Of a stretch of 64,000 nt of DNA, positions 1-64,000 are shown one piece after another; within the stretch, counting starts at the first letter, position 1; every line of letters starts with the position of its first letter. The stretch is from the NCBI GenBank assembly GCA_964350645.1, contig CAYGJY010000001.1:399939-463938 (forward strand), written 5' to 3'. This DNA comes from an uncultured Candidatus Saccharibacteria bacterium (GTDB lineage: Bacteria > Patescibacteriota > Minisyncoccia > Phycocordibacterales > UBA918). The notes below the pieces were generated by a model. It searched no databases. It was given only the letters and a program-made list of their open reading frames with translations, and was not told the origin of the DNA. The translations under genes and the position numbers were made by a program.

Positions 1-1095
1 GTTGCCTGCCTCGTCAAATGCTTCAATAATCACCGTATGATACCCTGGCTCTAGTTCAGGCAAAGCTATCGTACTGCTGCCAGTTTCATCAATATATTCG
101 TACGGCTCATCACCATCAATTTTTACTGTAAAACGCTTTACTTCTGAAGTTTTATCGACAATAGTCAGCTGCAGAATTTGAGACGGATTAGACAAATCAG
201 CCCCTTCTACTAAAGCAATGTCAAATTTTTCAGGTTTACCAGTGTCAACCGCTAAGCGATAGTGTGTAATAGTGCCCCAACCATCTTCATTTTTAAATTG
301 AATGTGAAAATAAGAAATACCTTCATCAAGATCAGAAATTTCGATTTCAGAAATTGGTGTTTCGTACACTTTAGTCGGCACCGAACTTGGGCTACTACTC
401 AAAAGTGTTCGCACCGCAGTTACTCCAGCTGGTAGAGTCCAGTTGAGCGTGGCGGTCGTTTCTCGTGACCAGCCAGCCGGATCAGGGTGAGATTGTGAGG
501 TAATCTTGGGTGCGGAAGGAGTATTGGCAGGCGGAACATATTCAATCACCTCAGGTGCTGCTGGCACTTCTGCAGCAGCGATAGTGAATGCGGCACTCCC
601 CATACTTGAAAGGACATTGGTGCCACGACCATCAGCTGCAAGTGCTGAACCGCTAGAGAAAGACACTTTTGCATTACCAGCACTGACAGCTCGAAACGAT
701 ACATTCATAATGCCACCAGCTGATCCAGTGTAGCCAGCTGGTGAACCCCCACCAAAAGTGATCTTTCCTGAGGCATTAGAGAAGGTCGGTTCAACGGTCC
801 AGAGATTAAAAATTGTACCCTTTGAAATACCGACAACCTGCAATTTCTGGGGGTCATATGTCAAACTACCCTCTGCGGCATTAACAGGTTGACCTGCAGT
901 ATTGAGTCGAACTTGCACTGAAAAGGTACTGCCCACAGTTTGTACACCAGTTTGAGGACTAACTGAAAGTGTTGCAGCATCTGCAACTGACGCAACAAAA
1001 AGTACCAAGCCAGCCGCTAACACGAACAACACTTGGCAGAGTATATATCGACTGTTATTAGATGTACGCACTAAATTATTCTTCATCATACTCAT
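1..1095 (-). CDS. Cohesin-like domain surface protein, N-terminal part only (C-terminus runs off the window start); paralog of 32068..33597
   Basis: Not in the ORF track because it is truncated. Manual reverse-complement translation from ATG at 1095 gives MSMMKNNLVRTSNNSRYILCQVLFVLAAGLVLFVASVADAATLSVSPQTGVQTVGSTFSVQVRLNTAGQPVNAAEGSLTYDPQKLQVVGISKGTIFNLWTVEPTFSNASGKITFGGGSPAGYTGSAGG... The signal peptide and cohesin-like block are collinear with 32068..33597 (SPASGSFTAGQTF...VNAVEAKLSFDPAVLSVV...SLWTTEPAFSNSAGTIEFGGGSP). It overlaps the stop of the upstream gene by about 20 bp. Confidence 0.6.
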   Translation of the reverse strand, partial: MSMMKNNLVRTSNNSRYILCQVLFVLAAGLVLFVASVADAATLSVSPQTGVQTVGSTFSVQVRLNTAGQPVNAAEGSLTYDPQKLQVVGISKGTIFNLWTVEPTFSNASGKITFGGGSPAGYTGSAGGIMNVSFRAVSAGNAKVSFSSGSALAADGRGTNVLSSMGSAAFTIAAAEVPAAPEVIEYVPPANTPSAPKITSQSHPDPAGWSRETTATLNWTLPAGVTAVRTLLSSSPSSVPTKVYETPISEIEISDLDEGISYFHIQFKNEDGWGTITHYRLAVDTGKPEKFDIALVEGADLSNPSQILQLTIVDKTSEVKRFTVKIDGDEPYEYIDETGSSTIALPELEPGYHTVIIEAFDEAGN

Positions 1096-2140
1096 CTATT
1101 AGCTCAACTGCTTCAATTGTGGTACTAGCTCGTTTTCGGATTCGGCGACGGAGGAACCACACGATTAAACCAAGTAACCCAAGTAGCAATACAATCGACA
1201 GAGTTAAGATAGCTGCGAAAGTTATTTGATCAGCCATACTCTTAGTCCGAAGTGATTCGTCTGGTACCAACGTAGCAACGTATTGATTACCGGCTTTATC
1301 GAAAGCACGAACTCGGATAGTACTATTAAGTGACTGATCTTTGAGTAGGTACGGACTACGAGCAGTGATCCACGGTGTATCGGTACCTCCCCAGGCAAAA
1401 AGATTTAATTGTTCCAATGGTTCTTCAATAATTTCATAATGATCAATCCCTGATTGTTTATCAGAAGTATTGAAAACTACGTAGTAGCGGCCAGCATAAA
1501 TTGAGCGATCCGAATTCAAAGAAATTGTAAATGGATTTGGTGGTGCAGTATCATCACTGATTCGCTCCTGCCATTCGTCGTTCACAGAACCAGTTGGGCG
1601 CGTGTTGACAAGAATATTAGCCTCAATGGTGCGTAATTGTGCCGGAGTGCCAGCTCCATCATTTAGAAGCACAGCTGTTTCTGAAGAAAATGCAATTTGA
1701 GCGACTGGATCAACATCCTGTGCTCCAATGCGCAGGCCTGGAGCTTGAAAAATTATCTCGGCGATTGTATTCGTGAGTCGTGGATCACCTTCAATTCTCC
1801 CACAGTAACCATTTGGAATTCCGCCGGCAAACGTTATGCGCTGATTTTTTTTATCGATAACTGGTTCCTCAACCCAGACTGGAAAAATAGATGCTCCGAG
1901 CGAGATATCTACTGGTGAAATGTTTTCCGGGTACGTAATCACACCATCAATAGCATTGATGCATTCACCATCATCTGTATCAATTCTAACTGCTACTGCA
2001 ATGGTATCGCCAGGATCGATTTCTGCCTCGCGTGGATCAAGATACAGCGTGGCAGCTTCAACAGAAGTAGTCAGGGTAACAAAAAATACAAGTAAAATGC
2101 CCGAAATTAGAACTCTCATTGCTTTAAGTATATCAACCAA
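1076..2140 (-). CDS. Secreted cohesin-like domain protein with C-terminal TM anchor and basic stop-transfer tail (RRRIRKR) plus a short acidic cytoplasmic tail
   Basis: 354-aa ORF with an N-terminal signal peptide and LYLDPREAEIDPGDTIAVAVRIDT...INAIDGVITYPENISPVDISLG...ITFAGGIPNGYCG. This has the same β-sandwich pattern as the other cohesin-like genes here. The C-terminus FAAILTLSIVLLLGLLGLIVWFLRRRIRKR is a hydrophobic helix followed by basic residues. Confidence 0.6.
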   Translation of the reverse strand: MVDILKAMRVLISGILLVFFVTLTTSVEAATLYLDPREAEIDPGDTIAVAVRIDTDDGECINAIDGVITYPENISPVDISLGASIFPVWVEEPVIDKKNQRITFAGGIPNGYCGRIEGDPRLTNTIAEIIFQAPGLRIGAQDVDPVAQIAFSSETAVLLNDGAGTPAQLRTIEANILVNTRPTGSVNDEWQERISDDTAPPNPFTISLNSDRSIYAGRYYVVFNTSDKQSGIDHYEIIEEPLEQLNLFAWGGTDTPWITARSPYLLKDQSLNSTIRVRAFDKAGNQYVATLVPDESLRTKSMADQITFAAILTLSIVLLLGLLGLIVWFLRRRIRKRASTTIEAVELIDEYDEE

Positions 2141-2192
2141 TGTGACAAAAAAAATGATCAGCTTGTGTATACAAAATTAATAGAAACGAAAA

Positions 2193-2217
2193 ACCCCTCT
2201 CGTGGTGGGAGATAGGG
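2193..2217 (-). terminator. Imperfect hairpin followed by a T-run on the minus strand, downstream of the 2246..3403 gene
   Basis: aaaCCCCTCTCgtggtgGGAGATAGGGcttt gives one bulged stem. On the minus strand it is followed by GTTTTTCGTTTC. Confidence 0.3.
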
Positions 2218-2245
2218 CTTTCGCGTACTCTAAGCTGTTTGTAAT

Positions 2246-3403
2246 TTAGAACGTAGGCGTTGCTACGTAGGTGAGTGTGGCTTCGTAGTCATCACCAGCT
2301 TCTTGCAAAGCGGTAATTTGTACCTTATAGCCAACATCTGCAACTCCAACTCCGTTTCCAGAGGTAATTCCAGCTGCTGGACCATTGTGGGCCATCACTA
2401 CTCGTGGGCTCGTACTGGCTGCGATCCAGGTATCAGAAGCAAAATCTGCAGTCCGAACACCATTGGTGCTCGTGTCGCTTGATGTTACTCCCCAGTGACC
2501 ATAGGTCTCATCAAAACCAATCGTTGCCGCTGGCGCCGCCCAAGCGCCTGGTGTATCGGTCTCAACTCCATTGTTGAAGAGATCGATATCTGCTCCAGTT
2601 GAAGACAATAACGTATCATCAACTTGTACTGTGACAACATACCCTTGCTTAGCGTTTGTGTTTACTACAAGCCGCTGTGCGGACGTTGTAGCGTTGTCAC
2701 CTCCGGCTAGAAGTGTACCAAACCTAATTTGAGTAGGTGTCGTTGTACCAGTTGTAGTGGTACCGTTAACTGTTTGTCCTCCTCCAAGACCAAGCACTGA
2801 GAATTCGAATTGAGTGTCAATACTAGCGCTGACTAGAACATTTTCTAGAATCATTACTCGTGTTGCACCAATATCTCCTTCTGAAGTAGCAATATTGATC
2901 TCGTAAGAACTGGTTGCTGGGTTAACAATTTGACCGTTCCCCGTTCCACCAAAGGTGGCGTTGGTACCGATTTCAACTGTGACGGTTGTACCCGTTGCAA
3001 TTGTTTCTGTACCACTGGTGAAGACAATGCCAAATGTTGAGGTTGAAACCCCCCAGGTGGCTCCTGACGGTGAATCTGCAAGTGCATAATCAGTCGTCGT
3101 AGCTAAGTCGATATCGCCTGCGTCAATGTTTGACAAGTCGAAATCTGACGTGCCATCTGGGAAAGTAATTGTAATGGTGTCACCATTACTGACTGGTGTC
3201 CCTTCATCTGGGATCGTGAAAGTGATCGTATGATTGGACACCACATCCGGTGCTGAGTCAGAAAGTACATCACTGACTTCAGTTAGACTTGCAGCTTCCG
3301 AAAAACGGAGTGACGGCAAGCCAAGAGACCATAATAGGACTGCAAGGCCAGCAATCGCTGCAACAGCTTGGAGTACTCCGACGGATTTTTCCGATCGAAA
3401 CAT
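2246..3403 (-). CDS. Secreted Thr/Gly-rich surface protein with a WxL-like C-terminal domain (paralog of 43420..44568)
   Basis: 385 aa with a signal peptide and T/G/S-rich repeats. The C-terminal ...ETYGHWGVTSSD...ITALQEAGDDYEATLTYVATPTF is collinear with the paralog ending ...ITALQEAADDYSAILTYIATPTF. The terminal D-Y-x-(A/G)-T-L-T-Y-(V/I)-x-T-P pattern resembles the second WxL/YxL motif of Gram-positive WxL-domain proteins. Confidence 0.55.
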   Translation of the reverse strand: MFRSEKSVGVLQAVAAIAGLAVLLWSLGLPSLRFSEAASLTEVSDVLSDSAPDVVSNHTITFTIPDEGTPVSNGDTITITFPDGTSDFDLSNIDAGDIDLATTTDYALADSPSGATWGVSTSTFGIVFTSGTETIATGTTVTVEIGTNATFGGTGNGQIVNPATSSYEINIATSEGDIGATRVMILENVLVSASIDTQFEFSVLGLGGGQTVNGTTTTGTTTPTQIRFGTLLAGGDNATTSAQRLVVNTNAKQGYVVTVQVDDTLLSSTGADIDLFNNGVETDTPGAWAAPAATIGFDETYGHWGVTSSDTSTNGVRTADFASDTWIAASTSPRVVMAHNGPAAGITSGNGVGVADVGYKVQITALQEAGDDYEATLTYVATPTF

Positions 3404-3683
3404 ACTCTACGTTGATTGTTAGCTTACACCCCTTCGCAAAAGCACCAAGCTGTTAGTGCCTTACAAAGCTCGACTGTGGTAGTCGACACTACGCAAGTTC
3501 TCCACCCCTCACGTATGTAAAAGTGATGTAAACATATCTGCATGCATAACACCTGGCTGCTGGTGCCCGCGCGCAAGCGCACGTAATAACTAATTGTTAC
3601 CTTGTACAGCAGATACTAGTACATTGTAGCTCGGGTCATTTTCATTACAGAATTTTTGCTGGGGAAAACAATATTTTAGCGCA

Positions 3684-4802
3684 CTAACCAGTCCAGTTGA
3701 AAAGCAAAATTGAGAAGTCTTCAATACCAACATTACCGTTACCGTTGATGTCTGCCGGCGGATTTGAATCACCACCTGGAGTTTGCCACCAAAACAACAA
3801 AATTGAAAAGTCGATCAGATCTACTTCCCCGTCACGATTAAGATCTGACGGGGTTGTGGCTCGCCCTTCTACTCCTACAAACAATGTGAGAGCTGTACTG
3901 AAGCTGCTCTCAGTTGTTAGTGCACCGGTACCCTGGACATACCGAGCTTTAGCAATATACTCCGCTGGACGTAAATCTGACGTCGAATAAGCAATTCCCC
4001 ATGTCCCGTTAGCCGCAGCGTCAAGTCTCGCAGCAACGTCATTGTTGATATACAACTGTACCTGACTGTTAGGGGCAGCCTGACCACTGAAGACAATAGT
4101 ATCACCTGGGTTAATTTCAACATTATCAGCTGCAATTGTTGGTGGCAATAATAACCCTCGCAGATTTGTTACGGCTCCTTGGGTAACATCGAAAGTAGTG
4201 TTGTAGGTGATTGAGCGTACTCCATTAACATCTGTGGACCAAAACCCCATTGTAGCGGCTCCTGGGGACGTCTCAATTGAAAATTCAAACTCTCCTCGAC
4301 TGTTAGCATTCACTCGACCAACCGCTTCTGCATCAAGAATAATATTAACTTGACGATTGGGATACGCGATACCTTCGACACTGATAGATGTGTCGCCAAA
4401 GTCAACGCTACTACCACCTCCACCCCCTGAACCACCTCCCGATGATCCTCCCCCGCCAGACCCAGCTGGTTCAATCGTACAGTCAGCCCCACAAAAATCA
4501 CCATCTTCATTGTTGCCGTCATCACATTGCTCACTAAAAATTGTTTGCAAAATACCATCACCACAATACGGTCCATACGAACAAATTGGAGTGCATTGTC
4601 TACCAACAATAGTTGTACTGTATACACCAGTTTCACCTGGTACATCACATTCTTCTCCAGTCTCTACTAGTGAATTTCCACAGTTAGTCACTTGTAGTGA
4701 CGTAGAAGCTACGCTCATTGTTTGAGCGTTAGAAAAATGACTTGGATGTGCCACACCAAGTAATACCAGTACGACACTGAAAACTAGTACAAACAATTTC
4801 AT
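3684..4802 (-). CDS. Secreted protein: Myxococcus-type Cys-rich repeat, Gly/Ser linker, Ig-like domains, C-terminal type-I dockerin
   Basis: 372 aa with a signal peptide. YCGDGILQTIFSEQCDDGNNEDGDFCGADC matches the CGDG...E.CDDGN...DGC...C repeat. A GGGGSSGGGSGGGGGSS linker follows. The C-terminal DLNRDGEVDLIDFSILLFWW...ADINGNGNVGIEDFSILLFNW is a duplicated Ca-binding dockerin segment. Confidence 0.7.
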   Translation of the reverse strand: MKLFVLVFSVVLVLLGVAHPSHFSNAQTMSVASTSLQVTNCGNSLVETGEECDVPGETGVYSTTIVGRQCTPICSYGPYCGDGILQTIFSEQCDDGNNEDGDFCGADCTIEPAGSGGGGSSGGGSGGGGGSSVDFGDTSISVEGIAYPNRQVNIILDAEAVGRVNANSRGEFEFSIETSPGAATMGFWSTDVNGVRSITYNTTFDVTQGAVTNLRGLLLPPTIAADNVEINPGDTIVFSGQAAPNSQVQLYINNDVAARLDAAANGTWGIAYSTSDLRPAEYIAKARYVQGTGALTTESSFSTALTLFVGVEGRATTPSDLNRDGEVDLIDFSILLFWWQTPGGDSNPPADINGNGNVGIEDFSILLFNWTG

Positions 4803-4805
4803 AGC

Positions 4806-5744
4806 TTATACCTTACGTTTTTTGCGGCGCTGAGAGTAGAGTAATGAGGCTGTGATAAGGAAAATTGTTAGCAATGGCAAGATAATAGAGATCATGTGTG
4901 GTAATGATAAGCCAAGAAGACCATACCCAGCAGTCTGCAGTGTTCCGTACGGGACAATATTTAGAGTTACTTCCCCTTCCTGTTTCAGCTCTTCTTGATT
5001 ATAGATTTCATAACGAGCTAAATAACTCCCCGATGGTAATCTAGTCGGCAGCTCAGAAAGCACATCTTCAGTCCCAAATGGATCGACTTTTTTAATTCTA
5101 TTTGTGTGTTCAGTCTCTTCAAGCAGAATGGTTCCCGTTTGATCATAAATTTTAAAAACCACTTTTGATGGTGCCACTGGTACATTACCGATATTTTCGA
5201 TTAACATCTTGAACCGAATCTTTCCAGGGAAGTATAACCAAGCAAATTTATGTCCTTCATTTAGATCACCAATGTTAATTCGTCGCACACGGAAATCTAA
5301 AATTTCTTTGTCAATAACATTGAGACTAATATCAACCTGTGCCCCAAGCGAAATACTCACAGAACCACTTCCATTTCCATCGTCTGCTGGACCAGTCTTA
5401 ATACGTAGTTTCCCCTTATAGTTTTTGAACTCAGCATCGTCAGGAATTTTAACCCGCACTGTCATTGGCACCTTCTGTTCACCTGCAGGGAGTAAAAAGG
5501 TATCGCCTTCGATAATTTCGATCCAATCTGATACTTCGGGCGCATCTATACTAATCGTTGCCTTAAGAGCCTTATTAGGATCACTACGTACAAGCAAAAT
5601 TTGTTGCTCATAAACTGAGTTTCTCGTTAGGCTAGTATTTTGAAAATATGGCGGCGTTACACCAAAACCTGCGTGTGCCATTGGAGCACTCAAAATCTGC
5701 AGGATGCATACAAAAAATAAAGGTACTAGTAATTTCCTTACCAT
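4806..5744 (-). CDS. Signal-peptide protein with β-sandwich ectodomain and C-terminal TM anchor (RRKKRKV tail); DUF916/CscA-like architecture
   Basis: The ORF-track start is 5882, but the ATG at 5744 gives MVRKLLVPLFFVCILQILSAPMAHA, a clean signal peptide, and avoids overlap with the upstream gene. GFGVTPPYFQNTSLTRNSVYEQQILLVRSDPNK resembles the DUF916 N-terminus. It ends in a TM helix plus a basic tail. Paralog of 42224..43321. Confidence 0.5.
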   Translation of the reverse strand: MVRKLLVPLFFVCILQILSAPMAHAGFGVTPPYFQNTSLTRNSVYEQQILLVRSDPNKALKATISIDAPEVSDWIEIIEGDTFLLPAGEQKVPMTVRVKIPDDAEFKNYKGKLRIKTGPADDGNGSGSVSISLGAQVDISLNVIDKEILDFRVRRINIGDLNEGHKFAWLYFPGKIRFKMLIENIGNVPVAPSKVVFKIYDQTGTILLEETEHTNRIKKVDPFGTEDVLSELPTRLPSGSYLARYEIYNQEELKQEGEVTLNIVPYGTLQTAGYGLLGLSLPHMISIILPLLTIFLITASLLYSQRRKKRKV

Positions 5745-5856
5745 GAAAAAGAATGCGCGAGTCGCTGGTTTATTATCGAAGAAAAGTGACAAAAACGCAA
5801 CAGCCACTGCTTTATAACAGTGGCATAAGTTGCATTGACAAATTTGAAGTGAGGGT

Positions 5857-7719
5857 TTAATTACCCCACGTAGAGGTAGCACTGACTACTGCCGTAAAGA
5901 CGTTCTCACCGAAGTAGTTACCAGCAAAGGTAATCGTACCTGGGATTGCAATACCCCAGAAAGTATCGCGACTAGACGGAGTTGTAGTTGCTTGCGACTT
6001 TGGAATCAAAGACTCAAGAACCTGTGGTGTGGTTGAAGCATTGAGTGTAAAGCCAGAACCATAAGAGACTGCTGAAGTTGCGTACTGCTGCTGATCGACT
6101 GGAATAGTTGATGTGGATGATACTCGACATGGGCTACCTGGAACAAAGCTATTACACATTGACTCTCCGTACAGCTCTTGGTTTAAACCAGTGTTACCAG
6201 TAGTTTCTACAGTTGTAGAGGCATTTAGGTTTTGTGAATCGGTACCAGGTTCTAGCGGTCCATACGGGATTGATGTGTCGAGGAGGTTAAGAGCCAGCAA
6301 GCTATTAAGTTCAATGTTGGTGTTTGTACTTGGTACAAATTCACTACTGGCAGCATCATCATCGATACCTGAAACAGCGGCCAACCAACTCTCGTCGAAA
6401 TAGAATGCATTTACGTCAGTTGGATCAGCGATGTACCAAAGTGGGAACGTACAATCGAACTGTAATGTGGTATCGGTATCATCTGCTGCATACGTACAGC
6501 TAGTAGTAGAAGCAGTACATTCTAGATTCCACGTTGTTGTTGCTACCTGACTTGGATAACAATTATTGGCATTATACTCTCCTGCAGAATCACAAGAAGT
6601 AGTACCAACCCCAGACCGGAATACTGAAGCTGTATAATCAACAATTTCGTCATAGGTATTACCTCCAACTGCATCACAGCTATTAGCGTCCGTTACCTGG
6701 AAAGAAAGTAGGAAACCTGTTGTTTCTCCTCCCTCTGTAACAAGATCTATGTCTAGACCATCGTTTAGTATGATCTGAGCCCCAGTGATAGTAGGAGCGA
6801 CGTTATTGACAGTAAGAATAGAATCAGTACCTTGCGCAACTCCAATTGATGGATGCCCGTGATTGTCAACAATGAAACCATAAGCTGGGTAATCATCATC
6901 CTGCATCACAGCTCCTAGTTGGTAAGTTGCGGTTGCGTTTGTACTGACAGGAACTGTGGTTGATGCTAATTCAATACCATTACATCCTAATGAAGAAGTG
7001 GCGTTAAAGCTTGGTGTACTACAGACATATAAACTGACAGTGTCTTGCGTGCCGGTTGTGTCTGCGTCAGTTGAAGTGGCATAAAAGATTACTGTTGCGC
7101 CAGGATCAGCCGGTGAATCATCCCAATAACCAGTGAACGTTGGTCGATGATTTACGTTAAACGGTGAAGACGTAGAACCAGTTCCTTGCTGTGGAGTCAC
7201 GTTACAACGTGCGTTTGGCACTGAGTCACAAACCCAAGCGTACCAATCATTTTCTTCGGCAAATGCTTCAGTTGTTGTAGTGGCTGCCGTTGCTTGTGCG
7301 CCCGTGGTAGTGAGTCCTGAAACTGCCCATAGTACATCAGTGCCTCCACAGGTTGGTGGACCTCCGTTAACGGCAGTTGGTGTTGCGTTACCGTCACAGA
7401 TGAGCAGATAATAATCTTCAAGACTTGGGTCAGATGCTACTGCTGTCCAGGTCATGACGTCACCGGAGTTTGTCGGACTTGAGGTTGAAGACTCTGGTGA
7501 CTCAAAAGGACCAGTATCAAAAGATGGTGGTGTGTTAAGTACCGTGACTGTTGTCTGGGCTGTGCTCGAACTTTGCGCGATCGCTTGCTTGAATTCTTTG
7601 GCACCGATGTTTAACAAGAAGATAAACGTAAACACTAGTACTCCAGCAAAAGCGCTAAGAATAGAAATCTTTCCGGCTGTTTGAATATAGGTTTGAAACT
7701 GCTCTTTGTTGTACGACAT
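5857..7719 (-). CDS. Type-II (N-terminal signal-anchor) Cys-rich, Thr-rich surface protein
   Basis: 620 aa. The N-terminal ISILSAFAGVLVFTFIFLLNIG is a TM helix. There are many Cys in an otherwise T/S/G/D-rich ectodomain. The C-terminal motif FWGIAIPGT is shared with the giant protein C-terminus, which ends YWGIAIPFGT. Confidence 0.6.
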   Translation of the reverse strand: MSYNKEQFQTYIQTAGKISILSAFAGVLVFTFIFLLNIGAKEFKQAIAQSSSTAQTTVTVLNTPPSFDTGPFESPESSTSSPTNSGDVMTWTAVASDPSLEDYYLLICDGNATPTAVNGGPPTCGGTDVLWAVSGLTTTGAQATAATTTTEAFAEENDWYAWVCDSVPNARCNVTPQQGTGSTSSPFNVNHRPTFTGYWDDSPADPGATVIFYATSTDADTTGTQDTVSLYVCSTPSFNATSSLGCNGIELASTTVPVSTNATATYQLGAVMQDDDYPAYGFIVDNHGHPSIGVAQGTDSILTVNNVAPTITGAQIILNDGLDIDLVTEGGETTGFLLSFQVTDANSCDAVGGNTYDEIVDYTASVFRSGVGTTSCDSAGEYNANNCYPSQVATTTWNLECTASTTSCTYAADDTDTTLQFDCTFPLWYIADPTDVNAFYFDESWLAAVSGIDDDAASSEFVPSTNTNIELNSLLALNLLDTSIPYGPLEPGTDSQNLNASTTVETTGNTGLNQELYGESMCNSFVPGSPCRVSSTSTIPVDQQQYATSAVSYGSGFTLNASTTPQVLESLIPKSQATTTPSSRDTFWGIAIPGTITFAGNYFGENVFTAVVSATSTWGN

Positions 7720-7796
7720 ATCAATAAATTACTCTTAAGTAATTGTAACGGAAGTAAAAAAGTTTTTCAGTAGTTATACACAGGCTATACACAAGC

Positions 7797-9005
7797 TTAT
7801 TCGTACCTGATTGCATCAAGTGGATTAAGAGTCGACGCACGCTTAGCTGGGAAAATACCGGTTAGATACCCCACTACAGCCGAAAATAGTGCAATAAATG
7901 TGAGGAAGCCAAGTGGAAATGAGAACAATGAGACTGACTGTCCTCCAAATTGTCCCGCCACAATATTCAACATCAAGTTAATTGAAAGCCCTAATGTAAC
8001 CCCCATCACAATGCCGCTGATGCCCCCTAAAAAACCAACCACAATTGATTCTGAAACGAACAAATATTTAATATCAGTGGGAGCTGCGCCGATCGTACGC
8101 ATGATCCCAATCTCCTTAGTTCGTTCGAGGAGTGTCACTGTCATAGTGTTAAACATACCAATCGCTGACACGATTAAAGCGATGCCACCAAACGTACCCA
8201 GAACCGCTTGAACACCTTGAAAAATTTTTGATGCTTGTTCAACTGTCTTAGAGAGAGCCGTTACCCGATACCCTTCAGCGATCAGTTTCTCTTCTACCAA
8301 TGGTAGAGCTTCATTTGTTGCCACACGCACCTGAATTCTTTCGTACTCTTCAATACCAATGTGAGTTCGGAGCTCTGGAAGCATCATCAGCGCATTTAAC
8401 ACACCTTCTTCTTTAGTAATACCTTTAACGGTATATTCTTTATCGATGAAAATTTCATTGATGTTTTCGGTGCCATCATTGGCCGGTACCAGGATGCGAA
8501 ATTTTACCTTTTGGCCGACAAACTCTTCAGCATCTTCAATCCCAAAGAGCTTGAGTACCGCTGGAGAGAGCATAATACTCGTTGTATCACCTGCATCTTC
8601 ATCGACAAACACCTCCCCCACTTCGGCAGTTAAACCCGAATAACGCAAATACGGCGGCTCAGCTCCCTGAAGAAATACGTTACCGGTAAGACCTTTATAG
8701 GTGACCAAGGCCGGGAAACGAGCTAAGGGCGCTGCGTCTAAAATGTTTTCATCAAGCTCAAATAAGCGGACAGTATCATTGGTTAACTTCAAATTTTGTG
8801 CTCCAGTAGCAGAAACACCAAGCGAAAGCAAAGTTTCTCCAAAGACAATCTGTTCGAGAATAATTTGTTGCAACCCAAACCCAAGACCAACGAGCACCAC
8901 CACAGCACCAGTGCCAACACCCATACCAAGAATGGTTAGCCAGGTACGAAGTGGGTTAGTTTTGAAGTTTCGAGTCGACAAGCGAGCGAGATCTGATAGC
9001 AACAT
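7797..9005 (-). CDS. ABC transporter permease of the FtsX/MacB (ABC3) family
   Basis: 402 aa with TM1, a ~230-aa extracytoplasmic domain and three C-terminal TMs. The FtsX-family signature region is GGIALIVSAIGMFNTMTVTLLERTKEIGIMRTIGA. It is adjacent to the ABC ATPase gene with a 2-bp gap. Confidence 0.8.
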   Translation of the reverse strand: MLLSDLARLSTRNFKTNPLRTWLTILGMGVGTGAVVVLVGLGFGLQQIILEQIVFGETLLSLGVSATGAQNLKLTNDTVRLFELDENILDAAPLARFPALVTYKGLTGNVFLQGAEPPYLRYSGLTAEVGEVFVDEDAGDTTSIMLSPAVLKLFGIEDAEEFVGQKVKFRILVPANDGTENINEIFIDKEYTVKGITKEEGVLNALMMLPELRTHIGIEEYERIQVRVATNEALPLVEEKLIAEGYRVTALSKTVEQASKIFQGVQAVLGTFGGIALIVSAIGMFNTMTVTLLERTKEIGIMRTIGAAPTDIKYLFVSESIVVGFLGGISGIVMGVTLGLSINLMLNIVAGQFGGQSVSLFSFPLGFLTFIALFSAVVGYLTGIFPAKRASTLNPLDAIRYE

Positions 9006-9007
9006 AT

Positions 9008-10330
9008 TTATGATTTATAGCTTACATCAACACCTTGGGCGATTAATTTCTCAAAATATCGAGTGAGTGAATCAGCTTCTTTCTCATCAAGTGCTAGCCC
9101 ACCAACCGTCACCCCTTTTGACATTTTTTCGTTAAAGTCGCTCACATGAATGACACCAGTCACCCGGTCTGCAATAATATCAACTAGGTTCTCATTTTGC
9201 TTTTTGGAAAGTTTAATACGCTTTGACTGCAGGAGGTGGTCACGCAAACGTTCGGCTAGCTGATGCTGCGAGAAGAATGAGTGCTCATCGACTTTTTTAG
9301 ATCGAAAACGTTTGATGTCACTTGCTTGGTCAATGATCTTGGTAGCAGTCGATGCCATTTGCAATGCAACTTTGTGATTGATTTCTACACCGCCAGCTTC
9401 GTATTTTGTTTCTAACATTTTAACAAAGTCAGATTTTTGGATTCGTCCATTGATATATAGATTGAGAGCTTTTTCGAGACGCATTAACTGGTCATACGTA
9501 TAATCCTGAGTCAGGTAATTCACCATACTTTTAACACGAAGCGTGTCGACTGAATCATACGGAAATAGACGCGCTAACTGTTCGAGCTCTGTTACTATCG
9601 TCTCCCCTTCTTTAACTGGTTTGATTTGCTTGCGTTGAGGGTTTACCACTTCACGGACCACAAAACCATCTTTCAAATAATACACTCGATGAGCGTAACT
9701 CAAGTGGGCAGCATTATGGGAAACCATAATAATCGTCCGTCGATCGAACGTGTTAATTTCATCGATTTTATCCATCACCTGCTGTGTTGACACTGAATCA
9801 AGGTTTCCAGTCGGTTCATCCGCCAAAAGAATTTTTGGATCGTTAATCATCGAGCGAGCCACAGATACACGCTGTTGTTGACCTCCCGAAAGCATCGCAG
9901 GAATTTTGTGTGATACATGTCCTACTCCAAAACGATCGAGCAGCAACTGTGCCCGGCGTTCACGCGTGGCTTTATCACCATTACAAAAAATCATTGGCAG
10001 AGCCACGTTGTCGAGCACTGATAGTGACTTAATCAAGTTGAATGACTGGAAAATAATTCCCATTACATAACGCTGAAAGTACACTCGCTCCTGAGGTGGG
10101 TAGGAATAAATGTCATCACCTTTGATAAGCAAGGTACCCTCTCCCGGTGGCAAGGAGCCCTGAATCGAATACATCAACGTCGACTTACCCGAACCAGAAG
10201 CACCAAACAAAATAATGTATTCACCTTCGTAAATATCAGTATTAACCCCTTGCAAGGCTTTAAATTCATTGCTCTTTCCCTTGTTATAAATGATCGAAAG
10301 ATCACGACAAATAATAAACGGCTTCGCCAT
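9008..10330 (-). CDS. ABC transporter ATP-binding protein (MacB/LolD/FtsE-like NBD) with a ~200-aa C-terminal extension of unknown function
   Basis: Walker A is GASGSGKST. The ABC signature is LSGGQQQR and Walker B is ILLADEPT, with an H-loop SHN. AAGGAG sits 8 nt upstream of the ATG. The C-terminal extension (~aa 230-440) has no recognisable motif. Confidence 0.85.
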   Translation of the reverse strand: MAKPFIICRDLSIIYNKGKSNEFKALQGVNTDIYEGEYIILFGASGSGKSTLMYSIQGSLPPGEGTLLIKGDDIYSYPPQERVYFQRYVMGIIFQSFNLIKSLSVLDNVALPMIFCNGDKATRERRAQLLLDRFGVGHVSHKIPAMLSGGQQQRVSVARSMINDPKILLADEPTGNLDSVSTQQVMDKIDEINTFDRRTIIMVSHNAAHLSYAHRVYYLKDGFVVREVVNPQRKQIKPVKEGETIVTELEQLARLFPYDSVDTLRVKSMVNYLTQDYTYDQLMRLEKALNLYINGRIQKSDFVKMLETKYEAGGVEINHKVALQMASTATKIIDQASDIKRFRSKKVDEHSFFSQHQLAERLRDHLLQSKRIKLSKKQNENLVDIIADRVTGVIHVSDFNEKMSKGVTVGGLALDEKEADSLTRYFEKLIAQGVDVSYKS

Positions 10331-10466
10331 AAAAAATACTCCTTAATTACACCACAGTTTGCGAATTAACCGACCATTCGTATCCACACGTAATAAATTA
10401 TTAACAAAAAACTTTAGTATCCCCATGCAAAAAAAGATAGACATAATACACCTACAGTAACAATAT

Positions 10467-11978
10467 TTATCCACCAATGTTCTTAACCCAGCCAAAAGTA
10501 CTTTCAAAGTTTTCGAGAATGAGGTCGATGATGTTCTTTTCTTGGATTGGCGTGAAGAGGACAAAGTTTTCTGATTTTCTACTATTACCAGCTTCATCCG
10601 TACAATCAAGCCAAAATTGATAGACCGTCGCTGATGCAAAATCAACAATCACTTCAACGTGCCTTTCAGCATAGCTAATTTCTTCTGCCTCAATGACTGT
10701 TGGCTCAACACCACCTGCAACACCTTCTCGATATGTCATGGTGCAGTAGGCTGGCTCATCAGTATTCCACTCTACGATGGTTTGAATACGTGATTCTCCA
10801 CCAGGAAATAAGGTTGATTCATTAGTTACGTTGGTAATGAGTGGCGGAGCGGTATCTTTTACTGTAATGAATGTAATTGGTTGACTCTTTACTCGATCAC
10901 CACCACCATTTTCTGCAATCACAAAAGCTACATAGCGCGTTCCAAGTGTAAGGTCAGCGATACGCATCTGGTGTGAGGTAAGCAGCGTTGGCCGCCCTTT
11001 GGAGTTTTGGATACCCGTTGTGAGATCCTGATACTCAACCAGCGCTTTGGCTGGTACCGTCGTATCCCAAGCAAGTGTAGCTGCATCTTCCTCTACTTTT
11101 ATGATGCGCAAATTTCTGATTTCTGGTAATGAAGCTTTCGTCTTAAAGGTATAGTCAAAACTCTCACCTGTAATACCAAGACCATCAGTAGATCTCACCT
11201 GGAAGTGATACTCAGTGAACGGTTCGAGACCAATGAGTCTGACGGCGTGTTGAGCTACCGGATCACCCGGATCAGACTGAGCTAACGTATAATTTCCTGG
11301 CGTATATTCACTGGCTGGTGCAAATAATACTTCAGAGCTCGCTTCACGGTCAGTAGTCCACTCGACTAACGCGGAGGTAGTTTCTGGTGTAACCGTCGGT
11401 GGCCCAACGATTGTCAGGTCCTCAGTAATACCCTGAATCGCCTTTACGGTTTCGTTCAAAATTTCTTGGAGTTGCTGAGGATTAGAAATCTGCTGAATCT
11501 GCTCTTTGATTTCTTGGACCGTTTGAGTTTCAACTTGAACTTGTGAAGTAGTGGTAGTTTCAGTGGTTGTCTCTGAATCGCTTTGTCCATCACCACTACC
11601 TTCTTCAGTCGGCGGCTCTCCTAACTGGACTTTATAGTCGGCGGAAATACCTTGGTTCCCTTCTTCATCTGAAGAGACAACTCGGAAATGATATGTCCGA
11701 CCTGGCTCCAGATCATCAATAGTAATCGAGTGTTCACGACGCGTCGCTTCAGGTAAACGAACAATTCCGTAGTCATCTTTCAGACCATAGTTAACAATCG
11801 AGTCGGCGTCTTCATCTGTTTCCCAGGTAATAGTTACACTATCTTCTTGCACGTCAATGACCTGCACATTATTAATTTCTGGGGCACTCACATCACTAGA
11901 CTGCGCATAGGCAACACTGGTAGCCATACCCGCCAGTAAAAGCGCCGCGAACAACTTCGATCTCATAGTGCTAATCAT
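10467..11978 (-). CDS. Secreted protein with about four fibronectin-III / purple-acid-phosphatase-N-like domains
   Basis: 503 aa with a signal peptide and repeated W(E/D)T...Y...(Y/F)RV blocks, for example ITWETDEDADS...GRTYHFRVVSSD, VEWTTDREAS...EYHFQVRSTD and LAWDTT...RYVAFVIAE. It starts 4 bp after the giant-gene stop. Confidence 0.7.
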   Translation of the reverse strand: MISTMRSKLFAALLLAGMATSVAYAQSSDVSAPEINNVQVIDVQEDSVTITWETDEDADSIVNYGLKDDYGIVRLPEATRREHSITIDDLEPGRTYHFRVVSSDEEGNQGISADYKVQLGEPPTEEGSGDGQSDSETTTETTTTSQVQVETQTVQEIKEQIQQISNPQQLQEILNETVKAIQGITEDLTIVGPPTVTPETTSALVEWTTDREASSEVLFAPASEYTPGNYTLAQSDPGDPVAQHAVRLIGLEPFTEYHFQVRSTDGLGITGESFDYTFKTKASLPEIRNLRIIKVEEDAATLAWDTTVPAKALVEYQDLTTGIQNSKGRPTLLTSHQMRIADLTLGTRYVAFVIAENGGGDRVKSQPITFITVKDTAPPLITNVTNESTLFPGGESRIQTIVEWNTDEPAYCTMTYREGVAGGVEPTVIEAEEISYAERHVEVIVDFASATVYQFWLDCTDEAGNSRKSENFVLFTPIQEKNIIDLILENFESTFGWVKNIGG

Positions 11979-11982
11979 AGCA

Positions 11983-14900
11983 TTAGTCCCCAGTTACGTA
12001 GAAGGTATTTACCCCACTGTGCGGATTACTCTTTGTACCAAACGGGATAGCAATTCCCCAATAAATCTCGTCAGCAACTGGCGGTGAGACGGTGATTGGT
12101 TTTGACAAATCGACTTCAATCAACTGCGGAGTCGTACTTGGAAGATTAAAGCAGTCAACACATGAACTGTACGTAAATGTCGACGTTGAGAAAATTTGCT
12201 GAGTAGCTGGGATAAATGATGTCAAACCATCGGTCAGATCAGTTCCTTCGATTTCAATGTCGATGGCAGCGTTACCAATGTTGGCAACAGTGGTTGATGC
12301 ATTGGTCGATCCGGTGTCATCGAAGACAGCCAGCGCTCCGTAGTCGATATCATCATCAACTTCAAGAGCCCACATTGTTAGTAGATCAATACCTGGACTG
12401 GTCGCCAAATTACTCGCACCACTCTTATCAACCACTTCCAAGAAGGCATACCATAACTCTCCACCGTCGGTATCCGTCGGGTCAGCATGGAAGGCAAAGT
12501 CAGCGTAACACTGTAATTCACAGCTATTACCACTACAGTTCGTAAAGCTACATTGTGGTGTTGTGGTAGCAATATAACAGTTGTTATTGTCCGCCGTACA
12601 TGCGGCAGTGGCTGTCGTAGTAAACATAGTGGAGGTAGCCGCATCTAGATCGGTGTAGCCGTTGAGGTCAGTCACCGTCGTGGTTGCAAAGACTCTGGCA
12701 GTTCCGCCTGGGTTCAAGATAATATTCTGACCAAGGTTGAACTGAATTGGGCCAAATGTTGGAGGGAACTGCAGTGTCAACTCTGCGACTCGAGCGTATG
12801 AATCAAGTACTGAACCGTTATCGGTTACTCGGAAACAGTACGCCTCATCTGCTGCATTAGCAGTGACTACCACAGCATACTCAACTTCTGTATAGTCACC
12901 CTGGTTAATAGAAAGACCAGCAGTCTTATTCGATGGATCTTCAACAAATGCACCGGCACTGAAATCACCAATCGTACCCGTAAGAAGATCTACCGTGGCT
13001 GCACCGTTAGCCACAGTGGTAGAGGTCGCCATACAGATCGCTGAACTACCGCATGATGCGTCAACTGGCACTGCAGCGTAACTGCCACCAGAGACTGCCG
13101 CACAGGTTGGTGCGGCTCCTTTGCCAGCAAACTCAAGAGTCAGTAGCTGACCAGTCAAATCGAGACCACCGTTTTCAATAGCCAGTCGCAGGCGTTGTGG
13201 TACACCGATAGTAACCGTATCGAGAGTAGTATTTTGTGCTTTTGCCCAACTTGCACCACCGTCAGTCTGTTCAACACCAAAGTAAATAGTTGGCTCTTGA
13301 TTGAGTCGTGGTCGAGACAAGAAGCTGTCCCAGCCACCGTTATTTGTCCAGTACGTAAAGCCGTATCCTCCAGATGAATAGGTTGAATCAGCCGCTGACA
13401 CCGATGCCAATAGTGAACCTACTGGATCAAAGACCGTAACGTCAATCGAATCATCGGTCTGCCAATCAATTTCTACTTCATACCAACCAGTACCTGCAGT
13501 AGTGAAGGCAGCTGATGAAGTTGCCAACCTAACAACTGGTGTGAAACTGTCATTGCGGCGAGCATTTTTCACCAACGACACTCGCTCAGTACCGAAGAGC
13601 TCCATACACACACCATAGTTCTGGAAGCCAGATACCGGTGCCTGCACACCGAAGAGCGTACATATCTCGTCAGAGTCACCATCATCAACATCAATATACT
13701 GACGGTAGCGGATAATCTCACCCTGACTGACCGTCTGATCAAAGCGGGACATACCACCATTTGAGAAGTTTCCTGGGACAACCGCACTGAGTCCATATGA
13801 ACCACCAAAATTAAATGCTGCATTTGTCTGGAAATCACTTGTTTGGCCACTGTATTCGGAAATATTATTGTCCTCAAAATCATCCGCAGCGATAAATGTA
13901 GCGGTACTCGAACTGGTGGTGTTAACTGCCACGTTATCGTAGTACATATAAATACTTGTTACTGTGTCGCTCAGTAACGTCGGTACTGACACCCACACAA
14001 GAGCTTCAGTACTAGCGGTGAAACTTTCAACCCAATACGGAATCTCAGTTGTGCCATCGTCACTCGTGAAGCGGAGATCTTCAAAGTCACTCTGCATGTT
14101 GGCATCATATGGAATAGTAATTTCAATCGCTGCATCAGTGTAGGTTGATGCATCGCGGTTACGTAGACGAATCTGCTGTCGCTTATCCCAATCAGTATCA
14201 AACCACTCATCAGCTGGTACGCCAAGACCTCCATCATCATTGCGCCAACGATATTGAGTCTGTTCAATTAGTTGACAATCACTATCGTCCCAACGGATGG
14301 ATCCACAATCATCACTGACGTCACCATCATTATCAAACGCCTCACCGTAGAGTGATCCGCCACCATTTCGGAACGTCCAGGCACTGGTGGTGGTTGCTTC
14401 AAGATCGACGTTAGTACCAGAGAAACCTCCGTTATAGAAGTACGTGCCATCAATAATCAACGACGCATTCGCATCAAGCGCACTGGAGGCGAGCGAAATC
14501 ACTGCGCCAGTACTTGTGCTAAGTGTGAAGGAACCATTGTCGAGCAAGATAACAGTTGTGGTACCGAGTAGATTAAGCCCAAAATCATCCATTCCACTTA
14601 TATCAAAGTATTCTGCTTCGAAGGTACCACCAGCAAAAGTAAATCCATATGTGCCAGTATCAGACTGTACCGTCGTGGTTGCCGCATCAACACCAACAAT
14701 CTCAAGACGACCGTTATTACCAATACTGATACTTGAAGTCGCTGCATCAACAAAAGTTACCGTAACTGGCCGCGCGCTTGCACCAAGTGTCGAACCATCG
14801 AAATTCTGGTCATTATTCCAAAACTCAGTCGTTGTATCAATATTAAAGTCACCATAAATGAAGAGATCCCCGGGGGTGCCCGCATGATCTTGTGAATACC

Positions 14901-17900
14901 ACGAAGTAGGAGCTGTTAGTTTCGGTGTCGTCGCAGAACTATCCCAGCTACGAATATTGGTGTTAGCGGCAATTTCTAGTGTACTGTACACGTCACCTCC
15001 AGAGTTTTTAGTGTTAATACTGTAGTCAGTACCAGACAAGAGGCGCAAAGTTGAACTGAGCCACGTCGTATTAGCACCGCCAACCGCATTAGTGAAGACA
15101 CCACCAACTGACAATGTTTGGTTAGTATCGAGGGTAAATTGATTAGCACTGCTCAAGCTAAAGTTGTTAGTGACAGTAGCGGTTTGGAAAATCCAACCAC
15201 CATTAAGTCCGCCGATCACCACATTATAAAATTCATTTGCACCCGGATTGACTGTTTCTCCAAGGTCACTTGAATTGAAGAGAATGGTTCCAGTAGCAGT
15301 ATTCATAATACCGTTTGTCGCATCAAGTGAACCGCCAATTGCTAATGTTGTTGACGCAACGTTGAGTGTTCCACTCGCAATAGTGAGTGAACCGGCGAGA
15401 TTTACCTCAACATCGGTCATAGTGAATTCTGCTCCACCTACGATATCAAGTGACCCCAATGACTCATTCGAAAGTGTTAGGTCAGCTGTACCGGTGTTTT
15501 GTGCGAGTGCCAGTGTTCCACCATTGGCAGTGATCGTATCGAGCACAATAAAGTTTGCCCCAACTACTAGGGTGTCACTTGGCAACGTCACAGCTCCAGT
15601 AGTGACCACGAAACTGTCAGTTGCTGTCGCATTAACATCACTGATAGTCCAACTACCTGCTCCGTTGAAGACTACCTCATTGGCATCATTACCGCCGAAG
15701 GTCACTGTTTCACCACCAGTACCAGACGTAAACACAAGCCGACCACCGTTGGCATCAAACGTATCACTATTTACAAATGAACCAGCGACAGTCGTGGTGG
15801 CCGTTGGTAACGTCAATGATCCGGCAGTAATTGTGAGATCATCATTGGTAGTAAGCGTCACGTTAGTCACTGCCCAATCCCCAGCACCATTAAAGACCAC
15901 TGTGTTAAAAGCCTGATCGTTGGTGTCAATTAGCCGACCAGCATCATCAGTTGTAAACGTAAACGTAGAGTTGGCTGCTTCAAAGACTGCATCAGTACCA
16001 AAAATGAGACTGCCGCCAATAGAATGACTCTCGCTGCCAGCTGCGGTGAAAATTGCATCCGCTCGCGCTTCAAGTGTACCGTCATAGGCTGCACCCGCTC
16101 CGCCACCGCTTAAGGTAATATTTCCTCCTGGGGCAAACTCCTTCGTGTCCCAAATCAGCAACTTTGCATTGGCCGGTAATGTCAGAGTATCGGTACCAGC
16201 GTCGATCGCCGTAAATGGAATATCAGCATCGTTTGAACTATCAAAGACTGCCATATCTTCAATGGTAATCGGATCAGTGTTAGCGTGACGGACGATCACG
16301 TGGTTTTCATAGAGATCCATATCAGTGATTGATGTAATTGGATCAATCGTAACAGTAGATGCTTTTTCAGCTTCACCATTGATGTAAAGTGTCAGCGTAT
16401 CGTTAGCGCTGAAAGAAATGTCTGAAATACTATATGAACCATCAGCACTGGAGCAAGATGACGAGGCTTGCTGAGCCAAACTACCCGCAATCGCCAAGAC
16501 AATGTTAGTTGTACTATCATCACAAGCTGTCGAAACAGAACTTTCGTTGGACTGATAGACATTACCAGAAATTGTAATGATGGCAGCTGAGTCATCCCAA
16601 ATAATTTCACCCGGATCACCGGTATCAAGGTCATAATCTTCACCATCACGATTGCCACTGTGTTCGGTAAAGCGCCAGGCACTAAGCGAACTGCCTAGTA
16701 ACTCGACGTTGATTGCCCCAGTCACACCTGTATCAGCATTGAAACTACTACCACTAAAATTTTTGGCTGGGTTGGCATTAATAACTGATCCCTGGACACT
16801 AACCATACTGGCACTATTAATCTCAGCCAAGAGGTCGAGATTAGCAAAACCAGACACTATTGGTGTGCCAGTAAATTGCACACCATCGCTATCGATGTTT
16901 CGAACTAAGACTTCATTCCAATTGAAAGCCGTAGTGCCCCCAACAATCAGGGCATACGTGCCCGAACCTTGATTTTGAATCGTCGTGGTAGCAGTACTGG
17001 TACCAATCGCGCGCAGCGCACCAGCTGTCCATGATGCACTACCACCACCCTCAACATACACATCAACTTGCCGCTCATTACCACCAGTAAGATCAGTACC
17101 ATCAAAGTCAATTGCATAACTCCAATAATCACTAAAGGTGCTATTTTGATAATCACCAAAGATATAGAGATCCCCGGTTATATCAGTATGATCCATTGAG
17201 TAAAGTGATCCACCATTTGTAGTTACACTGCCGACAATTGAGTTCCACATACGCGGATGGGTACTGGCTCCAACAATAATATTTTCGTACACGTCAGTAG
17301 TGGTACTGGCATTGATTTCATAAGCTTGACCACCGTAGAGATAGAGAGTTGAGCCAGTCCAGGTAGTAGCTCCTCCACCGACTTCATTACTAAATGTTCC
17401 ACCAACGGCAAATTGAGTGCTCGGATTAACGGTTACAAGTGACGTTGATGCAAAGACTACATCATTACTTGACGTTGCACTTTCGGTGAAAGTAGCTAGC
17501 CCAGTTCCAGCCAAGGTGAGGTCGGCAAAGTCACTGCCGCCAGCAGCAATCGTGTGCGCTCCAGTTCCATCAAAGTACACCAAGCCACTATTAGCATTAA
17601 ACGTACCAGTGTTGGTGAAGCTGCCAGAAAGCGTCAGCGTATTACTATCACTCGCTGACAACGTGCCGTTTGCCCCAATTCGAACGTCACCCAGGACCGT
17701 CATGACTGGATCACTCGTGTTGAGATTAGCAGTCGTTGGTGCCGTACCAGCAACTACCAAATCATTTTGAACTAGTACACCCAGCGCTCCGAAACTATAT
17801 ACGGGCGTGCCAGCGCTACCAGCAATTGTCAGATTGTAATACGGAGTCGAAAGGATATTAGCCGATGCTACTCCACCATATGTAACCGTACTCGTGTCTT

Positions 17901-20900
17901 CGAGGAAAGTCCCTGATTCAACAAAGATAGTGCCAGAACCAGTCAGACTCCAGAATGATGAACCGGCATCAAGGAAATGCCCAGCAGCAATAGTTAATAC
18001 TCCGCCGACAGTTGTTGTGGCAGTATTGGTTCTCGTTGTCGTCCCAGTTACGGCGCCGTTACCCAAGGTAAGATCGAAGAACGTCCAACCCTGGGTACCA
18101 CCAAGTTCAGTCGTCGTTTCTACTGTAACTTCCCCACCACCCATTGACACCAATCCGTCACCACTGAATGTACCTGCTTGGAGTGTAATATCACCGGTAC
18201 CGGTCACCGTTCCCGTAGCTACCGTCATGTCAGCTCCGATTAGTAAATCTGAGTTGATGTTCCAACCGCCGCCAACTCCTGTAAATGCAAGTTCACGGAA
18301 CGTCGTTAAAGTAGCATCATCATGAGTAATGGCTTTACCGGTCGTAGTAGCGGTGAAAGTAAAGGTAGTTGAAGCAGCGGTGAAAGTTGAACCAGTATCC
18401 TGGAAGAAACTACCACCAATACTGTGTGACTGGTTAGTAGCCGCTGTGAAAATAGCGCTGTTATCAATATGTAATGAACCATCGTAGACGGCACCAGAGC
18501 CACCTGATTGTAGGGTAATATTTCCACCTGGTATAAACGTCGTGCTTGAAGCTATCAGTAGTTCGGTTTCTGGTCGTACAATCAAGGTATTGGTCGTACC
18601 GGTTGCCGCCACAAAACGTAAATCAGGATCATCTGTTTCATCAAAGACAGCCATCCGAGCAATGGTCATCGGCGCCACGTCTTCATGGCGTGTCATGACA
18701 CGATTAGCATACACATCTAAATCAATGATATCTCCAGTTGGTGTTCGCGTAACGATACTTCCCTTTGCAGCCACATTGTCGAGGTATACAACAATTGTTG
18801 GATCACCACCATATGACACATTACTAAAGCTGTAACTGCCATCGAGACCAGCACATGGTACTGAATCAGTGTACGCACCACCATCAACTACGATGGTAAC
18901 CGCATCAGTCACACCATCACACGTTGGACCACCAAGTGTACTTGCCCCATCATCAGCATAGACAGTACCTGCAACTGTAATCTGGTAATTACTATCATCC
19001 CAACGGATATTACCTGGATCTAAGTCACCCGTATCATAATCTTCACCATAACGATCACCGGATCCTTCACGGAACCACCAAAAAGAATTTGGTGATCCAC
19101 TTAAGGTTACGTTGACATTACCACCACCGGTGACAAAGTCGGTATTGAAGTATTGAGCAGCCGGGTTAGTGTCGATCGTGCTTGCATCCACCGTTACAGC
19201 TGATGAAACTGCCGGGATAGTAAAGAGAAGATTATCAAAAGTAGTGACGGTCGTTGAGCTAAGCAACTGGAAGCCACTTGGGTCTGTGCCTGTCATAGTA
19301 AAGTATTCGGCGTTTAAGGTGGCTCCTTCTGTTGCGAGTGCAAATGAACCACTCTGGGCATCAACTGTTGTTGAAGCGCTGCTCGTGCCAATAATAGACA
19401 AGTTTGAGGAGCTAGCAATCACACTTGCACCATTAGCGACGCGCACATCAACCTGCCGCTCACTGCCACCTGAGAGATCAGCGCCATCAAAGTCAGTGGC
19501 ATAGCTCCAATGTTCAGTGCCGGCACTACGAACATACTCACCAAAGATATACAAGTCACCGCTATTACCCGCATGATCTTGAGAGTAGATCGACGCAGTA
19601 TCTTGGGTATCGTATGTTGCAGCAGTACTATTCCACATAGCAATATCGCCATCACCGGTAATTGACAAGATGTTGTAATCATCACCGTCGTTAGTCTTGT
19701 CGTTAAAGGTAAAGTCTCCACCACCACTTAATAACAATGTGGCTCCAGCCCAACTAGTCGAGGCATTACTCATAGCGTTCGAGAACGTGCCGGTAGACTC
19801 AAGTGTCAGAGCTGTATCTACTGTGAAATCATTACCATCGATTAGAGTAATAGCATTGGTTGCAGTGGCTGCTTCAGTCACGGTCCAGCCACCACCATCA
19901 CCATTAAATGCTAGGGTATAGAAAGATGAGACACCTGGAGCGACAGAGTGCCCAGTTGTATTGGCATTAAAGGTAACGGCTCCGGTGCCAGCCGAGAACG
20001 TTGCATCATTGTCAAATGAGCCTCCGATAGAGAAATTGGTGCTTGGGAATTGCGCCGACGCACTTTCAATCACTACGTCACCAGTTGCAGTCACACTCGC
20101 ATCAGCAAAAATACGAGTGCTCGTGCCTCCGCCAGAGGTAACACTATAGAAGGTTGTTGGCGCAGACATATTGCTGTATTCAGCTGCAATCCAATCGGCT
20201 GATCTTTCAATTTGTGAAATTCTAAACTCATCAACCAATCCACCAAAGTCAAAAGCTGTCTGCCAGCGACCAATGTTTGAACCACCCGTGTTGGTTGGAA
20301 TCGTAGTTTCAGCACCAGTCCTGGTATTTCGCAGTACACCATCCACATAAATATAGCGATTGCCTGCCTGCATAGCTGAAGTAACTAATTGCCAGGTACC
20401 ACCAGCTGAAATTCCCGTTGGTGCGGCGTCAACGCGGTTTCCGGTACCAGTACCCCCGACGCTAAATGTATAGGTATCGTTGTTGGTGGTACCGCTAATA
20501 TTGTCCCAAATCAAAATTGGCGTCCCACTTTGGGTAGCAAACAATACGTCATCTGCACCATCTTCATTTACATTTACCCACGTAGAGATAGTAACTTCGC
20601 TACCACCATTAAGTTCAGATAGGTTGCTGTTCAAATTAATATAATCATCACCGCCACTGTCAGTGATACTGACAGCTGTTCCTAATATTCCTGTAGTGGT
20701 TGTCAATGTTCCAACCGCCGTTGCATCTCGATCAAAACTGGTTGAATCAACTGCATCTTCATCCTCCATGTGATAGACAGCTAAGAAGTCATCATCCCAG
20801 ACATTTTCTGCTCCCAGCGGATCATCGATCAGATAATCACTTTCGCCACTATTGCCATAATACACATAGAAAGTACTGTTCGTGGTTGAAGACAACGTAG

Positions 20901-23900
20901 TGGCTTTAAAGTACAGCTCGCCCGTCTCGCCACCAGTAGAGATTGACACAATCTCACGTGGTACTTCAGTCAGTCCATCACTCTCTGTGATGCGGATGTC
21001 GCCGCCATCGGCATTTACGTTAGCAAAGAAACTGCTATCAAAATCTGATAAGTCAACGTAGACCGGGAAATCAGTCAGATCATCATCAACCTCGGTCGCA
21101 TTGATGGTAATAACGTCGCGATACAACCACGCACTATCAAAGTCACCGCCTCGAACTGGTGTTCCTTGGCGAATGCGCACATCATTAAAACTCGAACCGT
21201 TAGCAGTAATATTGTCAGCACTTCGTGCCAAGAAAAGCACTTCTCCACCATTAGCATCAAAGGCGCCACTACCAGTAGTTGTGAAGTCGCGCGCTATAGA
21301 AAGTTGGCCACTTGGGAATACGACCGTACCATTGCTGATAGCAAAGGTGTTACTGGTGGTTGCGTTCGTATCGAGGAAGCTCCATTGCGCACTACCCGTG
21401 AACGACACATCATAGAAGTTATTAAGGAAAACTGATCCATTGGTTTGAATGGTCCTAGTGCCCGAGCCAGTAAAGCGAACTTCAGCATTATTGTGAGCAA
21501 AAGTACCACCAGTATTGCTAAATGATCCACCAATGAGCGTCGAAGTAGTTGGCAGTGTGACTGTACCAGTTGCGATCGTGAAGTCACCCAACATAGTGAC
21601 ACTAGTTTGGTTAAATGATACTGATCCACCATCTGTCGTTGACGCCCTAAAGCTATAGAGTGACGAACCACCAGTAGTAATGACCGCATCAGTAGCTGTA
21701 CCAACAATTGCTATGGTTCCTGTGCGGGCCGTGAATACATTGTTGTTGGTGAAATCACCTTCAAGACTTAGGGTGAAAGCTCCACCTGCGTTTAGTGTGT
21801 CATTGGCTCCGATAGTCAGACTGTCAGCCAATACACTCGAACCGAGACGAACAGTCTTAGCTGTACCATCAACGATAACAGTACCAAGATTTTGTTTTGC
21901 TGCACTGTTGTCGGTCCAGATTGATAAACCAGCGCTGTCAAATGTCGTAGTCGCAACCCCGCTGATAACGCCACTGCTTTGGATCGTCACATCACCAGCT
22001 ACGTTGATTGTCGATGAAGAACGATCAAAGGTACCAAACGCCACGACCAAGTCATCAGAAAGGTCAATCGGATTATAGCTCTGCCACGTCGCAGAACCTG
22101 AGCCAGAGCCGAAGGTAAGATCATTGAAATCAAGCGTGCCATCAGCATCAGAGAGCGTTTCGCTACCTGCCGTAGCAGTGAAGACTACTGCCGCTGTACC
22201 AGTCGTCAAATCACCTTGGTTATCCCATGAACCGCTGACATTAAGCGTATTACCTGAAAGCGTCGTTGTCCCATAGTTCACAAAGTCATGGGTAGTAATA
22301 ACTTCATTAGTAGATGTGGCTGGAATGAAGACATTATTGCTTCCTATATATAGATTGGCATCACTACAACTACCCACTGCACACACCAATAAGTTACCAC
22401 TACCATCAACATCGAAGAAGACATTGTCGTTACCGGTTGTGCTGTTATCAGAGGCTGCGAGCTTGCTGAGGGTGATTGTTCTCGTCTCATCAGAGGAGAA
22501 GCTTAAGTGCTGCTCAAACAACTCAACTCCAGTCATGTCGCCCAGACCATCGTATACAAAGACTCCCACTGCTTCTTCTGCATCGTTTGTCGTCGATGCA
22601 AAGACTGTCACAGTATCGCCGGCAAACGCTGTGACGTTGCTGATACTCCAAATCCCAGCCGTTACCACACCGGTTCGATTAGCCACGCCACCATTAACAG
22701 ACACTGTCACCGTAGCATTAGCAACATTAGTCAAACGATCATACTCTTTAAGTGTTCCCGTCATCGTAACTCCCTCTGACCACTCGACAGTCCAGTCATC
22801 AAGTGACGGGCAGCTGGCAGCAGCACACTGGAGTGTGGCAAATAATCGAATGACCGGATAGGTAGCAACATCAACTCCTGTCAAGTCAACTGGTGAAGAC
22901 GTAAAGCCAGTGCTATTACCTGGAAGATCCACATCAGGAATCAGCTCCCATAAACCACCACCTGTTTGGTATTGAATCTGCAGTGTAGTTGTGCCAGAGC
23001 CAGTTGAGCTAAACAATGCCCGGTCAAACTTTGGACCAAGACCATCACTGAAGAGCACTTCTTCACTGGCTATAGTGCCCGATAATCCGCCTCCAGAAGA
23101 GCTTTCGCGAGTGATGATGCCCGTACCATTTTCAAATGCTAAAACTGAAACGTCCTCTGTCGCGTGATTCCCAGCTGATGCCCCAATTTCAGCAATAGTG
23201 ATATCAAGGTCAGTGGCAGTGACAACCGTATCTGTATCAACTTGAGCAAACCCTCCATCACCACCATTGTTCGCGTTGTTTTGTACCACTATTACTTGTG
23301 GTGCCGAACTAAATGTCTGATTAAAGGTGGTCGCTGATTCAGTTTCAGATTCAGTAATGGTATTGCCCGTATTAAAGGCATCGAATAACGTGCCGTTATT
23401 ATCACCAGTACCAACTTCAAAAGCAATATAATCAATATCCTCTGGTACCCGAACCGTATCAGTATCAAGTGAGATACCCAGAGAAACATGCATCTCAGTG
23501 GTACCAACTTCACCAGTCTGTGTTCCATCGTCAACAAACGCTCCAACCCATTTTGAGCCATTAGCTGAAGAGACTGTCACGAGAGCTCCTGGGGTACTCC
23601 CAAAGTCAGGATTGAAGTCAACCACTGACCCAGTGGTGTAGCCTGGATTGCTACCCTCAACTACCGACACACTTTCTTGAGTTCCGGCAATAATGCGTAA
23701 ACCGCCGCCGCCATCTTGAATCTGCCAATCTCCGGCTTCCATCACAATGTAGTCAATATCGGTTGCACCTGCCAACGAGAGAGTATAGTTTTCTGCCTTA
23801 ATTTCAAATGAGTCAGCCGTCTTGTTACGAACCTGAACAGTACGTCCGTTAGTAGAGCCATTAAAAGCGTATTTCGGTGAAGCTACTACTACCATGTTGT

Positions 23901-26900
23901 CGTAGGTGAGCAAGGTGTTGACGGTCGTCCAGTCATTATTATTGACAGTGGTTGTCCCATATTCACCAATGTCATTACTCAGCTCGATCGAATCAGAGGT
24001 TGATGCAGTTACACCATCAAGCACTCCTTCAGCAAATTGAGCCTGAGTTGTTTGGAACCATGTTGAGATACTGACACCCGTATCAACAGTAAAGTTATCG
24101 GCTACAGACCAAGGTGAGAATGAGTTAGACGCGTCTGGGTCTTTAGCCCTGACCCGCCACCAGTACGTCTCACCATCTGATAACGGTGAACCACCCGGTA
24201 TCGTATAGGTGATGGTGTCGCCGGAGTTAAACGGTCCGGTGTCAGCTGGCGTTGTCAGGTTTGCAAAATTAGCTGGTGTTGTTGTTGAATTAATCGTAGT
24301 CGAACTAGTCAAGAAGGTCGGATCTGTACTGTACGAGATTTCATATTGAAGATCGTCGCCTTGTGGGTCAGTCGTAGTGAAGTCAAACGTTGGTGTTGTA
24401 TCAACAGTCTTTTCGTTATCAAACGGGTCACCGAGTGTCGGTGTCTCAACTCGCTGCCCCCACGTCACGCGCCAATCAAATAGCTCAGGATTCACTCCTC
24501 CAAAATTAGCTACCAACCTGATTTCATTGTATGTAACAGTGTCTAAGTTGAGAATATTGATTGGTCCGGAAGTAAAGCCGGCACTGTTGCCAGGCAAATC
24601 ACTATCCGGAATATCCTGGAAACCAGATCCGGTGTTGTATTCGATTTGATACGTAATCGTACCCGCATCGTTAAAGTCGACCTCACCCCACGCGTTCCCT
24701 ACATCAGCATCATCAAAGTCAATCGGTGTACTAACTACCTGCGCTGTTCCCGCTCGAATAATATCACCTGAGCTATCTTCGAAGGCAATGATTGCCACGT
24801 CTTCATCAGCATGACCTCGGTCTGCCCCATTTCCTCCTTCTTCAACTGAGACGGTTACATCTGTTGCAGTTGGGGGTGTATCTGTATCAACTTGAGCATA
24901 ACCTCCTTGAGTACCATTCATAGTAGACATCTGCACTACCACTACCCCTGGTGCGCTGCCGAATGTTTGTGCGAAATTAAAGGTATCCGGTACATCATCC
25001 ACGAACCCAGCAGTCCCATCGATCCCAGTATTAAAGACATCAAACGGTACTAAATTGTTTGTCCCTATTCCAGTATCAAATACAACTATATCAATATCCT
25101 CTGCAGCCGTATGACCATTGGCGTCTAGGTTGTCATTGAGGTATACACTCACCTGTGAGGCTGTTGGTGGATTTGAAATATCATTCCCGTCATAGACACT
25201 TGAGACTACCCAGTCCTGGTCATTGATGGTGGTCACCATTGTCATCACCGCTGGCTGGCCACTAAACGAAGTCGGGAACACGATGTCAGTTCCACCTGGA
25301 TCAGTCGGAATGGTATTGCCAGCGATCGCTGAAACGCTCGTGCTCGTAGCAAAGACTCTGAGCCCATCATCTCCATTGTCCATGAGATAATCGCCTGCTT
25401 CCATCACAATGTAGTCAAAGGTTGAAGTACCGGAAGAATCTTTAGAGAAGTTTTCTGCTAAAACATCAAAGGTAGTCGCAGTCTTATTGAAGACTCTGGC
25501 AGCTGGCTGATTTGGACTAGCGATACTCCGAGCATATCTAACCGAACCAACCACTACTGGGTTAGTAAATGAGTTGTTGAGATTAACAGTAGTAGTAGCT
25601 CCGTTAGTAAGTGCGACTGAGCCATACTCACCAATAAGTGAACTACCACCAATGTCGGGCTCAATCGAATCACTACCTGATGAGACTGCACTTGAGAGTG
25701 AATTCGTTTCAAACTGCTCATCAGTAGTCTGAAACCACTCAGACACAGTGATACTCGTGTTAATCGTAAAGCTTTGTGGTGATGTCCATGCACTGAATGT
25801 ATTTGATCCGTCTGGGTCAATCGCTCGCACGCGCCACCAATACGTAACTCCATTACTCAGTGCAGACGGTGGTGTATAGCGAATTAGTTGTCCATTGTTG
25901 AATGGAGTTTTGTCAGATGGAATCAAGACGTTTGCAAAATCAAACAGATCAGTATCTGAATTACTATCGATCAGCGTACTAGCGAAAGTATTATCAGTAC
26001 TCACTTGTACTTGATAATCGAGCTCATCCCCTCCTTGATCAGACGCCACAAATTCAAGCGTCGGCTGCGTACTTGATGCGTGTTCATTATCGAAACGCTC
26101 AGTGGTAATTGGGGTTTCTGGAGGGCCAGCGGTTGCGAGTTCCGGGTACGTAGTATAGGTAACTAATTCTTCTTCAGTTGACCGAATCATGCGGAAACAA
26201 TAATTTGCGTTCGGAGTAATTACGCCAGATACTGCAGTTATTACCCAGTCGAACTCGACCGCTTCGCCATTTCCAACTTCATTTGGTAACGTAGCACTGA
26301 AATTTTGTTCTTCATAGGAAGCCTCAACGTCACTATCACTCAACAGAGTACTCGGTAACGCATCCCCGTCAGCCACACCAGCGTTGTCATAACCAGCAAA
26401 GGCGGCCGTAGTACTGCCAATATCACCTAAGTCACGCCAGCTATTATCGGTGACCGCTGCGCACGAGTTCGCCTCAGCATATTGCAGAACAAAAGCTGTT
26501 GAATCAACAGTACCAGTTCCATTATTTGCCAAGAGATTCATGCGTAAACGAACAACATCTCCTCCATTCAGTGATTCAGTACCAGTGATGGCATCTCCTT
26601 CATTAGCGGAATCTCCATCATCAAGTGGCCAGGGTGTTGTCGGAGTTATGGCGTTTGTGTTGACATACCAGCGATAATTTAATTGTTCGTACTGAGCATC
26701 TTGATTCTCCTCTTCAGCACCAAAGGTTGAATTAAGATAGAGTGCATTAAATTTCTTAGCCTGAACAGCACTCCAAGTATTTGTTTCGTCATCATTGTCA
26801 AGACCAGTTTCAATGTGGTCATAGTACATGTAGAACGGTTTGTTGTCCGTAGCTACTACTTGAGTTCCTGGACCATAGTCACTGGCTGGATTAATGTTTA

Positions 26901-29900
26901 ACGCACCAGGATACTCACCTGTTGGAGTACAGGTACCAGAATCAAGAAAACCTCCAGCTGCGGTTTGGACTTCGATATTCACCTCTCCAAATCTTGGGGC
27001 ACACACTATGCTTACGTACTCAGCTGACTGAGGAATGATGTAGCGGGTTCCAAATTCAGGTGTCGGCAAGAAACGGCTGGTTTCAGTTCCGTCACCGTCA
27101 GCTTCTTGTGAAGCACCAATCGGACTAGTCTGATTGGTGAGACGTACACCATCTCCTGCCCCGCCAGAACCATTGGCACAAAAACTGTTACTTTGCTGTG
27201 CTCCCCGATTCATTCCCGTAGTTGTTCCGTTAGCTGTGCCACTAGAACAATATATCTCCACACTAGTGCCGCTAGTGATAGCTGCGTAGCGATAGTTGTT
27301 AGAGCGCACTCCATATAGATCACGCAGAGTTGGCGGATAGGCTACAAAACTGTCTCCCGGACTGTTCTGATAGAACAAAATCGGTTCGTCAGACTCGACC
27401 ACTGGAACGTCACTGCCACCGAGTGTAAGACTAAATAAGCTTGTTGCCCCTGCAGAGATTGTTCCACTGACAGTTGGAGTAACAGCTGCTCCAGCAAATA
27501 CATCTACGGCCGCAGCCGTAAACGGTGCGTGTATGTACAGGTCTTCACTACCACGGTTGGTAGAACTAATATGCGTAGTCGTAGCAAACGAGATAGGGAC
27601 CGGCGGCTCACTCGAGTTATCAATTGAGCGTGCAGTAATTGGCCCAAGAGCACTAATAACTGAAGTGGAGGCATACTGTGCTGAAGTAAATGAAGTCGTC
27701 TCCCCACTCTGCAGCGTTACCGGCGCACCACCATCGATACTCACTTCGTTATTGTCGATCAAGCTGTAGACGACGATATCGTTCGTTTGGGTATCGTTGA
27801 CGACATAGTACAAATCCGTAGTGGTGCTGTATGTAAACGGCTCGTACTCATCACTTTCACTCGTAGCTGAATCATTGCCGTAGTAAAGATAGATAGTTGA
27901 TGTAGCGTTGCCCGGCACCTCATTTACTTGTACCCAGATATCAGCTTCGTCAGCAGTATTATCGAAGTGCTGTACCCAATGATCGAGTTCATTGAATGTA
28001 GTAGGGATTACAACCTGACTGGTAGACGTAGCGTAGAAGTCTGTACTGGTAGACTGGTTGCGGAAAGAAGCTGAAATCCAGTCAGCTGACAACACATTGT
28101 CATGCACTCTGAATTCGTCTAAGAATCCCTCGTAGTTCTGTTGATTGTCCCCTACAGACAGACAACTTGTATCCTGCTCACCTCCAATCATAATACAATC
28201 AGCCGGTACCGAGAGAGCCGTCATTGCTTCAGCCGAAGGACTTTCATTATCCTCAACACCGTCAACATATAAACGCCATTCGCTGCTGTTAGCATCACGA
28301 ACCACAACCATATGCTTCCAGCCAGTACCAGTTACGTCTTTATCAAAAGTAAATATATCTTGGGCACTACCATCAAACAGTGTGATCTGAGTGTTGCGCA
28401 AGAATAAAATGAGCTCATTATTAGCGCCCGCGTTAATAATCGATTGATCACCATTTTGTGACGTATTGAACCAGAAAGAAAACGAAAGTTCGTTCTCACC
28501 ATTTAGGGCATCACTTGGGACCAAAATATAGTCATCTGGATTCGTATCACGAGCCAATATTTCTTGTCCACGGCCAAGCTTGCCACTCTTTCCAGTCGCA
28601 GTAATCTCGTCATCTCCATCATAGTCATTGCTAGTAGCATCTTGATATAGACCAGCATTTCCATTACCAGACGCATCTTCTTCAAGGTGGTAATTGAGAA
28701 TAAAGCCATTGGTCCAGACACTCTCTGATCCAAATGGATCATCTGCCACATAGCCCGGGGCGGCTGCATTGCCGTAATAAATATAGAAGGTAGTGTCAAC
28801 ACTGCTCGAAATACTGTCAGCCTTGAAGTGCAACTCACCGGTTTCTGCGCCGGTATCAATTGACACGATTTCTCGTGACAATTCACTCTGTCCATCAGCC
28901 GTGGTAATTCGAATATCATCTCCATCAGATTGGACATTAGCAAAGAAGTCAGCTCCAAGATCGGCAAGATTAACGTACACCGGGAAGTTACTCAGCGTAG
29001 CGTCAACTTCACTGGCTTGAATGGTTATTGGTAAACGATTATCCCAGTTGACATCATACCAATCGTCAGTATTGCCAGGTACTTCTTGAATAAAGCGGAT
29101 GTCTGAACCGTCACTGTTTACGTTAGACCAAAAATCACTTTCTGCTGGGGTAATTTCCAAGAAGACTTGCTGTTCGGTCGACGTTGCCCCATTACGATTA
29201 TCAATCTCAATTGGCTTTCGATACCGCCAGAGACTACTCCAAAACGGGTCGAGAAGTCCATACTCACTATCTCCAATCGCCTCTATCCAAAACTCACCCT
29301 GTGTAAACGGTGGGAAACTAATCTCCATCTTAAAGTACTTGGTTTCTCCTGGTGCAATCTTGTAAGTATTTGGGGTGTGGTTACTCACTTCGAAGTGATC
29401 GGGAACAGGCTTGATGTCAGGTCCAAAGCCAAAGAAATCAAACGTCTTTTTTACTAGACCTCGCGTATCTGGCGGAGTCCCGGTCGCAATTGGTTCTGAT
29501 TCCCAATTTGGTAGATACTTGGTCATTTCATGTTCGCGCACTTTTACGTTATCTACCACACAGCTAGTGTTGTCACCATCGAGTGAATCACAAGTCCGGA
29601 TAATATTCGTATCACGACACGAATACATTTGAGCTGCATCTTCTGTACTTGTTAAGCTTGATGAAGCCGTCGACAAGGAAGTAGTCGCTCGGATACTTGA
29701 TGTACCCACCGCTGGAATATTAAGAGCAGACATTGCCTGAGCAAACGGCAAAAGTGTTTGTCCAGCTGAGCGGAATGCAGTTGTTGTAGCAAACAAATCC
29801 TCTTCGGGTACGGCTGTGGCTGCTGGCGTCTCTGAAGCAGACTCAGTATCAAGCACTTCAGAAGAAACACTCTCTGGTTCAATTTCATCAGGAGTAGTAA

Positions 29901-31959
29901 TCTCCTCAACCTCCTCAGGCACAGATTCAGTCGTGCTAGCTTCAAAAATCTCTTCGATCACATTAGTAATCTCTGCTTCGAACTCTGTCTCAACAACTGG
30001 ATCTCCAACTGGTACGAACGCAGGAGTTATTTGTCGTGAAATATCAAAAATATCTTGACCGGTTGGATTATCCGTTTGTTCCCAACCAGCCTCACAGTGA
30101 TAGACATACGAACGATACTCTGGCACAACGACCTCTTTTGGCTTATTTATATTCCATTCTTCAAGACTAAGTACTTCACCAGCTCCCGTTGGGAAATATG
30201 TTTTCAAACTAAACTCGTCTTCATTGTCGCTCTCGTTCGTAACATTGAAATATGTCACTGTCTTGGTGAGACCGGAGTAGTCAGTTTTGTCAGACTTAAT
30301 AATCAAAGTCTCATCTTCGTTTTCATCTGTGAAAGAGAAATTAATTACCGTACCATCTGGGAGCACCAATTGATCACCCGATAAAACCTGATCACTGAAG
30401 CCCGTATCAGCTAGCACTGAATCGATGTCGATATCAGACAAGTTAGTAGCCTCAAGTGTGAAAAGCTCTAACCACACACTCTCAATAAAGATATTTTCTA
30501 AGGCACGCGGGTCATGTTCATAACGTAACTGAATCACTAGATCATCAAGTACTGCAGGATCAGTAATAGTTGGCAACGCAAATAAGAAGTACCCACCATT
30601 AATACTATTTGATGCTTCACCATCAATTAAAATACTTGACCCTTCATCATACGTAGCACCGTCATCGAGTGAGTAGTGTACCTTGAGTTCCTGAATGACA
30701 TCGCGAGTAATCTTCTCTTTCGCTGCAAACGAAACCCGTAACTGTACGTTACCAAGTTCAAGTTCTTCATTAAAAATTGGCAAACCAAAACCTTCGAGGG
30801 TCATGGTATACGGTGCGCACTTCTCTTCACACAAAGGCACCGAGACAGACTCTGATTCAGTAGACTCCTGACCAGCTTGACCATTAGTCTCGCTGACTGG
30901 CGTCGTCGTTGCTATATCTAGTTCTACTTCATCGCTACTAGTAGATACAGTACTAGTAGCAAGTTCAGTTAGATCAGGTTCTGCAGTGGTCGTGGTTGCT
31001 GGCAAAACGTCTTCAGTAGTAACTTCTGGTGTCACAGTAGCTGTAGTTGTCGCAGCCATTACTTGTTGAGCTGGAGTATTAGTCGCTCTAGATGTGCGCT
31101 CAGTATCAAGGACGACCTCATCATCAACCACAGGTAACACTTCCGCTGCCTCATCACCAGTTGTTGAAGCTGACTCCGTAAATGGCAATAGATCAATTGC
31201 TGAAGCCAAAGCAAATTCAAAGAAACTGGTGACTCGTTTGGAGATAGTAGTTGAAGAAGAATTTTCCGGCGTCACGGCAGGGACTTCAAGTACCTCCATT
31301 TCTTCTACTTCTTCTTCACCTTCAGTTTCAGTTTCAGTTTCAGTTTCAGTTTCAGTTTCAGTTTCAGTTTCAACAATAGGTTCTTCGTCAGACTCTTCAA
31401 CTACCGTATCCACTATTTCGACTGGTTGCTCTAGCTCTTCTATCGCAGCTTCAGTACCAGTTGCTGTAGTTGCTTCGGAATTCTCTTGATCGACGTCAAC
31501 AACACTCTCTACCTCTTCTGATGACACATCAGCTGTAGTCAGCTTTGAGTCTTCTGTAACATCAGATGAAGACTCAAGCACAACTTCATCCTTATCCTGG
31601 TAACGGCGCTGATAACCGATATGCTGAGTGCTATCAATATAGGCTGAGTTAATTTTGTTGAAATCTTGATAGAGGGAGAACGCTTCAACATTTTGATCAC
31701 GTACAGTATCGACATTTCTCCATCCTTCTGTCTTAACCGTGTCGGGGAAGACATGTACAGTTTGAATGGTATAACGTTGTCCGGCCGTACTTTGGGCATA
31801 GACAAGCGCAGATGTAGAAATGAGAAGCGTAACTGCAAATGTAAGCAGGGTAAACTTGCGAGCACTACTAAAACACCCGATTTGTAATTTTATCGCTTTA
31901 AATAAGGATTTTATGAAGTTTTCTTTGGTTTTGTGAGAGTGAAATCTCATTACCAACAA
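11983..31959 (-). CDS. Giant secreted protein (6,658 aa) with three DUF2341-like + concanavalin/LamG-like modules, long Thr/Gly/Ser-rich β-helix-like repeat tracts and kb-scale internal duplications
   Basis: A single uninterrupted ORF with an N-terminal signal peptide (LLTFAVTLLISTSALVYAQS). There are three DUF2341-like blocks: DVNWDNRLPITIQASEVDATLSNFPVYVNL...DGDDIRITTADG...TTFYIYYGN, DFDSAWLYRDVITINATEVDDDLTDFPVYVDL...DGGDIRITESDG...STFYVYYGN and DTDWDKRQQIRLRNRD...FEDLRFTSDDG...TSIYMYYDN. A large repeat, GEDYD.GD.G.IRWDDS...AGTVY...DG.YS.S...V.RH...P..I..MAVFD..., recurs at least three times. An (ET)8 tract lies near the N-terminus. Confidence 0.85.
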   Translation of the reverse strand: MLVMRFHSHKTKENFIKSLFKAIKLQIGCFSSARKFTLLTFAVTLLISTSALVYAQSTAGQRYTIQTVHVFPDTVKTEGWRNVDTVRDQNVEAFSLYQDFNKINSAYIDSTQHIGYQRRYQDKDEVVLESSSDVTEDSKLTTADVSSEEVESVVDVDQENSEATTATGTEAAIEELEQPVEIVDTVVEESDEEPIVETETETETETETETETEGEEEVEEMEVLEVPAVTPENSSSTTISKRVTSFFEFALASAIDLLPFTESASTTGDEAAEVLPVVDDEVVLDTERTSRATNTPAQQVMAATTTATVTPEVTTEDVLPATTTTAEPDLTELATSTVSTSSDEVELDIATTTPVSETNGQAGQESTESESVSVPLCEEKCAPYTMTLEGFGLPIFNEELELGNVQLRVSFAAKEKITRDVIQELKVHYSLDDGATYDEGSSILIDGEASNSINGGYFLFALPTITDPAVLDDLVIQLRYEHDPRALENIFIESVWLELFTLEATNLSDIDIDSVLADTGFSDQVLSGDQLVLPDGTVINFSFTDENEDETLIIKSDKTDYSGLTKTVTYFNVTNESDNEDEFSLKTYFPTGAGEVLSLEEWNINKPKEVVVPEYRSYVYHCEAGWEQTDNPTGQDIFDISRQITPAFVPVGDPVVETEFEAEITNVIEEIFEASTTESVPEEVEEITTPDEIEPESVSSEVLDTESASETPAATAVPEEDLFATTTAFRSAGQTLLPFAQAMSALNIPAVGTSSIRATTSLSTASSSLTSTEDAAQMYSCRDTNIIRTCDSLDGDNTSCVVDNVKVREHEMTKYLPNWESEPIATGTPPDTRGLVKKTFDFFGFGPDIKPVPDHFEVSNHTPNTYKIAPGETKYFKMEISFPPFTQGEFWIEAIGDSEYGLLDPFWSSLWRYRKPIEIDNRNGATSTEQQVFLEITPAESDFWSNVNSDGSDIRFIQEVPGNTDDWYDVNWDNRLPITIQASEVDATLSNFPVYVNLADLGADFFANVQSDGDDIRITTADGQSELSREIVSIDTGAETGELHFKADSISSSVDTTFYIYYGNAAAPGYVADDPFGSESVWTNGFILNYHLEEDASGNGNAGLYQDATSNDYDGDDEITATGKSGKLGRGQEILARDTNPDDYILVPSDALNGENELSFSFWFNTSQNGDQSIINAGANNELILFLRNTQITLFDGSAQDIFTFDKDVTGTGWKHMVVVRDANSSEWRLYVDGVEDNESPSAEAMTALSVPADCIMIGGEQDTSCLSVGDNQQNYEGFLDEFRVHDNVLSADWISASFRNQSTSTDFYATSTSQVVIPTTFNELDHWVQHFDNTADEADIWVQVNEVPGNATSTIYLYYGNDSATSESDEYEPFTYSTTTDLYYVVNDTQTNDIVVYSLIDNNEVSIDGGAPVTLQSGETTSFTSAQYASTSVISALGPITARSIDNSSEPPVPISFATTTHISSTNRGSEDLYIHAPFTAAAVDVFAGAAVTPTVSGTISAGATSLFSLTLGGSDVPVVESDEPILFYQNSPGDSFVAYPPTLRDLYGVRSNNYRYAAITSGTSVEIYCSSGTANGTTTGMNRGAQQSNSFCANGSGGAGDGVRLTNQTSPIGASQEADGDGTETSRFLPTPEFGTRYIIPQSAEYVSIVCAPRFGEVNIEVQTAAGGFLDSGTCTPTGEYPGALNINPASDYGPGTQVVATDNKPFYMYYDHIETGLDNDDETNTWSAVQAKKFNALYLNSTFGAEEENQDAQYEQLNYRWYVNTNAITPTTPWPLDDGDSANEGDAITGTESLNGGDVVRLRMNLLANNGTGTVDSTAFVLQYAEANSCAAVTDNSWRDLGDIGSTTAAFAGYDNAGVADGDALPSTLLSDSDVEASYEEQNFSATLPNEVGNGEAVEFDWVITAVSGVITPNANYCFRMIRSTEEELVTYTTYPELATAGPPETPITTERFDNEHASSTQPTLEFVASDQGGDELDYQVQVSTDNTFASTLIDSNSDTDLFDFANVLIPSDKTPFNNGQLIRYTPPSALSNGVTYWWRVRAIDPDGSNTFSAWTSPQSFTINTSITVSEWFQTTDEQFETNSLSSAVSSGSDSIEPDIGGSSLIGEYGSVALTNGATTTVNLNNSFTNPVVVGSVRYARSIASPNQPAARVFNKTATTFDVLAENFSKDSSGTSTFDYIVMEAGDYLMDNGDDGLRVFATSTSVSAIAGNTIPTDPGGTDIVFPTSFSGQPAVMTMVTTINDQDWVVSSVYDGNDISNPPTASQVSVYLNDNLDANGHTAAEDIDIVVFDTGIGTNNLVPFDVFNTGIDGTAGFVDDVPDTFNFAQTFGSAPGVVVVQMSTMNGTQGGYAQVDTDTPPTATDVTVSVEEGGNGADRGHADEDVAIIAFEDSSGDIIRAGTAQVVSTPIDFDDADVGNAWGEVDFNDAGTITYQIEYNTGSGFQDIPDSDLPGNSAGFTSGPINILNLDTVTYNEIRLVANFGGVNPELFDWRVTWGQRVETPTLGDPFDNEKTVDTTPTFDFTTTDPQGDDLQYEISYSTDPTFLTSSTTINSTTTPANFANLTTPADTGPFNSGDTITYTIPGGSPLSDGETYWWRVRAKDPDASNSFSPWSVADNFTVDTGVSISTWFQTTQAQFAEGVLDGVTASTSDSIELSNDIGEYGTTTVNNNDWTTVNTLLTYDNMVVVASPKYAFNGSTNGRTVQVRNKTADSFEIKAENYTLSLAGATDIDYIVMEAGDWQIQDGGGGLRIIAGTQESVSVVEGSNPGYTTGSVVDFNPDFGSTPGALVTVSSANGSKWVGAFVDDGTQTGEVGTTEMHVSLGISLDTDTVRVPEDIDYIAFEVGTGDNNGTLFDAFNTGNTITESETESATTFNQTFSSAPQVIVVQNNANNGGDGGFAQVDTDTVVTATDLDITIAEIGASAGNHATEDVSVLAFENGTGIITRESSSGGGLSGTIASEEVLFSDGLGPKFDRALFSSTGSGTTTLQIQYQTGGGLWELIPDVDLPGNSTGFTSSPVDLTGVDVATYPVIRLFATLQCAAASCPSLDDWTVEWSEGVTMTGTLKEYDRLTNVANATVTVSVNGGVANRTGVVTAGIWSISNVTAFAGDTVTVFASTTNDAEEAVGVFVYDGLGDMTGVELFEQHLSFSSDETRTITLSKLAASDNSTTGNDNVFFDVDGSGNLLVCAVGSCSDANLYIGSNNVFIPATSTNEVITTHDFVNYGTTTLSGNTLNVSGSWDNQGDLTTGTAAVVFTATAGSETLSDADGTLDFNDLTFGSGSGSATWQSYNPIDLSDDLVVAFGTFDRSSSTINVAGDVTIQSSGVISGVATTTFDSAGLSIWTDNSAAKQNLGTVIVDGTAKTVRLGSSVLADSLTIGANDTLNAGGAFTLSLEGDFTNNNVFTARTGTIAIVGTATDAVITTGGSSLYSFRASTTDGGSVSFNQTSVTMLGDFTIATGTVTLPTTSTLIGGSFSNTGGTFAHNNAEVRFTGSGTRTIQTNGSVFLNNFYDVSFTGSAQWSFLDTNATTSNTFAISNGTVVFPSGQLSIARDFTTTGSGAFDANGGEVLFLARSADNITANGSSFNDVRIRQGTPVRGGDFDSAWLYRDVITINATEVDDDLTDFPVYVDLSDFDSSFFANVNADGGDIRITESDGLTEVPREIVSISTGGETGELYFKATTLSSTTNSTFYVYYGNSGESDYLIDDPLGAENVWDDDFLAVYHMEDEDAVDSTSFDRDATAVGTLTTTTGILGTAVSITDSGGDDYINLNSNLSELNGGSEVTISTWVNVNEDGADDVLFATQSGTPILIWDNISGTTNNDTYTFSVGGTGTGNRVDAAPTGISAGGTWQLVTSAMQAGNRYIYVDGVLRNTRTGAETTIPTNTGGSNIGRWQTAFDFGGLVDEFRISQIERSADWIAAEYSNMSAPTTFYSVTSGGGTSTRIFADASVTATGDVVIESASAQFPSTNFSIGGSFDNDATFSAGTGAVTFNANTTGHSVAPGVSSFYTLAFNGDGGGWTVTEAATATNAITLIDGNDFTVDTALTLESTGTFSNAMSNASTSWAGATLLLSGGGDFTFNDKTNDGDDYNILSITGDGDIAMWNSTAATYDTQDTASIYSQDHAGNSGDLYIFGEYVRSAGTEHWSYATDFDGADLSGGSERQVDVRVANGASVIASSSNLSIIGTSSASTTVDAQSGSFALATEGATLNAEYFTMTGTDPSGFQLLSSTTVTTFDNLLFTIPAVSSAVTVDASTIDTNPAAQYFNTDFVTGGGNVNVTLSGSPNSFWWFREGSGDRYGEDYDTGDLDPGNIRWDDSNYQITVAGTVYADDGASTLGGPTCDGVTDAVTIVVDGGAYTDSVPCAGLDGSYSFSNVSYGGDPTIVVYLDNVAAKGSIVTRTPTGDIIDLDVYANRVMTRHEDVAPMTIARMAVFDETDDPDLRFVAATGTTNTLIVRPETELLIASSTTFIPGGNITLQSGGSGAVYDGSLHIDNSAIFTAATNQSHSIGGSFFQDTGSTFTAASTTFTFTATTTGKAITHDDATLTTFRELAFTGVGGGWNINSDLLIGADMTVATGTVTGTGDITLQAGTFSGDGLVSMGGGEVTVETTTELGGTQGWTFFDLTLGNGAVTGTTTRTNTATTTVGGVLTIAAGHFLDAGSSFWSLTGSGTIFVESGTFLEDTSTVTYGGVASANILSTPYYNLTIAGSAGTPVYSFGALGVLVQNDLVVAGTAPTTANLNTSDPVMTVLGDVRIGANGTLSASDSNTLTLSGSFTNTGTFNANSGLVYFDGTGAHTIAAGGSDFADLTLAGTGLATFTESATSSNDVVFASTSLVTVNPSTQFAVGGTFSNEVGGGATTWTGSTLYLYGGQAYEINASTTTDVYENIIVGASTHPRMWNSIVGSVTTNGGSLYSMDHTDITGDLYIFGDYQNSTFSDYWSYAIDFDGTDLTGGNERQVDVYVEGGGSASWTAGALRAIGTSTATTTIQNQGSGTYALIVGGTTAFNWNEVLVRNIDSDGVQFTGTPIVSGFANLDLLAEINSASMVSVQGSVINANPAKNFSGSSFNADTGVTGAINVELLGSSLSAWRFTEHSGNRDGEDYDLDTGDPGEIIWDDSAAIITISGNVYQSNESSVSTACDDSTTNIVLAIAGSLAQQASSSCSSADGSYSISDISFSANDTLTLYINGEAEKASTVTIDPITSITDMDLYENHVIVRHANTDPITIEDMAVFDSSNDADIPFTAIDAGTDTLTLPANAKLLIWDTKEFAPGGNITLSGGGAGAAYDGTLEARADAIFTAAGSESHSIGGSLIFGTDAVFEAANSTFTFTTDDAGRLIDTNDQAFNTVVFNGAGDWAVTNVTLTTNDDLTITAGSLTLPTATTTVAGSFVNSDTFDANGGRLVFTSGTGGETVTFGGNDANEVVFNGAGSWTISDVNATATDSFVVTTGAVTLPSDTLVVGANFIVLDTITANGGTLALAQNTGTADLTLSNESLGSLDIVGGAEFTMTDVEVNLAGSLTIASGTLNVASTTLAIGGSLDATNGIMNTATGTILFNSSDLGETVNPGANEFYNVVIGGLNGGWIFQTATVTNNFSLSSANQFTLDTNQTLSVGGVFTNAVGGANTTWLSSTLRLLSGTDYSINTKNSGGDVYSTLEIAANTNIRSWDSSATTPKLTAPTSWYSQDHAGTPGDLFIYGDFNIDTTTEFWNNDQNFDGSTLGASARPVTVTFVDAATSSISIGNNGRLEIVGVDAATTTVQSDTGTYGFTFAGGTFEAEYFDISGMDDFGLNLLGTTTVILLDNGSFTLSTSTGAVISLASSALDANASLIIDGTYFYNGGFSGTNVDLEATTTSAWTFRNGGGSLYGEAFDNDGDVSDDCGSIRWDDSDCQLIEQTQYRWRNDDGGLGVPADEWFDTDWDKRQQIRLRNRDASTYTDAAIEITIPYDANMQSDFEDLRFTSDDGTTEIPYWVESFTASTEALVWVSVPTLLSDTVTSIYMYYDNVAVNTTSSSTATFIAADDFEDNNISEYSGQTSDFQTNAAFNFGGSYGLSAVVPGNFSNGGMSRFDQTVSQGEIIRYRQYIDVDDGDSDEICTLFGVQAPVSGFQNYGVCMELFGTERVSLVKNARRNDSFTPVVRLATSSAAFTTAGTGWYEVEIDWQTDDSIDVTVFDPVGSLLASVSAADSTYSSGGYGFTYWTNNGGWDSFLSRPRLNQEPTIYFGVEQTDGGASWAKAQNTTLDTVTIGVPQRLRLAIENGGLDLTGQLLTLEFAGKGAAPTCAAVSGGSYAAVPVDASCGSSAICMATSTTVANGAATVDLLTGTIGDFSAGAFVEDPSNKTAGLSINQGDYTEVEYAVVVTANAADEAYCFRVTDNGSVLDSYARVAELTLQFPPTFGPIQFNLGQNIILNPGGTARVFATTTVTDLNGYTDLDAATSTMFTTTATAACTADNNNCYIATTTPQCSFTNCSGNSCELQCYADFAFHADPTDTDGGELWYAFLEVVDKSGASNLATSPGIDLLTMWALEVDDDIDYGALAVFDDTGSTNASTTVANIGNAAIDIEIEGTDLTDGLTSFIPATQQIFSTSTFTYSSCVDCFNLPSTTPQLIEVDLSKPITVSPPVADEIYWGIAIPFGTKSNPHSGVNTFYVTGD
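31318..31372 (-). repeat. Hexanucleotide microsatellite (TTCAGT)~8 inside the giant gene, encoding (ET)n
   Basis: ttcagtttcagtttcagtttcagtttcagtttcagtttcagtttcagtttca is read directly. It is in frame, so copy-number change alters length but not frame. Confidence 0.9.
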
Positions 31960-32006
31960 GTAGCCCGCCGGTTCATAATATATAACCCGGGGCTATTATA
32001 AATTAT

Positions 32007-32035
32007 AGCGCGCCGGAGGTGATCTCCGGCGCGCT
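32007..32035 (-). terminator. Perfect 12-bp GC-rich hairpin between the 32068..33597 stop and the giant-gene promoter
   Basis: AGCGCGCCGGAG-gtgat-CTCCGGCGCGCT. On the minus strand it is followed by TATAATTTATAATAG, which has a TATAAT -10 about 40 nt upstream of the giant-gene ATG. Confidence 0.6.
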
Positions 32036-32067
32036 AGGTGTGGATTGATTATACCAAAATAACTTTA

Positions 32068-33597
32068 TTATTTCAGTATTTTCTTCACATCATTAATTTC
32101 TTTTTCGATTAGCGTCTCTGATACTTCAAGCGCCTGGTTCAATCCCTCAACTGCTTCTTTTTCTTTCTTAGACAGTCGAGGTCGTTTAGTGATGGTGTTG
32201 ATTTGATCATAAATTTCATCACGGAGGGCAGAGAAGATTTTTTCCATCTGATCTTGAATTTCACGGGTTTCCTTACGCAGCTTTTCTTCTGTCTTATTAA
32301 ATTGTTTTCGTTCGTAAATGATGTAGATAAATTGTAATACAACAAGTAGGAGCAAAACGATAATAAAGATATTTTTACCAGAGAAGAAATCCCAAATTGA
32401 AGACGCTTCAGCTAAGTCTGACGGCTTAATCCAACCAGCGGTGATAAGAACAGGAACCGTACTGACTGTTTTATTACCAGCCATGTCTGAAGCAGTTACT
32501 TTCACTGTATACGTACCATCTTCAAGATCTTTCAAGAGGTATCCCAGCTTGGCTTCGTCAGGTGTGACTTCAACTGGCTCTCCTCCAGCGATAATCATTT
32601 CATAACTTTCAATACCTGAAGTTTTGTCGATTGCTTCAAAGACTAACAACGGGAAACCAGTCTTACTATTAGCTGCCTGTACATCAATCTTAAATGCTTC
32701 TGGTGGCTGTGTGTCAATCTTAATTAATCGATTAGTGATACCCCCCCAGCCAACCTGGTTCTGGAATTGTACACTTAGGTACTGAATACCTTCGATTAAG
32801 TTTTCACTCGATACAACAAACTCTTCAATTGGTGGATCGAATACCTCTGACGGATCATTGTCTGACGAAGTTGCTAGTTCAACTGCCACTGCAGAAACGT
32901 CAAATGGTAGATCCCAAGCAAAGAGAGCATCAGTTTGGCTATACCAAGTGTCTGGATCGAGGAAAGCTTGCGAACCAACTTCTGGTGCACGAGGCGGATC
33001 TCCAAAAGCAATTGCAGCATTACTTTCTTCTGACTCAGGTTGTGGCGTGGTTGTTTGTTCTGGCTGAGCTACTGGTTCTGGTGTAGTAGCCGCTGCAACC
33101 GTAAAGGTTGCACCTGGTGAATTTTCTAGCACATCGGTACCACGCCCGTCAGCCGCAAGCGCTGAAGCATTATCAAATGAGACCGAACCCGAACCAACTG
33201 CATTGGCTCTAAAGGTCACTACCAAAAGTGACGATCTAGCGGTAAATGGTGTTGGACTACCCCCACCAAATTCAATCGTCCCAGCTGAGTTTGAGAAAGC
33301 TGGTTCTGTTGTCCAGAGTGAAAAAACCGAACCAGTTTTGGAAACATTGACGACTGACAATACTGCAGGGTCAAACGATAGTTTTGCCTCAACGGCATTA
33401 ACACTCGCACCATTTGGGACAGCCTGAATAGTGGCAGTAAACGTCTGACCAGCTGTGAATGAACCCGAGGCAGGAGAGATAACAACATCAGCTGCATCAG
33501 CCTGCGCAGCAAACAGAAAAAAAGCTGCAGCACACACGAGTGCCAAAACAAGTTTTTGTATTATTGAAAAATAAGAACGTACCCCAAAGACCACCAT
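32068..33597 (-). CDS. Secreted cohesin-like domain protein with Ig-like domain, C-terminal TM anchor and coiled-coil cytoplasmic tail
   Basis: 509 aa. The signal is LVCAAAFFLFAAQADA. The cohesin-like block is collinear with the 1..1095 paralog. TM is IFIIVLLLLVVLQFIYIIY, then a K/E-rich tail. Confidence 0.65.
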   Translation of the reverse strand: MVVFGVRSYFSIIQKLVLALVCAAAFFLFAAQADAADVVISPASGSFTAGQTFTATIQAVPNGASVNAVEAKLSFDPAVLSVVNVSKTGSVFSLWTTEPAFSNSAGTIEFGGGSPTPFTARSSLLVVTFRANAVGSGSVSFDNASALAADGRGTDVLENSPGATFTVAAATTPEPVAQPEQTTTPQPESEESNAAIAFGDPPRAPEVGSQAFLDPDTWYSQTDALFAWDLPFDVSAVAVELATSSDNDPSEVFDPPIEEFVVSSENLIEGIQYLSVQFQNQVGWGGITNRLIKIDTQPPEAFKIDVQAANSKTGFPLLVFEAIDKTSGIESYEMIIAGGEPVEVTPDEAKLGYLLKDLEDGTYTVKVTASDMAGNKTVSTVPVLITAGWIKPSDLAEASSIWDFFSGKNIFIIVLLLLVVLQFIYIIYERKQFNKTEEKLRKETREIQDQMEKIFSALRDEIYDQINTITKRPRLSKKEKEAVEGLNQALEVSETLIEKEINDVKKILK

Positions 33598-33613
33598 AGA
33601 ACTAATACTTATA

Positions 33614-34081
33614 TTATGACATACGCTTCCGCCGTTTATCCTTAGTTATCTTCAGTTGGACTTTTTCTTTCTCCTCCGCTTTCAAAAGTGGCAACACAAG
33701 CACTAGGACACCGTTTTTAATTTTTGCCTCAGCTCGCTCAATGTCGACACTTTCAGGCAAAATAATGCGGCGATAAAAATCACCCCACACACACTCTTCC
33801 GTAAAGAATGCCCCATCAGGTTTCTTTTTTGGAAAAGCGAGGAACTCAGGACGCAGACGTCTCCCTTCGATTAAGACAATGTCTGCATCTCCCTCAATTG
33901 ACACTTGAATGTCACTCAAGTCAGTACCGGCCGCCTGTGCGTAGACAATAATTAAATCGTCAGTCTGAAAGACATCGACGTTCAGCTGGACAATTTTATC
34001 AAGAGCAGTCTCCTCTTCACTCGATAATAATTTCTCGCCCGAACGAACACCGCGAGTTTTAAGTCTTTGTAAAAAGGACAT
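33614..34081 (-). CDS. Hsp20/alpha-crystallin family small heat-shock protein
   Basis: 155 aa. The ACD core is VSIEGDADIVLIEGRR...FYRRIILPESVDIERAEAKIKNGVLVLVLP, with an I-x-I-like C-terminus. Confidence 0.8.
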   Translation of the reverse strand: MSFLQRLKTRGVRSGEKLLSSEEETALDKIVQLNVDVFQTDDLIIVYAQAAGTDLSDIQVSIEGDADIVLIEGRRLRPEFLAFPKKKPDGAFFTEECVWGDFYRRIILPESVDIERAEAKIKNGVLVLVLPLLKAEEKEKVQLKITKDKRRKRMS

Positions 34082-34144
34082 ATTAAACCAATTATAGCTT
34101 GCTTTACCCGGAATCGAATACTGACTTTCCCACAGGTCAAGGTA

Positions 34145-36049
34145 TTAACCTGTCCAGTTGAAAAGGAGAATCGAGAAGTCGGTCAACGACACCGTGCCAT
34201 CGCCGTTAATATCAGCTGGTGGATCAGAATCTCCACCTGCCCCGCCCCACCAGAAAAGTAAAATTGAGAAGTCGATCAGGTTAACACTGCCATCTCGATT
34301 TAGGTCAGGACTTAATTGCTGATCAGCTTCTTGTCCGACACCATAGTACGTATAGTTTGAAAAGTTAGTAGAAACTCCGCCTGACTGTACTGCCCTAGCA
34401 CGTACTTTATAGGTACCCTGAGTAAACCCAGCTGTGCTAATAACCGTAGACCACGCTCCCGAGCTGTTTGAAGTTGTTGTAAATGATTTGAGTGATAGAG
34501 CGGTTTTGTCGTTTTGATTTTCAACCGTTATGGTTGCATCCGGGATCGCAAATCCACTCACCGTCACTTGCGAACCGATTTCTACTGGATCAGGTCGAAC
34601 TAATATAGTGGGCATCACGTTTACGTTGGAGAGACTTGAAGTACGAGCTCCTTGCACTGAAAAGGACGTGCTAAAAGTACTCGACTTAATATTATTATCA
34701 TCAGTTGCGTACACACCAAAGGTATAGACACCGCGAGCTATTTCATCAATTGTGGCCGTAAATTCACCCCTATTATTTGCTCGCACTGTCTCAGCAATCT
34801 GCCCGTCAACCAAAATAGTAACATCTGCACTCGGGAACGAATATCCGTTAATGATTACCCGTCCATCTCCGCTACGAAAAGGGGCATCAGTACTTTCAAA
34901 GCCTCCACCACCACCTGAAGATGAATTTGATCCAGATCCTCCTCCACCTCCACCGCCTGAACCACCACCACCTGAGGTACTTCCACTAGTGCTAGCATCA
35001 CCGTCACTACCGCCAGTTTGTCCACCACCGCCATCTCCACTACCACTACCATCATTACCGCTACCAGTTCCATCACCGTCTACGTCACCCTCAGTATTCG
35101 GATCACCTTCGGGCACATCAAGAATCGTAAACGAGATTTCATAGTCGTCGATGTTAATGTTCCCTTCATCATCACGGCAACGTACATAGTATGTATATGA
35201 TGTGTTATTTGCTAAGCCTACAATCAGTTGCACATGTACAATTGAACCAGTGGTTTGGAATGTATCAGTCATAGCTGTAAATTCAACTCCCGGAGTAAGA
35301 CTATACCGACAAGCGGCAAACTCATTAGTTTCTAGCGAGAGTTCAACTGACAACGTGGTACCTCCGACATTACCTGTAGGCGCTCCGTTAAAGCGCTCAG
35401 GAGGGATCTCCTCAGTCGTATCAATTGGTCCCAGCGTTACTTCGTCAACTAGCGCAATTACAAAATTTGCATAGGCTGCTTGTGCACCACCCCCAATAGT
35501 AATTCTTGGTTTGTGTGTACCGGTAGTTGAGGCGTTTAATATCCCGATATCTTGCCCTAATGTTGTTGTCCCCGTAGAGGTACTAAAGACTGTATTACCG
35601 TTTCCTGCCCCTGAAGTATTAGTCCCAATTAACAACTGAACCTGGTCGCCACTAGTAATGCCAGTAGATGGATTAAGCGTGTACCTAATGGCCCCAGGCG
35701 TACCCGGAGTAATCAATACTGTGTCAGTAGTAGCATTGCCAACTGCTGCTGCTGTGCGCGCTGCACCATTTACCAACACCTCAACATTTCTAGCAGAAAA
35801 TGAAGAGGTAGATACAATCGTAAAGCCTGGCGGGGGCGTGAATTCAATATAACCACCAGGTGCAATTGACGTATCAATAGTAAATTCTAAATTATGATTT
35901 GAGTAGTCACCGGGAGTCGAATCTGAGATTGTGTCTCGATACGAAGAAATATTAAGCGCCTGTGCGACTGAACTGCCAAGCATGAAAAGTATCCCGAACA
36001 CCAGGAATGGTAAAACTATTTTTGCAACTTGTGAGAATCTACTACTCAT
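34145..36049 (-). CDS. Secreted protein with Ig-like domains, an extreme Gly/Ser linker and a C-terminal type-I dockerin
   Basis: 634 aa with a signal peptide. The linker is GSGSGDGGGGQTGGSDGD...GGGGSGGGGGGGSGSNSSSGGGGG. The C-terminal DLNRDGSVNLIDFSILLFWWGGAGGDSDPPADINGDGTVSLTDFSILLFNWTG is nearly identical to the dockerin of 3684..4802. Confidence 0.7.
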   Translation of the reverse strand: MSSRFSQVAKIVLPFLVFGILFMLGSSVAQALNISSYRDTISDSTPGDYSNHNLEFTIDTSIAPGGYIEFTPPPGFTIVSTSSFSARNVEVLVNGAARTAAAVGNATTDTVLITPGTPGAIRYTLNPSTGITSGDQVQLLIGTNTSGAGNGNTVFSTSTGTTTLGQDIGILNASTTGTHKPRITIGGGAQAAYANFVIALVDEVTLGPIDTTEEIPPERFNGAPTGNVGGTTLSVELSLETNEFAACRYSLTPGVEFTAMTDTFQTTGSIVHVQLIVGLANNTSYTYYVRCRDDEGNINIDDYEISFTILDVPEGDPNTEGDVDGDGTGSGNDGSGSGDGGGGQTGGSDGDASTSGSTSGGGGSGGGGGGGSGSNSSSGGGGGFESTDAPFRSGDGRVIINGYSFPSADVTILVDGQIAETVRANNRGEFTATIDEIARGVYTFGVYATDDNNIKSSTFSTSFSVQGARTSSLSNVNVMPTILVRPDPVEIGSQVTVSGFAIPDATITVENQNDKTALSLKSFTTTSNSSGAWSTVISTAGFTQGTYKVRARAVQSGGVSTNFSNYTYYGVGQEADQQLSPDLNRDGSVNLIDFSILLFWWGGAGGDSDPPADINGDGTVSLTDFSILLFNWTG

Positions 36050-36054
36050 ACTCT

Positions 36055-36855
36055 TTATTGTACACAGCGAAAGCCAATCGCTGCACCCTGCATCGTTGGT
36101 AACGTAGCAGCGTGCACGCTATGCACCCCTGCATCATTACCACTACCATAAAACCCGCCACGCATCATAGCGAATGCCCCCTCCGCTTCAGACCAGACGT
36201 AATCTGCAAAAAATTGTTCAACCGGGGTACTGCTACTCATCGTTGCTACCCCGCCACGATCAACCTGACTTACGTATCCACTGTCTGGCAGCAGTCGGCC
36301 ATTATAAACACCGTCAAAAATATCGTCGTGGGTCCACTCCCACACATTACCGATCGCATCATAAGCCCCGATAGCCGAGCGGCACCCATCTGAACTACCG
36401 GTTTCAGCGATCGATCGAGTATCAGTGTTGCAAACGTCTGTATCAGGTGTACCAACTGCAAGTAACTGCCATTCTTCACTTGTTGGCAAGCGCTTTCCGG
36501 CTCGAACACACGCCAATTGGGCTGATTCACGATCAACATGGCGCCAAGGCTCTACTTCTGCTTTTGAGTCAGCCCAACAGGCGGTGTCGGTCAAATTTTT
36601 CTGGGTATCAAATTGGTTCATTGGTTGCACAACAGGGCATTCTTCATTGGGAGAAGCTTCATACTGGTCTACACACCGAAAGGTAGTAGCGGCCGGAACC
36701 GTCAGCATGCCTGCTGGGCAGGTTCCGGCCGTACTCCCCGCCAGCTGTCCTAGCAACGTGCCGCTCGTGCCTTGCAGGGTATCAGCCGCATCAATTCCAA
36801 GCGCAGTAATCACCACCGCACCAAAAATAACGCCCCCGGCTTTAAGCCATTTCAT
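36055..36855 (-). CDS. FGE-sulfatase (SUMF1/C-type-lectin fold) domain protein with N-terminal TM/signal; paralog 1 of 3
   Basis: 266 aa. The key motifs are CPAGMLTVPAATTFRCVDQYEAS, GNVWEWTHDD and RGGFYGSGNDAG...GFRCVQ. Confidence 0.75.
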   Translation of the reverse strand: MKWLKAGGVIFGAVVITALGIDAADTLQGTSGTLLGQLAGSTAGTCPAGMLTVPAATTFRCVDQYEASPNEECPVVQPMNQFDTQKNLTDTACWADSKAEVEPWRHVDRESAQLACVRAGKRLPTSEEWQLLAVGTPDTDVCNTDTRSIAETGSSDGCRSAIGAYDAIGNVWEWTHDDIFDGVYNGRLLPDSGYVSQVDRGGVATMSSSTPVEQFFADYVWSEAEGAFAMMRGGFYGSGNDAGVHSVHAATLPTMQGAAIGFRCVQ

Positions 36856-36900
36856 AGCTTTATTATACGCGCTGTAAACTAAGAAATAGTGAGTATTCCC

Positions 36901-37776
36901 CTAATGTAGCAGAGCTAAGGCTGCGATGGATAATATGATGGCCGTTACTTTTCGTGCGTTCCAGTGTTCGTTGTAGAAAATGATGGAAAGGATGATAGGG
37001 ATGAGGATGTAAAGCGAATTTATGGTGTACACAATGCCGAGTGGGCCTCCATGACCATACGCGTACACTCCGCTACCGACACCGATACTAATACTGACAG
37101 CACGCCAAGAAATGAACCACATATACGACCGTGTGAAAATTTCTGCCGATACAATCGTTTTTTTCTTTATAAAAGCTGCGACGCCAGAACCCACCAGAAC
37201 CCCAGCCTGCATACATAACAAAACCCAAAACACCACATCACCCAAACCAGTGGCATACTTCTGTAATACAGCTGCCATCGTCGTTAGAACTGCAGTTACC
37301 CCAATTAATACTAACCCGAGACGCAAATTTGTCTGCCGGCTATTTTCAGCTGCTGAGATCAGCAATAATGGCACAATCAAACTGAGGATTAGCCCGACCC
37401 ATTCAATATTCGTAAAGGATTCTTGAAATAAAACAATTCCAAAAATAACTGCCAAGAATGGCGACGCCACTTTAAAAAGAGGAAAATAAATAGACGAATC
37501 AATACTTCGAAGGGCTGCAATTTTTAGAGTTGCCGAGATAGATATAATTAGTCCAGATAAAAAAGAGACAGCTGTCACTACAGGTGTCAGCACAGCAATT
37601 CCATCTACAACAAAAGCCAATGGCACAAAAATTATCAGTGTCAAAATACTCGATGTAAAGACAAGCGCTGACGAATGATAATTACGGTGGGCCGCTACTT
37701 TTATAGAAAAAGCACCAATCCCACCAAACAAAGCTGAGGAAAGCGCTGCTACAAACCACAATTCCATCCCAAACAT
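36901..37776 (-). CDS. EamA/DMT-superfamily 10-TM transporter, tandem copy 1
   Basis: 291 aa and all-TM. It starts MFGMELWF and ends ILSIIFYNEHWNARKVTAIILSIAALALLH, like copies 2 and 3. Confidence 0.75.
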   Translation of the reverse strand: MFGMELWFVAALSSALFGGIGAFSIKVAAHRNYHSSALVFTSSILTLIIFVPLAFVVDGIAVLTPVVTAVSFLSGLIISISATLKIAALRSIDSSIYFPLFKVASPFLAVIFGIVLFQESFTNIEWVGLILSLIVPLLLISAAENSRQTNLRLGLVLIGVTAVLTTMAAVLQKYATGLGDVVFWVLLCMQAGVLVGSGVAAFIKKKTIVSAEIFTRSYMWFISWRAVSISIGVGSGVYAYGHGGPLGIVYTINSLYILIPIILSIIFYNEHWNARKVTAIILSIAALALLH

Positions 37777-37782
37777 ATCCGT

Positions 37783-38664
37783 CTAGTGTAGCAGACCCAG
37801 CGCTGCGATGGATAATACAATAGCGGCTACTTTGCGGGCGTTCCAGTGTTCGTTGTAGAAGATAATTGAAAGCACAATTGGGATGAGGATGTAGAGTGAC
37901 TGGATAGTATAGACAATCCCAAATGGACCATACAAAAATGCAAAAAAGAGAGCCCCTACTCCGCCAGCATTAAACAGACCCATGAACAGAGAGAAACCAA
38001 CAAAGCTAGGGGTGATACTAACTAATACAGAACCATCAAGCTTTGACCTATTTTTATAAATAGTAAGAACTGTGGCGCCAATTGCTGTAGCCAGCGTAGC
38101 TACGGCAGTAAACAACCAAACATTACTTACTGCGTCGACACCAAATTTTGAAATTGCAGCTACTATCAAGGCAACGAGCGAAGCCAGTACTAAGAGTTGC
38201 AGTCCACGAATCAGGTTTTTCTGTCGCGACTGTTCCGCATTTGTGACAAGAAATAGTGGGACCAGGATGCTGATACCAAGTCCAATAACTTCAGTTGTTG
38301 TAAAGCGTTCACCCAACCACAAAATCCCAAATAAAACTGCCAGCAACGGCGTCAATGTTTTGTAGATTGGGTAAAAAATTGCGGTATCAATACACTGCAG
38401 CCCCTTATGCCTAATCATGTTACCAATCAAATATAGTAAACCTGAGGCCAGGGCATATAAAAAAAGTTCGAGTGTAAAACCACTATAATCAGACCAGAAG
38501 AAAGTAGCTACAAACAAGAGCAGTGCCGAGAAATACATCGGCACAGTGTTTACGAGCACAACATCATAATCTCTTTCTACTCCAACTTTTACAAGAAAAA
38601 CAAACAATCCGCCGGAAATAGCGGAGATAATAGTGAGAACAAACCACAATTCCATCCCAAACAT
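37783..38664 (-). CDS. EamA/DMT-superfamily transporter, tandem copy 2
   Basis: 293 aa with MFGMELWF...ILSIIFYNEHWNARKVAAIVLSIAALGLLH. It starts 6 bp after the stop of copy 3. Confidence 0.75.
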   Translation of the reverse strand: MFGMELWFVLTIISAISGGLFVFLVKVGVERDYDVVLVNTVPMYFSALLLFVATFFWSDYSGFTLELFLYALASGLLYLIGNMIRHKGLQCIDTAIFYPIYKTLTPLLAVLFGILWLGERFTTTEVIGLGISILVPLFLVTNAEQSRQKNLIRGLQLLVLASLVALIVAAISKFGVDAVSNVWLFTAVATLATAIGATVLTIYKNRSKLDGSVLVSITPSFVGFSLFMGLFNAGGVGALFFAFLYGPFGIVYTIQSLYILIPIVLSIIFYNEHWNARKVAAIVLSIAALGLLH

Positions 38665-38670
38665 ATTTGC

Positions 38671-39546
38671 TTAGTGTAACAGACCTAACGCCGCGATGGA
38701 TAATATTATGGCTGCTATTTTGCGGGCGTTCCAGTGTTCGTTGTAGAAAATGATGGAGAGGATGATTGGAATGAGGATGTAGAGGGAGTTGATAGTATAA
38801 ACAATGCCAAGTGGGCCGTCGGCAATAGCAAACACCAAGGTCGCAAAGCCAGTTACTTGGAATAAAGACATCCAGGCAATCAGCGTAAGAAACTCTGTGT
38901 TTTTTAATTTTTGTAATCGAACTATCAATGGTTGTTTTGTTTTCTGAATCAGCAAAATTGTCATCCCTGCCACAGCTACACCCAGATCAGTTAAGAAAAT
39001 AAATAACCACGTATTTTCAGTGCCACCAGTGCCATATTTAATACTAATGGTCGCAATCACTGCCAAAAATGCAGCTCCGAGGAGTAATCGAAGACCACGC
39101 ACTAAATCTCTTTGTCTTGATTTTTCAGCTTTAGAAATAAGTAATAATGGAACTAATAAACTTAGCACTAAGCCTATCCATTCAATAGGAGTAAAAGTTT
39201 CAGCAAACAAAAAGATACCAGCAATAATGGTCAAAGCGGGTGTAATCGTTTTATAAATTGGGTAATAAATAGCCGTATCTATACACTGCATAGCATTATG
39301 GCGCAGTATATTTACCCACATGTAACTTACTGAATTGACGATTGCCACCACAAGCATCAGTCGACTAAAACCAGTAAAATCGCTAAATATCAATGTGGCA
39401 AAGAAAAATAATATTGCAGAAGCGGTCAGTGAGGCTGTGCTCATCAAAACTACATCATAATTGCGTTCAGCAGCAATCTTGGTAATAAAAATAAACAAAC
39501 CGCCCAAGATGGCGGAAAGCACGGAAAGTAAAAACCATAATTCCAT
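38671..39546 (-). CDS. EamA/DMT-superfamily transporter, tandem copy 3
   Basis: The ORF-track start is 39627, but the ATG at 39546 gives MELWFLLSV, matching the paralog N-termini and avoiding overlap with the divergent Ham1 gene. It ends ...ILSIIFYNEHWNARKIAAIILSIAALGLLH. Confidence 0.7.
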   Translation of the reverse strand: MELWFLLSVLSAILGGLFIFITKIAAERNYDVVLMSTASLTASAILFFFATLIFSDFTGFSRLMLVVAIVNSVSYMWVNILRHNAMQCIDTAIYYPIYKTITPALTIIAGIFLFAETFTPIEWIGLVLSLLVPLLLISKAEKSRQRDLVRGLRLLLGAAFLAVIATISIKYGTGGTENTWLFIFLTDLGVAVAGMTILLIQKTKQPLIVRLQKLKNTEFLTLIAWMSLFQVTGFATLVFAIADGPLGIVYTINSLYILIPIILSIIFYNEHWNARKIAAIILSIAALGLLH

Positions 39547-39586
39547 AGAAAGAGTATAACTGAAAATTGCTTGATATACTGTAGTT

Positions 39587-40171
39587 ATGAACTGCACGTA
39601 TATCACTGGTAACCCTGAGAAAGCCAAGCGCTTCAGCAGACACCTCGGTATGGAGTTGGCACATCAAGCGCTTGATATCCCTGAGATTCAGTCGCTGTCG
39701 ATTGATGAGGTGGTGGAAGCGAAAGCGCGAAGCGCCTTCGCTTCCCTAGGCTCACCGGTAATTGTTGAGGACACCGCCCTCACCTTCACTGCTCTAGGTC
39801 AGCTCCCTGGCACATTTATTAAGTTCTTTTTAGACTCAATGTCTATCGAGGAAATCACACAGCTAGTCCCAGCAGATAATCGAACTGCCTACTGTGAAGT
39901 AGCTATTGCGTATTACGACGGTGACCGTCTAGAGGTTGCAAAAAGTCATGTTCCTGGAACAATCGCGGAAGCACCCCGAGGAACTGGTGGCTTCGGCTGG
40001 GATGCAATCTTTATTACCGACGAACATCCTCATCAGACCATGGCTGAACTCTCAGAAACTGAGTATGAAACCATATATGCCAAAACGATAAAACCGTTTA
40101 CCGCCCTACGCAAAATATTAGATTCACTGTCTAAAGATCAAATACACAGCGAAAACCAATTGCACCACTAG
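39587..40171 (+). CDS. Non-canonical purine NTP pyrophosphatase (Ham1/RdgB/ITPase family)
   Basis: 194 aa. MNCTYITGNPEKAKRF matches the family start (ATGN.gK). VEDTALTFTALGQLPGTFIKF matches DDSGL.v.ALgG.PG.YSARf. EAPRGTGGFGWDAIFI matches EP.GTGGFGYDPIF. This is the only clear plus-strand gene inside the array, and its 3' end overlaps 40131..40952 by 41 bp. Confidence 0.75.
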   Translation: MNCTYITGNPEKAKRFSRHLGMELAHQALDIPEIQSLSIDEVVEAKARSAFASLGSPVIVEDTALTFTALGQLPGTFIKFFLDSMSIEEITQLVPADNRTAYCEVAIAYYDGDRLEVAKSHVPGTIAEAPRGTGGFGWDAIFITDEHPHQTMAELSETEYETIYAKTIKPFTALRKILDSLSKDQIHSENQLHH

Positions 40172-40952
40172 AAAACGACGGGCTTGTCTTCAAGTGGGCA
40201 CTATATATACCAGCATCTTCCCCACTTCCGTAAAATCCACCGCGCAGTAGGGTGTAATTACCTACTTGGTCAGACCAGAAATAATCATTGTTATAGAGAT
40301 CATTTGGTGTATCACTGGTAGCAGCAGCGATGCCAGTCATATCAGCCTCAGTGACGTAACCTTGCTGAGGCACTGGTCGAGCGTTATATGTGCCTTCAGA
40401 TATTTCTTCATCTACCCATTCCCAGGCATTACCAATCATGTCGTACACCCCTCTAGCTGAGATACACGTTACCCCATTACCAGCTACTTGTAATGAACCA
40501 TTGCCAATGTTGCAGGCGTCTGTATCGGGAGTACCTAGGGCGGCTTCATACCACTCAAGACTTGTCGGCAACCGCATTTCTCTTGCAGCACATAGTTCTT
40601 TAGCTTGATGAAAGGTGACCTGTACCCACGGCAACTGCTTAGGGACTGACTCTGCCCAGCAATCTTCAGACCCAAGATTTAACTTAGTATCCAAAGCAGA
40701 ATTTGGGATTTGCATTGGACAATCTATATATGGACTAACTTCATACTGATCAATACAAAAATATCTTTCACCCAAGCTCACTTCTGCCATTCCTTCTGGA
40801 CAGGTGGCCTTAATACTATTTTGTACTAGACTGCTCAAGGCTGAATTTGAGCCGCGCAGTGCATCAGTCGCATCAATACCAAGACTGGTAAGAACAACGA
40901 TGCCAACAGTCACTAACAAAAAGCGTAGCGAGTTTTTAATAACCTTCCCCAT
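40131..40952 (-). CDS. FGE-sulfatase/C-type-lectin-fold domain protein with N-terminal TM; paralog 2
   Basis: 273 aa with CPEGMAEVSLGERYFCIDQYEVS, GNAWEWVDEE and RGGFYGSGEDAG...GFRCVFDL. Confidence 0.75.
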   Translation of the reverse strand: MGKVIKNSLRFLLVTVGIVVLTSLGIDATDALRGSNSALSSLVQNSIKATCPEGMAEVSLGERYFCIDQYEVSPYIDCPMQIPNSALDTKLNLGSEDCWAESVPKQLPWVQVTFHQAKELCAAREMRLPTSLEWYEAALGTPDTDACNIGNGSLQVAGNGVTCISARGVYDMIGNAWEWVDEEISEGTYNARPVPQQGYVTEADMTGIAAATSDTPNDLYNNDYFWSDQVGNYTLLRGGFYGSGEDAGIYSAHLKTSPSFSSGAIGFRCVFDL

Positions 40953-40983
40953 GTACGTACAGTATAGCTAACCTAAACTCATC

Positions 40984-41793
40984 TTAGATATCTTGTACAC
41001 AGCGGAAACCCACTCCTGCAGTTTTAAAGTTGAGGTCGACAGCGGCGTTTAAGGTAAACAGTCCAGCATCCGCCTGACTACCATAAAAACCACCACGCAG
41101 AATTCCACGAACCCCATTATCACTCGTCCAAGCGTAATCTTCACCATATTCTGCAGCTGGCAAGGGTGCTGTTTCTAACACCACTCCATTTGTATCCACT
41201 AAGGATACATAGCCTGAAGATGGGAGGTCTCGGTTTTCATACTGACCATCAATCACCTGACCGTCTACCCATTCCCAGACATTGCCTACCATGTCGTGAA
41301 TACCTGAAGGTGTTTCACATTCGCTAGCACCGGTTAATTGCACATCATCTTCGGTGAGACCTATCGCACACTGACTGACATCACTCATACCTAGCACTGC
41401 TTTATACCATTCTTCGTTACTTGGTAATCGTTTACCTGACCGTGCGCACAGTTGTTGTGCCTGTGTAACACTGACAAAGCGCCACGGTGTCACTCCAGCC
41501 GCAGACTGCGACGTACACGTTACATCAGTGAGATTTCTCAGTGTATCGATTTCATTCTGTGGGTCATTCACAACGCAACTCGGCGCTGGACTTGCTTCAT
41601 ACGTATCTACACATAAAGCGTGATCACCAAGCTGTAAGATCACTGCCGAATCACCACAAATGCCGCCACTTTGATTCACTAAACCGACTAAATTTCCATC
41701 AAGCCCCCGCAACACATCACTTGCGTTTATTGCTAACGTAGAAAATCCAATTGCTCCTACTACAACGAGAACCGATTTAAGCCGGCGATTCAT
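40984..41793 (-). CDS. FGE-sulfatase/C-type-lectin-fold domain protein with N-terminal TM; paralog 3
   Basis: 269 aa with ALCVDTYEASP, GNVWEWVDGQ and RGGFYGSQADAG...GFRCVQDI. Confidence 0.75.
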   Translation of the reverse strand: MNRRLKSVLVVVGAIGFSTLAINASDVLRGLDGNLVGLVNQSGGICGDSAVILQLGDHALCVDTYEASPAPSCVVNDPQNEIDTLRNLTDVTCTSQSAAGVTPWRFVSVTQAQQLCARSGKRLPSNEEWYKAVLGMSDVSQCAIGLTEDDVQLTGASECETPSGIHDMVGNVWEWVDGQVIDGQYENRDLPSSGYVSLVDTNGVVLETAPLPAAEYGEDYAWTSDNGVRGILRGGFYGSQADAGLFTLNAAVDLNFKTAGVGFRCVQDI

Positions 41794-42205
41794 CTTGGGG
41801 TAGATATGTTAAACGTCGATAGCGAGCAAAATCAAGTGCGTAATTGAGCACCAACATCACTACTATGATAAACAACACGAGACTCAAAATATATGTAGAA
41901 AGCTCATTTGATTGACCTCCAACTTCGCCACCACCAAGACCAACGTTCATCTCACGACTCGATAGCGCGGCTTCTCTGGCATCAAGATCACGCTGACGCT
42001 CTGTGAGCTGGGCGGTAAGGGTATTAAGTTCAGTTGGTGCTACTTGGGCCCCAACCCCAACCACGTTCGCCACATACAGTTGTGTCCCCTGCGAGAGCTG
42101 CTTGGTTAAAGGTGAAAGAAGACCACTGTCAAACAAGAGTACCAGAGCCAGAGTCAGAGCCGATATTCGCAAAAGCATATGATACGTAGTGTATTGCATC
42201 ATCAT
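41777..42205 (-). CDS. Small membrane protein with central coiled-coil (hypothetical)
   Basis: 142 aa with N- and C-terminal hydrophobic helices and an LTAQLTERQRDLDAREAALSSRE segment. It overlaps the downstream FGE gene start by 17 bp. Confidence 0.5.
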   Translation of the reverse strand: MMMQYTTYHMLLRISALTLALVLLFDSGLLSPLTKQLSQGTQLYVANVVGVGAQVAPTELNTLTAQLTERQRDLDAREAALSSREMNVGLGGGEVGGQSNELSTYILSLVLFIIVVMLVLNYALDFARYRRLTYLPQDESPA

Positions 42206-42223
42206 ACTTCTATACTATCAAGC

Positions 42224-43321
42224 TTATGCAAACAGAGCGAGTAAAATAATCAAGAACACTGCCGTAACTCCAAGCATCACTACCATCACGAGGAGTAATG
42301 TTGATGTACCGCCTGGTCGTTGTCGTTTTCTTTGAACTAACCGACGTCCGCCCGACATGGTTGCAACTGTTCGCCTGACATACATCCTGATCATGACATA
42401 GGTTGCTAACAACAGTATTCCGAGGATAATCAGTGCCGGGGTAATAATATTCATTGGCAAAATCCAAAATGATACAGTGCTTGAGATAGTAGCTTGACGA
42501 CCCGGCACGCCATAAACCATAGATAACACTGCCTCATAGCGACCAAATCCAAGACCGTCATCCTTCCAGGAAATTGAAAAATCTCGCTTGGTGAACGGGA
42601 ACACGCCGCCCTGTGAATCATTAATACTCAAATTAGCCACTCGCTCACCAAACATATTATAGATTTCTATCGGACCATACGGTCTGATCAAGACATTTCC
42701 TTTGTTTTCTACTTCAGCCATAAAATCTACGTTGGTACTACCGTAGATGAATTTATCAGTCCTAAATGAACGTATAATCGCAGATTCTTGAACTTCACCT
42801 GAAATCCGAATGCTGACAATGTTTGCTACTTCATACCCAACACTGGCACCAATCTGTCGTAGTTTAGGTGGCTGCATCGAAACAAAAATCCCTCCAAAGT
42901 GACTCCCTGGTGTAGCCGACTCGGGTACATTGATAGTAACTGGAATCGTCTGTTGCTCTTGTGGTTCGAGCGTTACTTCAGACAATGCAATATCAAGCCA
43001 TTCTGTTAATTCAAAACCAGTTTTTTCCTTGCCTGGCTCTGCATAGACTGGTGTACCACCGTCACGCACGGTTACAATGTCACGTTTGAATAGATAATAA
43101 GTTTGTACCTCAGTACTTAAGTTTGTGAGAGTTATCGAACGTTCTAAGACATCACCCGGATCAGCCCCTTCTTCTATCAATGACGGCTGCAATCCAATAC
43201 CTGATGTTGCCTGTGCATTAACTACAGTTGGTAATAAAAACAAAAAAAGTGCACAGCACAGTACAAGACGTTGTAAAAATGTCATAACAAAAATTACTGG
43301 TTTACCAAATTGTACCATCAT
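42224..43321 (-). CDS. Signal-peptide β-sandwich protein with C-terminal TM anchor(s); DUF916/CscA-like, paralog of 4806..5744
   Basis: 365 aa; the likely true start is the internal MTFLQRLVLCCALFLFLLPTVVNAQA. ERSITLTNLSTEVQTYYLF resembles the DUF916 core L.v.L.N.s.......v. The C-terminus has a TM, an RRLVQRKRQR stretch, then a second TM. Confidence 0.5.
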   Translation of the reverse strand: MMVQFGKPVIFVMTFLQRLVLCCALFLFLLPTVVNAQATSGIGLQPSLIEEGADPGDVLERSITLTNLSTEVQTYYLFKRDIVTVRDGGTPVYAEPGKEKTGFELTEWLDIALSEVTLEPQEQQTIPVTINVPESATPGSHFGGIFVSMQPPKLRQIGASVGYEVANIVSIRISGEVQESAIIRSFRTDKFIYGSTNVDFMAEVENKGNVLIRPYGPIEIYNMFGERVANLSINDSQGGVFPFTKRDFSISWKDDGLGFGRYEAVLSMVYGVPGRQATISSTVSFWILPMNIITPALIILGILLLATYVMIRMYVRRTVATMSGGRRLVQRKRQRPGGTSTLLLVMVVMLGVTAVFLIILLALFA

Positions 43322-43374
43322 TCAAAACCATCAAAACAAACTGATGTACATAAGCGTAAATACACTAACACAAC

Positions 43375-43400
43375 AAAAAAATCCCTTTCGGGATTTTTTT
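43375..43400 (-). terminator. Rho-independent terminator hairpin downstream of 43420..44568
   Basis: AAAAAAATCCC-tttc-GGGATTTTTTT is a perfect 11-bp stem with A/T tracts on both sides. It is near-identical to the hairpin at 49717..49740. Confidence 0.7.
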
Positions 43401-43419
43401 GCAACTTTCAAGTGGTTAT

Positions 43420-44568
43420 CTAGAAGGTTGGAGTTGCGATGTATGTAAGGATCGCACTGTAGTCATCAGCCGCTTCCTGCAGCGCAGTAATCTCAATCTG
43501 GAAACCAACAGTTGTTGATCCAATTCCAGGTGTTGACGCATCCGCTACACTAGTGTGACTAAAGAGAACAGCTGGTGAAGTACTAGCTCCTTCCCATTCG
43601 TTTGCGCCGAATTCGGCAGCAGCTCCACGGGTGGTGTCAGTATCTTCAGTAGTCCAACCCCAGTGACCCCAAGTGTTTTCATCAGAGATACTTGGTGTAC
43701 CGTCTCCTGGAGCTTCCCAGGCTTTTGGATTAAGGAAAGCACCATCATCAAAGGCGTCAATATCGGCACCTGTTGACGAAAGAAGTTGTTGATCAACCTC
43801 AGCAGTGACTACGAAGCCACGAATAGCGTTGGTAGCAACAGTGAGTTCTTGAGCTAGTGTTTCAATTTCACCGTTAGCCAAGAGACCGAACGGTAAACTT
43901 GTAGCTGTAGTTGTACCAGTTGTTGACGTACCGTTTACCGCAATCCCCGCAGTGGCAAACCCACTCACTGTAAACTCAAAGTTAGTGTTAACTTGAGCTG
44001 TGACGTAGACTGAATCAACGATAGCTACTTCAGTAGTACCACCATCAACACCGTTAAAATCGATATCGATTTCATACGAGCCTTGCGTACCCGGGTTAAC
44101 AATTCTATTAAGGTCGTCTCCAGTACCAAACGCTGTAGCGTTGCTACCGATTTCGATAGTGACAGTTGCATTTGGTGCAATCGTGTCAGTCCCAGATTCG
44201 ATAATGATGTCTTGGCCAACAATAGTTACTCCCCAGACTGCAGCTGCAGCAGCTGCAGCTGTGTCTTCGTCGACGCCATTAACTGCAAAGTCAATGTCGT
44301 CTTCGGTAACACTGCTAAGGTCAAATCCAACTTGGAAAGTGACAGTGGCAGTACCACCAGCAACCATTCCGGTTGGTGTGACAAATTGAATGGTGTGGTT
44401 TGATGCGGTACTCGTAGCAGAAGTTTCAAGCAAGTCCTGAAAATTTGTCAGGTTGGCAGCTTGAGCACTGTGTACGTGTGCACCGTATCCCCACAACACA
44501 AGAGCTAATGAAACGAGGGTCGCGATCACTCGAAACATAGCATTATCTTGTTTTGATAATACGAACAT
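43420..44568 (-). CDS. Secreted Thr/Gly-rich surface protein with a WxL-like C-terminal domain (paralog of 2246..3403)
   Basis: 382 aa, probably starting at the second Met (MFRVIATLVSLALVLW). It has a poly-Ala run (DTAAAAAAAVWG). The C-terminus ...ENTWGHWGWTTED...ITALQEAADDYSAILTYIATPTF is collinear with 2246..3403. Confidence 0.55.
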   Translation of the reverse strand: MFVLSKQDNAMFRVIATLVSLALVLWGYGAHVHSAQAANLTNFQDLLETSATSTASNHTIQFVTPTGMVAGGTATVTFQVGFDLSSVTEDDIDFAVNGVDEDTAAAAAAAVWGVTIVGQDIIIESGTDTIAPNATVTIEIGSNATAFGTGDDLNRIVNPGTQGSYEIDIDFNGVDGGTTEVAIVDSVYVTAQVNTNFEFTVSGFATAGIAVNGTSTTGTTTATSLPFGLLANGEIETLAQELTVATNAIRGFVVTAEVDQQLLSSTGADIDAFDDGAFLNPKAWEAPGDGTPSISDENTWGHWGWTTEDTDTTRGAAAEFGANEWEGASTSPAVLFSHTSVADASTPGIGSTTVGFQIEITALQEAADDYSAILTYIATPTF

Positions 44569-44867
44569 GTTCTTTTTATATTAATTGTAAATAACTTTTT
44601 TCAATGATGTGCCGCTCTACATTGTACGTGAGCGTCTCTCATCGAAACCGACCAAGAAAGAAAATTTTGTGGAGCGACTACAACCTATGTGTAATTAAAA
44701 TGGACAGCCATTTTTCCACAGGTCATAGTCTTTTTCTTTCCCGATCTCTAACTATATTGTAACTGCATTAGACATAACGGTCGTCCAATGTCTGTTGATA
44801 ACTTTTCTATTACCACCTAAGTTTAAGCTTATTTACTTGCAGTCAAAAATGCAGCTCTCTCCACGTA

Positions 44868-44909
44868 CGTAAAGGCCACAAAAGACAGATGTCTTTTGTG
44901 GCCTTTACG
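44868..44909 (+). terminator. Strong hairpin (19-bp stem) followed by TTTTAATTT on the plus strand; it overlaps the umuC stop codon
   Basis: CGTAAAGGCCACAAAAGAC-agat-GTCTTTTGTGGCCTTTACG then ttttaatttc. The T-tract is on the plus strand, which has no gene upstream. This suggests a plus-strand small transcript from the 336-bp gap 44569..44904, or a bidirectional terminator for umuC. Confidence 0.5.
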
Positions 44910-46155
44910 TTTTAATTTCAGCTATATCCGACCATTTTGTCGTATAACTTGGGGATACATAATCCCGACTAGCTTTCCAGGCAGTGTCATATATATTACG
45001 TCCAATTGTAATCGTCTCTTTTCCAAAGCGTCGGTTGAGAGTATCGATTGTACTCATCATAGTTGAATCCCTCTGCGCTTCAGCACTACCAAACAAATCA
45101 AGCTGCTCAACTGCAGCGCCACTAAACATCCCCAGCACCACCCCTGCTTTCTTGTAGGGCACATCTGTCTCATACAGGTCTCGCAGCAGTCGCAAACCTT
45201 CTTTTAATAACACCCGGGTGTCAGCTGTTGGCGTCGGCAAAAGTGCCTCATTGCTACCACCCCGCATAAACCAATCACCATGCCGGCTCGTCCGGGCCAT
45301 AACCGAAATATACTGGGCTTTCAAACCCAGTGACCGTAGTTCTTCAGCAGCGTGAGCAATATGATATGCCAAAGAATCTTCCACCACACCGAGCTCAGTT
45401 GTCTCTTTTTTAAACGATCGAGTACTCATAATGCTCTTCTGCTCGCCACTTCGTGAACCAAGTCTGTGTGCAACTACTTCAGAAAGTTCAGAAAATAGCC
45501 GCAACCCCCCAATTCCAAATAACTTATCGATCCGCGCCTGATCCTGCTGCAAAAAGTCTGCCACCGTGACAACTCCGTGACTACGCAATTTCTCACTAGT
45601 CTTCCTTCCTATACCCCAAATACTACTGATATCTAGCGTCTTCGCTGCCTGTTGCCAGGACAAACTATGAACAAAAGCGATACCAGAATCTTTCTTACCC
45701 ACTTCACTGGCATACTTGGCAATGGTTTTAGTCTTCGCGGCTCCAATTGAAACCGGAATCCCAACTTTCGACTGGACCGTGTGTCGGAGGTGTATAAGCA
45801 CCTCCAACACACGGTCCTCATCGATTTCTAGTCCGAAGAACGCTTCATCGACTGAATATTGCTCCACCACCGCCATTTCCTCTCGCAGGACCGCCATCAC
45901 TCGGGCAGAAATATCCCGATAGAGCGGAAAATTTGATGAAAAAATAGCCGCGTTGACTGCCGACAATTCTTTCTTCACCTGAAAATAGGGTACCCCCATC
46001 GGAATCCCCATTTCTTTTACCTCTTTGGAGCGCGCCACGACACAACCATCATTACCAGACAACACAACTGTTGGACGAGTCTGTAAATCAGGCCGAAACA
46101 AACGCTCACACGATACAAAAAAGTTATTACAATCTAGCAATCCGATATAGCTCAT
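44905..46155 (-). CDS. umuC: Y-family translesion DNA polymerase, UmuC subfamily
   Basis: 416 aa. CNNFFVSCERLFRPDLQTRPTVVLSGNDGCVVARSKEVKEMGIPMGVPYF is nearly collinear with the E. coli UmuC N-terminus (VNAFYASCETVFRPDL..KPVVVLSNNDGCVIARN.EAKALGVKMG.P). A UmuC-like C-terminus (LDLFGSAEAQ...MSTIDTLNRRFGK) is present. Confidence 0.8.
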   Translation of the reverse strand: MSYIGLLDCNNFFVSCERLFRPDLQTRPTVVLSGNDGCVVARSKEVKEMGIPMGVPYFQVKKELSAVNAAIFSSNFPLYRDISARVMAVLREEMAVVEQYSVDEAFFGLEIDEDRVLEVLIHLRHTVQSKVGIPVSIGAAKTKTIAKYASEVGKKDSGIAFVHSLSWQQAAKTLDISSIWGIGRKTSEKLRSHGVVTVADFLQQDQARIDKLFGIGGLRLFSELSEVVAHRLGSRSGEQKSIMSTRSFKKETTELGVVEDSLAYHIAHAAEELRSLGLKAQYISVMARTSRHGDWFMRGGSNEALLPTPTADTRVLLKEGLRLLRDLYETDVPYKKAGVVLGMFSGAAVEQLDLFGSAEAQRDSTMMSTIDTLNRRFGKETITIGRNIYDTAWKASRDYVSPSYTTKWSDIAEIKT

Positions 46156-46181
46156 TTATTAACATTCTACCGCAAAATGCT

Positions 46182-46679
46182 ATGCTGTACTTAATGGAAA
46201 ATAAGTACTTCCGAGCTGGGGTAGGCACTGTTATTTATAATGACAACGACAAAATTGCCTGTTTTGAAAAAGCCTCATACCCACTTGAACCCTGGTTATT
46301 ACAGCAAGGTGGTATCGATGCTGGTGAAACAACTGAACAAACTCTCTGGCGAGAACTGCAAGAAGAAGTGGGCTTGGAAAAAACTGACATCGAGTCTGTC
46401 TACGAATTCCCAGAGTGGACACTCTATACGTATCCCCCTGAACATATAAAAACCTATGGACATGGACCTGATCGACTAGGACAATGCCATCGTTGGTTTT
46501 ACCTACAGCTCAAGCCCGGCCACATCATAGACCTGACCAGGGCCCTTGAAAAGGAATTTGTAACGATGAAATGGATTACTCCTGATGAATTGGCTGACTT
46601 AGGCGGCATCAGAGATCATATTTACAAAGATCTGGCTCACTACTTCACTTCCAACATCATCAACCACGAAAATAACTAG
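46182..46679 (+). CDS. Nudix hydrolase
   Basis: The Nudix box GGIDAGETTEQTLWRELQEEVGL fits G-x5-E-x7-REuxEExGu. The ORF-track start at 46071 would overlap umuC by 85 bp. The ATG at 46182 (MLYLMENK) is preferred. Confidence 0.75.
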   Translation: MLYLMENKYFRAGVGTVIYNDNDKIACFEKASYPLEPWLLQQGGIDAGETTEQTLWRELQEEVGLEKTDIESVYEFPEWTLYTYPPEHIKTYGHGPDRLGQCHRWFYLQLKPGHIIDLTRALEKEFVTMKWITPDELADLGGIRDHIYKDLAHYFTSNIINHENN

Positions 46680-46723
46680 GCACGACAGATAGAAAGTTCA
46701 TACTGCTGCCCAATGAAGTGGGA

Positions 46724-47899
46724 CTAAAACAGTGTCCAGATTCGTTGGTCCTCTTCGCCGTCGACTTTAAAAATCGCTACACCACGCAAATCGTACTTTT
46801 CTGCCAGACGCACTTTGTCGCGAACAGCATATGCGTCACTCCAAGTGACAAAACGCACTACTGTCTCCTGTCCAGTCAAATTGCTGTACCAGAGCGCTTT
46901 AGCAGCAGCTTCATAGCCTTTTGGGGTGCCGGCTGGAGTTGGGACTGAATTTAAAACGCGCCAGACAGAATCATTAGGGAAATAACTAATTACACCTTCC
47001 CCGCCTTTGTCACGACCAATAGGTGCCTTGTAAATACTCCGAGAGAGTTCACGGATTCGGGGGTGATTAAGGGCAGCGACTGATTGATAACTTTTAAACC
47101 AATCTGGCGCTACGGTGACATCCCACGCTCTACCGTACGTCGCAACTCCCAACATAATCTTATCTTTATCGATATCTTCTAAGGCCAACTTGATGACACT
47201 CTCTACCCACTCTTTATCAGCTACTGGTGCGTACGGGAGACCTTTTCTTTTATCATTCAAGGTTAAAACTGCTCTTTGCTGGTCGTACGCCATAATTTCT
47301 ACCCAATCACAATACTGGTTCATAGCCTTGTAGTCGTTGGCATAATTAAGCGTTTCAGGAACTTCGCGATACAAATCTTCTGGTGGTGTTCGAGCCTCGA
47401 TCGTACACGTTAGTGTGTCATCTTTAAGTGCTCTTTTAAGATCACGTAAGAATCGCGAATAGTAGTCCTTAGTCTGAGGTAACTTTCCTTCATAGTCGAT
47501 ATTAACCCCATCAAAATCACCATCTTTGACCATTTTTACAATCTGCTTGATGTGGGCGCTACGGCGCTTACTGTCAGCCAATACATAGTGCATTGCCGCT
47601 CCATCAAACCACATCACACTCGGGATTACCGTCACTTTTTTATCTTGAGCTTCCTCAATCAAATCATCCCAAGCACCCTCTTTCAGCTTAGCTTTAGGGA
47701 TCAAATTGCCATAAAAATCAACTTCAAAGGAAAAAGGGTAAATCACATCGAGATCATCGAGATGTTTTTCAACTGCCTCAACACTCTCTTCACCCGTCCA
47801 CCAGGGAATCCAACCAGCTACTTGACCATCATACCTGGCTTCTGCCATCGCTGGCATACACAATACGCTCATCAGTGCCAAGATAATAATTTTTTTCAT
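46724..47899 (-). CDS. Secreted glycoside hydrolase family 18-like protein (chitinase/YdhD-like), catalytic motif variant DGVNIDYE
   Basis: The signal peptide MKKIIILALMSVLCMPAMA starts at the ATG at 47899. The motif DFDGVNIDYE corresponds to GH18 D-x-x-D-x-D-x-E with the middle Asp replaced by Asn. Confidence 0.5.
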   Translation of the reverse strand: MKKIIILALMSVLCMPAMAEARYDGQVAGWIPWWTGEESVEAVEKHLDDLDVIYPFSFEVDFYGNLIPKAKLKEGAWDDLIEEAQDKKVTVIPSVMWFDGAAMHYVLADSKRRSAHIKQIVKMVKDGDFDGVNIDYEGKLPQTKDYYSRFLRDLKRALKDDTLTCTIEARTPPEDLYREVPETLNYANDYKAMNQYCDWVEIMAYDQQRAVLTLNDKRKGLPYAPVADKEWVESVIKLALEDIDKDKIMLGVATYGRAWDVTVAPDWFKSYQSVAALNHPRIRELSRSIYKAPIGRDKGGEGVISYFPNDSVWRVLNSVPTPAGTPKGYEAAAKALWYSNLTGQETVVRFVTWSDAYAVRDKVRLAEKYDLRGVAIFKVDGEEDQRIWTLF

Positions 47900-47936
47900 G
47901 TAGTAGTTATGACGTTCGGTCAGTAATAATCTTTCA

Positions 47937-48374
47937 CTAAAACTGGCGGACACTGCCGACGACGACCCCCCAAATAAAGCAGTCTTCGTTGTCTGAGACA
48001 ACAATTGGTTCATACGAGTCATTTTCAGAATAGAGAGTGAACTGGCCAGCAGTATTACGAAGACGCTTTACAACCATTTCGCCATACACGGCTGCAACCA
48101 CAATCTTGCCGTCACGAGCTTCAACTGCCTTGTCGACAACAAGCACATCACCTGAAAAAATCCCCGCTCCTTCCATTGAATCGCCGCGAACCCGAACAAA
48201 AAAGGTCGAAGCCGGGTTTTGGACGACTAAATCATTGATATCAAGGGCTTTTTCTACCAAATCATCAGCCGGCGCAGGAAAACCAGCCGCTGGCTGACTC
48301 GCATAGAGTGGCGCGGTTGTGCGGTAGGTGCGCTTTGCCGTATGCACCTCAACAGCAACAGTTTCTTTTGACAT
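47937..48374 (-). CDS. umuD: S24 LexA/UmuD-type self-cleaving peptidase domain protein without an N-terminal HTH (UmuD-like)
   Basis: 145 aa. The Ser-Lys dyad context is VRGDSMEGAGIFSGDVLVVD...GEMVVKRL. The length and absence of a DNA-binding domain fit UmuD rather than LexA. Confidence 0.65.
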   Translation of the reverse strand: MSKETVAVEVHTAKRTYRTTAPLYASQPAAGFPAPADDLVEKALDINDLVVQNPASTFFVRVRGDSMEGAGIFSGDVLVVDKAVEARDGKIVVAAVYGEMVVKRLRNTAGQFTLYSENDSYEPIVVSDNEDCFIWGVVVGSVRQF

Positions 48375-48382
48375 TAACTAAG

Positions 48383-48430
48383 TATAGCAAACTGCCGGCG
48401 GTCCGATAGGACCACCGGCAGTTTGCTATA
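48383..48430. promoter_or_regulatory. 48-bp near-perfect palindrome between the CAP-gene stop and the umuD-like start: candidate operator plus terminator
   Basis: TATAGCAAACTGCCGGCGGTCC-gata-GGACCaCCGGCAGTTTGCTATA has 16-bp perfect outer arms plus inner arms. Its minus-strand copy supplies TTTGCTATACT, an extended -10 (TGnTATACT) 6 nt upstream of the umuD-like ATG. Confidence 0.5.
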
Positions 48431-48433
48431 CAT

Positions 48434-49639
48434 CTACACAATTAGTGCCCCAGCACTAATAACGACATGAACATAGAAGAGTAACAGCATAGTAGCCATC
48501 AAACCAGCACTGTAAGCAACTTGCACGCGATGGTGACGCTGCCATTCAATCTGAACTGAGAGAATAAGCGCTATAAGGACAAAGGCCCCGATAATGGTAT
48601 ATAAAATCTGCAGCACGAGCTGTGGTTGCGTGGCCATAGCCAATACGGTTGGAGCTTCTTTACTGACAATTGTATCGCCGGGTTCAGTGGTTGCTGGTAT
48701 ACCACCAGTTGAAGTAGAAATAAAGCCAGAATATAGTGAAACTGATTCATCATCATTAATTTCTACCGCTGCGATCTCTACCGTCTCAGTGGCCGTCTGA
48801 GTTGATGACGAAATCACCATCACTGGATCCCGGCTGGTTCCAAGCGATACCACTGTGCCATCTTCAGCACCATCGATCACTTCATCTGAGCCAGCAATCT
48901 GTTGTGTGGCCGGATCTTGGACAGGGACTGGAGTTGGTACTGATTCAGTTATAGGTATCTCTTCAGGTGGCAGCGGAACAACACTTGGTTGAGCGGTAGT
49001 TTCCGTCTCAGCCGATACTACTGGTTGTGACTGAGTCACTATAGCTGGTGGTGTCACCACTACTGGCTGACTAGCCGCCGCTGGAGTACCGAAGAGTTGC
49101 ACCACGTAAACAGTTTTAAATCCTTCATAACTACCTGCAGCAGCACCAACACCTATCTCAGTATAATTACCATTCAAAATATTTTCACGATGTGAAGGGG
49201 AATTCATCCAGGCATCTACCACTTCGTCAGAGTCAGTAAAATGCACCGCTAGATTTTCTCCAGCGTGAACAAAGCTATAGTTTGTCTGATTAAACCAATA
49301 CCAAGGAGAAACACCATCTGGACTATAGTGTGAAAAATATTCGTTGGCTGCCATATGTTCAGCTTTCAGCCGAGCCGCCTCATCAAGTGTGCTATTGCGT
49401 CGCAAATTGCTAAGAGCAAAATCTGCTCGTTCTTCATTAGTCAAATCAACCACCACAGCTGGCAAAATCGTTGATACCAGCCAATCTGAACTAATCCACA
49501 GCAGTGACTGGAGGTTGGTGACCGTAAACGACAAAAGAATCATCGCAGTCATACCGACACAAGCAGCTTTACGCAGACTTTGCGGTTGATATTCATTCCC
49601 TTCGTGTGGAATAAAATAATCTTTTAGATGCCGTTTCAT
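48434..49639 (-). CDS. CAP/SCP/PR-1-like extracellular domain protein with Thr/Pro-rich linker and C-terminal TM
   Basis: 401 aa. The CAP motifs are HYSPDG..., GENLAV and WMNSPSHRENILNGNYTEIGVG. It has N- and C-terminal hydrophobic helices. Confidence 0.7.
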   Translation of the reverse strand: MKRHLKDYFIPHEGNEYQPQSLRKAACVGMTAMILLSFTVTNLQSLLWISSDWLVSTILPAVVVDLTNEERADFALSNLRRNSTLDEAARLKAEHMAANEYFSHYSPDGVSPWYWFNQTNYSFVHAGENLAVHFTDSDEVVDAWMNSPSHRENILNGNYTEIGVGAAAGSYEGFKTVYVVQLFGTPAAASQPVVVTPPAIVTQSQPVVSAETETTAQPSVVPLPPEEIPITESVPTPVPVQDPATQQIAGSDEVIDGAEDGTVVSLGTSRDPVMVISSSTQTATETVEIAAVEINDDESVSLYSGFISTSTGGIPATTEPGDTIVSKEAPTVLAMATQPQLVLQILYTIIGAFVLIALILSVQIEWQRHHRVQVAYSAGLMATMLLLFYVHVVISAGALIV

Positions 49640-49716
49640 AGCACTATTCTAGCAAATTTATAATACATCATTTTTTTAAAAAGTCAATTTATAGCTCTAT
49701 CCTGCAAAAACAACGC

Positions 49717-49740
49717 AAAAATCCCCTTTCGGGGATTTTT
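49717..49740 (-). terminator. Rho-independent terminator downstream of the 1,418-aa gene
   Basis: AAAAATCCCC-tttc-GGGGATTTTT is a perfect 10-bp stem with flanking A/T. Confidence 0.7.
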
Positions 49741-49761
49741 ACTGCTGTTTTCGATTATTCC

Positions 49762-52700
49762 TTATGGAAGCTCAGGAAAAGCTTGGATTCCAGGACATTT
49801 CATGTCATTGATCTTCCAACGGGTAGTCTTGAAGACGTAACCACTCGGAGTCAGGTCATAACTTGGATCGACTGCAACCCATGGTAGCAGAATCTCTGAA
49901 GAATATACCTGCTGAAAAGCTTTAACATTGTTTTCAGTTGTAATGTCGAACACTCCTGTGTAAGGGGTTATAAATCCCTGTTCATTAAGGAAGGTTTGCA
50001 ATTTAGTTACCTGCAATACGTCATTAACTTGACCAGATTTCATGTACTCCGTTAAGTAGAGGTCACACTGATTACTGGTAGTAACTCCAAGTACTTGGGA
50101 TTCTGATTCAGTAGAAATTGAAGCACCAGCCACAATCCCAGCTTGTGCAGACCCTCCACCACCGCCACTCATCTCTCTAACTTCTACTGCAGTGGAACAG
50201 GTCACCGTCTCTTCACCGTTAATGGCGGTCAGGGTATACGTAACAGTTCCTTCATTAACTGGGACATTTACTTGAATTGATCCATCACTTGCAACTGCCC
50301 CAATGTTAGTATCAATGACAACCGAATCTGCATCAGTTGTATTCCAACTTAAGATAATCGGATTCCCAACATCGACAAGTGATCGATTAGTGGTGAAGGA
50401 ATCACATGCGAGGGTGCTCTCCGACACCTCGGGCTGACTTTCTTCATAGTTTCCAAAGTTACATTCATAGAATGAAACTTCATTTTGTGGAATATTGAAT
50501 TCACAGACACCTAGTTCCGAATCTGGTGCAGACTGAGTCCAACCAATTTGTTGCACCTCACTAACTGTCCAGTCACCAGCTTCTACCTGAAATTCGTAGT
50601 TACCTTCACCATCTGTAGTAGTTTCAAGTAGTGTTTCTCCATCAGAAGCCTGAATAGTCCAGCCATTTAGGGTTGGTTCTTCTTCGTCCCAAATACCATC
50701 TTCATCGAGGTCATTCCATTTCGCACCCTGAATTGTGTAGGTCAATGGACAGTTGTACTCATCTCCTAGTCCTACCTCGACAGACACGCCATCATTACCA
50801 GTGTCGACTCGCATATCGAATTCAATTGATTCATCGGTTTTATCAAAGATGTCAATAAATGCTGGTGACTTATCTTCTAGTTTGAATGACGGATTCGGTG
50901 ACCGATCTATCTTACCGAGGTCAATACCAATTGTCTCGATTGAACCAGCCACAATGTCAATCTGACGACTTTGATTGTCCCCAGTGAATGCTAACTTAAG
51001 CTCGCTATTTTCCTGGTTTCGCTCAACAGCTAGACCTTGTACGCCATTTGCTAACGTGTTGAAAGCTAGGTCACCAACTTCATTAAAGTTAAACCAAGTT
51101 CCGCTTGGAATAATATTATCTTCAGCACCAAGGTAAATTTGACCATCAAATGAAACCGATTCTGTTTCATTTAATGTAATTTTGACAAGTTTCTCTGCTG
51201 AACACTGGTTTTCAAACAAACAGTATTCTGTACAACCTTCATCCCCAATCTCACACTGCTCCCAACTGTTAGCTCCCTCTGTCTGTACAATGCCATCTCC
51301 ACAGTATGCACCGTAGACAACTTCAACAATGTTCTCAAGGAAAAATGGCTGAGTTTCACGCAGATTTGGACCTGAACTTTCGTTCGGATTAGCAATAAAG
51401 CAGTACTGACCGTCAGCCAGAGCTGACATATCAACTGTCGCTCCAAATGACGCACCGTCAAAGCTGCTGACGTCAGTAAAGCCATCAACGTTACCAGCAA
51501 CAGTCGTACCGCCAATACCACAATCCCCAGTTCGTACCGCCCACTGCATCGTATCTGGTGTGTCATCACCGTCTACATATTCAGCCGCAAACGAAACTAT
51601 GCCTGATAGAGTTTGATCAGCCGTCTCTGGATTTGTGATAACAAGTGAAGCATCCGGTCGCTCAACAACTTCAATGTCGTGGAACTTATATCTGAAGTTA
51701 CCTTCAGTATCAAATGCTTGTGCTTTGAGGCGATAAAAACCTGCTGTAAGAGCGTCTACGGCAAATGACCATAAGTTTGTGCCAATAGCTGTACCACTAT
51801 CTACTGAAGCAACATAATCACCTCCTAACGTATCGATCTGAGTTACGGTATAAAGCACATCCTCAATCTCTGACTGAGCGTCACTGGCAGTACCAGTAAC
51901 AGTAAACGGATCGTCAGCTACGACTGCACCGTTGGCAGGAGAAGTAATAACTACGTCTGGCTTGGTGATATCTGGCTCGACGATCACAAACGATTTCACA
52001 TGGTTTCCGCCACCGTTATTGTTTCCAACCGTGTCAGAGCTGAGCACAGTCACACAGTATCGTCCTGGAAGAAACGCACTGACATCAAACGTAGTTGAAA
52101 ACGCTCCTGTTTCACCGACTGTTGCATCGGCTGAACTTACAAAGGCACCACACTTACCGTTTTCTTTAAGTGGACGCAAGTGAACTGCTACTTGATCACC
52201 CTCAATGCCAGCGGGGTCAGTAGCTGAACCAGTTACGGTCACTTCCTGACTGATCACCTCATCGACGACTGGAGTGTTAATCGTGATGGCTGGTCCAGTA
52301 GTATCAATTGTAAATAGTCTTGAGACAGTATTACTAATGTTTCCAGCTGCATCACGAGCATTAGCTTTGTAGCCAAATTCTCCCTCACCAAGCGCTGCTA
52401 CCGAAACTGTACAGCTAGCATCGTAGGTAGTAACAGCTCCAGTTGGTTCATTTAGACATGAGGCTAAATTAGCACCATTTTCATCTTTTAGGTTAACCAC
52501 AACAGAAGCCAGTTCTTCATTGTCGGTTGCTTGAATGACAATATCGAAGTCTGCATTGGTGACAAAACCATTCTCAGGTTCAATCACGGTCATGGTCGGC
52601 TTACCGGTATCTGGCTCTGGTTCAAAGTCCCAAGTAGTGATTGCTGAAGCCGTTTCGAGAACAACATTGTCATAATATCCAGCCAAACCCTCATCTGAGT

Positions 52701-54018
52701 CAGTTGTGTCACCCACGCTAAGTGAGAAGAAATACACAAAACTACCAGCTGGCATTTCAGCTAAAGTCGCTGGACAATTAGCGATCCGTACTCCTCGCTT
52801 CGAGACATTTACTGGAGTGTCAGTCGCGTCAAAGGTGACGGTGGTAAAGTCAGCCGTTGATCCAGTGCTTGGGACATAGTCAAATCGACAATCAAAGAAG
52901 TTCTGTGACTCATCGATATTTGTGTAGACATTCAGATAGAACTCGTTAGCATCACCACTATTGCCATTACCGGCAATCTTAAAGTCGTAGGTGAAGCTAT
53001 CAATATCTTCTACCGGTACCTGGATGAAGTTTTCGCCAATAAATTTATCGGCTGGTACGTCAGACACTGGACCGACAAATAGTGACCCATTACCAATACT
53101 TGCGTCATCGTCATTAAACTCGAATATAGTTGTTGAATCACGGTTGAACAACCAACCACCATTTTCCAGTGTGAAGTCATCTCCTGTTACCACGATTGTA
53201 TTTTCATCCTTTGGTATAGGCGCCTGAACGTCAAACCGAGTCCAGTTAAATCGCTCATCCGTTTCTGCACCAAATGATAATCGTACTTCCACAAAAGCAT
53301 TCGCTGAAAGAGTTACCTGCTTTGTCTCGTTGGTGACACACACAAATGGGTATAGCCCATCAGTGATTTCAGGATTGAAGTTGACGCCACCGTTAGTTGC
53401 GATTATTTGTGAAGTGTCGCCATCAGTTCGATACTCAAAACATGAAGCAAAATTTCGCGTTGAGACAAAATCAAGTGTTATTTCACCTGGTGCTGAGGCT
53501 GTTTCTTCCACATACGCAAACCCAGCCGTAGTATTTATTGCATTGGTACTTGGAAAGACTGAACTAGTAGTATTTTCTTGAACCTCAACGGTTACAGTAG
53601 CATCAGCCCCAATTTGGGTTCCGCCTGGTCCGTCGAGTAGTTGAACAGTAATAGTGTAGTCACCAGCAGTAGGATTGCTATAACAAATTCCTTTGTTTTC
53701 ATCTATTGCAAACTCGCTATCTACAGTAAGGCTATTACATTCACCACCGATTGTACCTGAGAAAAATGAACCACCACCATCGTCTGAAACCGCTACTACG
53801 GTGCCTGCTGTACGTGTTGTGTCGTCAGTGGTGACCGTCGCGACAAAATTAACTTGTTCATCAACAAGCGCAGTGAGTGTTGATTCATTAGTCGTGACGC
53901 CCGTACTGGCCGCAAAGGCGACAAAAAAAGACGCCGGAAAAGCGCTAAGTAGAAGAGAAAGCATAGTCGCCAAAGCAACAATACGAACTGAAATGAGTCG
54001 GGGGTTAATAAAAGCCAT
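49762..54018 (-). CDS. Large secreted surface protein (1,418 aa): multiple Ig-like domains, Myxococcus-type Cys-rich repeat, CnaB/SdrD-B-like domain, C-terminal peptidoglycan-binding (PG_binding_1-like) domain
   Basis: It has a signal peptide. The Cys-rich repeat is YCGDGIVQTEGANSWEQCEIGDEGCTEYC. GAKWNDLDEDGIWDEEEPTLNGWTIQASDGETLLETTTDGEGNYEFQVEAGDWTV resembles CnaB/SdrD-B. The C-terminal LTEYMKSGQVNDVLQVTKLQTFLNEQGFITPYTGVFDITTENNVKAFQQVY resembles PG_binding_1. Confidence 0.7.
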   Translation of the reverse strand: MAFINPRLISVRIVALATMLSLLLSAFPASFFVAFAASTGVTTNESTLTALVDEQVNFVATVTTDDTTRTAGTVVAVSDDGGGSFFSGTIGGECNSLTVDSEFAIDENKGICYSNPTAGDYTITVQLLDGPGGTQIGADATVTVEVQENTTSSVFPSTNAINTTAGFAYVEETASAPGEITLDFVSTRNFASCFEYRTDGDTSQIIATNGGVNFNPEITDGLYPFVCVTNETKQVTLSANAFVEVRLSFGAETDERFNWTRFDVQAPIPKDENTIVVTGDDFTLENGGWLFNRDSTTIFEFNDDDASIGNGSLFVGPVSDVPADKFIGENFIQVPVEDIDSFTYDFKIAGNGNSGDANEFYLNVYTNIDESQNFFDCRFDYVPSTGSTADFTTVTFDATDTPVNVSKRGVRIANCPATLAEMPAGSFVYFFSLSVGDTTDSDEGLAGYYDNVVLETASAITTWDFEPEPDTGKPTMTVIEPENGFVTNADFDIVIQATDNEELASVVVNLKDENGANLASCLNEPTGAVTTYDASCTVSVAALGEGEFGYKANARDAAGNISNTVSRLFTIDTTGPAITINTPVVDEVISQEVTVTGSATDPAGIEGDQVAVHLRPLKENGKCGAFVSSADATVGETGAFSTTFDVSAFLPGRYCVTVLSSDTVGNNNGGGNHVKSFVIVEPDITKPDVVITSPANGAVVADDPFTVTGTASDAQSEIEDVLYTVTQIDTLGGDYVASVDSGTAIGTNLWSFAVDALTAGFYRLKAQAFDTEGNFRYKFHDIEVVERPDASLVITNPETADQTLSGIVSFAAEYVDGDDTPDTMQWAVRTGDCGIGGTTVAGNVDGFTDVSSFDGASFGATVDMSALADGQYCFIANPNESSGPNLRETQPFFLENIVEVVYGAYCGDGIVQTEGANSWEQCEIGDEGCTEYCLFENQCSAEKLVKITLNETESVSFDGQIYLGAEDNIIPSGTWFNFNEVGDLAFNTLANGVQGLAVERNQENSELKLAFTGDNQSRQIDIVAGSIETIGIDLGKIDRSPNPSFKLEDKSPAFIDIFDKTDESIEFDMRVDTGNDGVSVEVGLGDEYNCPLTYTIQGAKWNDLDEDGIWDEEEPTLNGWTIQASDGETLLETTTDGEGNYEFQVEAGDWTVSEVQQIGWTQSAPDSELGVCEFNIPQNEVSFYECNFGNYEESQPEVSESTLACDSFTTNRSLVDVGNPIILSWNTTDADSVVIDTNIGAVASDGSIQVNVPVNEGTVTYTLTAINGEETVTCSTAVEVREMSGGGGGSAQAGIVAGASISTESESQVLGVTTSNQCDLYLTEYMKSGQVNDVLQVTKLQTFLNEQGFITPYTGVFDITTENNVKAFQQVYSSEILLPWVAVDPSYDLTPSGYVFKTTRWKINDMKCPGIQAFPELP

Positions 54019-54136
54019 ATCGATATAAATCTTAAAGTAGTAATCCCACCTGTGGCAAAAGCCAAAGTACGCTGATGATACAACTTTTATTACACAAATT
54101 CAATTAAAGCGACGTCACTTGAAATTTGTCAATAAT

Positions 54137-55024
54137 TTACATCGAATCACCAATCCGCTCGATTATTTTCAACTCCACACATCTACCCATTTCTCTGCCA
54201 GCTAGCGTCTCATCACGCAAGCCTTTTAATCGTTCGGCCTCATCCATAAAGGAATACATCCGCTCCAAAAACGCTCGTCTCTCTTCAGAAATCATCTTCG
54301 GCGGCATTGCCTTGTCAAACATCCACGGGAATACTCCACAGGCATAAAATTCATTTGTGGTAGAGGCCGGCAGACCGAGTAAACGGACTTTTTCACCACT
54401 CAACAAGCGATCTTGATCTGGCTGACGCAACTCACTGATATTGAGTGTCCAGCTGGCGCCAGTAACATCAAGCAGTGTAGTCGTATTTTCATCGTTTGAA
54501 GTAAGAATGCCAACCAACCTACCTTCTTCTGGTGCTTGCCACAATTTTAACTCCATTTTTCCCTGAGACATATACATCGGCATTTGTTCACCGAGTATCC
54601 TATCGGCCAATGCTCCAACTCCCGCAAAGTGTAAAACTGCTCCCCCAACAATACTGAACAACAAACTACTCCCAATAATCTGTCCCACCGGGTAGCGATA
54701 GCCACGCTTAGTTTTTCGGAGATAAAATACCGCTAAAACTGTCATAGCCGCAAAGACTCCAATCCACACAAATGGAATCACGGTCACAAGAAACTGCCAA
54801 GCTGAATCATGGGTAGCCTCAAAAATATCACGACTGCGGGTAACGAGCGCACTGCAAAATATTGCCATCGAAATAGCCCCTAATAACACCGTAGTCACCC
54901 ACAAGACCCAGACGAGACATTCGGTACACCAAAACCACATTTTTGGTGTGGGTGTAATCGAATCACGTGTGAGGCGATCCAACACTGCGTCTTTGATATT
55001 TGGTTGTTCTGGCTGAGTGTTCAT
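54137..55024 (-). CDS. Multi-TM membrane protein, putative anti-sigma factor
   Basis: 295 aa. Its start overlaps the stop of the ECF sigma gene (ATGA overlap at 55021-55024). It has several hydrophobic helices. Confidence 0.5.
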   Translation of the reverse strand: MNTQPEQPNIKDAVLDRLTRDSITPTPKMWFWCTECLVWVLWVTTVLLGAISMAIFCSALVTRSRDIFEATHDSAWQFLVTVIPFVWIGVFAAMTVLAVFYLRKTKRGYRYPVGQIIGSSLLFSIVGGAVLHFAGVGALADRILGEQMPMYMSQGKMELKLWQAPEEGRLVGILTSNDENTTTLLDVTGASWTLNISELRQPDQDRLLSGEKVRLLGLPASTTNEFYACGVFPWMFDKAMPPKMISEERRAFLERMYSFMDEAERLKGLRDETLAGREMGRCVELKIIERIGDSM

Positions 55025-55596
55025 AAGCGTACGTGGTCGGTATTAATATATTTTTTGAGTTGTTGTTTACCGCGATGAATTAAGGTACCTACTGATCCAA
55101 TCGGAATTTGTAAAATATCGGAGATATCTTCGTATTCATGATGTTCGAAAAATCTTAAAATTAAGACATCACGGTATTTTGCATCAAGTTGTGATAGAGC
55201 GTTATTAATGGTGACGGCATTTAATTCACCGTCAAAAAGTACTTCCTGGCTTTTTTCAGGAGCTTTTACTAAATTTAAAATATCATCACTTTCGCTTACC
55301 AGGTGACCCTCAGGACGTACGTTGCGCTTGCGAAACCAAGAAATAGCTTCATTGTGCGCAATGCGGTAAATCCAGGATGAAAATTTCATGTTGGTATCAA
55401 ACCCATGCAGGTTTTTATACACCTTAATAAAAATCTCCTGCAATACATCTTGCTGGTCTTCGCGTACGCGAACTCCCAATCGATTAATATACCGACACAG
55501 TTGTGATTCGTAACGATCAATAATATGTCCAAAGAGGGCTGGCTCACGTAAGGTTGCAACCACTACTTCTTCATCTTTCATAGCGCTATAATCCAC
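55021..55596 (-). CDS. ECF (sigma-70 family group 4) RNA polymerase sigma factor
   Basis: 191 aa. Region 2 is QEIFIKVYKNLHGFDTNMKFSSWIYRIAHNEAISWFRKR. Region 4 is DVLILRFFEHHEYEDISDILQIPIGSVGTLIHRGKQQLK. Confidence 0.8.
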   Translation of the reverse strand: MDYSAMKDEEVVVATLREPALFGHIIDRYESQLCRYINRLGVRVREDQQDVLQEIFIKVYKNLHGFDTNMKFSSWIYRIAHNEAISWFRKRNVRPEGHLVSESDDILNLVKAPEKSQEVLFDGELNAVTINNALSQLDAKYRDVLILRFFEHHEYEDISDILQIPIGSVGTLIHRGKQQLKKYINTDHVRL

Positions 55597-55675
55597 TCCT
55601 GCATCGTATCTTTTTTTACGCTTTTTTGCACGGATTCTTTCACGCAGGCACGCTATAAGCTATACTATCTGTCAT

Positions 55676-56179
55676 ATGAAAAAATTTCTTTTATTTGTAG
55701 CACTGACAATCGTCAGTTGTGTACCAGTAGCGACTAGTGCCTTTGTATTTGAAGACTCTCGAGTACTAAAACTAAACGATACAACGGCTTTATTTAGTAT
55801 TAGTTATTCAGCAAGATTTGTGGATCGAGTTACCTATCACCCTCTACAAGCAACTGTAGCAAGTACTAAGGCAGATGTATCTGCAGCTCACGTTGAAATC
55901 TTCGGAGCAACTGAACCAGTAACTGTATTTGGATTTGTGGAAAGCGAAGCTCCTGTCATCACAAGAAAGTATCGCCTACCCACTAACAGTAAAGGAGTCC
56001 AGACCGTGCACGTATTAGTTAGTGTCTCCGATCCAAGTGAACTAAACGCTATCTCAGTTGGTTTACAGCAGATTCCAATTAATGCCGTTATTCCCGGCGA
56101 AAAATCTGAAATTTTCTTCCTCCGCGGCGCGGTCGTCGAGCAAGCTCAAACAGAAACAGTGGCCGAAAGCCTGCAGTAG
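55676..56179 (+). CDS. Secreted hypothetical protein
   Basis: 167 aa with a signal peptide (LLFVALTIVSCVPVATSA) and no recognisable motif. Confidence 0.5.
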   Translation: MKKFLLFVALTIVSCVPVATSAFVFEDSRVLKLNDTTALFSISYSARFVDRVTYHPLQATVASTKADVSAAHVEIFGATEPVTVFGFVESEAPVITRKYRLPTNSKGVQTVHVLVSVSDPSELNAISVGLQQIPINAVIPGEKSEIFFLRGAVVEQAQTETVAESLQ

Positions 56180-56201
56180 AGCAGGAGTAACCTAAAACAA
56201 A

Positions 56202-56230
56202 AACGGCCGGGAGCGAAGCTCCCGGCCGTT
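56202..56230. terminator. Bidirectional rho-independent terminator between convergent genes
   Basis: AACGGCCGGGAGC-gaa-GCTCCCGGCCGTT is a perfect 13-bp stem. It is preceded by AAAACAAAAA and followed by GTTGTTT. Confidence 0.75.
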
Positions 56231-56238
56231 GTTGTTTC

Positions 56239-57498
56239 CTACACCGCTTCCCCAGCCACCCAACCAGTTGTCCAGCAAAGCTGCAGTGAGTACCCACCAC
56301 TCGGTCGATTAATGTGAAGTACATCACCGGTAAAATACAGATTGGAATGTAAGGTAGACACCATGGTCTTTGTATCAACTTCAGTCAAATCAACTCCACC
56401 ATCTGAAATAACTGCCCAATCCAAGCCCATCGTATCGGTGATTGTAAGTGGCATTGCTTTTAGTCGGTTCACCAAATCATGTCGCACCTCTTTACTAACA
56501 CTATGCACCTTCATCTCTTGAATCTCAGGATCTAACTGTGCCGCTACTGCGTCACTCATACCATGTGGTACAAATTCCTTCAGTACATTTTTAAGCGTCT
56601 TATTTTTATTTATATTAAACACCTCAATGACTCGGTTACGCAGAGTACCTATCTCCGTATCGGGATACATATCAATACTGGCTGGGACCACGCCGTGGAC
56701 CAAAAGCTGCTTTACCTCATGAGCAGCGTTAAGAATCAAAGGACCCGAAATACCAAAATGAGTAAACAGAACTTTTCCAGTTCGAGAGAAGCCATTTGGT
56801 TTTTTACTACCGTCACGATTCACATTAAAATTTATCTTCATAAACGACAGTGTTTTCCCAGAACTCTGCTTTACCCATTCTTCTTCAACTTTTAATGGCA
56901 CAATATTGGGACTTGATTCGTGTATGGTGTGACCAAGTGCTTTTAACCACTCAATTCCTTCACCTGAGGCTCCCGTTTCTGCATGCGAAGAGCCACCAGT
57001 GGCTAAGATAAATTTTTTGGCTCGAAATTCCCCATTGTTAGTTTCAATCCCTACTAACTGGCCAGCTTCAGTAATAAAGCTCAGTACCCGTGTCTTTAAT
57101 TTTAATTCAACGTTATTACTCGTTACATACTGCCGCATCACCTTGGTTACGTCAGCAGCTGACTGACTTTCTGGGAAAGCTCGTTTGCGAGCTTCAACTA
57201 CTAAAGGTACATTGCGCTTCGTAAAAAAGTCCCAAGAATCCTGCATCCCGTGTTGTGAGAACGGTGAATGAAGAAACTTAGCCGCATCGCCATAGTGCGA
57301 CAGTAATAAGCGTGTATCTGTTTCGGCATTCAAAATATTACAACGACCACCTCCAGTGATTGAGAGTTTTTTACCCAACTCTTTATTTTTTTCCACGAGT
57401 AATACCCGCCGGCCTCGCTCCGCCGCTCGGCCGGCCGCCATCATTCCAGATGCACCACCGCCAATTACAATGACGTCATAGATAGTTCCACTTGACAT
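56239..57498 (-). CDS. HI0933/YhiN-family FAD-dependent oxidoreductase (BaiN-like flavoprotein)
   Basis: 419 aa. The N-terminal FAD site is YDVIVIGGGASGMMAAGRAAERGRRVLLVEKNKELGKKLSITGGGRCN. The C-terminus ends with GEAV. Confidence 0.8.
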   Translation of the reverse strand: MSSGTIYDVIVIGGGASGMMAAGRAAERGRRVLLVEKNKELGKKLSITGGGRCNILNAETDTRLLLSHYGDAAKFLHSPFSQHGMQDSWDFFTKRNVPLVVEARKRAFPESQSAADVTKVMRQYVTSNNVELKLKTRVLSFITEAGQLVGIETNNGEFRAKKFILATGGSSHAETGASGEGIEWLKALGHTIHESSPNIVPLKVEEEWVKQSSGKTLSFMKINFNVNRDGSKKPNGFSRTGKVLFTHFGISGPLILNAAHEVKQLLVHGVVPASIDMYPDTEIGTLRNRVIEVFNINKNKTLKNVLKEFVPHGMSDAVAAQLDPEIQEMKVHSVSKEVRHDLVNRLKAMPLTITDTMGLDWAVISDGGVDLTEVDTKTMVSTLHSNLYFTGDVLHINRPSGGYSLQLCWTTGWVAGEAV

Positions 57499-57542
57499 AG
57501 TGGCAAGATATTAGCATAATATGCCACTAAATCAACCTTTCT

Positions 57543-58247
57543 ATGCCAGAACCAGTCCGCATTAATAAACGTCTCGCCGAACTCGGCCTCTGCTCTCGTC
57601 GTGAGGGTGATGTTTTAATTGCAGCCGGCCAGGTTTTGGTTAATGGTAAGCCAGCCGCACTGGGACAAAAAGTCAACACATCTGACTCGGTGACTATCGA
57701 AGGGAAAACTAAAGACTTAGTCTATCTTGCCTATTACAAAGGCCGTGGCATTATCACTCACTCGCCAGAAACTCATGAAGTAGACATTGTCACTCGACTT
57801 AAGAAAGACTATCAACTTACCGATATCTACCCAGTCGGACGTCTCGACAAAGACTCTGAAGGACTAATTATCGTCACTAATGACGGCCGTATCACTGGTC
57901 CCCTACTTGACCCCGACGCTAACATTGCGAAAACCTATGAAGTTGAAGTCGACAAACCAGTTACAGCTAAGTTTTTGAAATTACTCGAATACGGTGTCGA
58001 TATTGAAGGATACCTCACAAAGCCTGCAACTACGAAAGAAAAATCAGCCAAGCACTTTACTCTCACTATTACCGAAGGGAAAAAACACCAAATTCGTCGG
58101 ATGTGTGCGGCCCTCGGCTATCAGGTTCAGTCACTCAAACGACTACAGATAGCCAATATCGAACTTGGCACAATAAAACCCAACCAATACCGCAAAATTG
58201 CGGGACCTGAGTTGACGGAATTATTACACACCCTCGCTATTCAATAG
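57543..58247 (+). CDS. RsuA/RluB-family 23S/16S rRNA pseudouridine synthase with N-terminal S4 domain
   Basis: 234 aa. The S4 domain is RINKRLAELGLCSRREGDVLIAAGQVLVNGK. The catalytic motif is VGRLDKDSEGLIIVTNDG...KKHQIRRM. Confidence 0.8.
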   Translation: MPEPVRINKRLAELGLCSRREGDVLIAAGQVLVNGKPAALGQKVNTSDSVTIEGKTKDLVYLAYYKGRGIITHSPETHEVDIVTRLKKDYQLTDIYPVGRLDKDSEGLIIVTNDGRITGPLLDPDANIAKTYEVEVDKPVTAKFLKLLEYGVDIEGYLTKPATTKEKSAKHFTLTITEGKKHQIRRMCAALGYQVQSLKRLQIANIELGTIKPNQYRKIAGPELTELLHTLAIQ

Positions 58248-58293
58248 CAATACTATTTTTGTAGTATTTTATACTTATTGTGCTGGCAAAAGC

Positions 58294-59523
58294 TTACCAT
58301 TGCCAACCCTCAATATCTTCGTATGCCTGTACGTACGCACTCAGACAATGCTGAGTAAAATCGATCCGCTGCTTCAACTCTGTTTCCCCAGTAAGAAATC
58401 CACCATGTGAGATAGTCGGCTTGGTCTGACTCATAAATTGTAATCCTTCCTCAGTCATAACCAATCGGTACAGCTGGTCCTCATGCAACTGTAATCTAGC
58501 AGTCTTCGCCAACCAAAAATCAATTTCGTGCTCCAGAAGGCTGGCGAGCTGGTTATCAGTGCCGTTGACGACAATACTCTGTGCACTGACCATACCCTCA
58601 ATTGGAGCACAATAGTTATGACGTATAGTGTGATTACTTTGTGATCGGATTACTTGTTCAGCGGTAAAATCTTCAGCGTAAGCTTGATAGTCATCATTTG
58701 GCCAGACGGTCTTTGCATCTTTGAGTGCAGCCATAATCCAGAGATACAAAGCAGATTCCTTTTCTTCAGTCGTAAGATACGCAAACGTATCAGCAAAAGC
58801 ATCTTTGACCGCTTCCTCTGATTGGTATTGGTAATAGCGCACTAAGGCCAACATGGCTTCTCCATTAAAGAAAGGTGACTCTGAATTTGCCAAACCAGTT
58901 CTGAGGCGATACACATTGCTAAATCCAGCGCCTTCGAACTTAGCGGCCAATAAGTACTCTTTGTACGACTCAATCAGGTCAGCATGGCTATCTCCTGCAG
59001 TCGGGTTAGCTGCGGCATAACTTAAAAGTCCCAAAAGAGCCAATGCAGAAGAACCTAAACGACACTCTGTATCAAACTGGGAATTCTGCACACAGGCAAA
59101 TTTCCCATCACTATCAGCGACTGTCTCTGTATGGTCTCTAAAATACGCGATTGAAGTTTCGAGAGCGGTCTGCACCTGCGGATTATTTGCGCCAGTGCTC
59201 CGGTAATATTCCGCCAAAGCGTAGAATGTACCGGCTTGTCGGACCATAGCATTATCATCAGTGTAACTTCCTTCATACGGTAAGTACTCGTATCCAAAGC
59301 CCTTATCTGCTTGTTGCGAACTGACAATCCAGTCAGCACTAGCAACAATAATTTCTTTCATCTCCTCTTTAGTCAACGGTTCTGGTTCAGGATCTACTAA
59401 TGCTTCGAGGTACATAACCATTGCTTGCAGCTTAGAGAGCTGTACGTCTGGATTACTTGCCAAGACAAACTGCGGCAGCAGGGTTGCACCTACGAGGAAT
59501 AAAAGGAATAGTTTTTTTAACAT
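58294..59523 (-). CDS. Secreted hypothetical protein (possibly alpha/alpha-toroid fold)
   Basis: 409 aa with a signal peptide and no confident family assignment. Confidence 0.45.
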   Translation of the reverse strand: MLKKLFLLFLVGATLLPQFVLASNPDVQLSKLQAMVMYLEALVDPEPEPLTKEEMKEIIVASADWIVSSQQADKGFGYEYLPYEGSYTDDNAMVRQAGTFYALAEYYRSTGANNPQVQTALETSIAYFRDHTETVADSDGKFACVQNSQFDTECRLGSSALALLGLLSYAAANPTAGDSHADLIESYKEYLLAAKFEGAGFSNVYRLRTGLANSESPFFNGEAMLALVRYYQYQSEEAVKDAFADTFAYLTTEEKESALYLWIMAALKDAKTVWPNDDYQAYAEDFTAEQVIRSQSNHTIRHNYCAPIEGMVSAQSIVVNGTDNQLASLLEHEIDFWLAKTARLQLHEDQLYRLVMTEEGLQFMSQTKPTISHGGFLTGETELKQRIDFTQHCLSAYVQAYEDIEGWQW

Positions 59524-59528
59524 AGATA

Positions 59529-59726
59529 CTAAGTGTCTGTAACACTTTTTGCTTCATCCCAATCCTTAGCAAACCGCTCCATCCAGGCTTTTTTCTCGGT
59601 CTCTGAAGCACTTGAGATAACGTCCTTATGTTCACTCATATAATGAGCATACAACTGATTAAGAATATCCTCACGAGATTCTGACTGGAAGCTTTGTTCA
59701 CAGTCGTAGCAAGTAAATGTTTTCAT
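59529..59726 (-). CDS. DUF1059-family small protein
   Basis: 65 aa. MKTFTCYDCEQSF...HYMSEHK matches the MKTFTC.DC...H.KE.HG DUF1059 pattern. Confidence 0.5.
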   Translation of the reverse strand: MKTFTCYDCEQSFQSESREDILNQLYAHYMSEHKDVISSASETEKKAWMERFAKDWDEAKSVTDT

Positions 59727-59734
59727 ATACGTTC

Positions 59735-59745
59735 AGTATAGCAAA
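59735..59745 (-). promoter_or_regulatory. Extended -10 element TTTGCTATACT (minus strand) 8 nt upstream of the DUF1059 ATG; same 11-mer as upstream of umuD-like
   Basis: The minus-strand sequence TTTGCTATACTgaacgtatATG is read directly. The proximity of the -10 to the ATG implies a leaderless or near-leaderless mRNA. Confidence 0.4.
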
Positions 59746-59747
59746 CG

Positions 59748-59778
59748 AAACGGGCCGAAGCTTCGCTTCGGCCCGTTT
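59748..59778 (-). terminator. Rho-independent terminator downstream of 59788..60384
   Basis: AAACGGGCCGAAGC-ttc-GCTTCGGCCCGTTT is a perfect 14-bp stem. Confidence 0.7.
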
Positions 59779-59787
59779 CCGTTTGTA

Positions 59788-60384
59788 TTACCGATTCCAC
59801 CACTGCCACTCACTCAATTTTATTCCGATGATAAAAATCATTTCTTGCATCTGTGTTCGTAAACGATTTTTCCAATCCTCCTTACTCACTTCACTCACAC
59901 CCCCTTCTTGTCCCGCTTCACTAAGCGCTGCGACAATATCAGTCGCCAACGGCGAGTCAACTGCATAAGAATTCACAACCTGTGGTAAATCAAACAGGCC
60001 AGCACGCTGACTCACGATATACAACGTTTCTTCTCCTTCAACTGCTGGTCCACCAGCACACAAATAACCCCAGGTAGAATTTTTTTCGTAGTACACCCAA
60101 AACATCTCATCGACATAGCCTTTATGAGCCTCAGTCACTTCTACATACTGACCGGTGTATCCGCTGTCATATTGAAAATTAGGATCACCATCAGTCGAAG
60201 CTTTTTCACTCACATGCTCTACAATTTGACCAGCCGTAGCCGTGAAGACCTGATAATCATCCTGACTGACATAATATTCAATCATTCCGGCCGGATCAAG
60301 ACAACTCAACGCTTGTGCAGTAACCGGCATTACTGCGCTAGTAACAAAAATGGCGGCGATTAAGCCCGTAAGAATATGTTTCAT
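59788..60384 (-). CDS. Secreted hypothetical protein
   Basis: 198 aa with a signal peptide (LIAAIFVTSAVMPVTAQA) and no recognised motif. Confidence 0.5.
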   Translation of the reverse strand: MKHILTGLIAAIFVTSAVMPVTAQALSCLDPAGMIEYYVSQDDYQVFTATAGQIVEHVSEKASTDGDPNFQYDSGYTGQYVEVTEAHKGYVDEMFWVYYEKNSTWGYLCAGGPAVEGEETLYIVSQRAGLFDLPQVVNSYAVDSPLATDIVAALSEAGQEGGVSEVSKEDWKNRLRTQMQEMIFIIGIKLSEWQWWNR

Positions 60385-60440
60385 ATACTAAGTTATGACG
60401 ATCTTAAAAAGACAATCTTACACATACAGTAGCACACAAA

Positions 60441-60468
60441 AACCTCGCTGGATCATCCGAGCGAGGTT
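60441..60468. terminator. Bulged hairpin with T-runs on both sides inside the 371-bp non-coding gap 60385..60755
   Basis: AACCTCGCTGGA-tca-TCCgAGCGAGGTT is preceded by ACACAAAA and followed by TTATGTGTG. Confidence 0.4.
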
Positions 60469-60755
60469 TTATGTGTGTTGTGTAGTCTGCATTACGAAAT
60501 GGTTATCCAAAAATCCATCGAACGCGTGCTTGCAAAAGTTAGTTGTGGCTGACGGCCAACCATATGGATATAGTCGGGACCACCACGGCAGATGTTTTAC
60601 AAGACAGAATGAGTCAAGAATCTAAGTTTAGGCAATCACTCAAAAGTGGTGCAGAAATTATACGACTCACTAGTGACGGACCATCTGTAGTCACACTCAC
60701 TACTTACTATGACGTATGAGATCATGATTTATTTCACAAACTGTGTCACTCTGTC

Positions 60756-61298
60756 TTAATCAACCAAAATTTGGACAGTACTTGGCAAACCTTGCTTAAT
60801 AACTACGAGATCAGCAGCAGTATACTTAGTGCCGCGTAAATCAAGTACTTCAAGGTTTTTCAGATTTGCCAGTTCATGAGGCAGGCCAGTGAATGGGTTA
60901 TTGGCCAGATTAAGAACTTTGAGCTTGTTGAGTTGACCAACCTCAGCCGGCAGGCCAGTGAAGTTATTGACGCTTAGGTTAAGCACAGTCAAATCTTCCA
61001 GGTGACGTACTTCGGCTTTCAGTGAGCCCGACAAAGCCCGGCCCGAGAGATCAACGTTCGTGGAGTTTTCTGGGACACTGATCCCGGCGTAAACTTCAAC
61101 CATTGCTCCAGTACCTGAGAGCTGTTCTGCAGCTGACTTAGCACTATCAAGTGCTTCAGTGTAAAGATTGCCCTGCGTTGTTTCGTCGTTACTTACTACT
61201 GTTTTACGACTACTCATGTCTGACGACAGGTGAGAATAGCCTAAGCCAGCAGCCATAGCAAGGACCAAGAAAAGTCCGATGATACCAATGAATTTCAT
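60756..61298 (-). CDS. Secreted leucine-rich-repeat protein
   Basis: 180 aa with a signal peptide. The repeats are LTVLNLSVNNFTGLP, LNKLKVLNLANNPFTGLP and LKNLEVLDLRGTKY. Confidence 0.7.
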   Translation of the reverse strand: MKFIGIIGLFLVLAMAAGLGYSHLSSDMSSRKTVVSNDETTQGNLYTEALDSAKSAAEQLSGTGAMVEVYAGISVPENSTNVDLSGRALSGSLKAEVRHLEDLTVLNLSVNNFTGLPAEVGQLNKLKVLNLANNPFTGLPHELANLKNLEVLDLRGTKYTAADLVVIKQGLPSTVQILVD

Positions 61299-61360
61299 AC
61301 TACCGATACTTATTGAATAGTAGTTTAGTATACGCTTGTTTTCACTAATGTTGTTGTTAA

Positions 61361-61399
61361 GAAAGCAGCAGGGCGGCCAAAGGCCGCCCTGCTGCTTTC
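61361..61399 (-). terminator. Perfect 18-bp hairpin terminator downstream of typA
   Basis: GAAAGCAGCAGGGCGGCC-aaa-GGCCGCCCTGCTGCTTTC. The T-rich tract is on the plus side only. Confidence 0.65.
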
Positions 61400-61414
61400 T
61401 TTCCTCTTCGCAAA

Positions 61415-63196
61415 CTACTTTGCTTTCTTTCGTTCACTTTCCTTCAGACCTTGCTTCCGTAAGCGGATTGATTGTGGGCAGACTTCAAGATATTCATCTT
61501 GCTGAACAATTTCTAGTCCAAGTTCGATAGACAGTGGCCGATGTGGCGTGAGTACAGTCGCATCATCACTTCCAGACGCACGCATGTTGGTAAGTTGCTT
61601 TCCTTTAGTTGGATTCACAATCATCTCTTCTCCCTTACTCGTGTTACCGATCACCATTCCTTCATACACTTCTGTACCAGCACCAATGTAGAGCTCACCT
61701 CGGTCCTGTAGACCCATCAGACCAAAGCCAAGGGCTTTTCCAGTTGCCATTGACGTCATTGAGCCAACTTGTCGTTTCTTGATCTCGCCAGCGTATGGTC
61801 GGAACTCAAGGAAGCGTGAAGCTAGAATACCTTCACCTTTCGTATCAATAATAAATTGGTTTTTATACCCAAGGAGACCGCGAGTTGGACCTTCAAAAAG
61901 AAGTCGCACTTGGTTCTCATGTGGCACCATGTTTTGCATGATGAAGCCTCGGTTTGAGAGTCGTTCAATAACTGAACCTTGGTATTCACTTGGCACATCG
62001 ATCGTTACCTCTTCAAACGGCTCACTCTTTACGCCATCAACATCTTTCACAATTACTTGCGGCTGAGAAACTGAGAGCTCATACCCTTCACGGCGCATGT
62101 TTTCAAGCAGAATCGAAATGTGCATTTCTCCCCGTCCTTTTACTTCGTACGTATCGCCATTGTTTACTACCTGGAGACCAACGTTGATTTCAAGCTCTTT
62201 TTCAAGGCGCTCACCAATCTGACGACTGGTGACATACTTCCCTTCGCGACCAGCAAATGGTGACGAGTTCACCAAGAAGGTCATTGCCACAGTTGGTTCA
62301 TCAACTGAAATTTCTGGTAACAGCTCAACTCCCTCAACATCTGAGATTGTTTCACCGATATTGATATCTTCGAGTCCGGCAATCAGTACGATGTCGCCTG
62401 CAAACGCTTCGTCAAGCTCAACTTGCTGCACTCCTTTGTAGCCTGAAAGCTTAACCACCTTTCCTTTCTTAGTCGGGCCCTCGTGCGAAGCGATCACCAC
62501 TTGTTGTCCCTTCTTAATTTTTCCGTCATAAATCCGAGCCACCGCCAAACGGCCCAGGAAGTTGTCGTAGCCAAGGTTAAATACCTGCGCGCGAAGAGAT
62601 TCACCTTCAACATAGCCCTTTGAGGCTGGTACATGTTCAAGAATTGTATCGAGGACTGGTGAGAGGTCTTTCATTTCGTCAGCCATATTGCGCTTCGCGA
62701 GACCATCACGACCAATCGCGTACACCACTGGGAAATCAGACTGCTCATCTGAAGCGCCAAGCTCGAGAAAGAGTTCAAGGACTTGTTCTTCACACCGATC
62801 CGTATCAGCCGCTGGCTTATCGATCTTGTTGACGATCACAATTGGCTTCAAGCCAAGTTCAAGGGATTTTTTCAGCACAAAGCGCGTTTGCGGCATTGGA
62901 CCTTCCTGCGCGTCTACGACGAGGAGTACTGAGTCAATTGAACGCAACACTCGCTCCACTTCAGAGCCGAAGTCGGCGTGACCAGGGGTGTCGACGATGT
63001 TGATTTTGGTGTCTTTGTATTCTACAGAGGTATTCTTAGCATAAATGGTAATTCCCCGCTCTTGCTCGAGCGCGTTATTGTCCATCGACGCGTCCCCTTG
63101 GCGTGAACCAGTGAATTCCATCAAACCATCGGTCAAAGTAGTCTTTCCGTGGTCAACGTGGGCAATAATAGCAATGTTTCGAATTGGTTGGCTCAT
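61415..63196 (-). CDS. typA: Translational GTPase TypA/BipA
   Basis: 593 aa with MSQPIRNIAIIAHVDHGKTTLTDGLM (G1), DTPGHADFGSEVER, NKIDK and the EF-G-like domain order typical of BipA. Confidence 0.9.
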   Translation of the reverse strand: MSQPIRNIAIIAHVDHGKTTLTDGLMEFTGSRQGDASMDNNALEQERGITIYAKNTSVEYKDTKINIVDTPGHADFGSEVERVLRSIDSVLLVVDAQEGPMPQTRFVLKKSLELGLKPIVIVNKIDKPAADTDRCEEQVLELFLELGASDEQSDFPVVYAIGRDGLAKRNMADEMKDLSPVLDTILEHVPASKGYVEGESLRAQVFNLGYDNFLGRLAVARIYDGKIKKGQQVVIASHEGPTKKGKVVKLSGYKGVQQVELDEAFAGDIVLIAGLEDINIGETISDVEGVELLPEISVDEPTVAMTFLVNSSPFAGREGKYVTSRQIGERLEKELEINVGLQVVNNGDTYEVKGRGEMHISILLENMRREGYELSVSQPQVIVKDVDGVKSEPFEEVTIDVPSEYQGSVIERLSNRGFIMQNMVPHENQVRLLFEGPTRGLLGYKNQFIIDTKGEGILASRFLEFRPYAGEIKKRQVGSMTSMATGKALGFGLMGLQDRGELYIGAGTEVYEGMVIGNTSKGEEMIVNPTKGKQLTNMRASGSDDATVLTPHRPLSIELGLEIVQQDEYLEVCPQSIRLRKQGLKESERKKAK

Positions 63197-63402
63197 ATAC
63201 TAAATAAAATGATAAATAAAAAGGAGCCTTAGCTCGGCTCAATATTGGCAGCATCATACTGTGGAAACAGGGTTTTGTCGAGTAATGATTGTCAAATTTC
63301 TAAATAGCTGTACTATGTCGAAACCCGACAACATGTGTGTAATTGCGTTAGTCGGTAGAGACTCTTCAGCCTGTTTCAGTACTACGAAGAGTTCTCCGTG
63401 TG

Positions 63403-63445
63403 AGAGGCCGGTCATTCATCTGCCACCCCAAGTGACCGGCCTCTC
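63403..63445. other. GC-rich 13-bp-stem hairpin in the typA upstream region
   Basis: GAGAGGCCGGTCA-17 nt-TGACCGGCCTCTC. Its function is unknown; it could be a terminator, attenuator or ncRNA element. Confidence 0.4.
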
Positions 63446-63551
63446 CATGGACTTGTTCTTCGTCGAATCTTCGTGCTTCAAGCAATCCAGCTTGGAGCAT
63501 TGTCGTTTTTAGATACTTAGAATGTCCCATTTAAATAGTAGACAAGAGAAA

Positions 63552-63596
63552 GGGCCGCGCGAATGTGTGGAGGCCCTCCTCCTATTCGCGCGGCCC
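63552..63596 (-). terminator. GC-rich compound hairpin immediately downstream of the GC-rich minus-strand ORF
   Basis: GGGCCGCGCGAAT-19 nt-ATTCGCGCGGCCC is a perfect 13-bp stem. The loop contains a nested GGAGG/CCTCC stem. It marks the boundary where base composition changes. Confidence 0.55.
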
Positions 63597-63609
63597 GTGG
63601 GCCGCTTCT

Positions 63610-64000
63610 TCATTTCCGCTTCCACCACCAGACGCCGAAGCTAAGCAGCCCGACCGGCAGCAGCAGCCCAGCTGCCGGGAGCGGAACTGCCGTGGTGCCG
63701 CCATCATTGTCGATCCGCCAATCGTAGTTGACGATGACGACGACCGTTGGATCTACACCTCTGGGATCATTTTCATCCCGTGGCGGCTGTACCACCACGA
63801 CCGGGATGAAATCCAGCGGTGAGCCACCAAAGCCACCACCTTCCCCGAAACCCCCGCCAGCGAAGACCAGCGGGAAGGTGTCCGACGTCTGTGGCGGTGC
63901 CGGAGCGATTGCTCCAGGCGGCGGGAGGGGCGTTTTCCGCCCCACCCAATTGCCACACGTGAACACTTTGATCAGCTCATAGAGCCAACCTTCGTGCTCG
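63610..64000 (-). CDS. 3' end of a GC-rich ORF (N-terminus beyond the window) encoding a Gly/Pro-rich protein with a PEP-CTERM-like C-terminal sorting signal
   Basis: The translation reads ...GGGFGEGGGFGG...VIVNYDWRIDNDGGTTAVPLPAAGLLLPVGLLSFGVWWWKRK-stop. It has VPLP, a hydrophobic helix and KRK, the PEP-CTERM architecture. The codons are GC3-rich (ccg, ggc, gtc), unlike the rest of the window. Confidence 0.5.
   Translation of the reverse strand, partial: EHEGWLYELIKVFTCGNWVGRKTPLPPPGAIAPAPPQTSDTFPLVFAGGGFGEGGGFGGSPLDFIPVVVVQPPRDENDPRGVDPTVVVIVNYDWRIDNDGGTTAVPLPAAGLLLPVGLLSFGVWWWKRK

Follow-up and report, generated by a model that had tools for sequence, protein, structure and literature searches.

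The window (the whole stretch of DNA that was analysed, 64 kb) carries a giant gene whose product is, on balance, probably a Sec-exported, very acidic, all-beta extracellular fibre of ~700 kDa, from a bacterium of the Paceibacteria (Parcubacteria-type CPR/Patescibacteria) and probably glycan-binding. The Paceibacteria assignment is taken from homologous loci; Rfam and tRNA scans of the window yielded nothing of taxonomic use. Attachment to a host or partner cell is a plausible role, which agrees with the export signal, the lectin-type modules and the proposals made in the literature for giant CPR proteins; the colinear conservation of the gene across many species would fit a conserved structural role in the envelope equally well. 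Paceibacteria rank with the most abundant of the ultra-small bacteria that are uncultured, and a gene of ~20 kb is a notable share of the genome, as related complete or near-complete genomes are ~1 Mb (CP060229.1, 994,774 bp). Because it is kept intact and colinear in many species, the gene must matter to the species that carry it. The first-pass description of a giant modular surface protein with DUF2341 and LamG modules, a beta-helix-like stalk and a domain in common with the 620-aa neighbour holds in outline; its module counts and its repeat unit do not. The analysis provides a trustworthy ORF, a corrected module map with coordinates, and a conserved locus with fixed partners (a mechanotransmission ABC system and a protein that shares the C-terminal domain). 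All features of the giant gene, its 5' boundary and its numbered neighbours are on the reverse strand (-).

The giant ORF (11983..31959) consists of 6,658 codons from a TTG, plus the stop. As the first-pass annotation had claimed, it is a single ORF covering 31% of the window, and the translation is open throughout without an internal stop; the motifs quoted in that annotation are present in it. The ATG at 31950-31948 (codon 4) is the likelier start, giving a protein of 6,655 aa, and the alignment to the ortholog P0102 (6,589 aa) begins at residue 5. The mature protein was computed to have a mass of ~697 kDa and a pI of ~4.05. The earlier concern that assembly errors might break the ORF was settled by a second assembly of the same organism, which is 100% identical over 16.7 kb; 8.3 kb of the giant gene were compared and every base matches, and the partial call of the gene in that assembly is unbroken over 6,455 codons. 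Since the second assembly matches and P0102 aligns end to end (q5-6653, 56% identity), colinear module by module, the giant ORF is not an assembly artefact. Between repeats of the gene, identity at the DNA level reaches no more than 70%, over 166 nt, and collapse or expansion in the assembly is therefore of no concern. An artefact, or a fusion of separate genes, would be in keeping with the few relatives whose annotation divides the region into two or three genes (loci L001/L048, L002/L016 and L005). However, the L001 and L005 breaks are frameshifts, with homology going on in another frame, L002 is the only true split and results from an inserted cassette, and 76 of 82 loci show an unbroken giant ORF up to the edge of the examined DNA. 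Together with the identical assembly, the colinear ortholog and the divergent DNA repeats, these observations make an artefact or fusion extremely improbable. A consensus scan identified a GC-rich hairpin of 13 bp followed by two TATAAT boxes at 31995..32036, after the upstream cohesin gene, and this is likely the 5' boundary of the giant-gene transcription unit; a hairpin was found solely at this boundary of the gene string. A diversity-generating retroelement target was considered and rejected, the window containing neither a template/variable repeat pair nor a reverse transcriptase.

The N-terminus has the features of a Sec-type signal peptide (aa 4-55, 31795..31950), identified by reading of the sequence, a Kyte-Doolittle scan and comparison with 14 orthologs. 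It comprises a basic n-region and an h-region (F36-A55), the sole hydrophobic segment of the protein in the Kyte-Doolittle scan, with a likely cut at VYA|QS as judged by eye. The 14 orthologs have a like N-terminus, with a basic n-region, a hydrophobic segment of ~20 aa and an A-x-A-like site. An acidic, Thr/Glu-rich low-complexity linker including (ET)n follows (aa 131-379, 30823..31569; 28% identity to P0102), and then a conserved N-terminal region with no Pfam match that serves as a family marker (aa 380-908, 29236..30822). This region was matched by 382 proteins at E ≤ 0.001, among them giants of 5,408-7,696 aa in which the match lies at an equal N-terminal position.

Both domain families named in the first-pass annotation were matched with Pfam, using cut-offs of 23.4 bits for DUF2341 (PF10102) and 27.6 bits for Laminin_G_3 (PF13385). 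DUF2341 stretches scored above the cut-off at aa 1012-1068 (30.9 bits), 1323-1373 (46.8 bits) and 5958-6033 (64.1 bits), and slightly below it at aa 3651-3707 (22.3 bits). Three copies had been claimed; the domain is indeed present, the count is four, one of them split by a nested DUF2341+LamG insertion, and just two copies of the exact 'FPVYV...GEL.FKA' block are present (aa 992 and 3631). The split domain, D0, has its N-terminal half at aa 909-966 (29062..29235) and its C-terminal half at aa 1313-1376 (27832..28023; the 46.8-bit match, to profile positions 13-63 only), and the joined halves align with D1, D2 and D3. The nested insert, module A1, opens with D1 (aa 967-1075, 28735..29061; 30.9 bits) and holds the first Laminin_G_3 or concanavalin-like domain (aa 1142-1296, 28072..28536; 75.2 bits, with Pentaxin at 26.9 bits). 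Module A2 (20185..21159) consists of D2 (aa 3601-3710; 22.3 bits) and the second Laminin_G_3 domain (aa 3769-3925; 70.3 bits). The module A copies span aa 946-1313 and 3583-3942 and are 30-42% identical. D3 is the best DUF2341 match (aa 5916-6035, 13855..14214; 64.1 bits), and a DUF2341 match was obtained for each of the 34 C-terminal-module homologs. A LamG domain after each DUF2341 had also been proposed, and this stood for aa 1142-1296 and 3769-3925; the third region, aa 6036-6225, had no Pfam hit at E ≤ 0.5. The hhalign probability for this region against a LamG1/LamG2 profile was 0.45%, a weak test because the profile contained two sequences only. AlphaFold2 modelled aa 6036-6225 as a beta-sandwich, and the region may be a jelly roll at the level of the fold.

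Whole-protein self-BLAST gave the diagonal only, and repeats were resolved with a fragmented query. A unit of ~300 aa recurring at least three times, as described previously, was not recovered; the actual units are ~360 aa (two copies), 550 aa (two copies) and 800 aa (2.5 copies), with 30-43% identity at the protein level, and they are read as ancient protein-level duplications. Among the motifs of the supposed unit, 'IRWDDS' occurs three times, and 'MAVFD' and 'HSIGGS' only twice. The region between D0 and the first module B has no family match and no assigned fold (aa 1377-1955, 26095..27831; 59% identity to the ortholog). Module B is present in two copies (aa 1956-2510 and 2511-3066, 22762..26094), resolved by fragment self-BLAST and Pfam; the aligned stretches, aa 1956-2504 and 2513-3064, are ~42% identical. 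Each begins with a putative Ig/FN3-like domain, Ig_Rha78A_N (PF25788, cut-off 27.4; single copies slightly below it at 25.0 and 26.9 bits, whole-protein sum above it at 46.1 bits), and continues with sandwiches that have a weak match to H-type lectins. That match (PF09458, cut-off 24) was below threshold, with 19.8 bits at aa 2877-2924 and 16.8 bits in a long query, and is suggestive only.

A Thr/Gly/Ser region rich in beta-strands (aa 3067-3600, 21160..22761) is 28-37% identical to the solenoid parts of module C and gave a sub-threshold match to DUF3739 (19.1 bits, cut-off 27). Module C itself (14215..20112) comprises C1 (aa 3950-4748), C2 (4749-5515) and C3 (5516-5915); the aligned stretches (aa 3952-4611, 4749-5408 and 5516-5915) are 38-43% identical with a period of ~800 aa. 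Each copy opens with a predicted beta-solenoid of ~380 aa, in which near-invariant residues lie in the motifs (Y)SQDH, DLYIxGDY and (D)FDG; the GEDYD...IRWDDS motif lies after this core, and C1 and C2 then add a beta-sandwich and further solenoid. AlphaFold2 modelled aa 3950-4480 with pLDDT >90 over the first ~370 residues and placed ~30 short strands and one helix in this model. The core is thus predicted to be beta-solenoid-like, a fold class read from the predicted strand pattern. The beta-helix suggested in the first-pass annotation is upheld to the extent of this confident solenoid-like pattern, and not by family or structure searches: Pfam beta-helix families (Pectate_lyase_3, Beta_helix and similar) had no match in the giant protein, and Foldseek with the module C core gave no significant match (best E 0.24 in PDB and 1.4e-3 in BFVD, TM-scores ~0.2). 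The best of these non-significant matches were tailspikes, tapirin, Ag43 and pectate-lyase-like proteins. Autocorrelation of hydrophobic and Gly/Asn residues over aa 3950-4300 had weak peaks only, at 19, 38 and 56 residues, and was given no weight as evidence. Single-sequence and profile searches returned no relative of solved structure for any module.

The conserved C-terminal module continues after D3 with Cys-rich beta-sandwich domains (aa 6036-6458, 12586..13854) and closes with a C-terminal domain (aa 6459-6658, 11986..12585) which ends in the conserved YWGIAIPFG...PH.G.N.F motif. The sharing of YWGIAIPFG with the neighbouring 620-aa protein, noted previously, proved to be part of a homologous domain of ~200 aa (33% identity over 212 columns, E 2e-18). 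No membrane anchor or sortase signal was found in this domain; the sole LPXTG-like match in the protein is an internal LPTTS at aa 3469, and the C-terminus is hydrophilic, with conservation reaching its last residues. The AlphaFold2 model of the C-terminal module is all-beta (pLDDT 86.8), and its Foldseek matches in PDB were generic Ig-like strings (integrins, complement C3, alpha-2-macroglobulin) with TM-scores <0.2, which is uninformative.

Downstream of the giant gene the order is fn3 protein, ABC ATPase, permease, 620-aa protein, TM-anchored protein, dockerin protein, and then either a 385-aa protein or a cohesin-like anchor, and synteny of six to seven of these genes is retained in nearly all loci. 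Neighbour 1 (10467..11978) is a secreted protein with three FN3-like domains, whose start codon lies 4 nt past the giant stop. Neighbours 2 and 3 (7797..10330) are an ABC ATPase of 440 aa, which carries a C-terminal extension of 210 aa, and a MacB_PCD+FtsX permease; judged by sequence, the pair is a type VII (MacB/LolCDE/FtsEX-like) ABC system. In most loci the ATPase is 73-83% and the permease 76-84% identical, and in a more distant subset 45-52% and 52-63%, respectively. Conservation of the pair is much higher than that of the genes around it; the system could serve a housekeeping function and owe its position only to inherited gene order. Neighbour 4 (5857..7719) is the Cys-rich protein of 620 aa; it has a hydrophobic segment at its N-terminus and the homologous C-terminal domain in its last ~210 aa. 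Neighbours 5 and 6 (3684..5882) are p358, with a signal peptide, two sandwiches, a C-terminal TM anchor and a likely start at 5744, and a secreted dockerin protein of 372 aa with a Cys-repeat, an Ig domain and a dockerin. Spacing in the window is operon-like (giant to fn3 gene 4 nt, ATPase to permease 2 nt, p358 to dockerin gene 3 nt). The neighbours were also compared with the WxL-locus surface complexes of Firmicutes, which are marked by a DUF916/WxLIP protein bearing a C-terminal TM anchor together with WxL-domain proteins. The p358 family resembles the window ORF at 42224-43321 (hhalign 89.7%, E 1.8e-6); this ORF has a marginal match to WxLIP_PGBD (29.0 bits, cut-off 27.3), WxLIP was matched by 0 of 21 p358 homologs, and a WxL domain was not found. 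None of the NCBIfam models covers the giant, the 620-aa or the 385-aa protein.

By sequence comparison the giant is an ortholog of proteins of 5,400-7,700 aa in Paceibacteria, with which it shares the N-terminal region, the colinear module order, the 759-aa C-terminal module (YWGI.IPFG) and the downstream fn3, ABC, FtsX and 620-aa genes. In addition to P0102, fifteen giants of 4,073-7,696 aa have parts of the architecture. Modules in the same position are 48-73% identical between orthologs, compared with 37-43% between paralogous repeats. In species-representative Paceibacteria genomes, 87 sites with relatives of the C-terminal module were confirmed, and the locus alignment is colinear over 12 kb among relatives, with 40-58% identity across many genera. 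Many orthologs lack module A2, and in many of them module B occurs only once. A weak homolog (P0069) combines MotA_ExbB, LamG_3 and DUF2341. Conservation across many genera would be unusual for a determinant of host specificity, and fits a housekeeping envelope structure.

In the proposed mechanism the solenoid and Ig-like modules would form a long stalk, of the order of 100 nm (taking ~4.8 Å for each solenoid coil and ~4 nm for each sandwich domain), displaying the LamG, DUF2341 and H-lectin-like modules, which could then bind glycans of a partner cell or of some other surface; we infer these binding functions from the family names. Once freed of its signal peptide, the protein would stay on the cell non-covalently. 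The likeliest hold would be pairing of its conserved C-terminal domain with the counterpart in the membrane-associated 620-aa protein or with further products of the cluster, retention through the 620-aa protein being pure conjecture on our part. ABC systems of the MacB, LolCDE and FtsEX class perform mechanical work outside the membrane rather than substrate transport, and the pair encoded here may assemble, release or actuate the surface complex. As a tentative extension, to which we give a rather small probability, the giant and the six to eight following genes might together constitute one undescribed Paceibacteria surface machine, in which cytoplasmic ATP hydrolysis would assemble, release or move a lectin-bearing fibre of ~100 nm for partner contact; the ABC pair of this proposed machine carries a unique ATPase extension, the 210 aa noted above.

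An appreciable, minority probability goes to the giant as a structural element of the envelope (a fibrous coat, an S-layer-like layer or a spacer) that is general to Paceibacteria, and not a partner-specific adhesin. Such an element would account for equal module order at the 87 sites and for a giant gene that always lies within one conserved string of surface genes. The lectin-type modules are moreover not markedly more variable than the stalk (identity to P0102 of 64% for LamG2, 73% for B1 and 45% for LamG1), and one lineage has the protein as three separately secreted pieces with no module lost, as expected of a self-assembling structure. However, no SLH, S-layer or cell-wall-binding domain is present, and gain and loss of modules, as seen for A2 and B, is a usual trait of adhesin-like proteins. 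A structural and an adhesive role of the giant are compatible with each other.

Returning to the extracellular, probably glycan-binding fibre, its beta-solenoid modules might instead be enzymes, polysaccharide lyases or hydrolases that attack the host wall or capsule with the lectin modules for targeting, which we regard as unlikely. The near-invariant D179, H180, D207, D209 and R219 of the aligned module C unit, in the motifs SQDH, DFDG and R.V, are found in all homologs, most near-invariant residues are kept in all three copies of module C, and the non-significant best fold matches are tailspike depolymerases and pectate-lyase-like proteins. Those matches indicate a fold class only (Foldseek E of at least 0.24 in PDB and at least 1.4e-3 in BFVD), no Pfam or NCBIfam enzyme family was matched anywhere in the giant, and the invariant residues might equally bind Ca2+ or cap the solenoid. 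Very unlikely, in our estimate, is a type IV pilus tip adhesin, by analogy with archaeal DUF2341 proteins and PilY-type adhesins. CPR bacteria are rich in type IV pili. In a model of Methanococcus pili, DUF2341 proteins sit at the pilus tip, in line with their proposal as pilus-tip adhesins of archaeal type IV pilus loci (PMC4858521). In the giant, however, a prepilin motif is lacking at the N-terminus (no G at -1, no E at +5), and PilB, PilC, PilT and pilin genes are absent from the 64-kb window and from the conserved downstream string.

Among known systems, RTX adhesins (LapA, SiiE, MpIBP), which leave the cell by type I secretion, are of comparable size, with a long repetitive extender, ligand-binding modules near one end and an ABC gene nearby; the giant differs in having no RTX nonapeptides (GGxGxDxUx), an N-terminal Sec signal in place of a C-terminal secretion signal, and an ABC system of the MacB/FtsX type instead of the HlyB type. 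To our knowledge, CPR bacteria have no outer membrane. In a test for FhaB/TpsA relationship, no Haemagg_act match was obtained in the giant and no TpsB-like gene in the window; the sub-threshold DUF3739 match is the only related one. Ag43-type passengers, tapirins and the P22/HK620 tailspikes belong to the fold class predicted for the module C core, a likeness of architecture only, whereas the giant lacks an autotransporter beta-barrel and any signature of trimerisation or catalysis. Unlike cellulosome-type scaffoldins and dockerin proteins, the giant itself contains neither cohesin nor dockerin modules; such domains do occur in genes next to it. The DUF2341+Laminin_G_3 unit is common to the giant, to bacterial ExbB/TolQ-fused forms and to archaeal pilus-locus proteins (PMC12505986, PMC4858521); in the giant, by contrast, the units are cassettes in a fibre of 6.6 kaa, one of them nested, with no ExbB channel or pilus machinery nearby.

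Within the CPR, giant membrane-associated proteins of Vampirococcus have been proposed for host attachment (PMC8080830). The giants of Vampirococcus lugosii, and the Cys-rich surface proteins of CPR/DPANN (PMC6792436), are large to very large, multi-domain membrane or surface proteins of ultra-small symbionts, with proposed host recognition and attachment; their domain content is another one (WD40, TPR, PKD and saposin in Vampirococcus) and they stem from other CPR classes, and their likeness to the window protein is one of description only. The closest comparison is with Patescibacteria, where 149 proteins >4,000 aa were counted, 82 of them with FhaB and/or DUF2341, and adhesion or host interaction was proposed (PMC11809585). 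That paper, on Patescibacterium danicum, found no full-length homologs of its own giant examples, and the orthologous family defined here by its fixed module order, 759-aa C-terminal module and gene string was not described there or in the other literature searched. These giants were only counted in that study, and the window protein differs in having no FhaB/TPS domain; phylum, size class, DUF2341 and proposed role are common to both. Giant DUF2341-bearing surface proteins of Patescibacteria have already been reported, and the protein encoded in the window is a typical member of them and not a new kind.

The giant protein is encoded by an ORF at 11983..31959 (-), which comprises 6,658 codons counted from a TTG, with zero internal stops; residue numbers are given from this TTG. 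Translation more likely starts at the ATG of codon 4 (31950); the closest full-length ortholog (P0102) aligns from residue 5. In all orthologs the N-terminus opens with a run of basic residues, continues with a hydrophobic segment of ~20 residues and then has an A-x-A-like site. In the giant, the sole hydrophobic segment is F36-A55, and the cleavage-type site is VYA|QS. A scan of the whole protein for an LPXTG signal, RTX repeats and dockerins found none of them. The mature protein is ~697 kDa, with a pI of ~4.05, and is rich in Thr (13%), Ser (9.7%) and Gly (9.4%).

The signal peptide (aa 4-55) is followed by an acidic, Thr/Glu-rich linker (aa 131-379), a conserved N-terminal region without a family match (aa 380-908), and a DUF2341 domain split by an insert (aa 909-1376). 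The two halves (aa 909-966 and 1313-1376) enclose another DUF2341 (aa 967-1075) and a Laminin_G_3 domain (aa 1142-1296); when joined, they align full length with the other three DUF2341 domains. After a region without an assigned family (aa 1377-1955) come two B modules, ~42% identical (aa 1956-3066), each with an Ig_Rha78A_N-like domain, sandwiches and a sub-threshold H-lectin match. A Thr/Gly/Ser-rich beta region (aa 3067-3600) precedes the second DUF2341 plus Laminin_G_3 pair (aa 3601-3925), in which DUF2341 scored 22.3 bits, slightly below the cut-off. Two and a half copies of module C, with a period of ~800 aa, occupy aa 3950-5915, and the protein ends with its best DUF2341 match (aa 5916-6035, 64 bits) and Cys-rich beta-sandwiches (aa 6036-6658). 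The first-pass annotation had counted three DUF2341 domains; four were found, one of them split by the nested DUF2341 and Laminin_G_3 insert. Of the three LamG regions it proposed, two were HMM-supported; the third (aa 6036-6225) was not matched by any Pfam model and did not resemble the other two in a profile comparison, a weak test given the thin profile. The 300-aa unit said to occur three times was replaced by the 800-aa module C, and IRWDDS alone among the quoted repeat motifs is present three times.

For the C-terminal module, a model of the last 759 residues that drew on 34 homologs (mean pLDDT 86.8) was an all-beta string of sandwich domains; a Foldseek search against the PDB returned generic multi-Ig proteins at TM-scores < 0.2. 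The model of a module C unit (aa 3950-4480) had pLDDT > 90 for the first ~370 residues, and its ~30 short strands and one helix form a beta-solenoid pattern. No significant structural neighbour of this unit was found by structure search, and the top weak matches were all beta-helical (P22/HK620 tailspikes, tapirins, Ag43 and pectate-lyase-like phage proteins). The strand pattern and these matches uphold the earlier beta-helix proposal as a fold class, without membership of a family. Sequence and profile searches gave no relatives among solved structures for any module of the giant.

The possibility that repeats had been collapsed or expanded in the assembly, raised with the ORF, was addressed at four levels, and the single giant ORF is taken as real. 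At the DNA level, the best internal repeat pair is 70% identical across 166 nt; the repeats are old, with nothing able to collapse or expand during assembly. A 27.8-kb contig from the Logan assembly of run ERR3534981, which may share its project with the source of the window, was 100% identical to window positions 3583-20330. Direct base comparison covered the last 8.3 kb of the giant gene only, and the gene call on that contig has 6,455 uninterrupted codons, reaching the contig end. P0102 (6,589 aa, another organism) aligned with the giant as one segment (residues 5-6653, 56% identity). Modules at the same position in the two proteins are 48-73% identical, and paralogous repeats inside the giant 37-43%; therefore, the duplications are older than the split of the two organisms. 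Finally, the ORF bearing the C-terminal module was uninterrupted up to the edge of the DNA compared in 76/82 related loci (at least ~4,090 codons wherever 10 kb was at hand). An assembly artefact is accordingly considered very improbable.

Homologs of the C-terminal module (40-58% identity) are labelled as DUF2341 proteins of Candidatus Kaiserbacteria, Paceibacterota, Parcubacteria and Minisyncoccia. With one genome scanned for each species, 87 sites encoding a relative were confirmed, and the 80 loci kept were from Paceibacteria-type MAGs (Kaiser-, Nomura-, Adler-, Lloyd-, Sungbacteria and others), some of whose records are generically mislabelled. The genome of the window is bacterial, as its ECF sigma factor, BipA and DinB show, and many secreted proteins surround the giant. 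The upstream 10 kb of related loci is colinear with the giant (e.g. residues 2558-6653 at 53-55% identity in L003, L004 and L017); modules have been lost or gained among loci, and A2, one of the DUF2341 and LamG repeats, is often missing. The N-terminal region was matched by 382 proteins (E ≤ 0.001), including giants of 5,408-7,696 aa in which it has the same N-terminal position. The longest match in a word-indexed protein search was ~1,400 aa, and giants of 5,400-7,700 aa were present in the HMMER-scanned library; the word index seems to lack or under-sample very long proteins, and the ~1,000-aa length of relatives that it implied was wrong.

Two exceptions to an intact gene were distinguished. 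In L001/L048 (JAWKSP010000002.1) and L005 (JAWKSR010000001.1), the annotation breaks the orthologous gene up, and homology to the giant carries on past each break in another frame, with many such shifts. These breaks are most likely indel errors of those assemblies, in which case public annotations understate gene size. In L002/L016 (Ga0535658_0000208 / JBLIMJ010000001, one contig), the orthologous gene is truly split into three. The same cassette occurs twice in L002 (3900-4460 and 9800-10360) and consists of a stop codon, 20 nt with GCGCTATAAT, and an ATG opening a new ORF; the signal peptide of the new ORFs is near-identical (MYQANFNQSLERRELKCTRAFYY...), and they also carry an Ice_binding (PF11999) domain. 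The two cuts lie at the equivalent position in successive C modules, so the fibre does not need to be covalently continuous.

Downstream of the giant gene, and in its orientation, nearly all loci keep the same succession of genes for an FN3-repeat protein (10467..11978 (-) in the window), an ABC ATPase, a MacB_PCD+FtsX permease, a 620-aa protein (5857..7719 (-)), a protein with a signal peptide and C-terminal TM anchor, and a dockerin protein; the last position is held by a 385-aa protein or a cohesin-like TM-anchored protein. Identity to the window is 73-83% for the ATPase and 76-84% for the permease in most loci, and 45-52% and 52-63%, respectively, in a distant subset. In the window, spacings are 4 nt (giant to FN3 protein), 2 nt (ATPase to permease) and 3 nt (p358, the TM-anchored neighbour, to dockerin protein). 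A 13-bp GC-rich hairpin and TATAAT boxes lie immediately 5' of the giant gene, and terminator-like sites within the window's gene string showed no excess over chance. The C-terminal motif noted earlier in the giant and the 620-aa protein proved to belong to a homologous domain (33% identity, E 2e-18) spanning the last ~210 residues of the latter. The ABC pair is of the MacB/LolCDE/FtsEX class, which is known for passing force to the outside of the membrane and not for carrying substrates across.

The ATPase (9008-10330 (-)) has a ~210-aa C-terminal extension, helical-looking by eye, that matches no family, and in most related loci the ATPase is conserved much more strongly than the neighbouring surface proteins. 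In one strain, which matches the window at 97% identity downstream of 10389 (L087 1-660, ERR3534996_9105; L083, ERR3534978_35624), a 196-aa acidic protein that has a signal peptide and C-terminal TM anchor is encoded directly upstream of the ABC gene. This protein is absent from the window, with a similar piece in L078, and represents strain-level variation at the fn3/ABC junction. p358 (358 aa, 4806-5882 (-)) is a distant homolog of the ORF at 42224-43321 (-) (hhalign 89.7%), which barely passes the WxLIP_PGBD (DUF916-type) model, and family scans of 21 homologs gave no confirmation; the pair hints at a possible link to WxL-type surface loci of Firmicutes.

Elsewhere in the window, a cohesin/dockerin set (32068-33597, 1076-2140, 3684-4802 and 34145-36049, all (-)) includes two cohesin or cohesin-like proteins with C-terminal TM anchors, one with a cytoplasmic coiled-coil tail, and two secreted proteins ending in a type I dockerin; in a Patescibacteria genome, this set suggests a cohesin-dockerin system for display at the surface that has nothing to do with cellulose degradation. 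Three tandem EamA-family transporter paralogs (36901-39627 (-), DNA repeats 76-84% identical) and three FGE-sulfatase-like paralogs (36055-36855, 40131-40952 and 40984-41793, all (-)) look like local gene-family expansions (36055-41793). A second large secreted protein (49762-54018 (-), 1,418 aa) has Gmad2, Big_7 and SdrD_B Ig-like domains and a C-terminal PG_binding_1; these domains mark it as a wall-bound surface protein, and in the giant, by contrast, there is no wall-binding domain.

The export signal, domain content, predicted folds, orthology and synteny of the giant lead us to favour, by a little, a Sec-exported surface fibre. Carbohydrate-binding modules, presumably binding glycans, would be carried on a stalk of solenoid and Ig-like parts, and products of the same locus would keep the fibre on the cell without a covalent bond, possibly via the shared C-terminal domain. 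The ABC pair might play some role, and the fibre may serve in attachment to a partner cell. A conserved structural component of the envelope, favoured by the unusual colinear conservation, is a distinctly less probable reading of the same protein. Enzymatic solenoids acting on the host wall are improbable, being suggested only by the near-invariant D/H/D/D/R residues of module C. A type IV pilus tip adhesin is more doubtful again, as the giant has no prepilin signal and neither the window nor the conserved downstream string has pilus genes.

 Among 2.1 million Patescibacteria proteins, 149 exceed 4,000 aa; FhaB and/or DUF2341 domains occur in 82/149, and adhesion or host interaction has been proposed for them (PMC11809585). 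DUF2341-bearing giants of this group were thus previously known, and that of the window is real but ordinary for the group. Giant surface proteins of Vampirococcus have been proposed as attachment factors (PMC8080830), archaeal DUF2341 proteins have been modelled as adhesins at the pilus tip (PMC4858521), and DUF2341 also decorates ExbB-like proteins (PMC12505986). Checked for the defining feature of each class, the giant is not an RTX adhesin (no RTX repeat), a TPS exoprotein, an LPXTG protein (no LPXTG signal) or a scaffoldin. In the limited literature searched, no description was found of the orthologous family with its fixed architecture, of the nested DUF2341 or of the conserved downstream string, and these appear undescribed there. 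The value of this locus lies mainly in its conservation and in a testable link to a mechanotransmitting ABC system.

Follow-up and report, generated by a model that had tools for sequence, protein, structure and literature searches.

In CPR bacteria, surface proteins are the obvious candidates for recognising the host, and the systems closest to the locus studied here are two types of C-terminal surface signal and one type of genomic islet. PEP-CTERM and VPLPA-CTERM signals are tripartite, with a short motif, a hydrophobic helix and a basic cluster at the extreme C-terminus of the protein; the VPLPA-CTERM model (TIGR03370) was built from proteins of Proteobacteria. A search of the literature on PEP-CTERM and exosortases in CPR bacteria returned no reported exosortase system for Paceibacteria. 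LPXTG signals likewise combine a motif with a hydrophobic segment and a basic end. Strain-specific, laterally acquired islets are recognised by their composition together with presence/absence between strains, and by a mobility signature (integrase or transposase, tRNA target, terminal repeats).

The locus lies at the end of the window, the whole stretch of 64,000 nucleotides that was analysed, and consists of a cassette of about 990 bp with a single gene. It shares with strain-specific islets the atypical GC, GC3 and tetranucleotide composition, the presence/absence between strains that are 97% identical, clean intergenic boundaries, an own terminator and a surface-protein cargo. It differs from them in that the cassette ends without integrase, tRNA, repeat or duplication and adjoins a small GIY-YIG gene that stands alone and is native in composition. 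In relatives, the cargo family also recurs in this same neighbourhood, and the event may be an allele replacement rather than the gain of a new function.

The window as a whole has about 45% GC, and the abrupt switch to GC-rich DNA with GC3-biased codons that the original prediction described at its end is readily confirmed: the last 449 nucleotides (63552-64000) have a GC content of 0.635, compared to a mean of 0.449 for all other 449-nucleotide windows (sd 0.030, maximum 0.541; z=6.3). The remaining window had been called AT-rich, and this is correct only in relation to the GC-rich segment. In the minus-strand ORF, GC3 reaches 0.67 over the 130 codons that lie inside the window and 0.69 over the complete gene, while the values of the 36 other genes of the window lie between 0.30 and 0.47 and none of 15,292 in-frame native windows of 130 codons exceeds 0.562. 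As the GC3 of the gene exceeds that of every native window, its amino acid content (Gly, Pro and Ala) cannot alone explain the bias. The full cassette (positions 1940-2929 of an independent contig, L083, described below) has a GC content of 0.614, and the comparison of tetranucleotide frequencies that had been proposed with the prediction clearly sets it apart: its L1 distance from the window mean is 0.684, compared to 0.321±0.033 for native chunks (z=11).

The GC-rich gene is encoded on the minus strand. The window contains its 3' 391 nucleotides (63610-64000; 129 codons and the stop codon TGA at 63610-63612), with the ORF open at the window end, and the translation of this part reads ...GGGFGEGGGFGG...TTAVPLPAAGLLLPVGLLSFGVWWWKRK*, which is the Gly/Pro-rich C-terminus and the very ending that had been predicted. 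The full gene has 843 nucleotides (280 amino acids) and runs about 450 nucleotides past the end of the window (start at L083:2029, equivalent to window position 64452); its product was called as a protein of 270 amino acids (P0139), with the 280 amino acids counted from an ATG that is preceded, within the cassette, by the Shine-Dalgarno-like sequence AAAGGTG.

A 13-bp hairpin had been predicted at the composition switch and is indeed present: the arm GGGCCGCGCGAAT at 63552-63564 pairs with ATTCGCGCGGCCC at 63584-63596 to form a perfect outer stem of 13 bp. The arms extend to 22 nucleotides with 86% complementarity, and the fold energy is -42.2 kcal/mol (z=-3.7 compared to shuffled sequences). 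On the minus strand, the foreign segment ends with this hairpin (63552-63596), which has the features of a Rho-independent terminator of the cassette gene, with a GC-rich stem-loop 14 nucleotides after the TGA that is followed by the U-rich stretch UUUCUCUU; the transcribed strand just past the hairpin reads UUUCUCUUGUCU. A simple terminator scanner did not list this minus-strand hairpin, because the loop or the inner stem is over its limits and the U-tract is interrupted. The T-rich tract TTTCTCTTGTC (63541-63551, minus strand) provides the first native bases past the cassette.

An independent copy of the locus was found in assemblies of single sequencing runs. A protein search with typA identified near-identical TypA proteins (100% after rounding) in the Logan single-run assemblies, and cluster look-ups of the upstream proteins of a sister strain led to the contig L083 (run ERR3534981, 4,279 bp). 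Over 1,799 nucleotides (62202-64000), L083 matches the window at 100% identity, and it contains the GC-rich gene in complete form, in the gene order 206-aa gene, 216-aa gene, Zn_ribbon, GIY-YIG, GC-rich gene and typA. After 990 bp the contig returns to native DNA and the cassette thus has native flanks on both sides; the far flank, on the side of the GIY-YIG gene, is 97.6% identical to the sister strain contig L081. At the assembly level, the junction is therefore reproduced and the return to native DNA is seen, with both junctions spanned by this one short contig, which possibly comes from the source genome's own study.

The sister strain (L081/L082, runs ERR3534978/ERR3534979) has 97.1% nucleotide identity to the window between 53881 and 63551, diverges completely beyond this position and lacks exactly the cassette of about 990 bp. 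At its empty site, the stop codon region of the GIY-YIG gene, TGAATTCA, runs directly into TTTCTCTTGTCTAC, the sequence that follows the hairpin in the window. This comparison places one breakpoint between 63551 and 63552, at the base of the terminator hairpin, where homology to the sister strain begins; the other, about 540 nucleotides past the window end, lies exactly 8 nucleotides after a stop codon, with an ambiguity of 2 nucleotides (TT). There is no target-site duplication, terminal repeat or mobility gene at the ends of the cassette and no tRNA in the window; the sole nearby nuclease is the GIY-YIG gene, which is native in composition and lies outside of the cassette. The GC-rich end of the window is thus a genuine, strain-specific single-gene cassette, an ordinary gene difference at the strain level.

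The native side of the locus is marked by typA, encoding a translational GTPase (61415-63196, minus strand), whose best relatives in species-representative genomes have 83-91% amino acid identity and all come from MAGs of Patescibacteria (with labels such as Kaiserbacteria, Paceibacteria and Nomurabacteria); typA identifies the genome as Patescibacteria/Paceibacteria-like. Downstream of typA, the gene order is shared with these relatives. Between typA and the cassette is the native typA leader, or intergenic region (63197-63540, minus strand), of normal composition. About 300 nucleotides of this leader next to the cassette have only 76-84% identity to the sister strain, compared to about 98% elsewhere; this could reflect a recombination tract or relaxed constraint on non-coding DNA, and at least one other short stretch is as divergent from the sister strain. 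On the other side, the variable spot is bordered by the stand-alone GIY-YIG gene of 84 amino acids (PF01541, 68.9 bits; L083:1678-1932, equivalent to window positions of about 64549-64803), both here and in a distant relative (L090). When the whole non-coding region upstream of typA is regarded (63197-63551, minus strand, about 355 nucleotides), it contains a perfect 13-bp stem (GAGAGGCCGGTCA/TGACCGGCCTCTC) and could be a structured typA leader, a small RNA or a recombination tract. Rfam has no family for this leader; searches with leader and hairpin returned matches at chance level only.

Public NCBI data place typA and P0139 on a contig of 464,680 bp (P0139 also occurs in Logan) and the proteins left of the cassette on a separate one of 449,760 bp; for the GIY-YIG protein, no copy is recorded at NCBI. 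The public assembly therefore probably breaks within or close to the GIY-YIG gene, about 0.5-0.8 kb past the end of the window. A break at this position is expected where cassette-bearing and cassette-free strains occur together in a sample series.

P0139 has four parts: a Sec-type signal peptide (MFRSLGFLALMLVGTPASA), a domain of about 130 amino acids, a Gly/Pro-rich stretch of about 80 amino acids and a tail of 25 amino acids. Pfam and NCBIfam scans of the full protein identified no domain. With an alignment of seven sequences, AlphaFold predicts a confident α/β core (pLDDT 70-95 for residues ~40-170), compared to a pLDDT of 34 from the single sequence; no significant match for the domain was found in the PDB, either by structure (Foldseek) or by sequence profile. 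From its architecture, P0139 is most likely displayed at the cell surface on a flexible stalk, and would be held by its C-terminal helix or possibly processed there by an enzyme.

The tail (VPLPAAGLLLPVGLLSFGVWWWKRK, 63613-63687, minus strand) resembles a tripartite sorting or anchor signal, with a VPLPA motif, a hydrophobic helix of about 18 amino acids and KRK. Its sequence, VPLP-AAGLLLPVGLLSFGVWWW-KRK-stop, has the tripartite layout of PEP-CTERM signals, including the position at the extreme C-terminus, the [VI]P-x-P motif with small residues behind it, the helix of about 18 amino acids and the terminal basic cluster. Scores of the curated models are all low: the isolated tail reaches 14.5 bits with PF07589 (cutoff 20.7) and 13.8 bits with TIGR03370 (9.7 bits for the whole protein, cutoff 25.35), the latter in spite of its literal VPLPA. 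TIGR02595 gave no reported match for P0139, and the best curated model for the isolated tail is TIGR01167 (LPXTG), with 15.3 bits just under its cutoff of 15.9. As the tail stays below every curated cutoff, we use 'PEP-CTERM-like' to describe its layout and assign it to none of these families. The tails of two homologs of P0139 behave differently from each other with TIGR02595: P0145 passes (19.5 bits, cutoff 16) and P0140 scores 13.7 bits. The original prediction of a PEP-CTERM-type tail was thus right about the layout, which recurs in the six homologs with a complete C-terminus and in P0145 reaches a curated family; the tail of P0139 itself falls short of all thresholds.

Differences to canonical PEP-CTERM proteins are also obvious: the Glu of PEP is replaced by Leu or Val throughout the P0139 family, the genome of P0139 is that of a Patescibacterium with a Gram-positive-like surface repertoire, and neither exosortase nor sortase domains were found in the 20 window proteins scanned. 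The 10 kb upstream in the sister strain have no recognisable sortase or exosortase. A nearby rhomboid protein was considered as rhombosortase and rejected, as it scores 38 bits (cutoff 84) and is a generic rhomboid. When the C-terminal ends of 4,296 ORFs from the window and related loci (~1.3 Mb) were scanned with a regular expression, the tail type was found only in the P0139 family, with the exception of one short and probably spurious ORF. Similarity to LPXTG proteins is of a different kind: in the tail of P0139, a hydrophobic segment and a basic end come after the sequence LPAAG, and the family member P0143 has a sortase gene two genes away (on contig L089). However, the motif of P0139 has no Thr, its Gly position is W or L in homologs, the hydrophobic segment that follows is short (~15 aa), and P0143, the very member next to a sortase, does not have the tail.

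An exhaustive HMMER search of 1.84 billion representative proteins identified seven remote homologs of P0139, with E-values between 1e-8 and 6e-4 and identities of 29-40%. A word-indexed protein search found no match to the 129-aa fragment, and among 5.8 billion clusters the full P0139 matched only itself. P0139 was aligned with six homologs and with P0147, the full-length form of P0141, which is truncated by an adapter; the internally repetitive P0144 was left out. Invariant in this alignment are W-x3-G-x3-C-x5-C, P-x2-V, G, Y and C-G-N. The tail is present in six of the seven aligned family members (P0139 included) in the form [VI]P[VL]P-[AGP][SA]-hydrophobic-basic, and the second Pro of its motif is an invariant column.

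Genomic contexts were recovered for five of the seven homologs (all but P0144 and P0146), and all five are Paceibacteria-like, four of them from the same typA/pseudouridine-synthase neighbourhood as in the window. P0140 (L085) is accompanied by a typA of 80% identity and by LRR, pseudouridine-synthase and sigma/anti-sigma genes, as in the window. P0142 (L086-L088) directly follows a homologue of the 216-aa gene and precedes the pseudouridine synthase. P0141 (L090) is found behind a conserved three-gene block and GIY-YIG, the same arrangement as in the window strain. In L091, a contig of 1.16 kb with 61% GC, the C-terminal part of typA (GC3 0.79) is followed by the gene for P0145. The last one, P0143 on the short contig L089, has the sortase gene two genes upstream and no neighbours in common with the others. 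Composition of the family gene is native in L086 and L090; in L085 and L089 its GC3 is above that of the neighbouring genes (0.67 versus 0.50-0.62 and 0.75 versus 0.59-0.69, respectively). As far as can be seen from the contexts recovered, the P0139 family is rare and appears to be restricted to Paceibacteria.

Two observations from these contigs are of more general nature. L091:1-1157 comes from a close relative of the clade that appears to have about 61% GC on this contig and carries the family gene right after typA; base composition across this group of Paceibacteria seems to span at least 36-61% GC. L090:4290-4335 ends in a Nextera adapter (CTGTCTCTTATACACATCT), which causes a false C-terminus (…CGLSLIHI*) for P0141: this is an adapter-contaminated public contig.

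Taken as a whole, the data are best explained by a real, strain-specific surface-protein cassette that was probably imported laterally from a higher-GC relative within the clade. The cassette comprises the gene, an upstream region with AAAGGTG and, at the other end, the terminator hairpin. It lies in a Paceibacteria (CPR/Patescibacteria) genome, in a variable intergenic spot with the small GIY-YIG gene on one side and the typA leader on the other, and would have been placed there by import or by allele replacement, with a higher-GC relative within Paceibacteria as the likely source. A lateral import is most likely because the GC3 of the gene (0.69) fits to higher-GC members of the clade and not to its own genome (~0.37). 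The original prediction had offered a horizontally acquired gene as one of its explanations, and both the composition and the presence/absence between strains of 97% identity support this. No donor was found in the collections searched: the closest relative is 35% identical and there was no nucleotide match. An exact 35-mer from the GC-rich part had no match in genome_contigs, metagenome_contigs or viral_contigs, tblastn and blastn searches of fragment and cassette against 80 typA loci had no match, and neither had tblastn searches of phage and plasmid collections. A hand-made degenerate motif of the family matched the fetched loci and nothing in metagenome or viral contigs. Orthology of the GC-rich ORF to a conserved gene of about 220 amino acids upstream of typA in relatives was considered and rejected, as only the generic TM tail aligns.

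A possible, if clearly less probable, alternative is that the gene is an ancestral resident of the spot between GIY-YIG and typA that was deleted in L081/L082, with its foreign composition resulting from an older allele replacement or from a gene-specific bias. The locus is occupied in distant relatives, after GIY-YIG in L090 and after a gene of the 216-aa family in L086, the TT at the boundary is a 2-nucleotide microhomology that suits a deletion as well as an insertion, and the elevated GC3 of the family genes of L085 and L089 over their neighbours would agree with a bias of the gene itself. As the family is found at the same locus in distant relatives, and in L086 and L090 with native composition, the polymorphism could equally be caused by a deletion in the sister strain. 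However, a GC3 of 0.69 in a genome of 0.37 cannot last long without amelioration, and the native composition in L086 and L090 argues against a bias inherent to the gene. Moreover, the alternative concerns the polarity of the event only, and a foreign origin of the window allele is still required; the gain of the cassette in this strain is putative, as is the donor.

An import from outside of the CPR is improbable. The original prediction regarded the tail as typical of Gram-negative bacteria and as out of keeping with what the window otherwise encodes, and a high-GC, Gram-negative donor with an exosortase/PEP-CTERM system, for example the host of the episymbiont, would explain the PEP-CTERM/VPLPA layout of the P0139 tail, the fact that the P0145 tail passes TIGR02595, and the 62% GC, which is typical of many Proteobacteria. 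Yet the homolog search that had been proposed for the GC-rich ORF points elsewhere: no homolog with a non-CPR context was found among the 1.84 billion representatives or the 5.8 billion clusters, and every context of the family that was recovered (five of five) is Paceibacteria-like. High-GC members of the clade do exist (L091), and a diderm donor is thus not needed to explain the composition.

The mis-assembly or chimeric contig end that the original prediction also considered, with DNA of a high-GC organism misjoined near the hairpin to the end of a Paceibacteria contig, can be dismissed as very unlikely: every compositional measure does switch abruptly, close to the end of a public contig and with the left-side proteins on a different NCBI contig, and the partial ORF alone matched no homologs, but a different assembler and run repeat the junction base for base and continue into native DNA after one complete gene, homologs are present at the same locus (one of them directly after GIY-YIG) in Paceibacteria assemblies from unrelated projects, and a chimera would have needed two joins at one intergenic point, with breakpoints exactly 8 nucleotides past a stop codon and at a terminator base, enclosing one intact gene.

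Laterally imported or not, the end of the contig is not contaminated, and the sequence of the window is therefore reliable as far as base 64000. As strain-level variation the feature is of an ordinary sort, and its cargo is mildly unusual. It provides a modest but clean case of gene flux among strains of an uncultivated, episymbiotic lineage: a single surface-protein gene with the base composition of an outsider differs between strains that are 97% identical, and relatives keep divergent versions at the same place. A PEP-CTERM-like anchor in a Gram-positive-like envelope also raises the testable question of which enzyme, if any, recognises the anchor. A wider and rather doubtful proposal can be made: Paceibacteria, which have no outer membrane, may possess a small family of surface proteins that is confined to the clade, evolves fast and uses a PEP-CTERM-like VP[VL]PAS anchor. 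Its alleles would be exchanged, at a fixed hot spot beside the GIY-YIG gene, between clade members that are only distantly related and differ in composition, and P0139 might be a strain-specific determinant of host attachment. A role of GIY-YIG in making the spot recombinogenic is speculation.

The surface repertoire of the window is Gram-positive-like, with WxLIP_PGBD, PG_binding_1, dockerin and cohesin domains and a giant protein of 6,659 amino acids, in agreement with the background of WxL and PG_binding domains that had been described for it. The giant protein is encoded by a single ORF of native composition (11983-31959, minus strand), and the genes around it encode dockerin (3687-4802 and 34148-36049), cohesin (32071-33597), fn3 and Ig-like domains; the region resembles a large cluster of genes for surface proteins or adhesion. 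Next to it, at 36901-39627 (minus strand), are three EamA-type transporter genes with near-identical C-termini (…IFYNEHWNARK…), which are part of tandem sets of paralogs (36058-41793). These sets also include two genes with an FGE-sulfatase domain (36058-36855 and 40134-40952, minus strand) and a putative third paralog (40984-41793, minus strand), assigned by its similar C-terminus alone. A second strain-variable segment of a surface protein is found within the gene at 49762-54018, which encodes a large surface protein of 1,419 amino acids with Big_7, SdrD_B, Gmad2 and PG_binding_1 domains: in the region 53881-52600, identity to the sister strain changes from about 97% to about 660 unalignable nucleotides and then to 87%.
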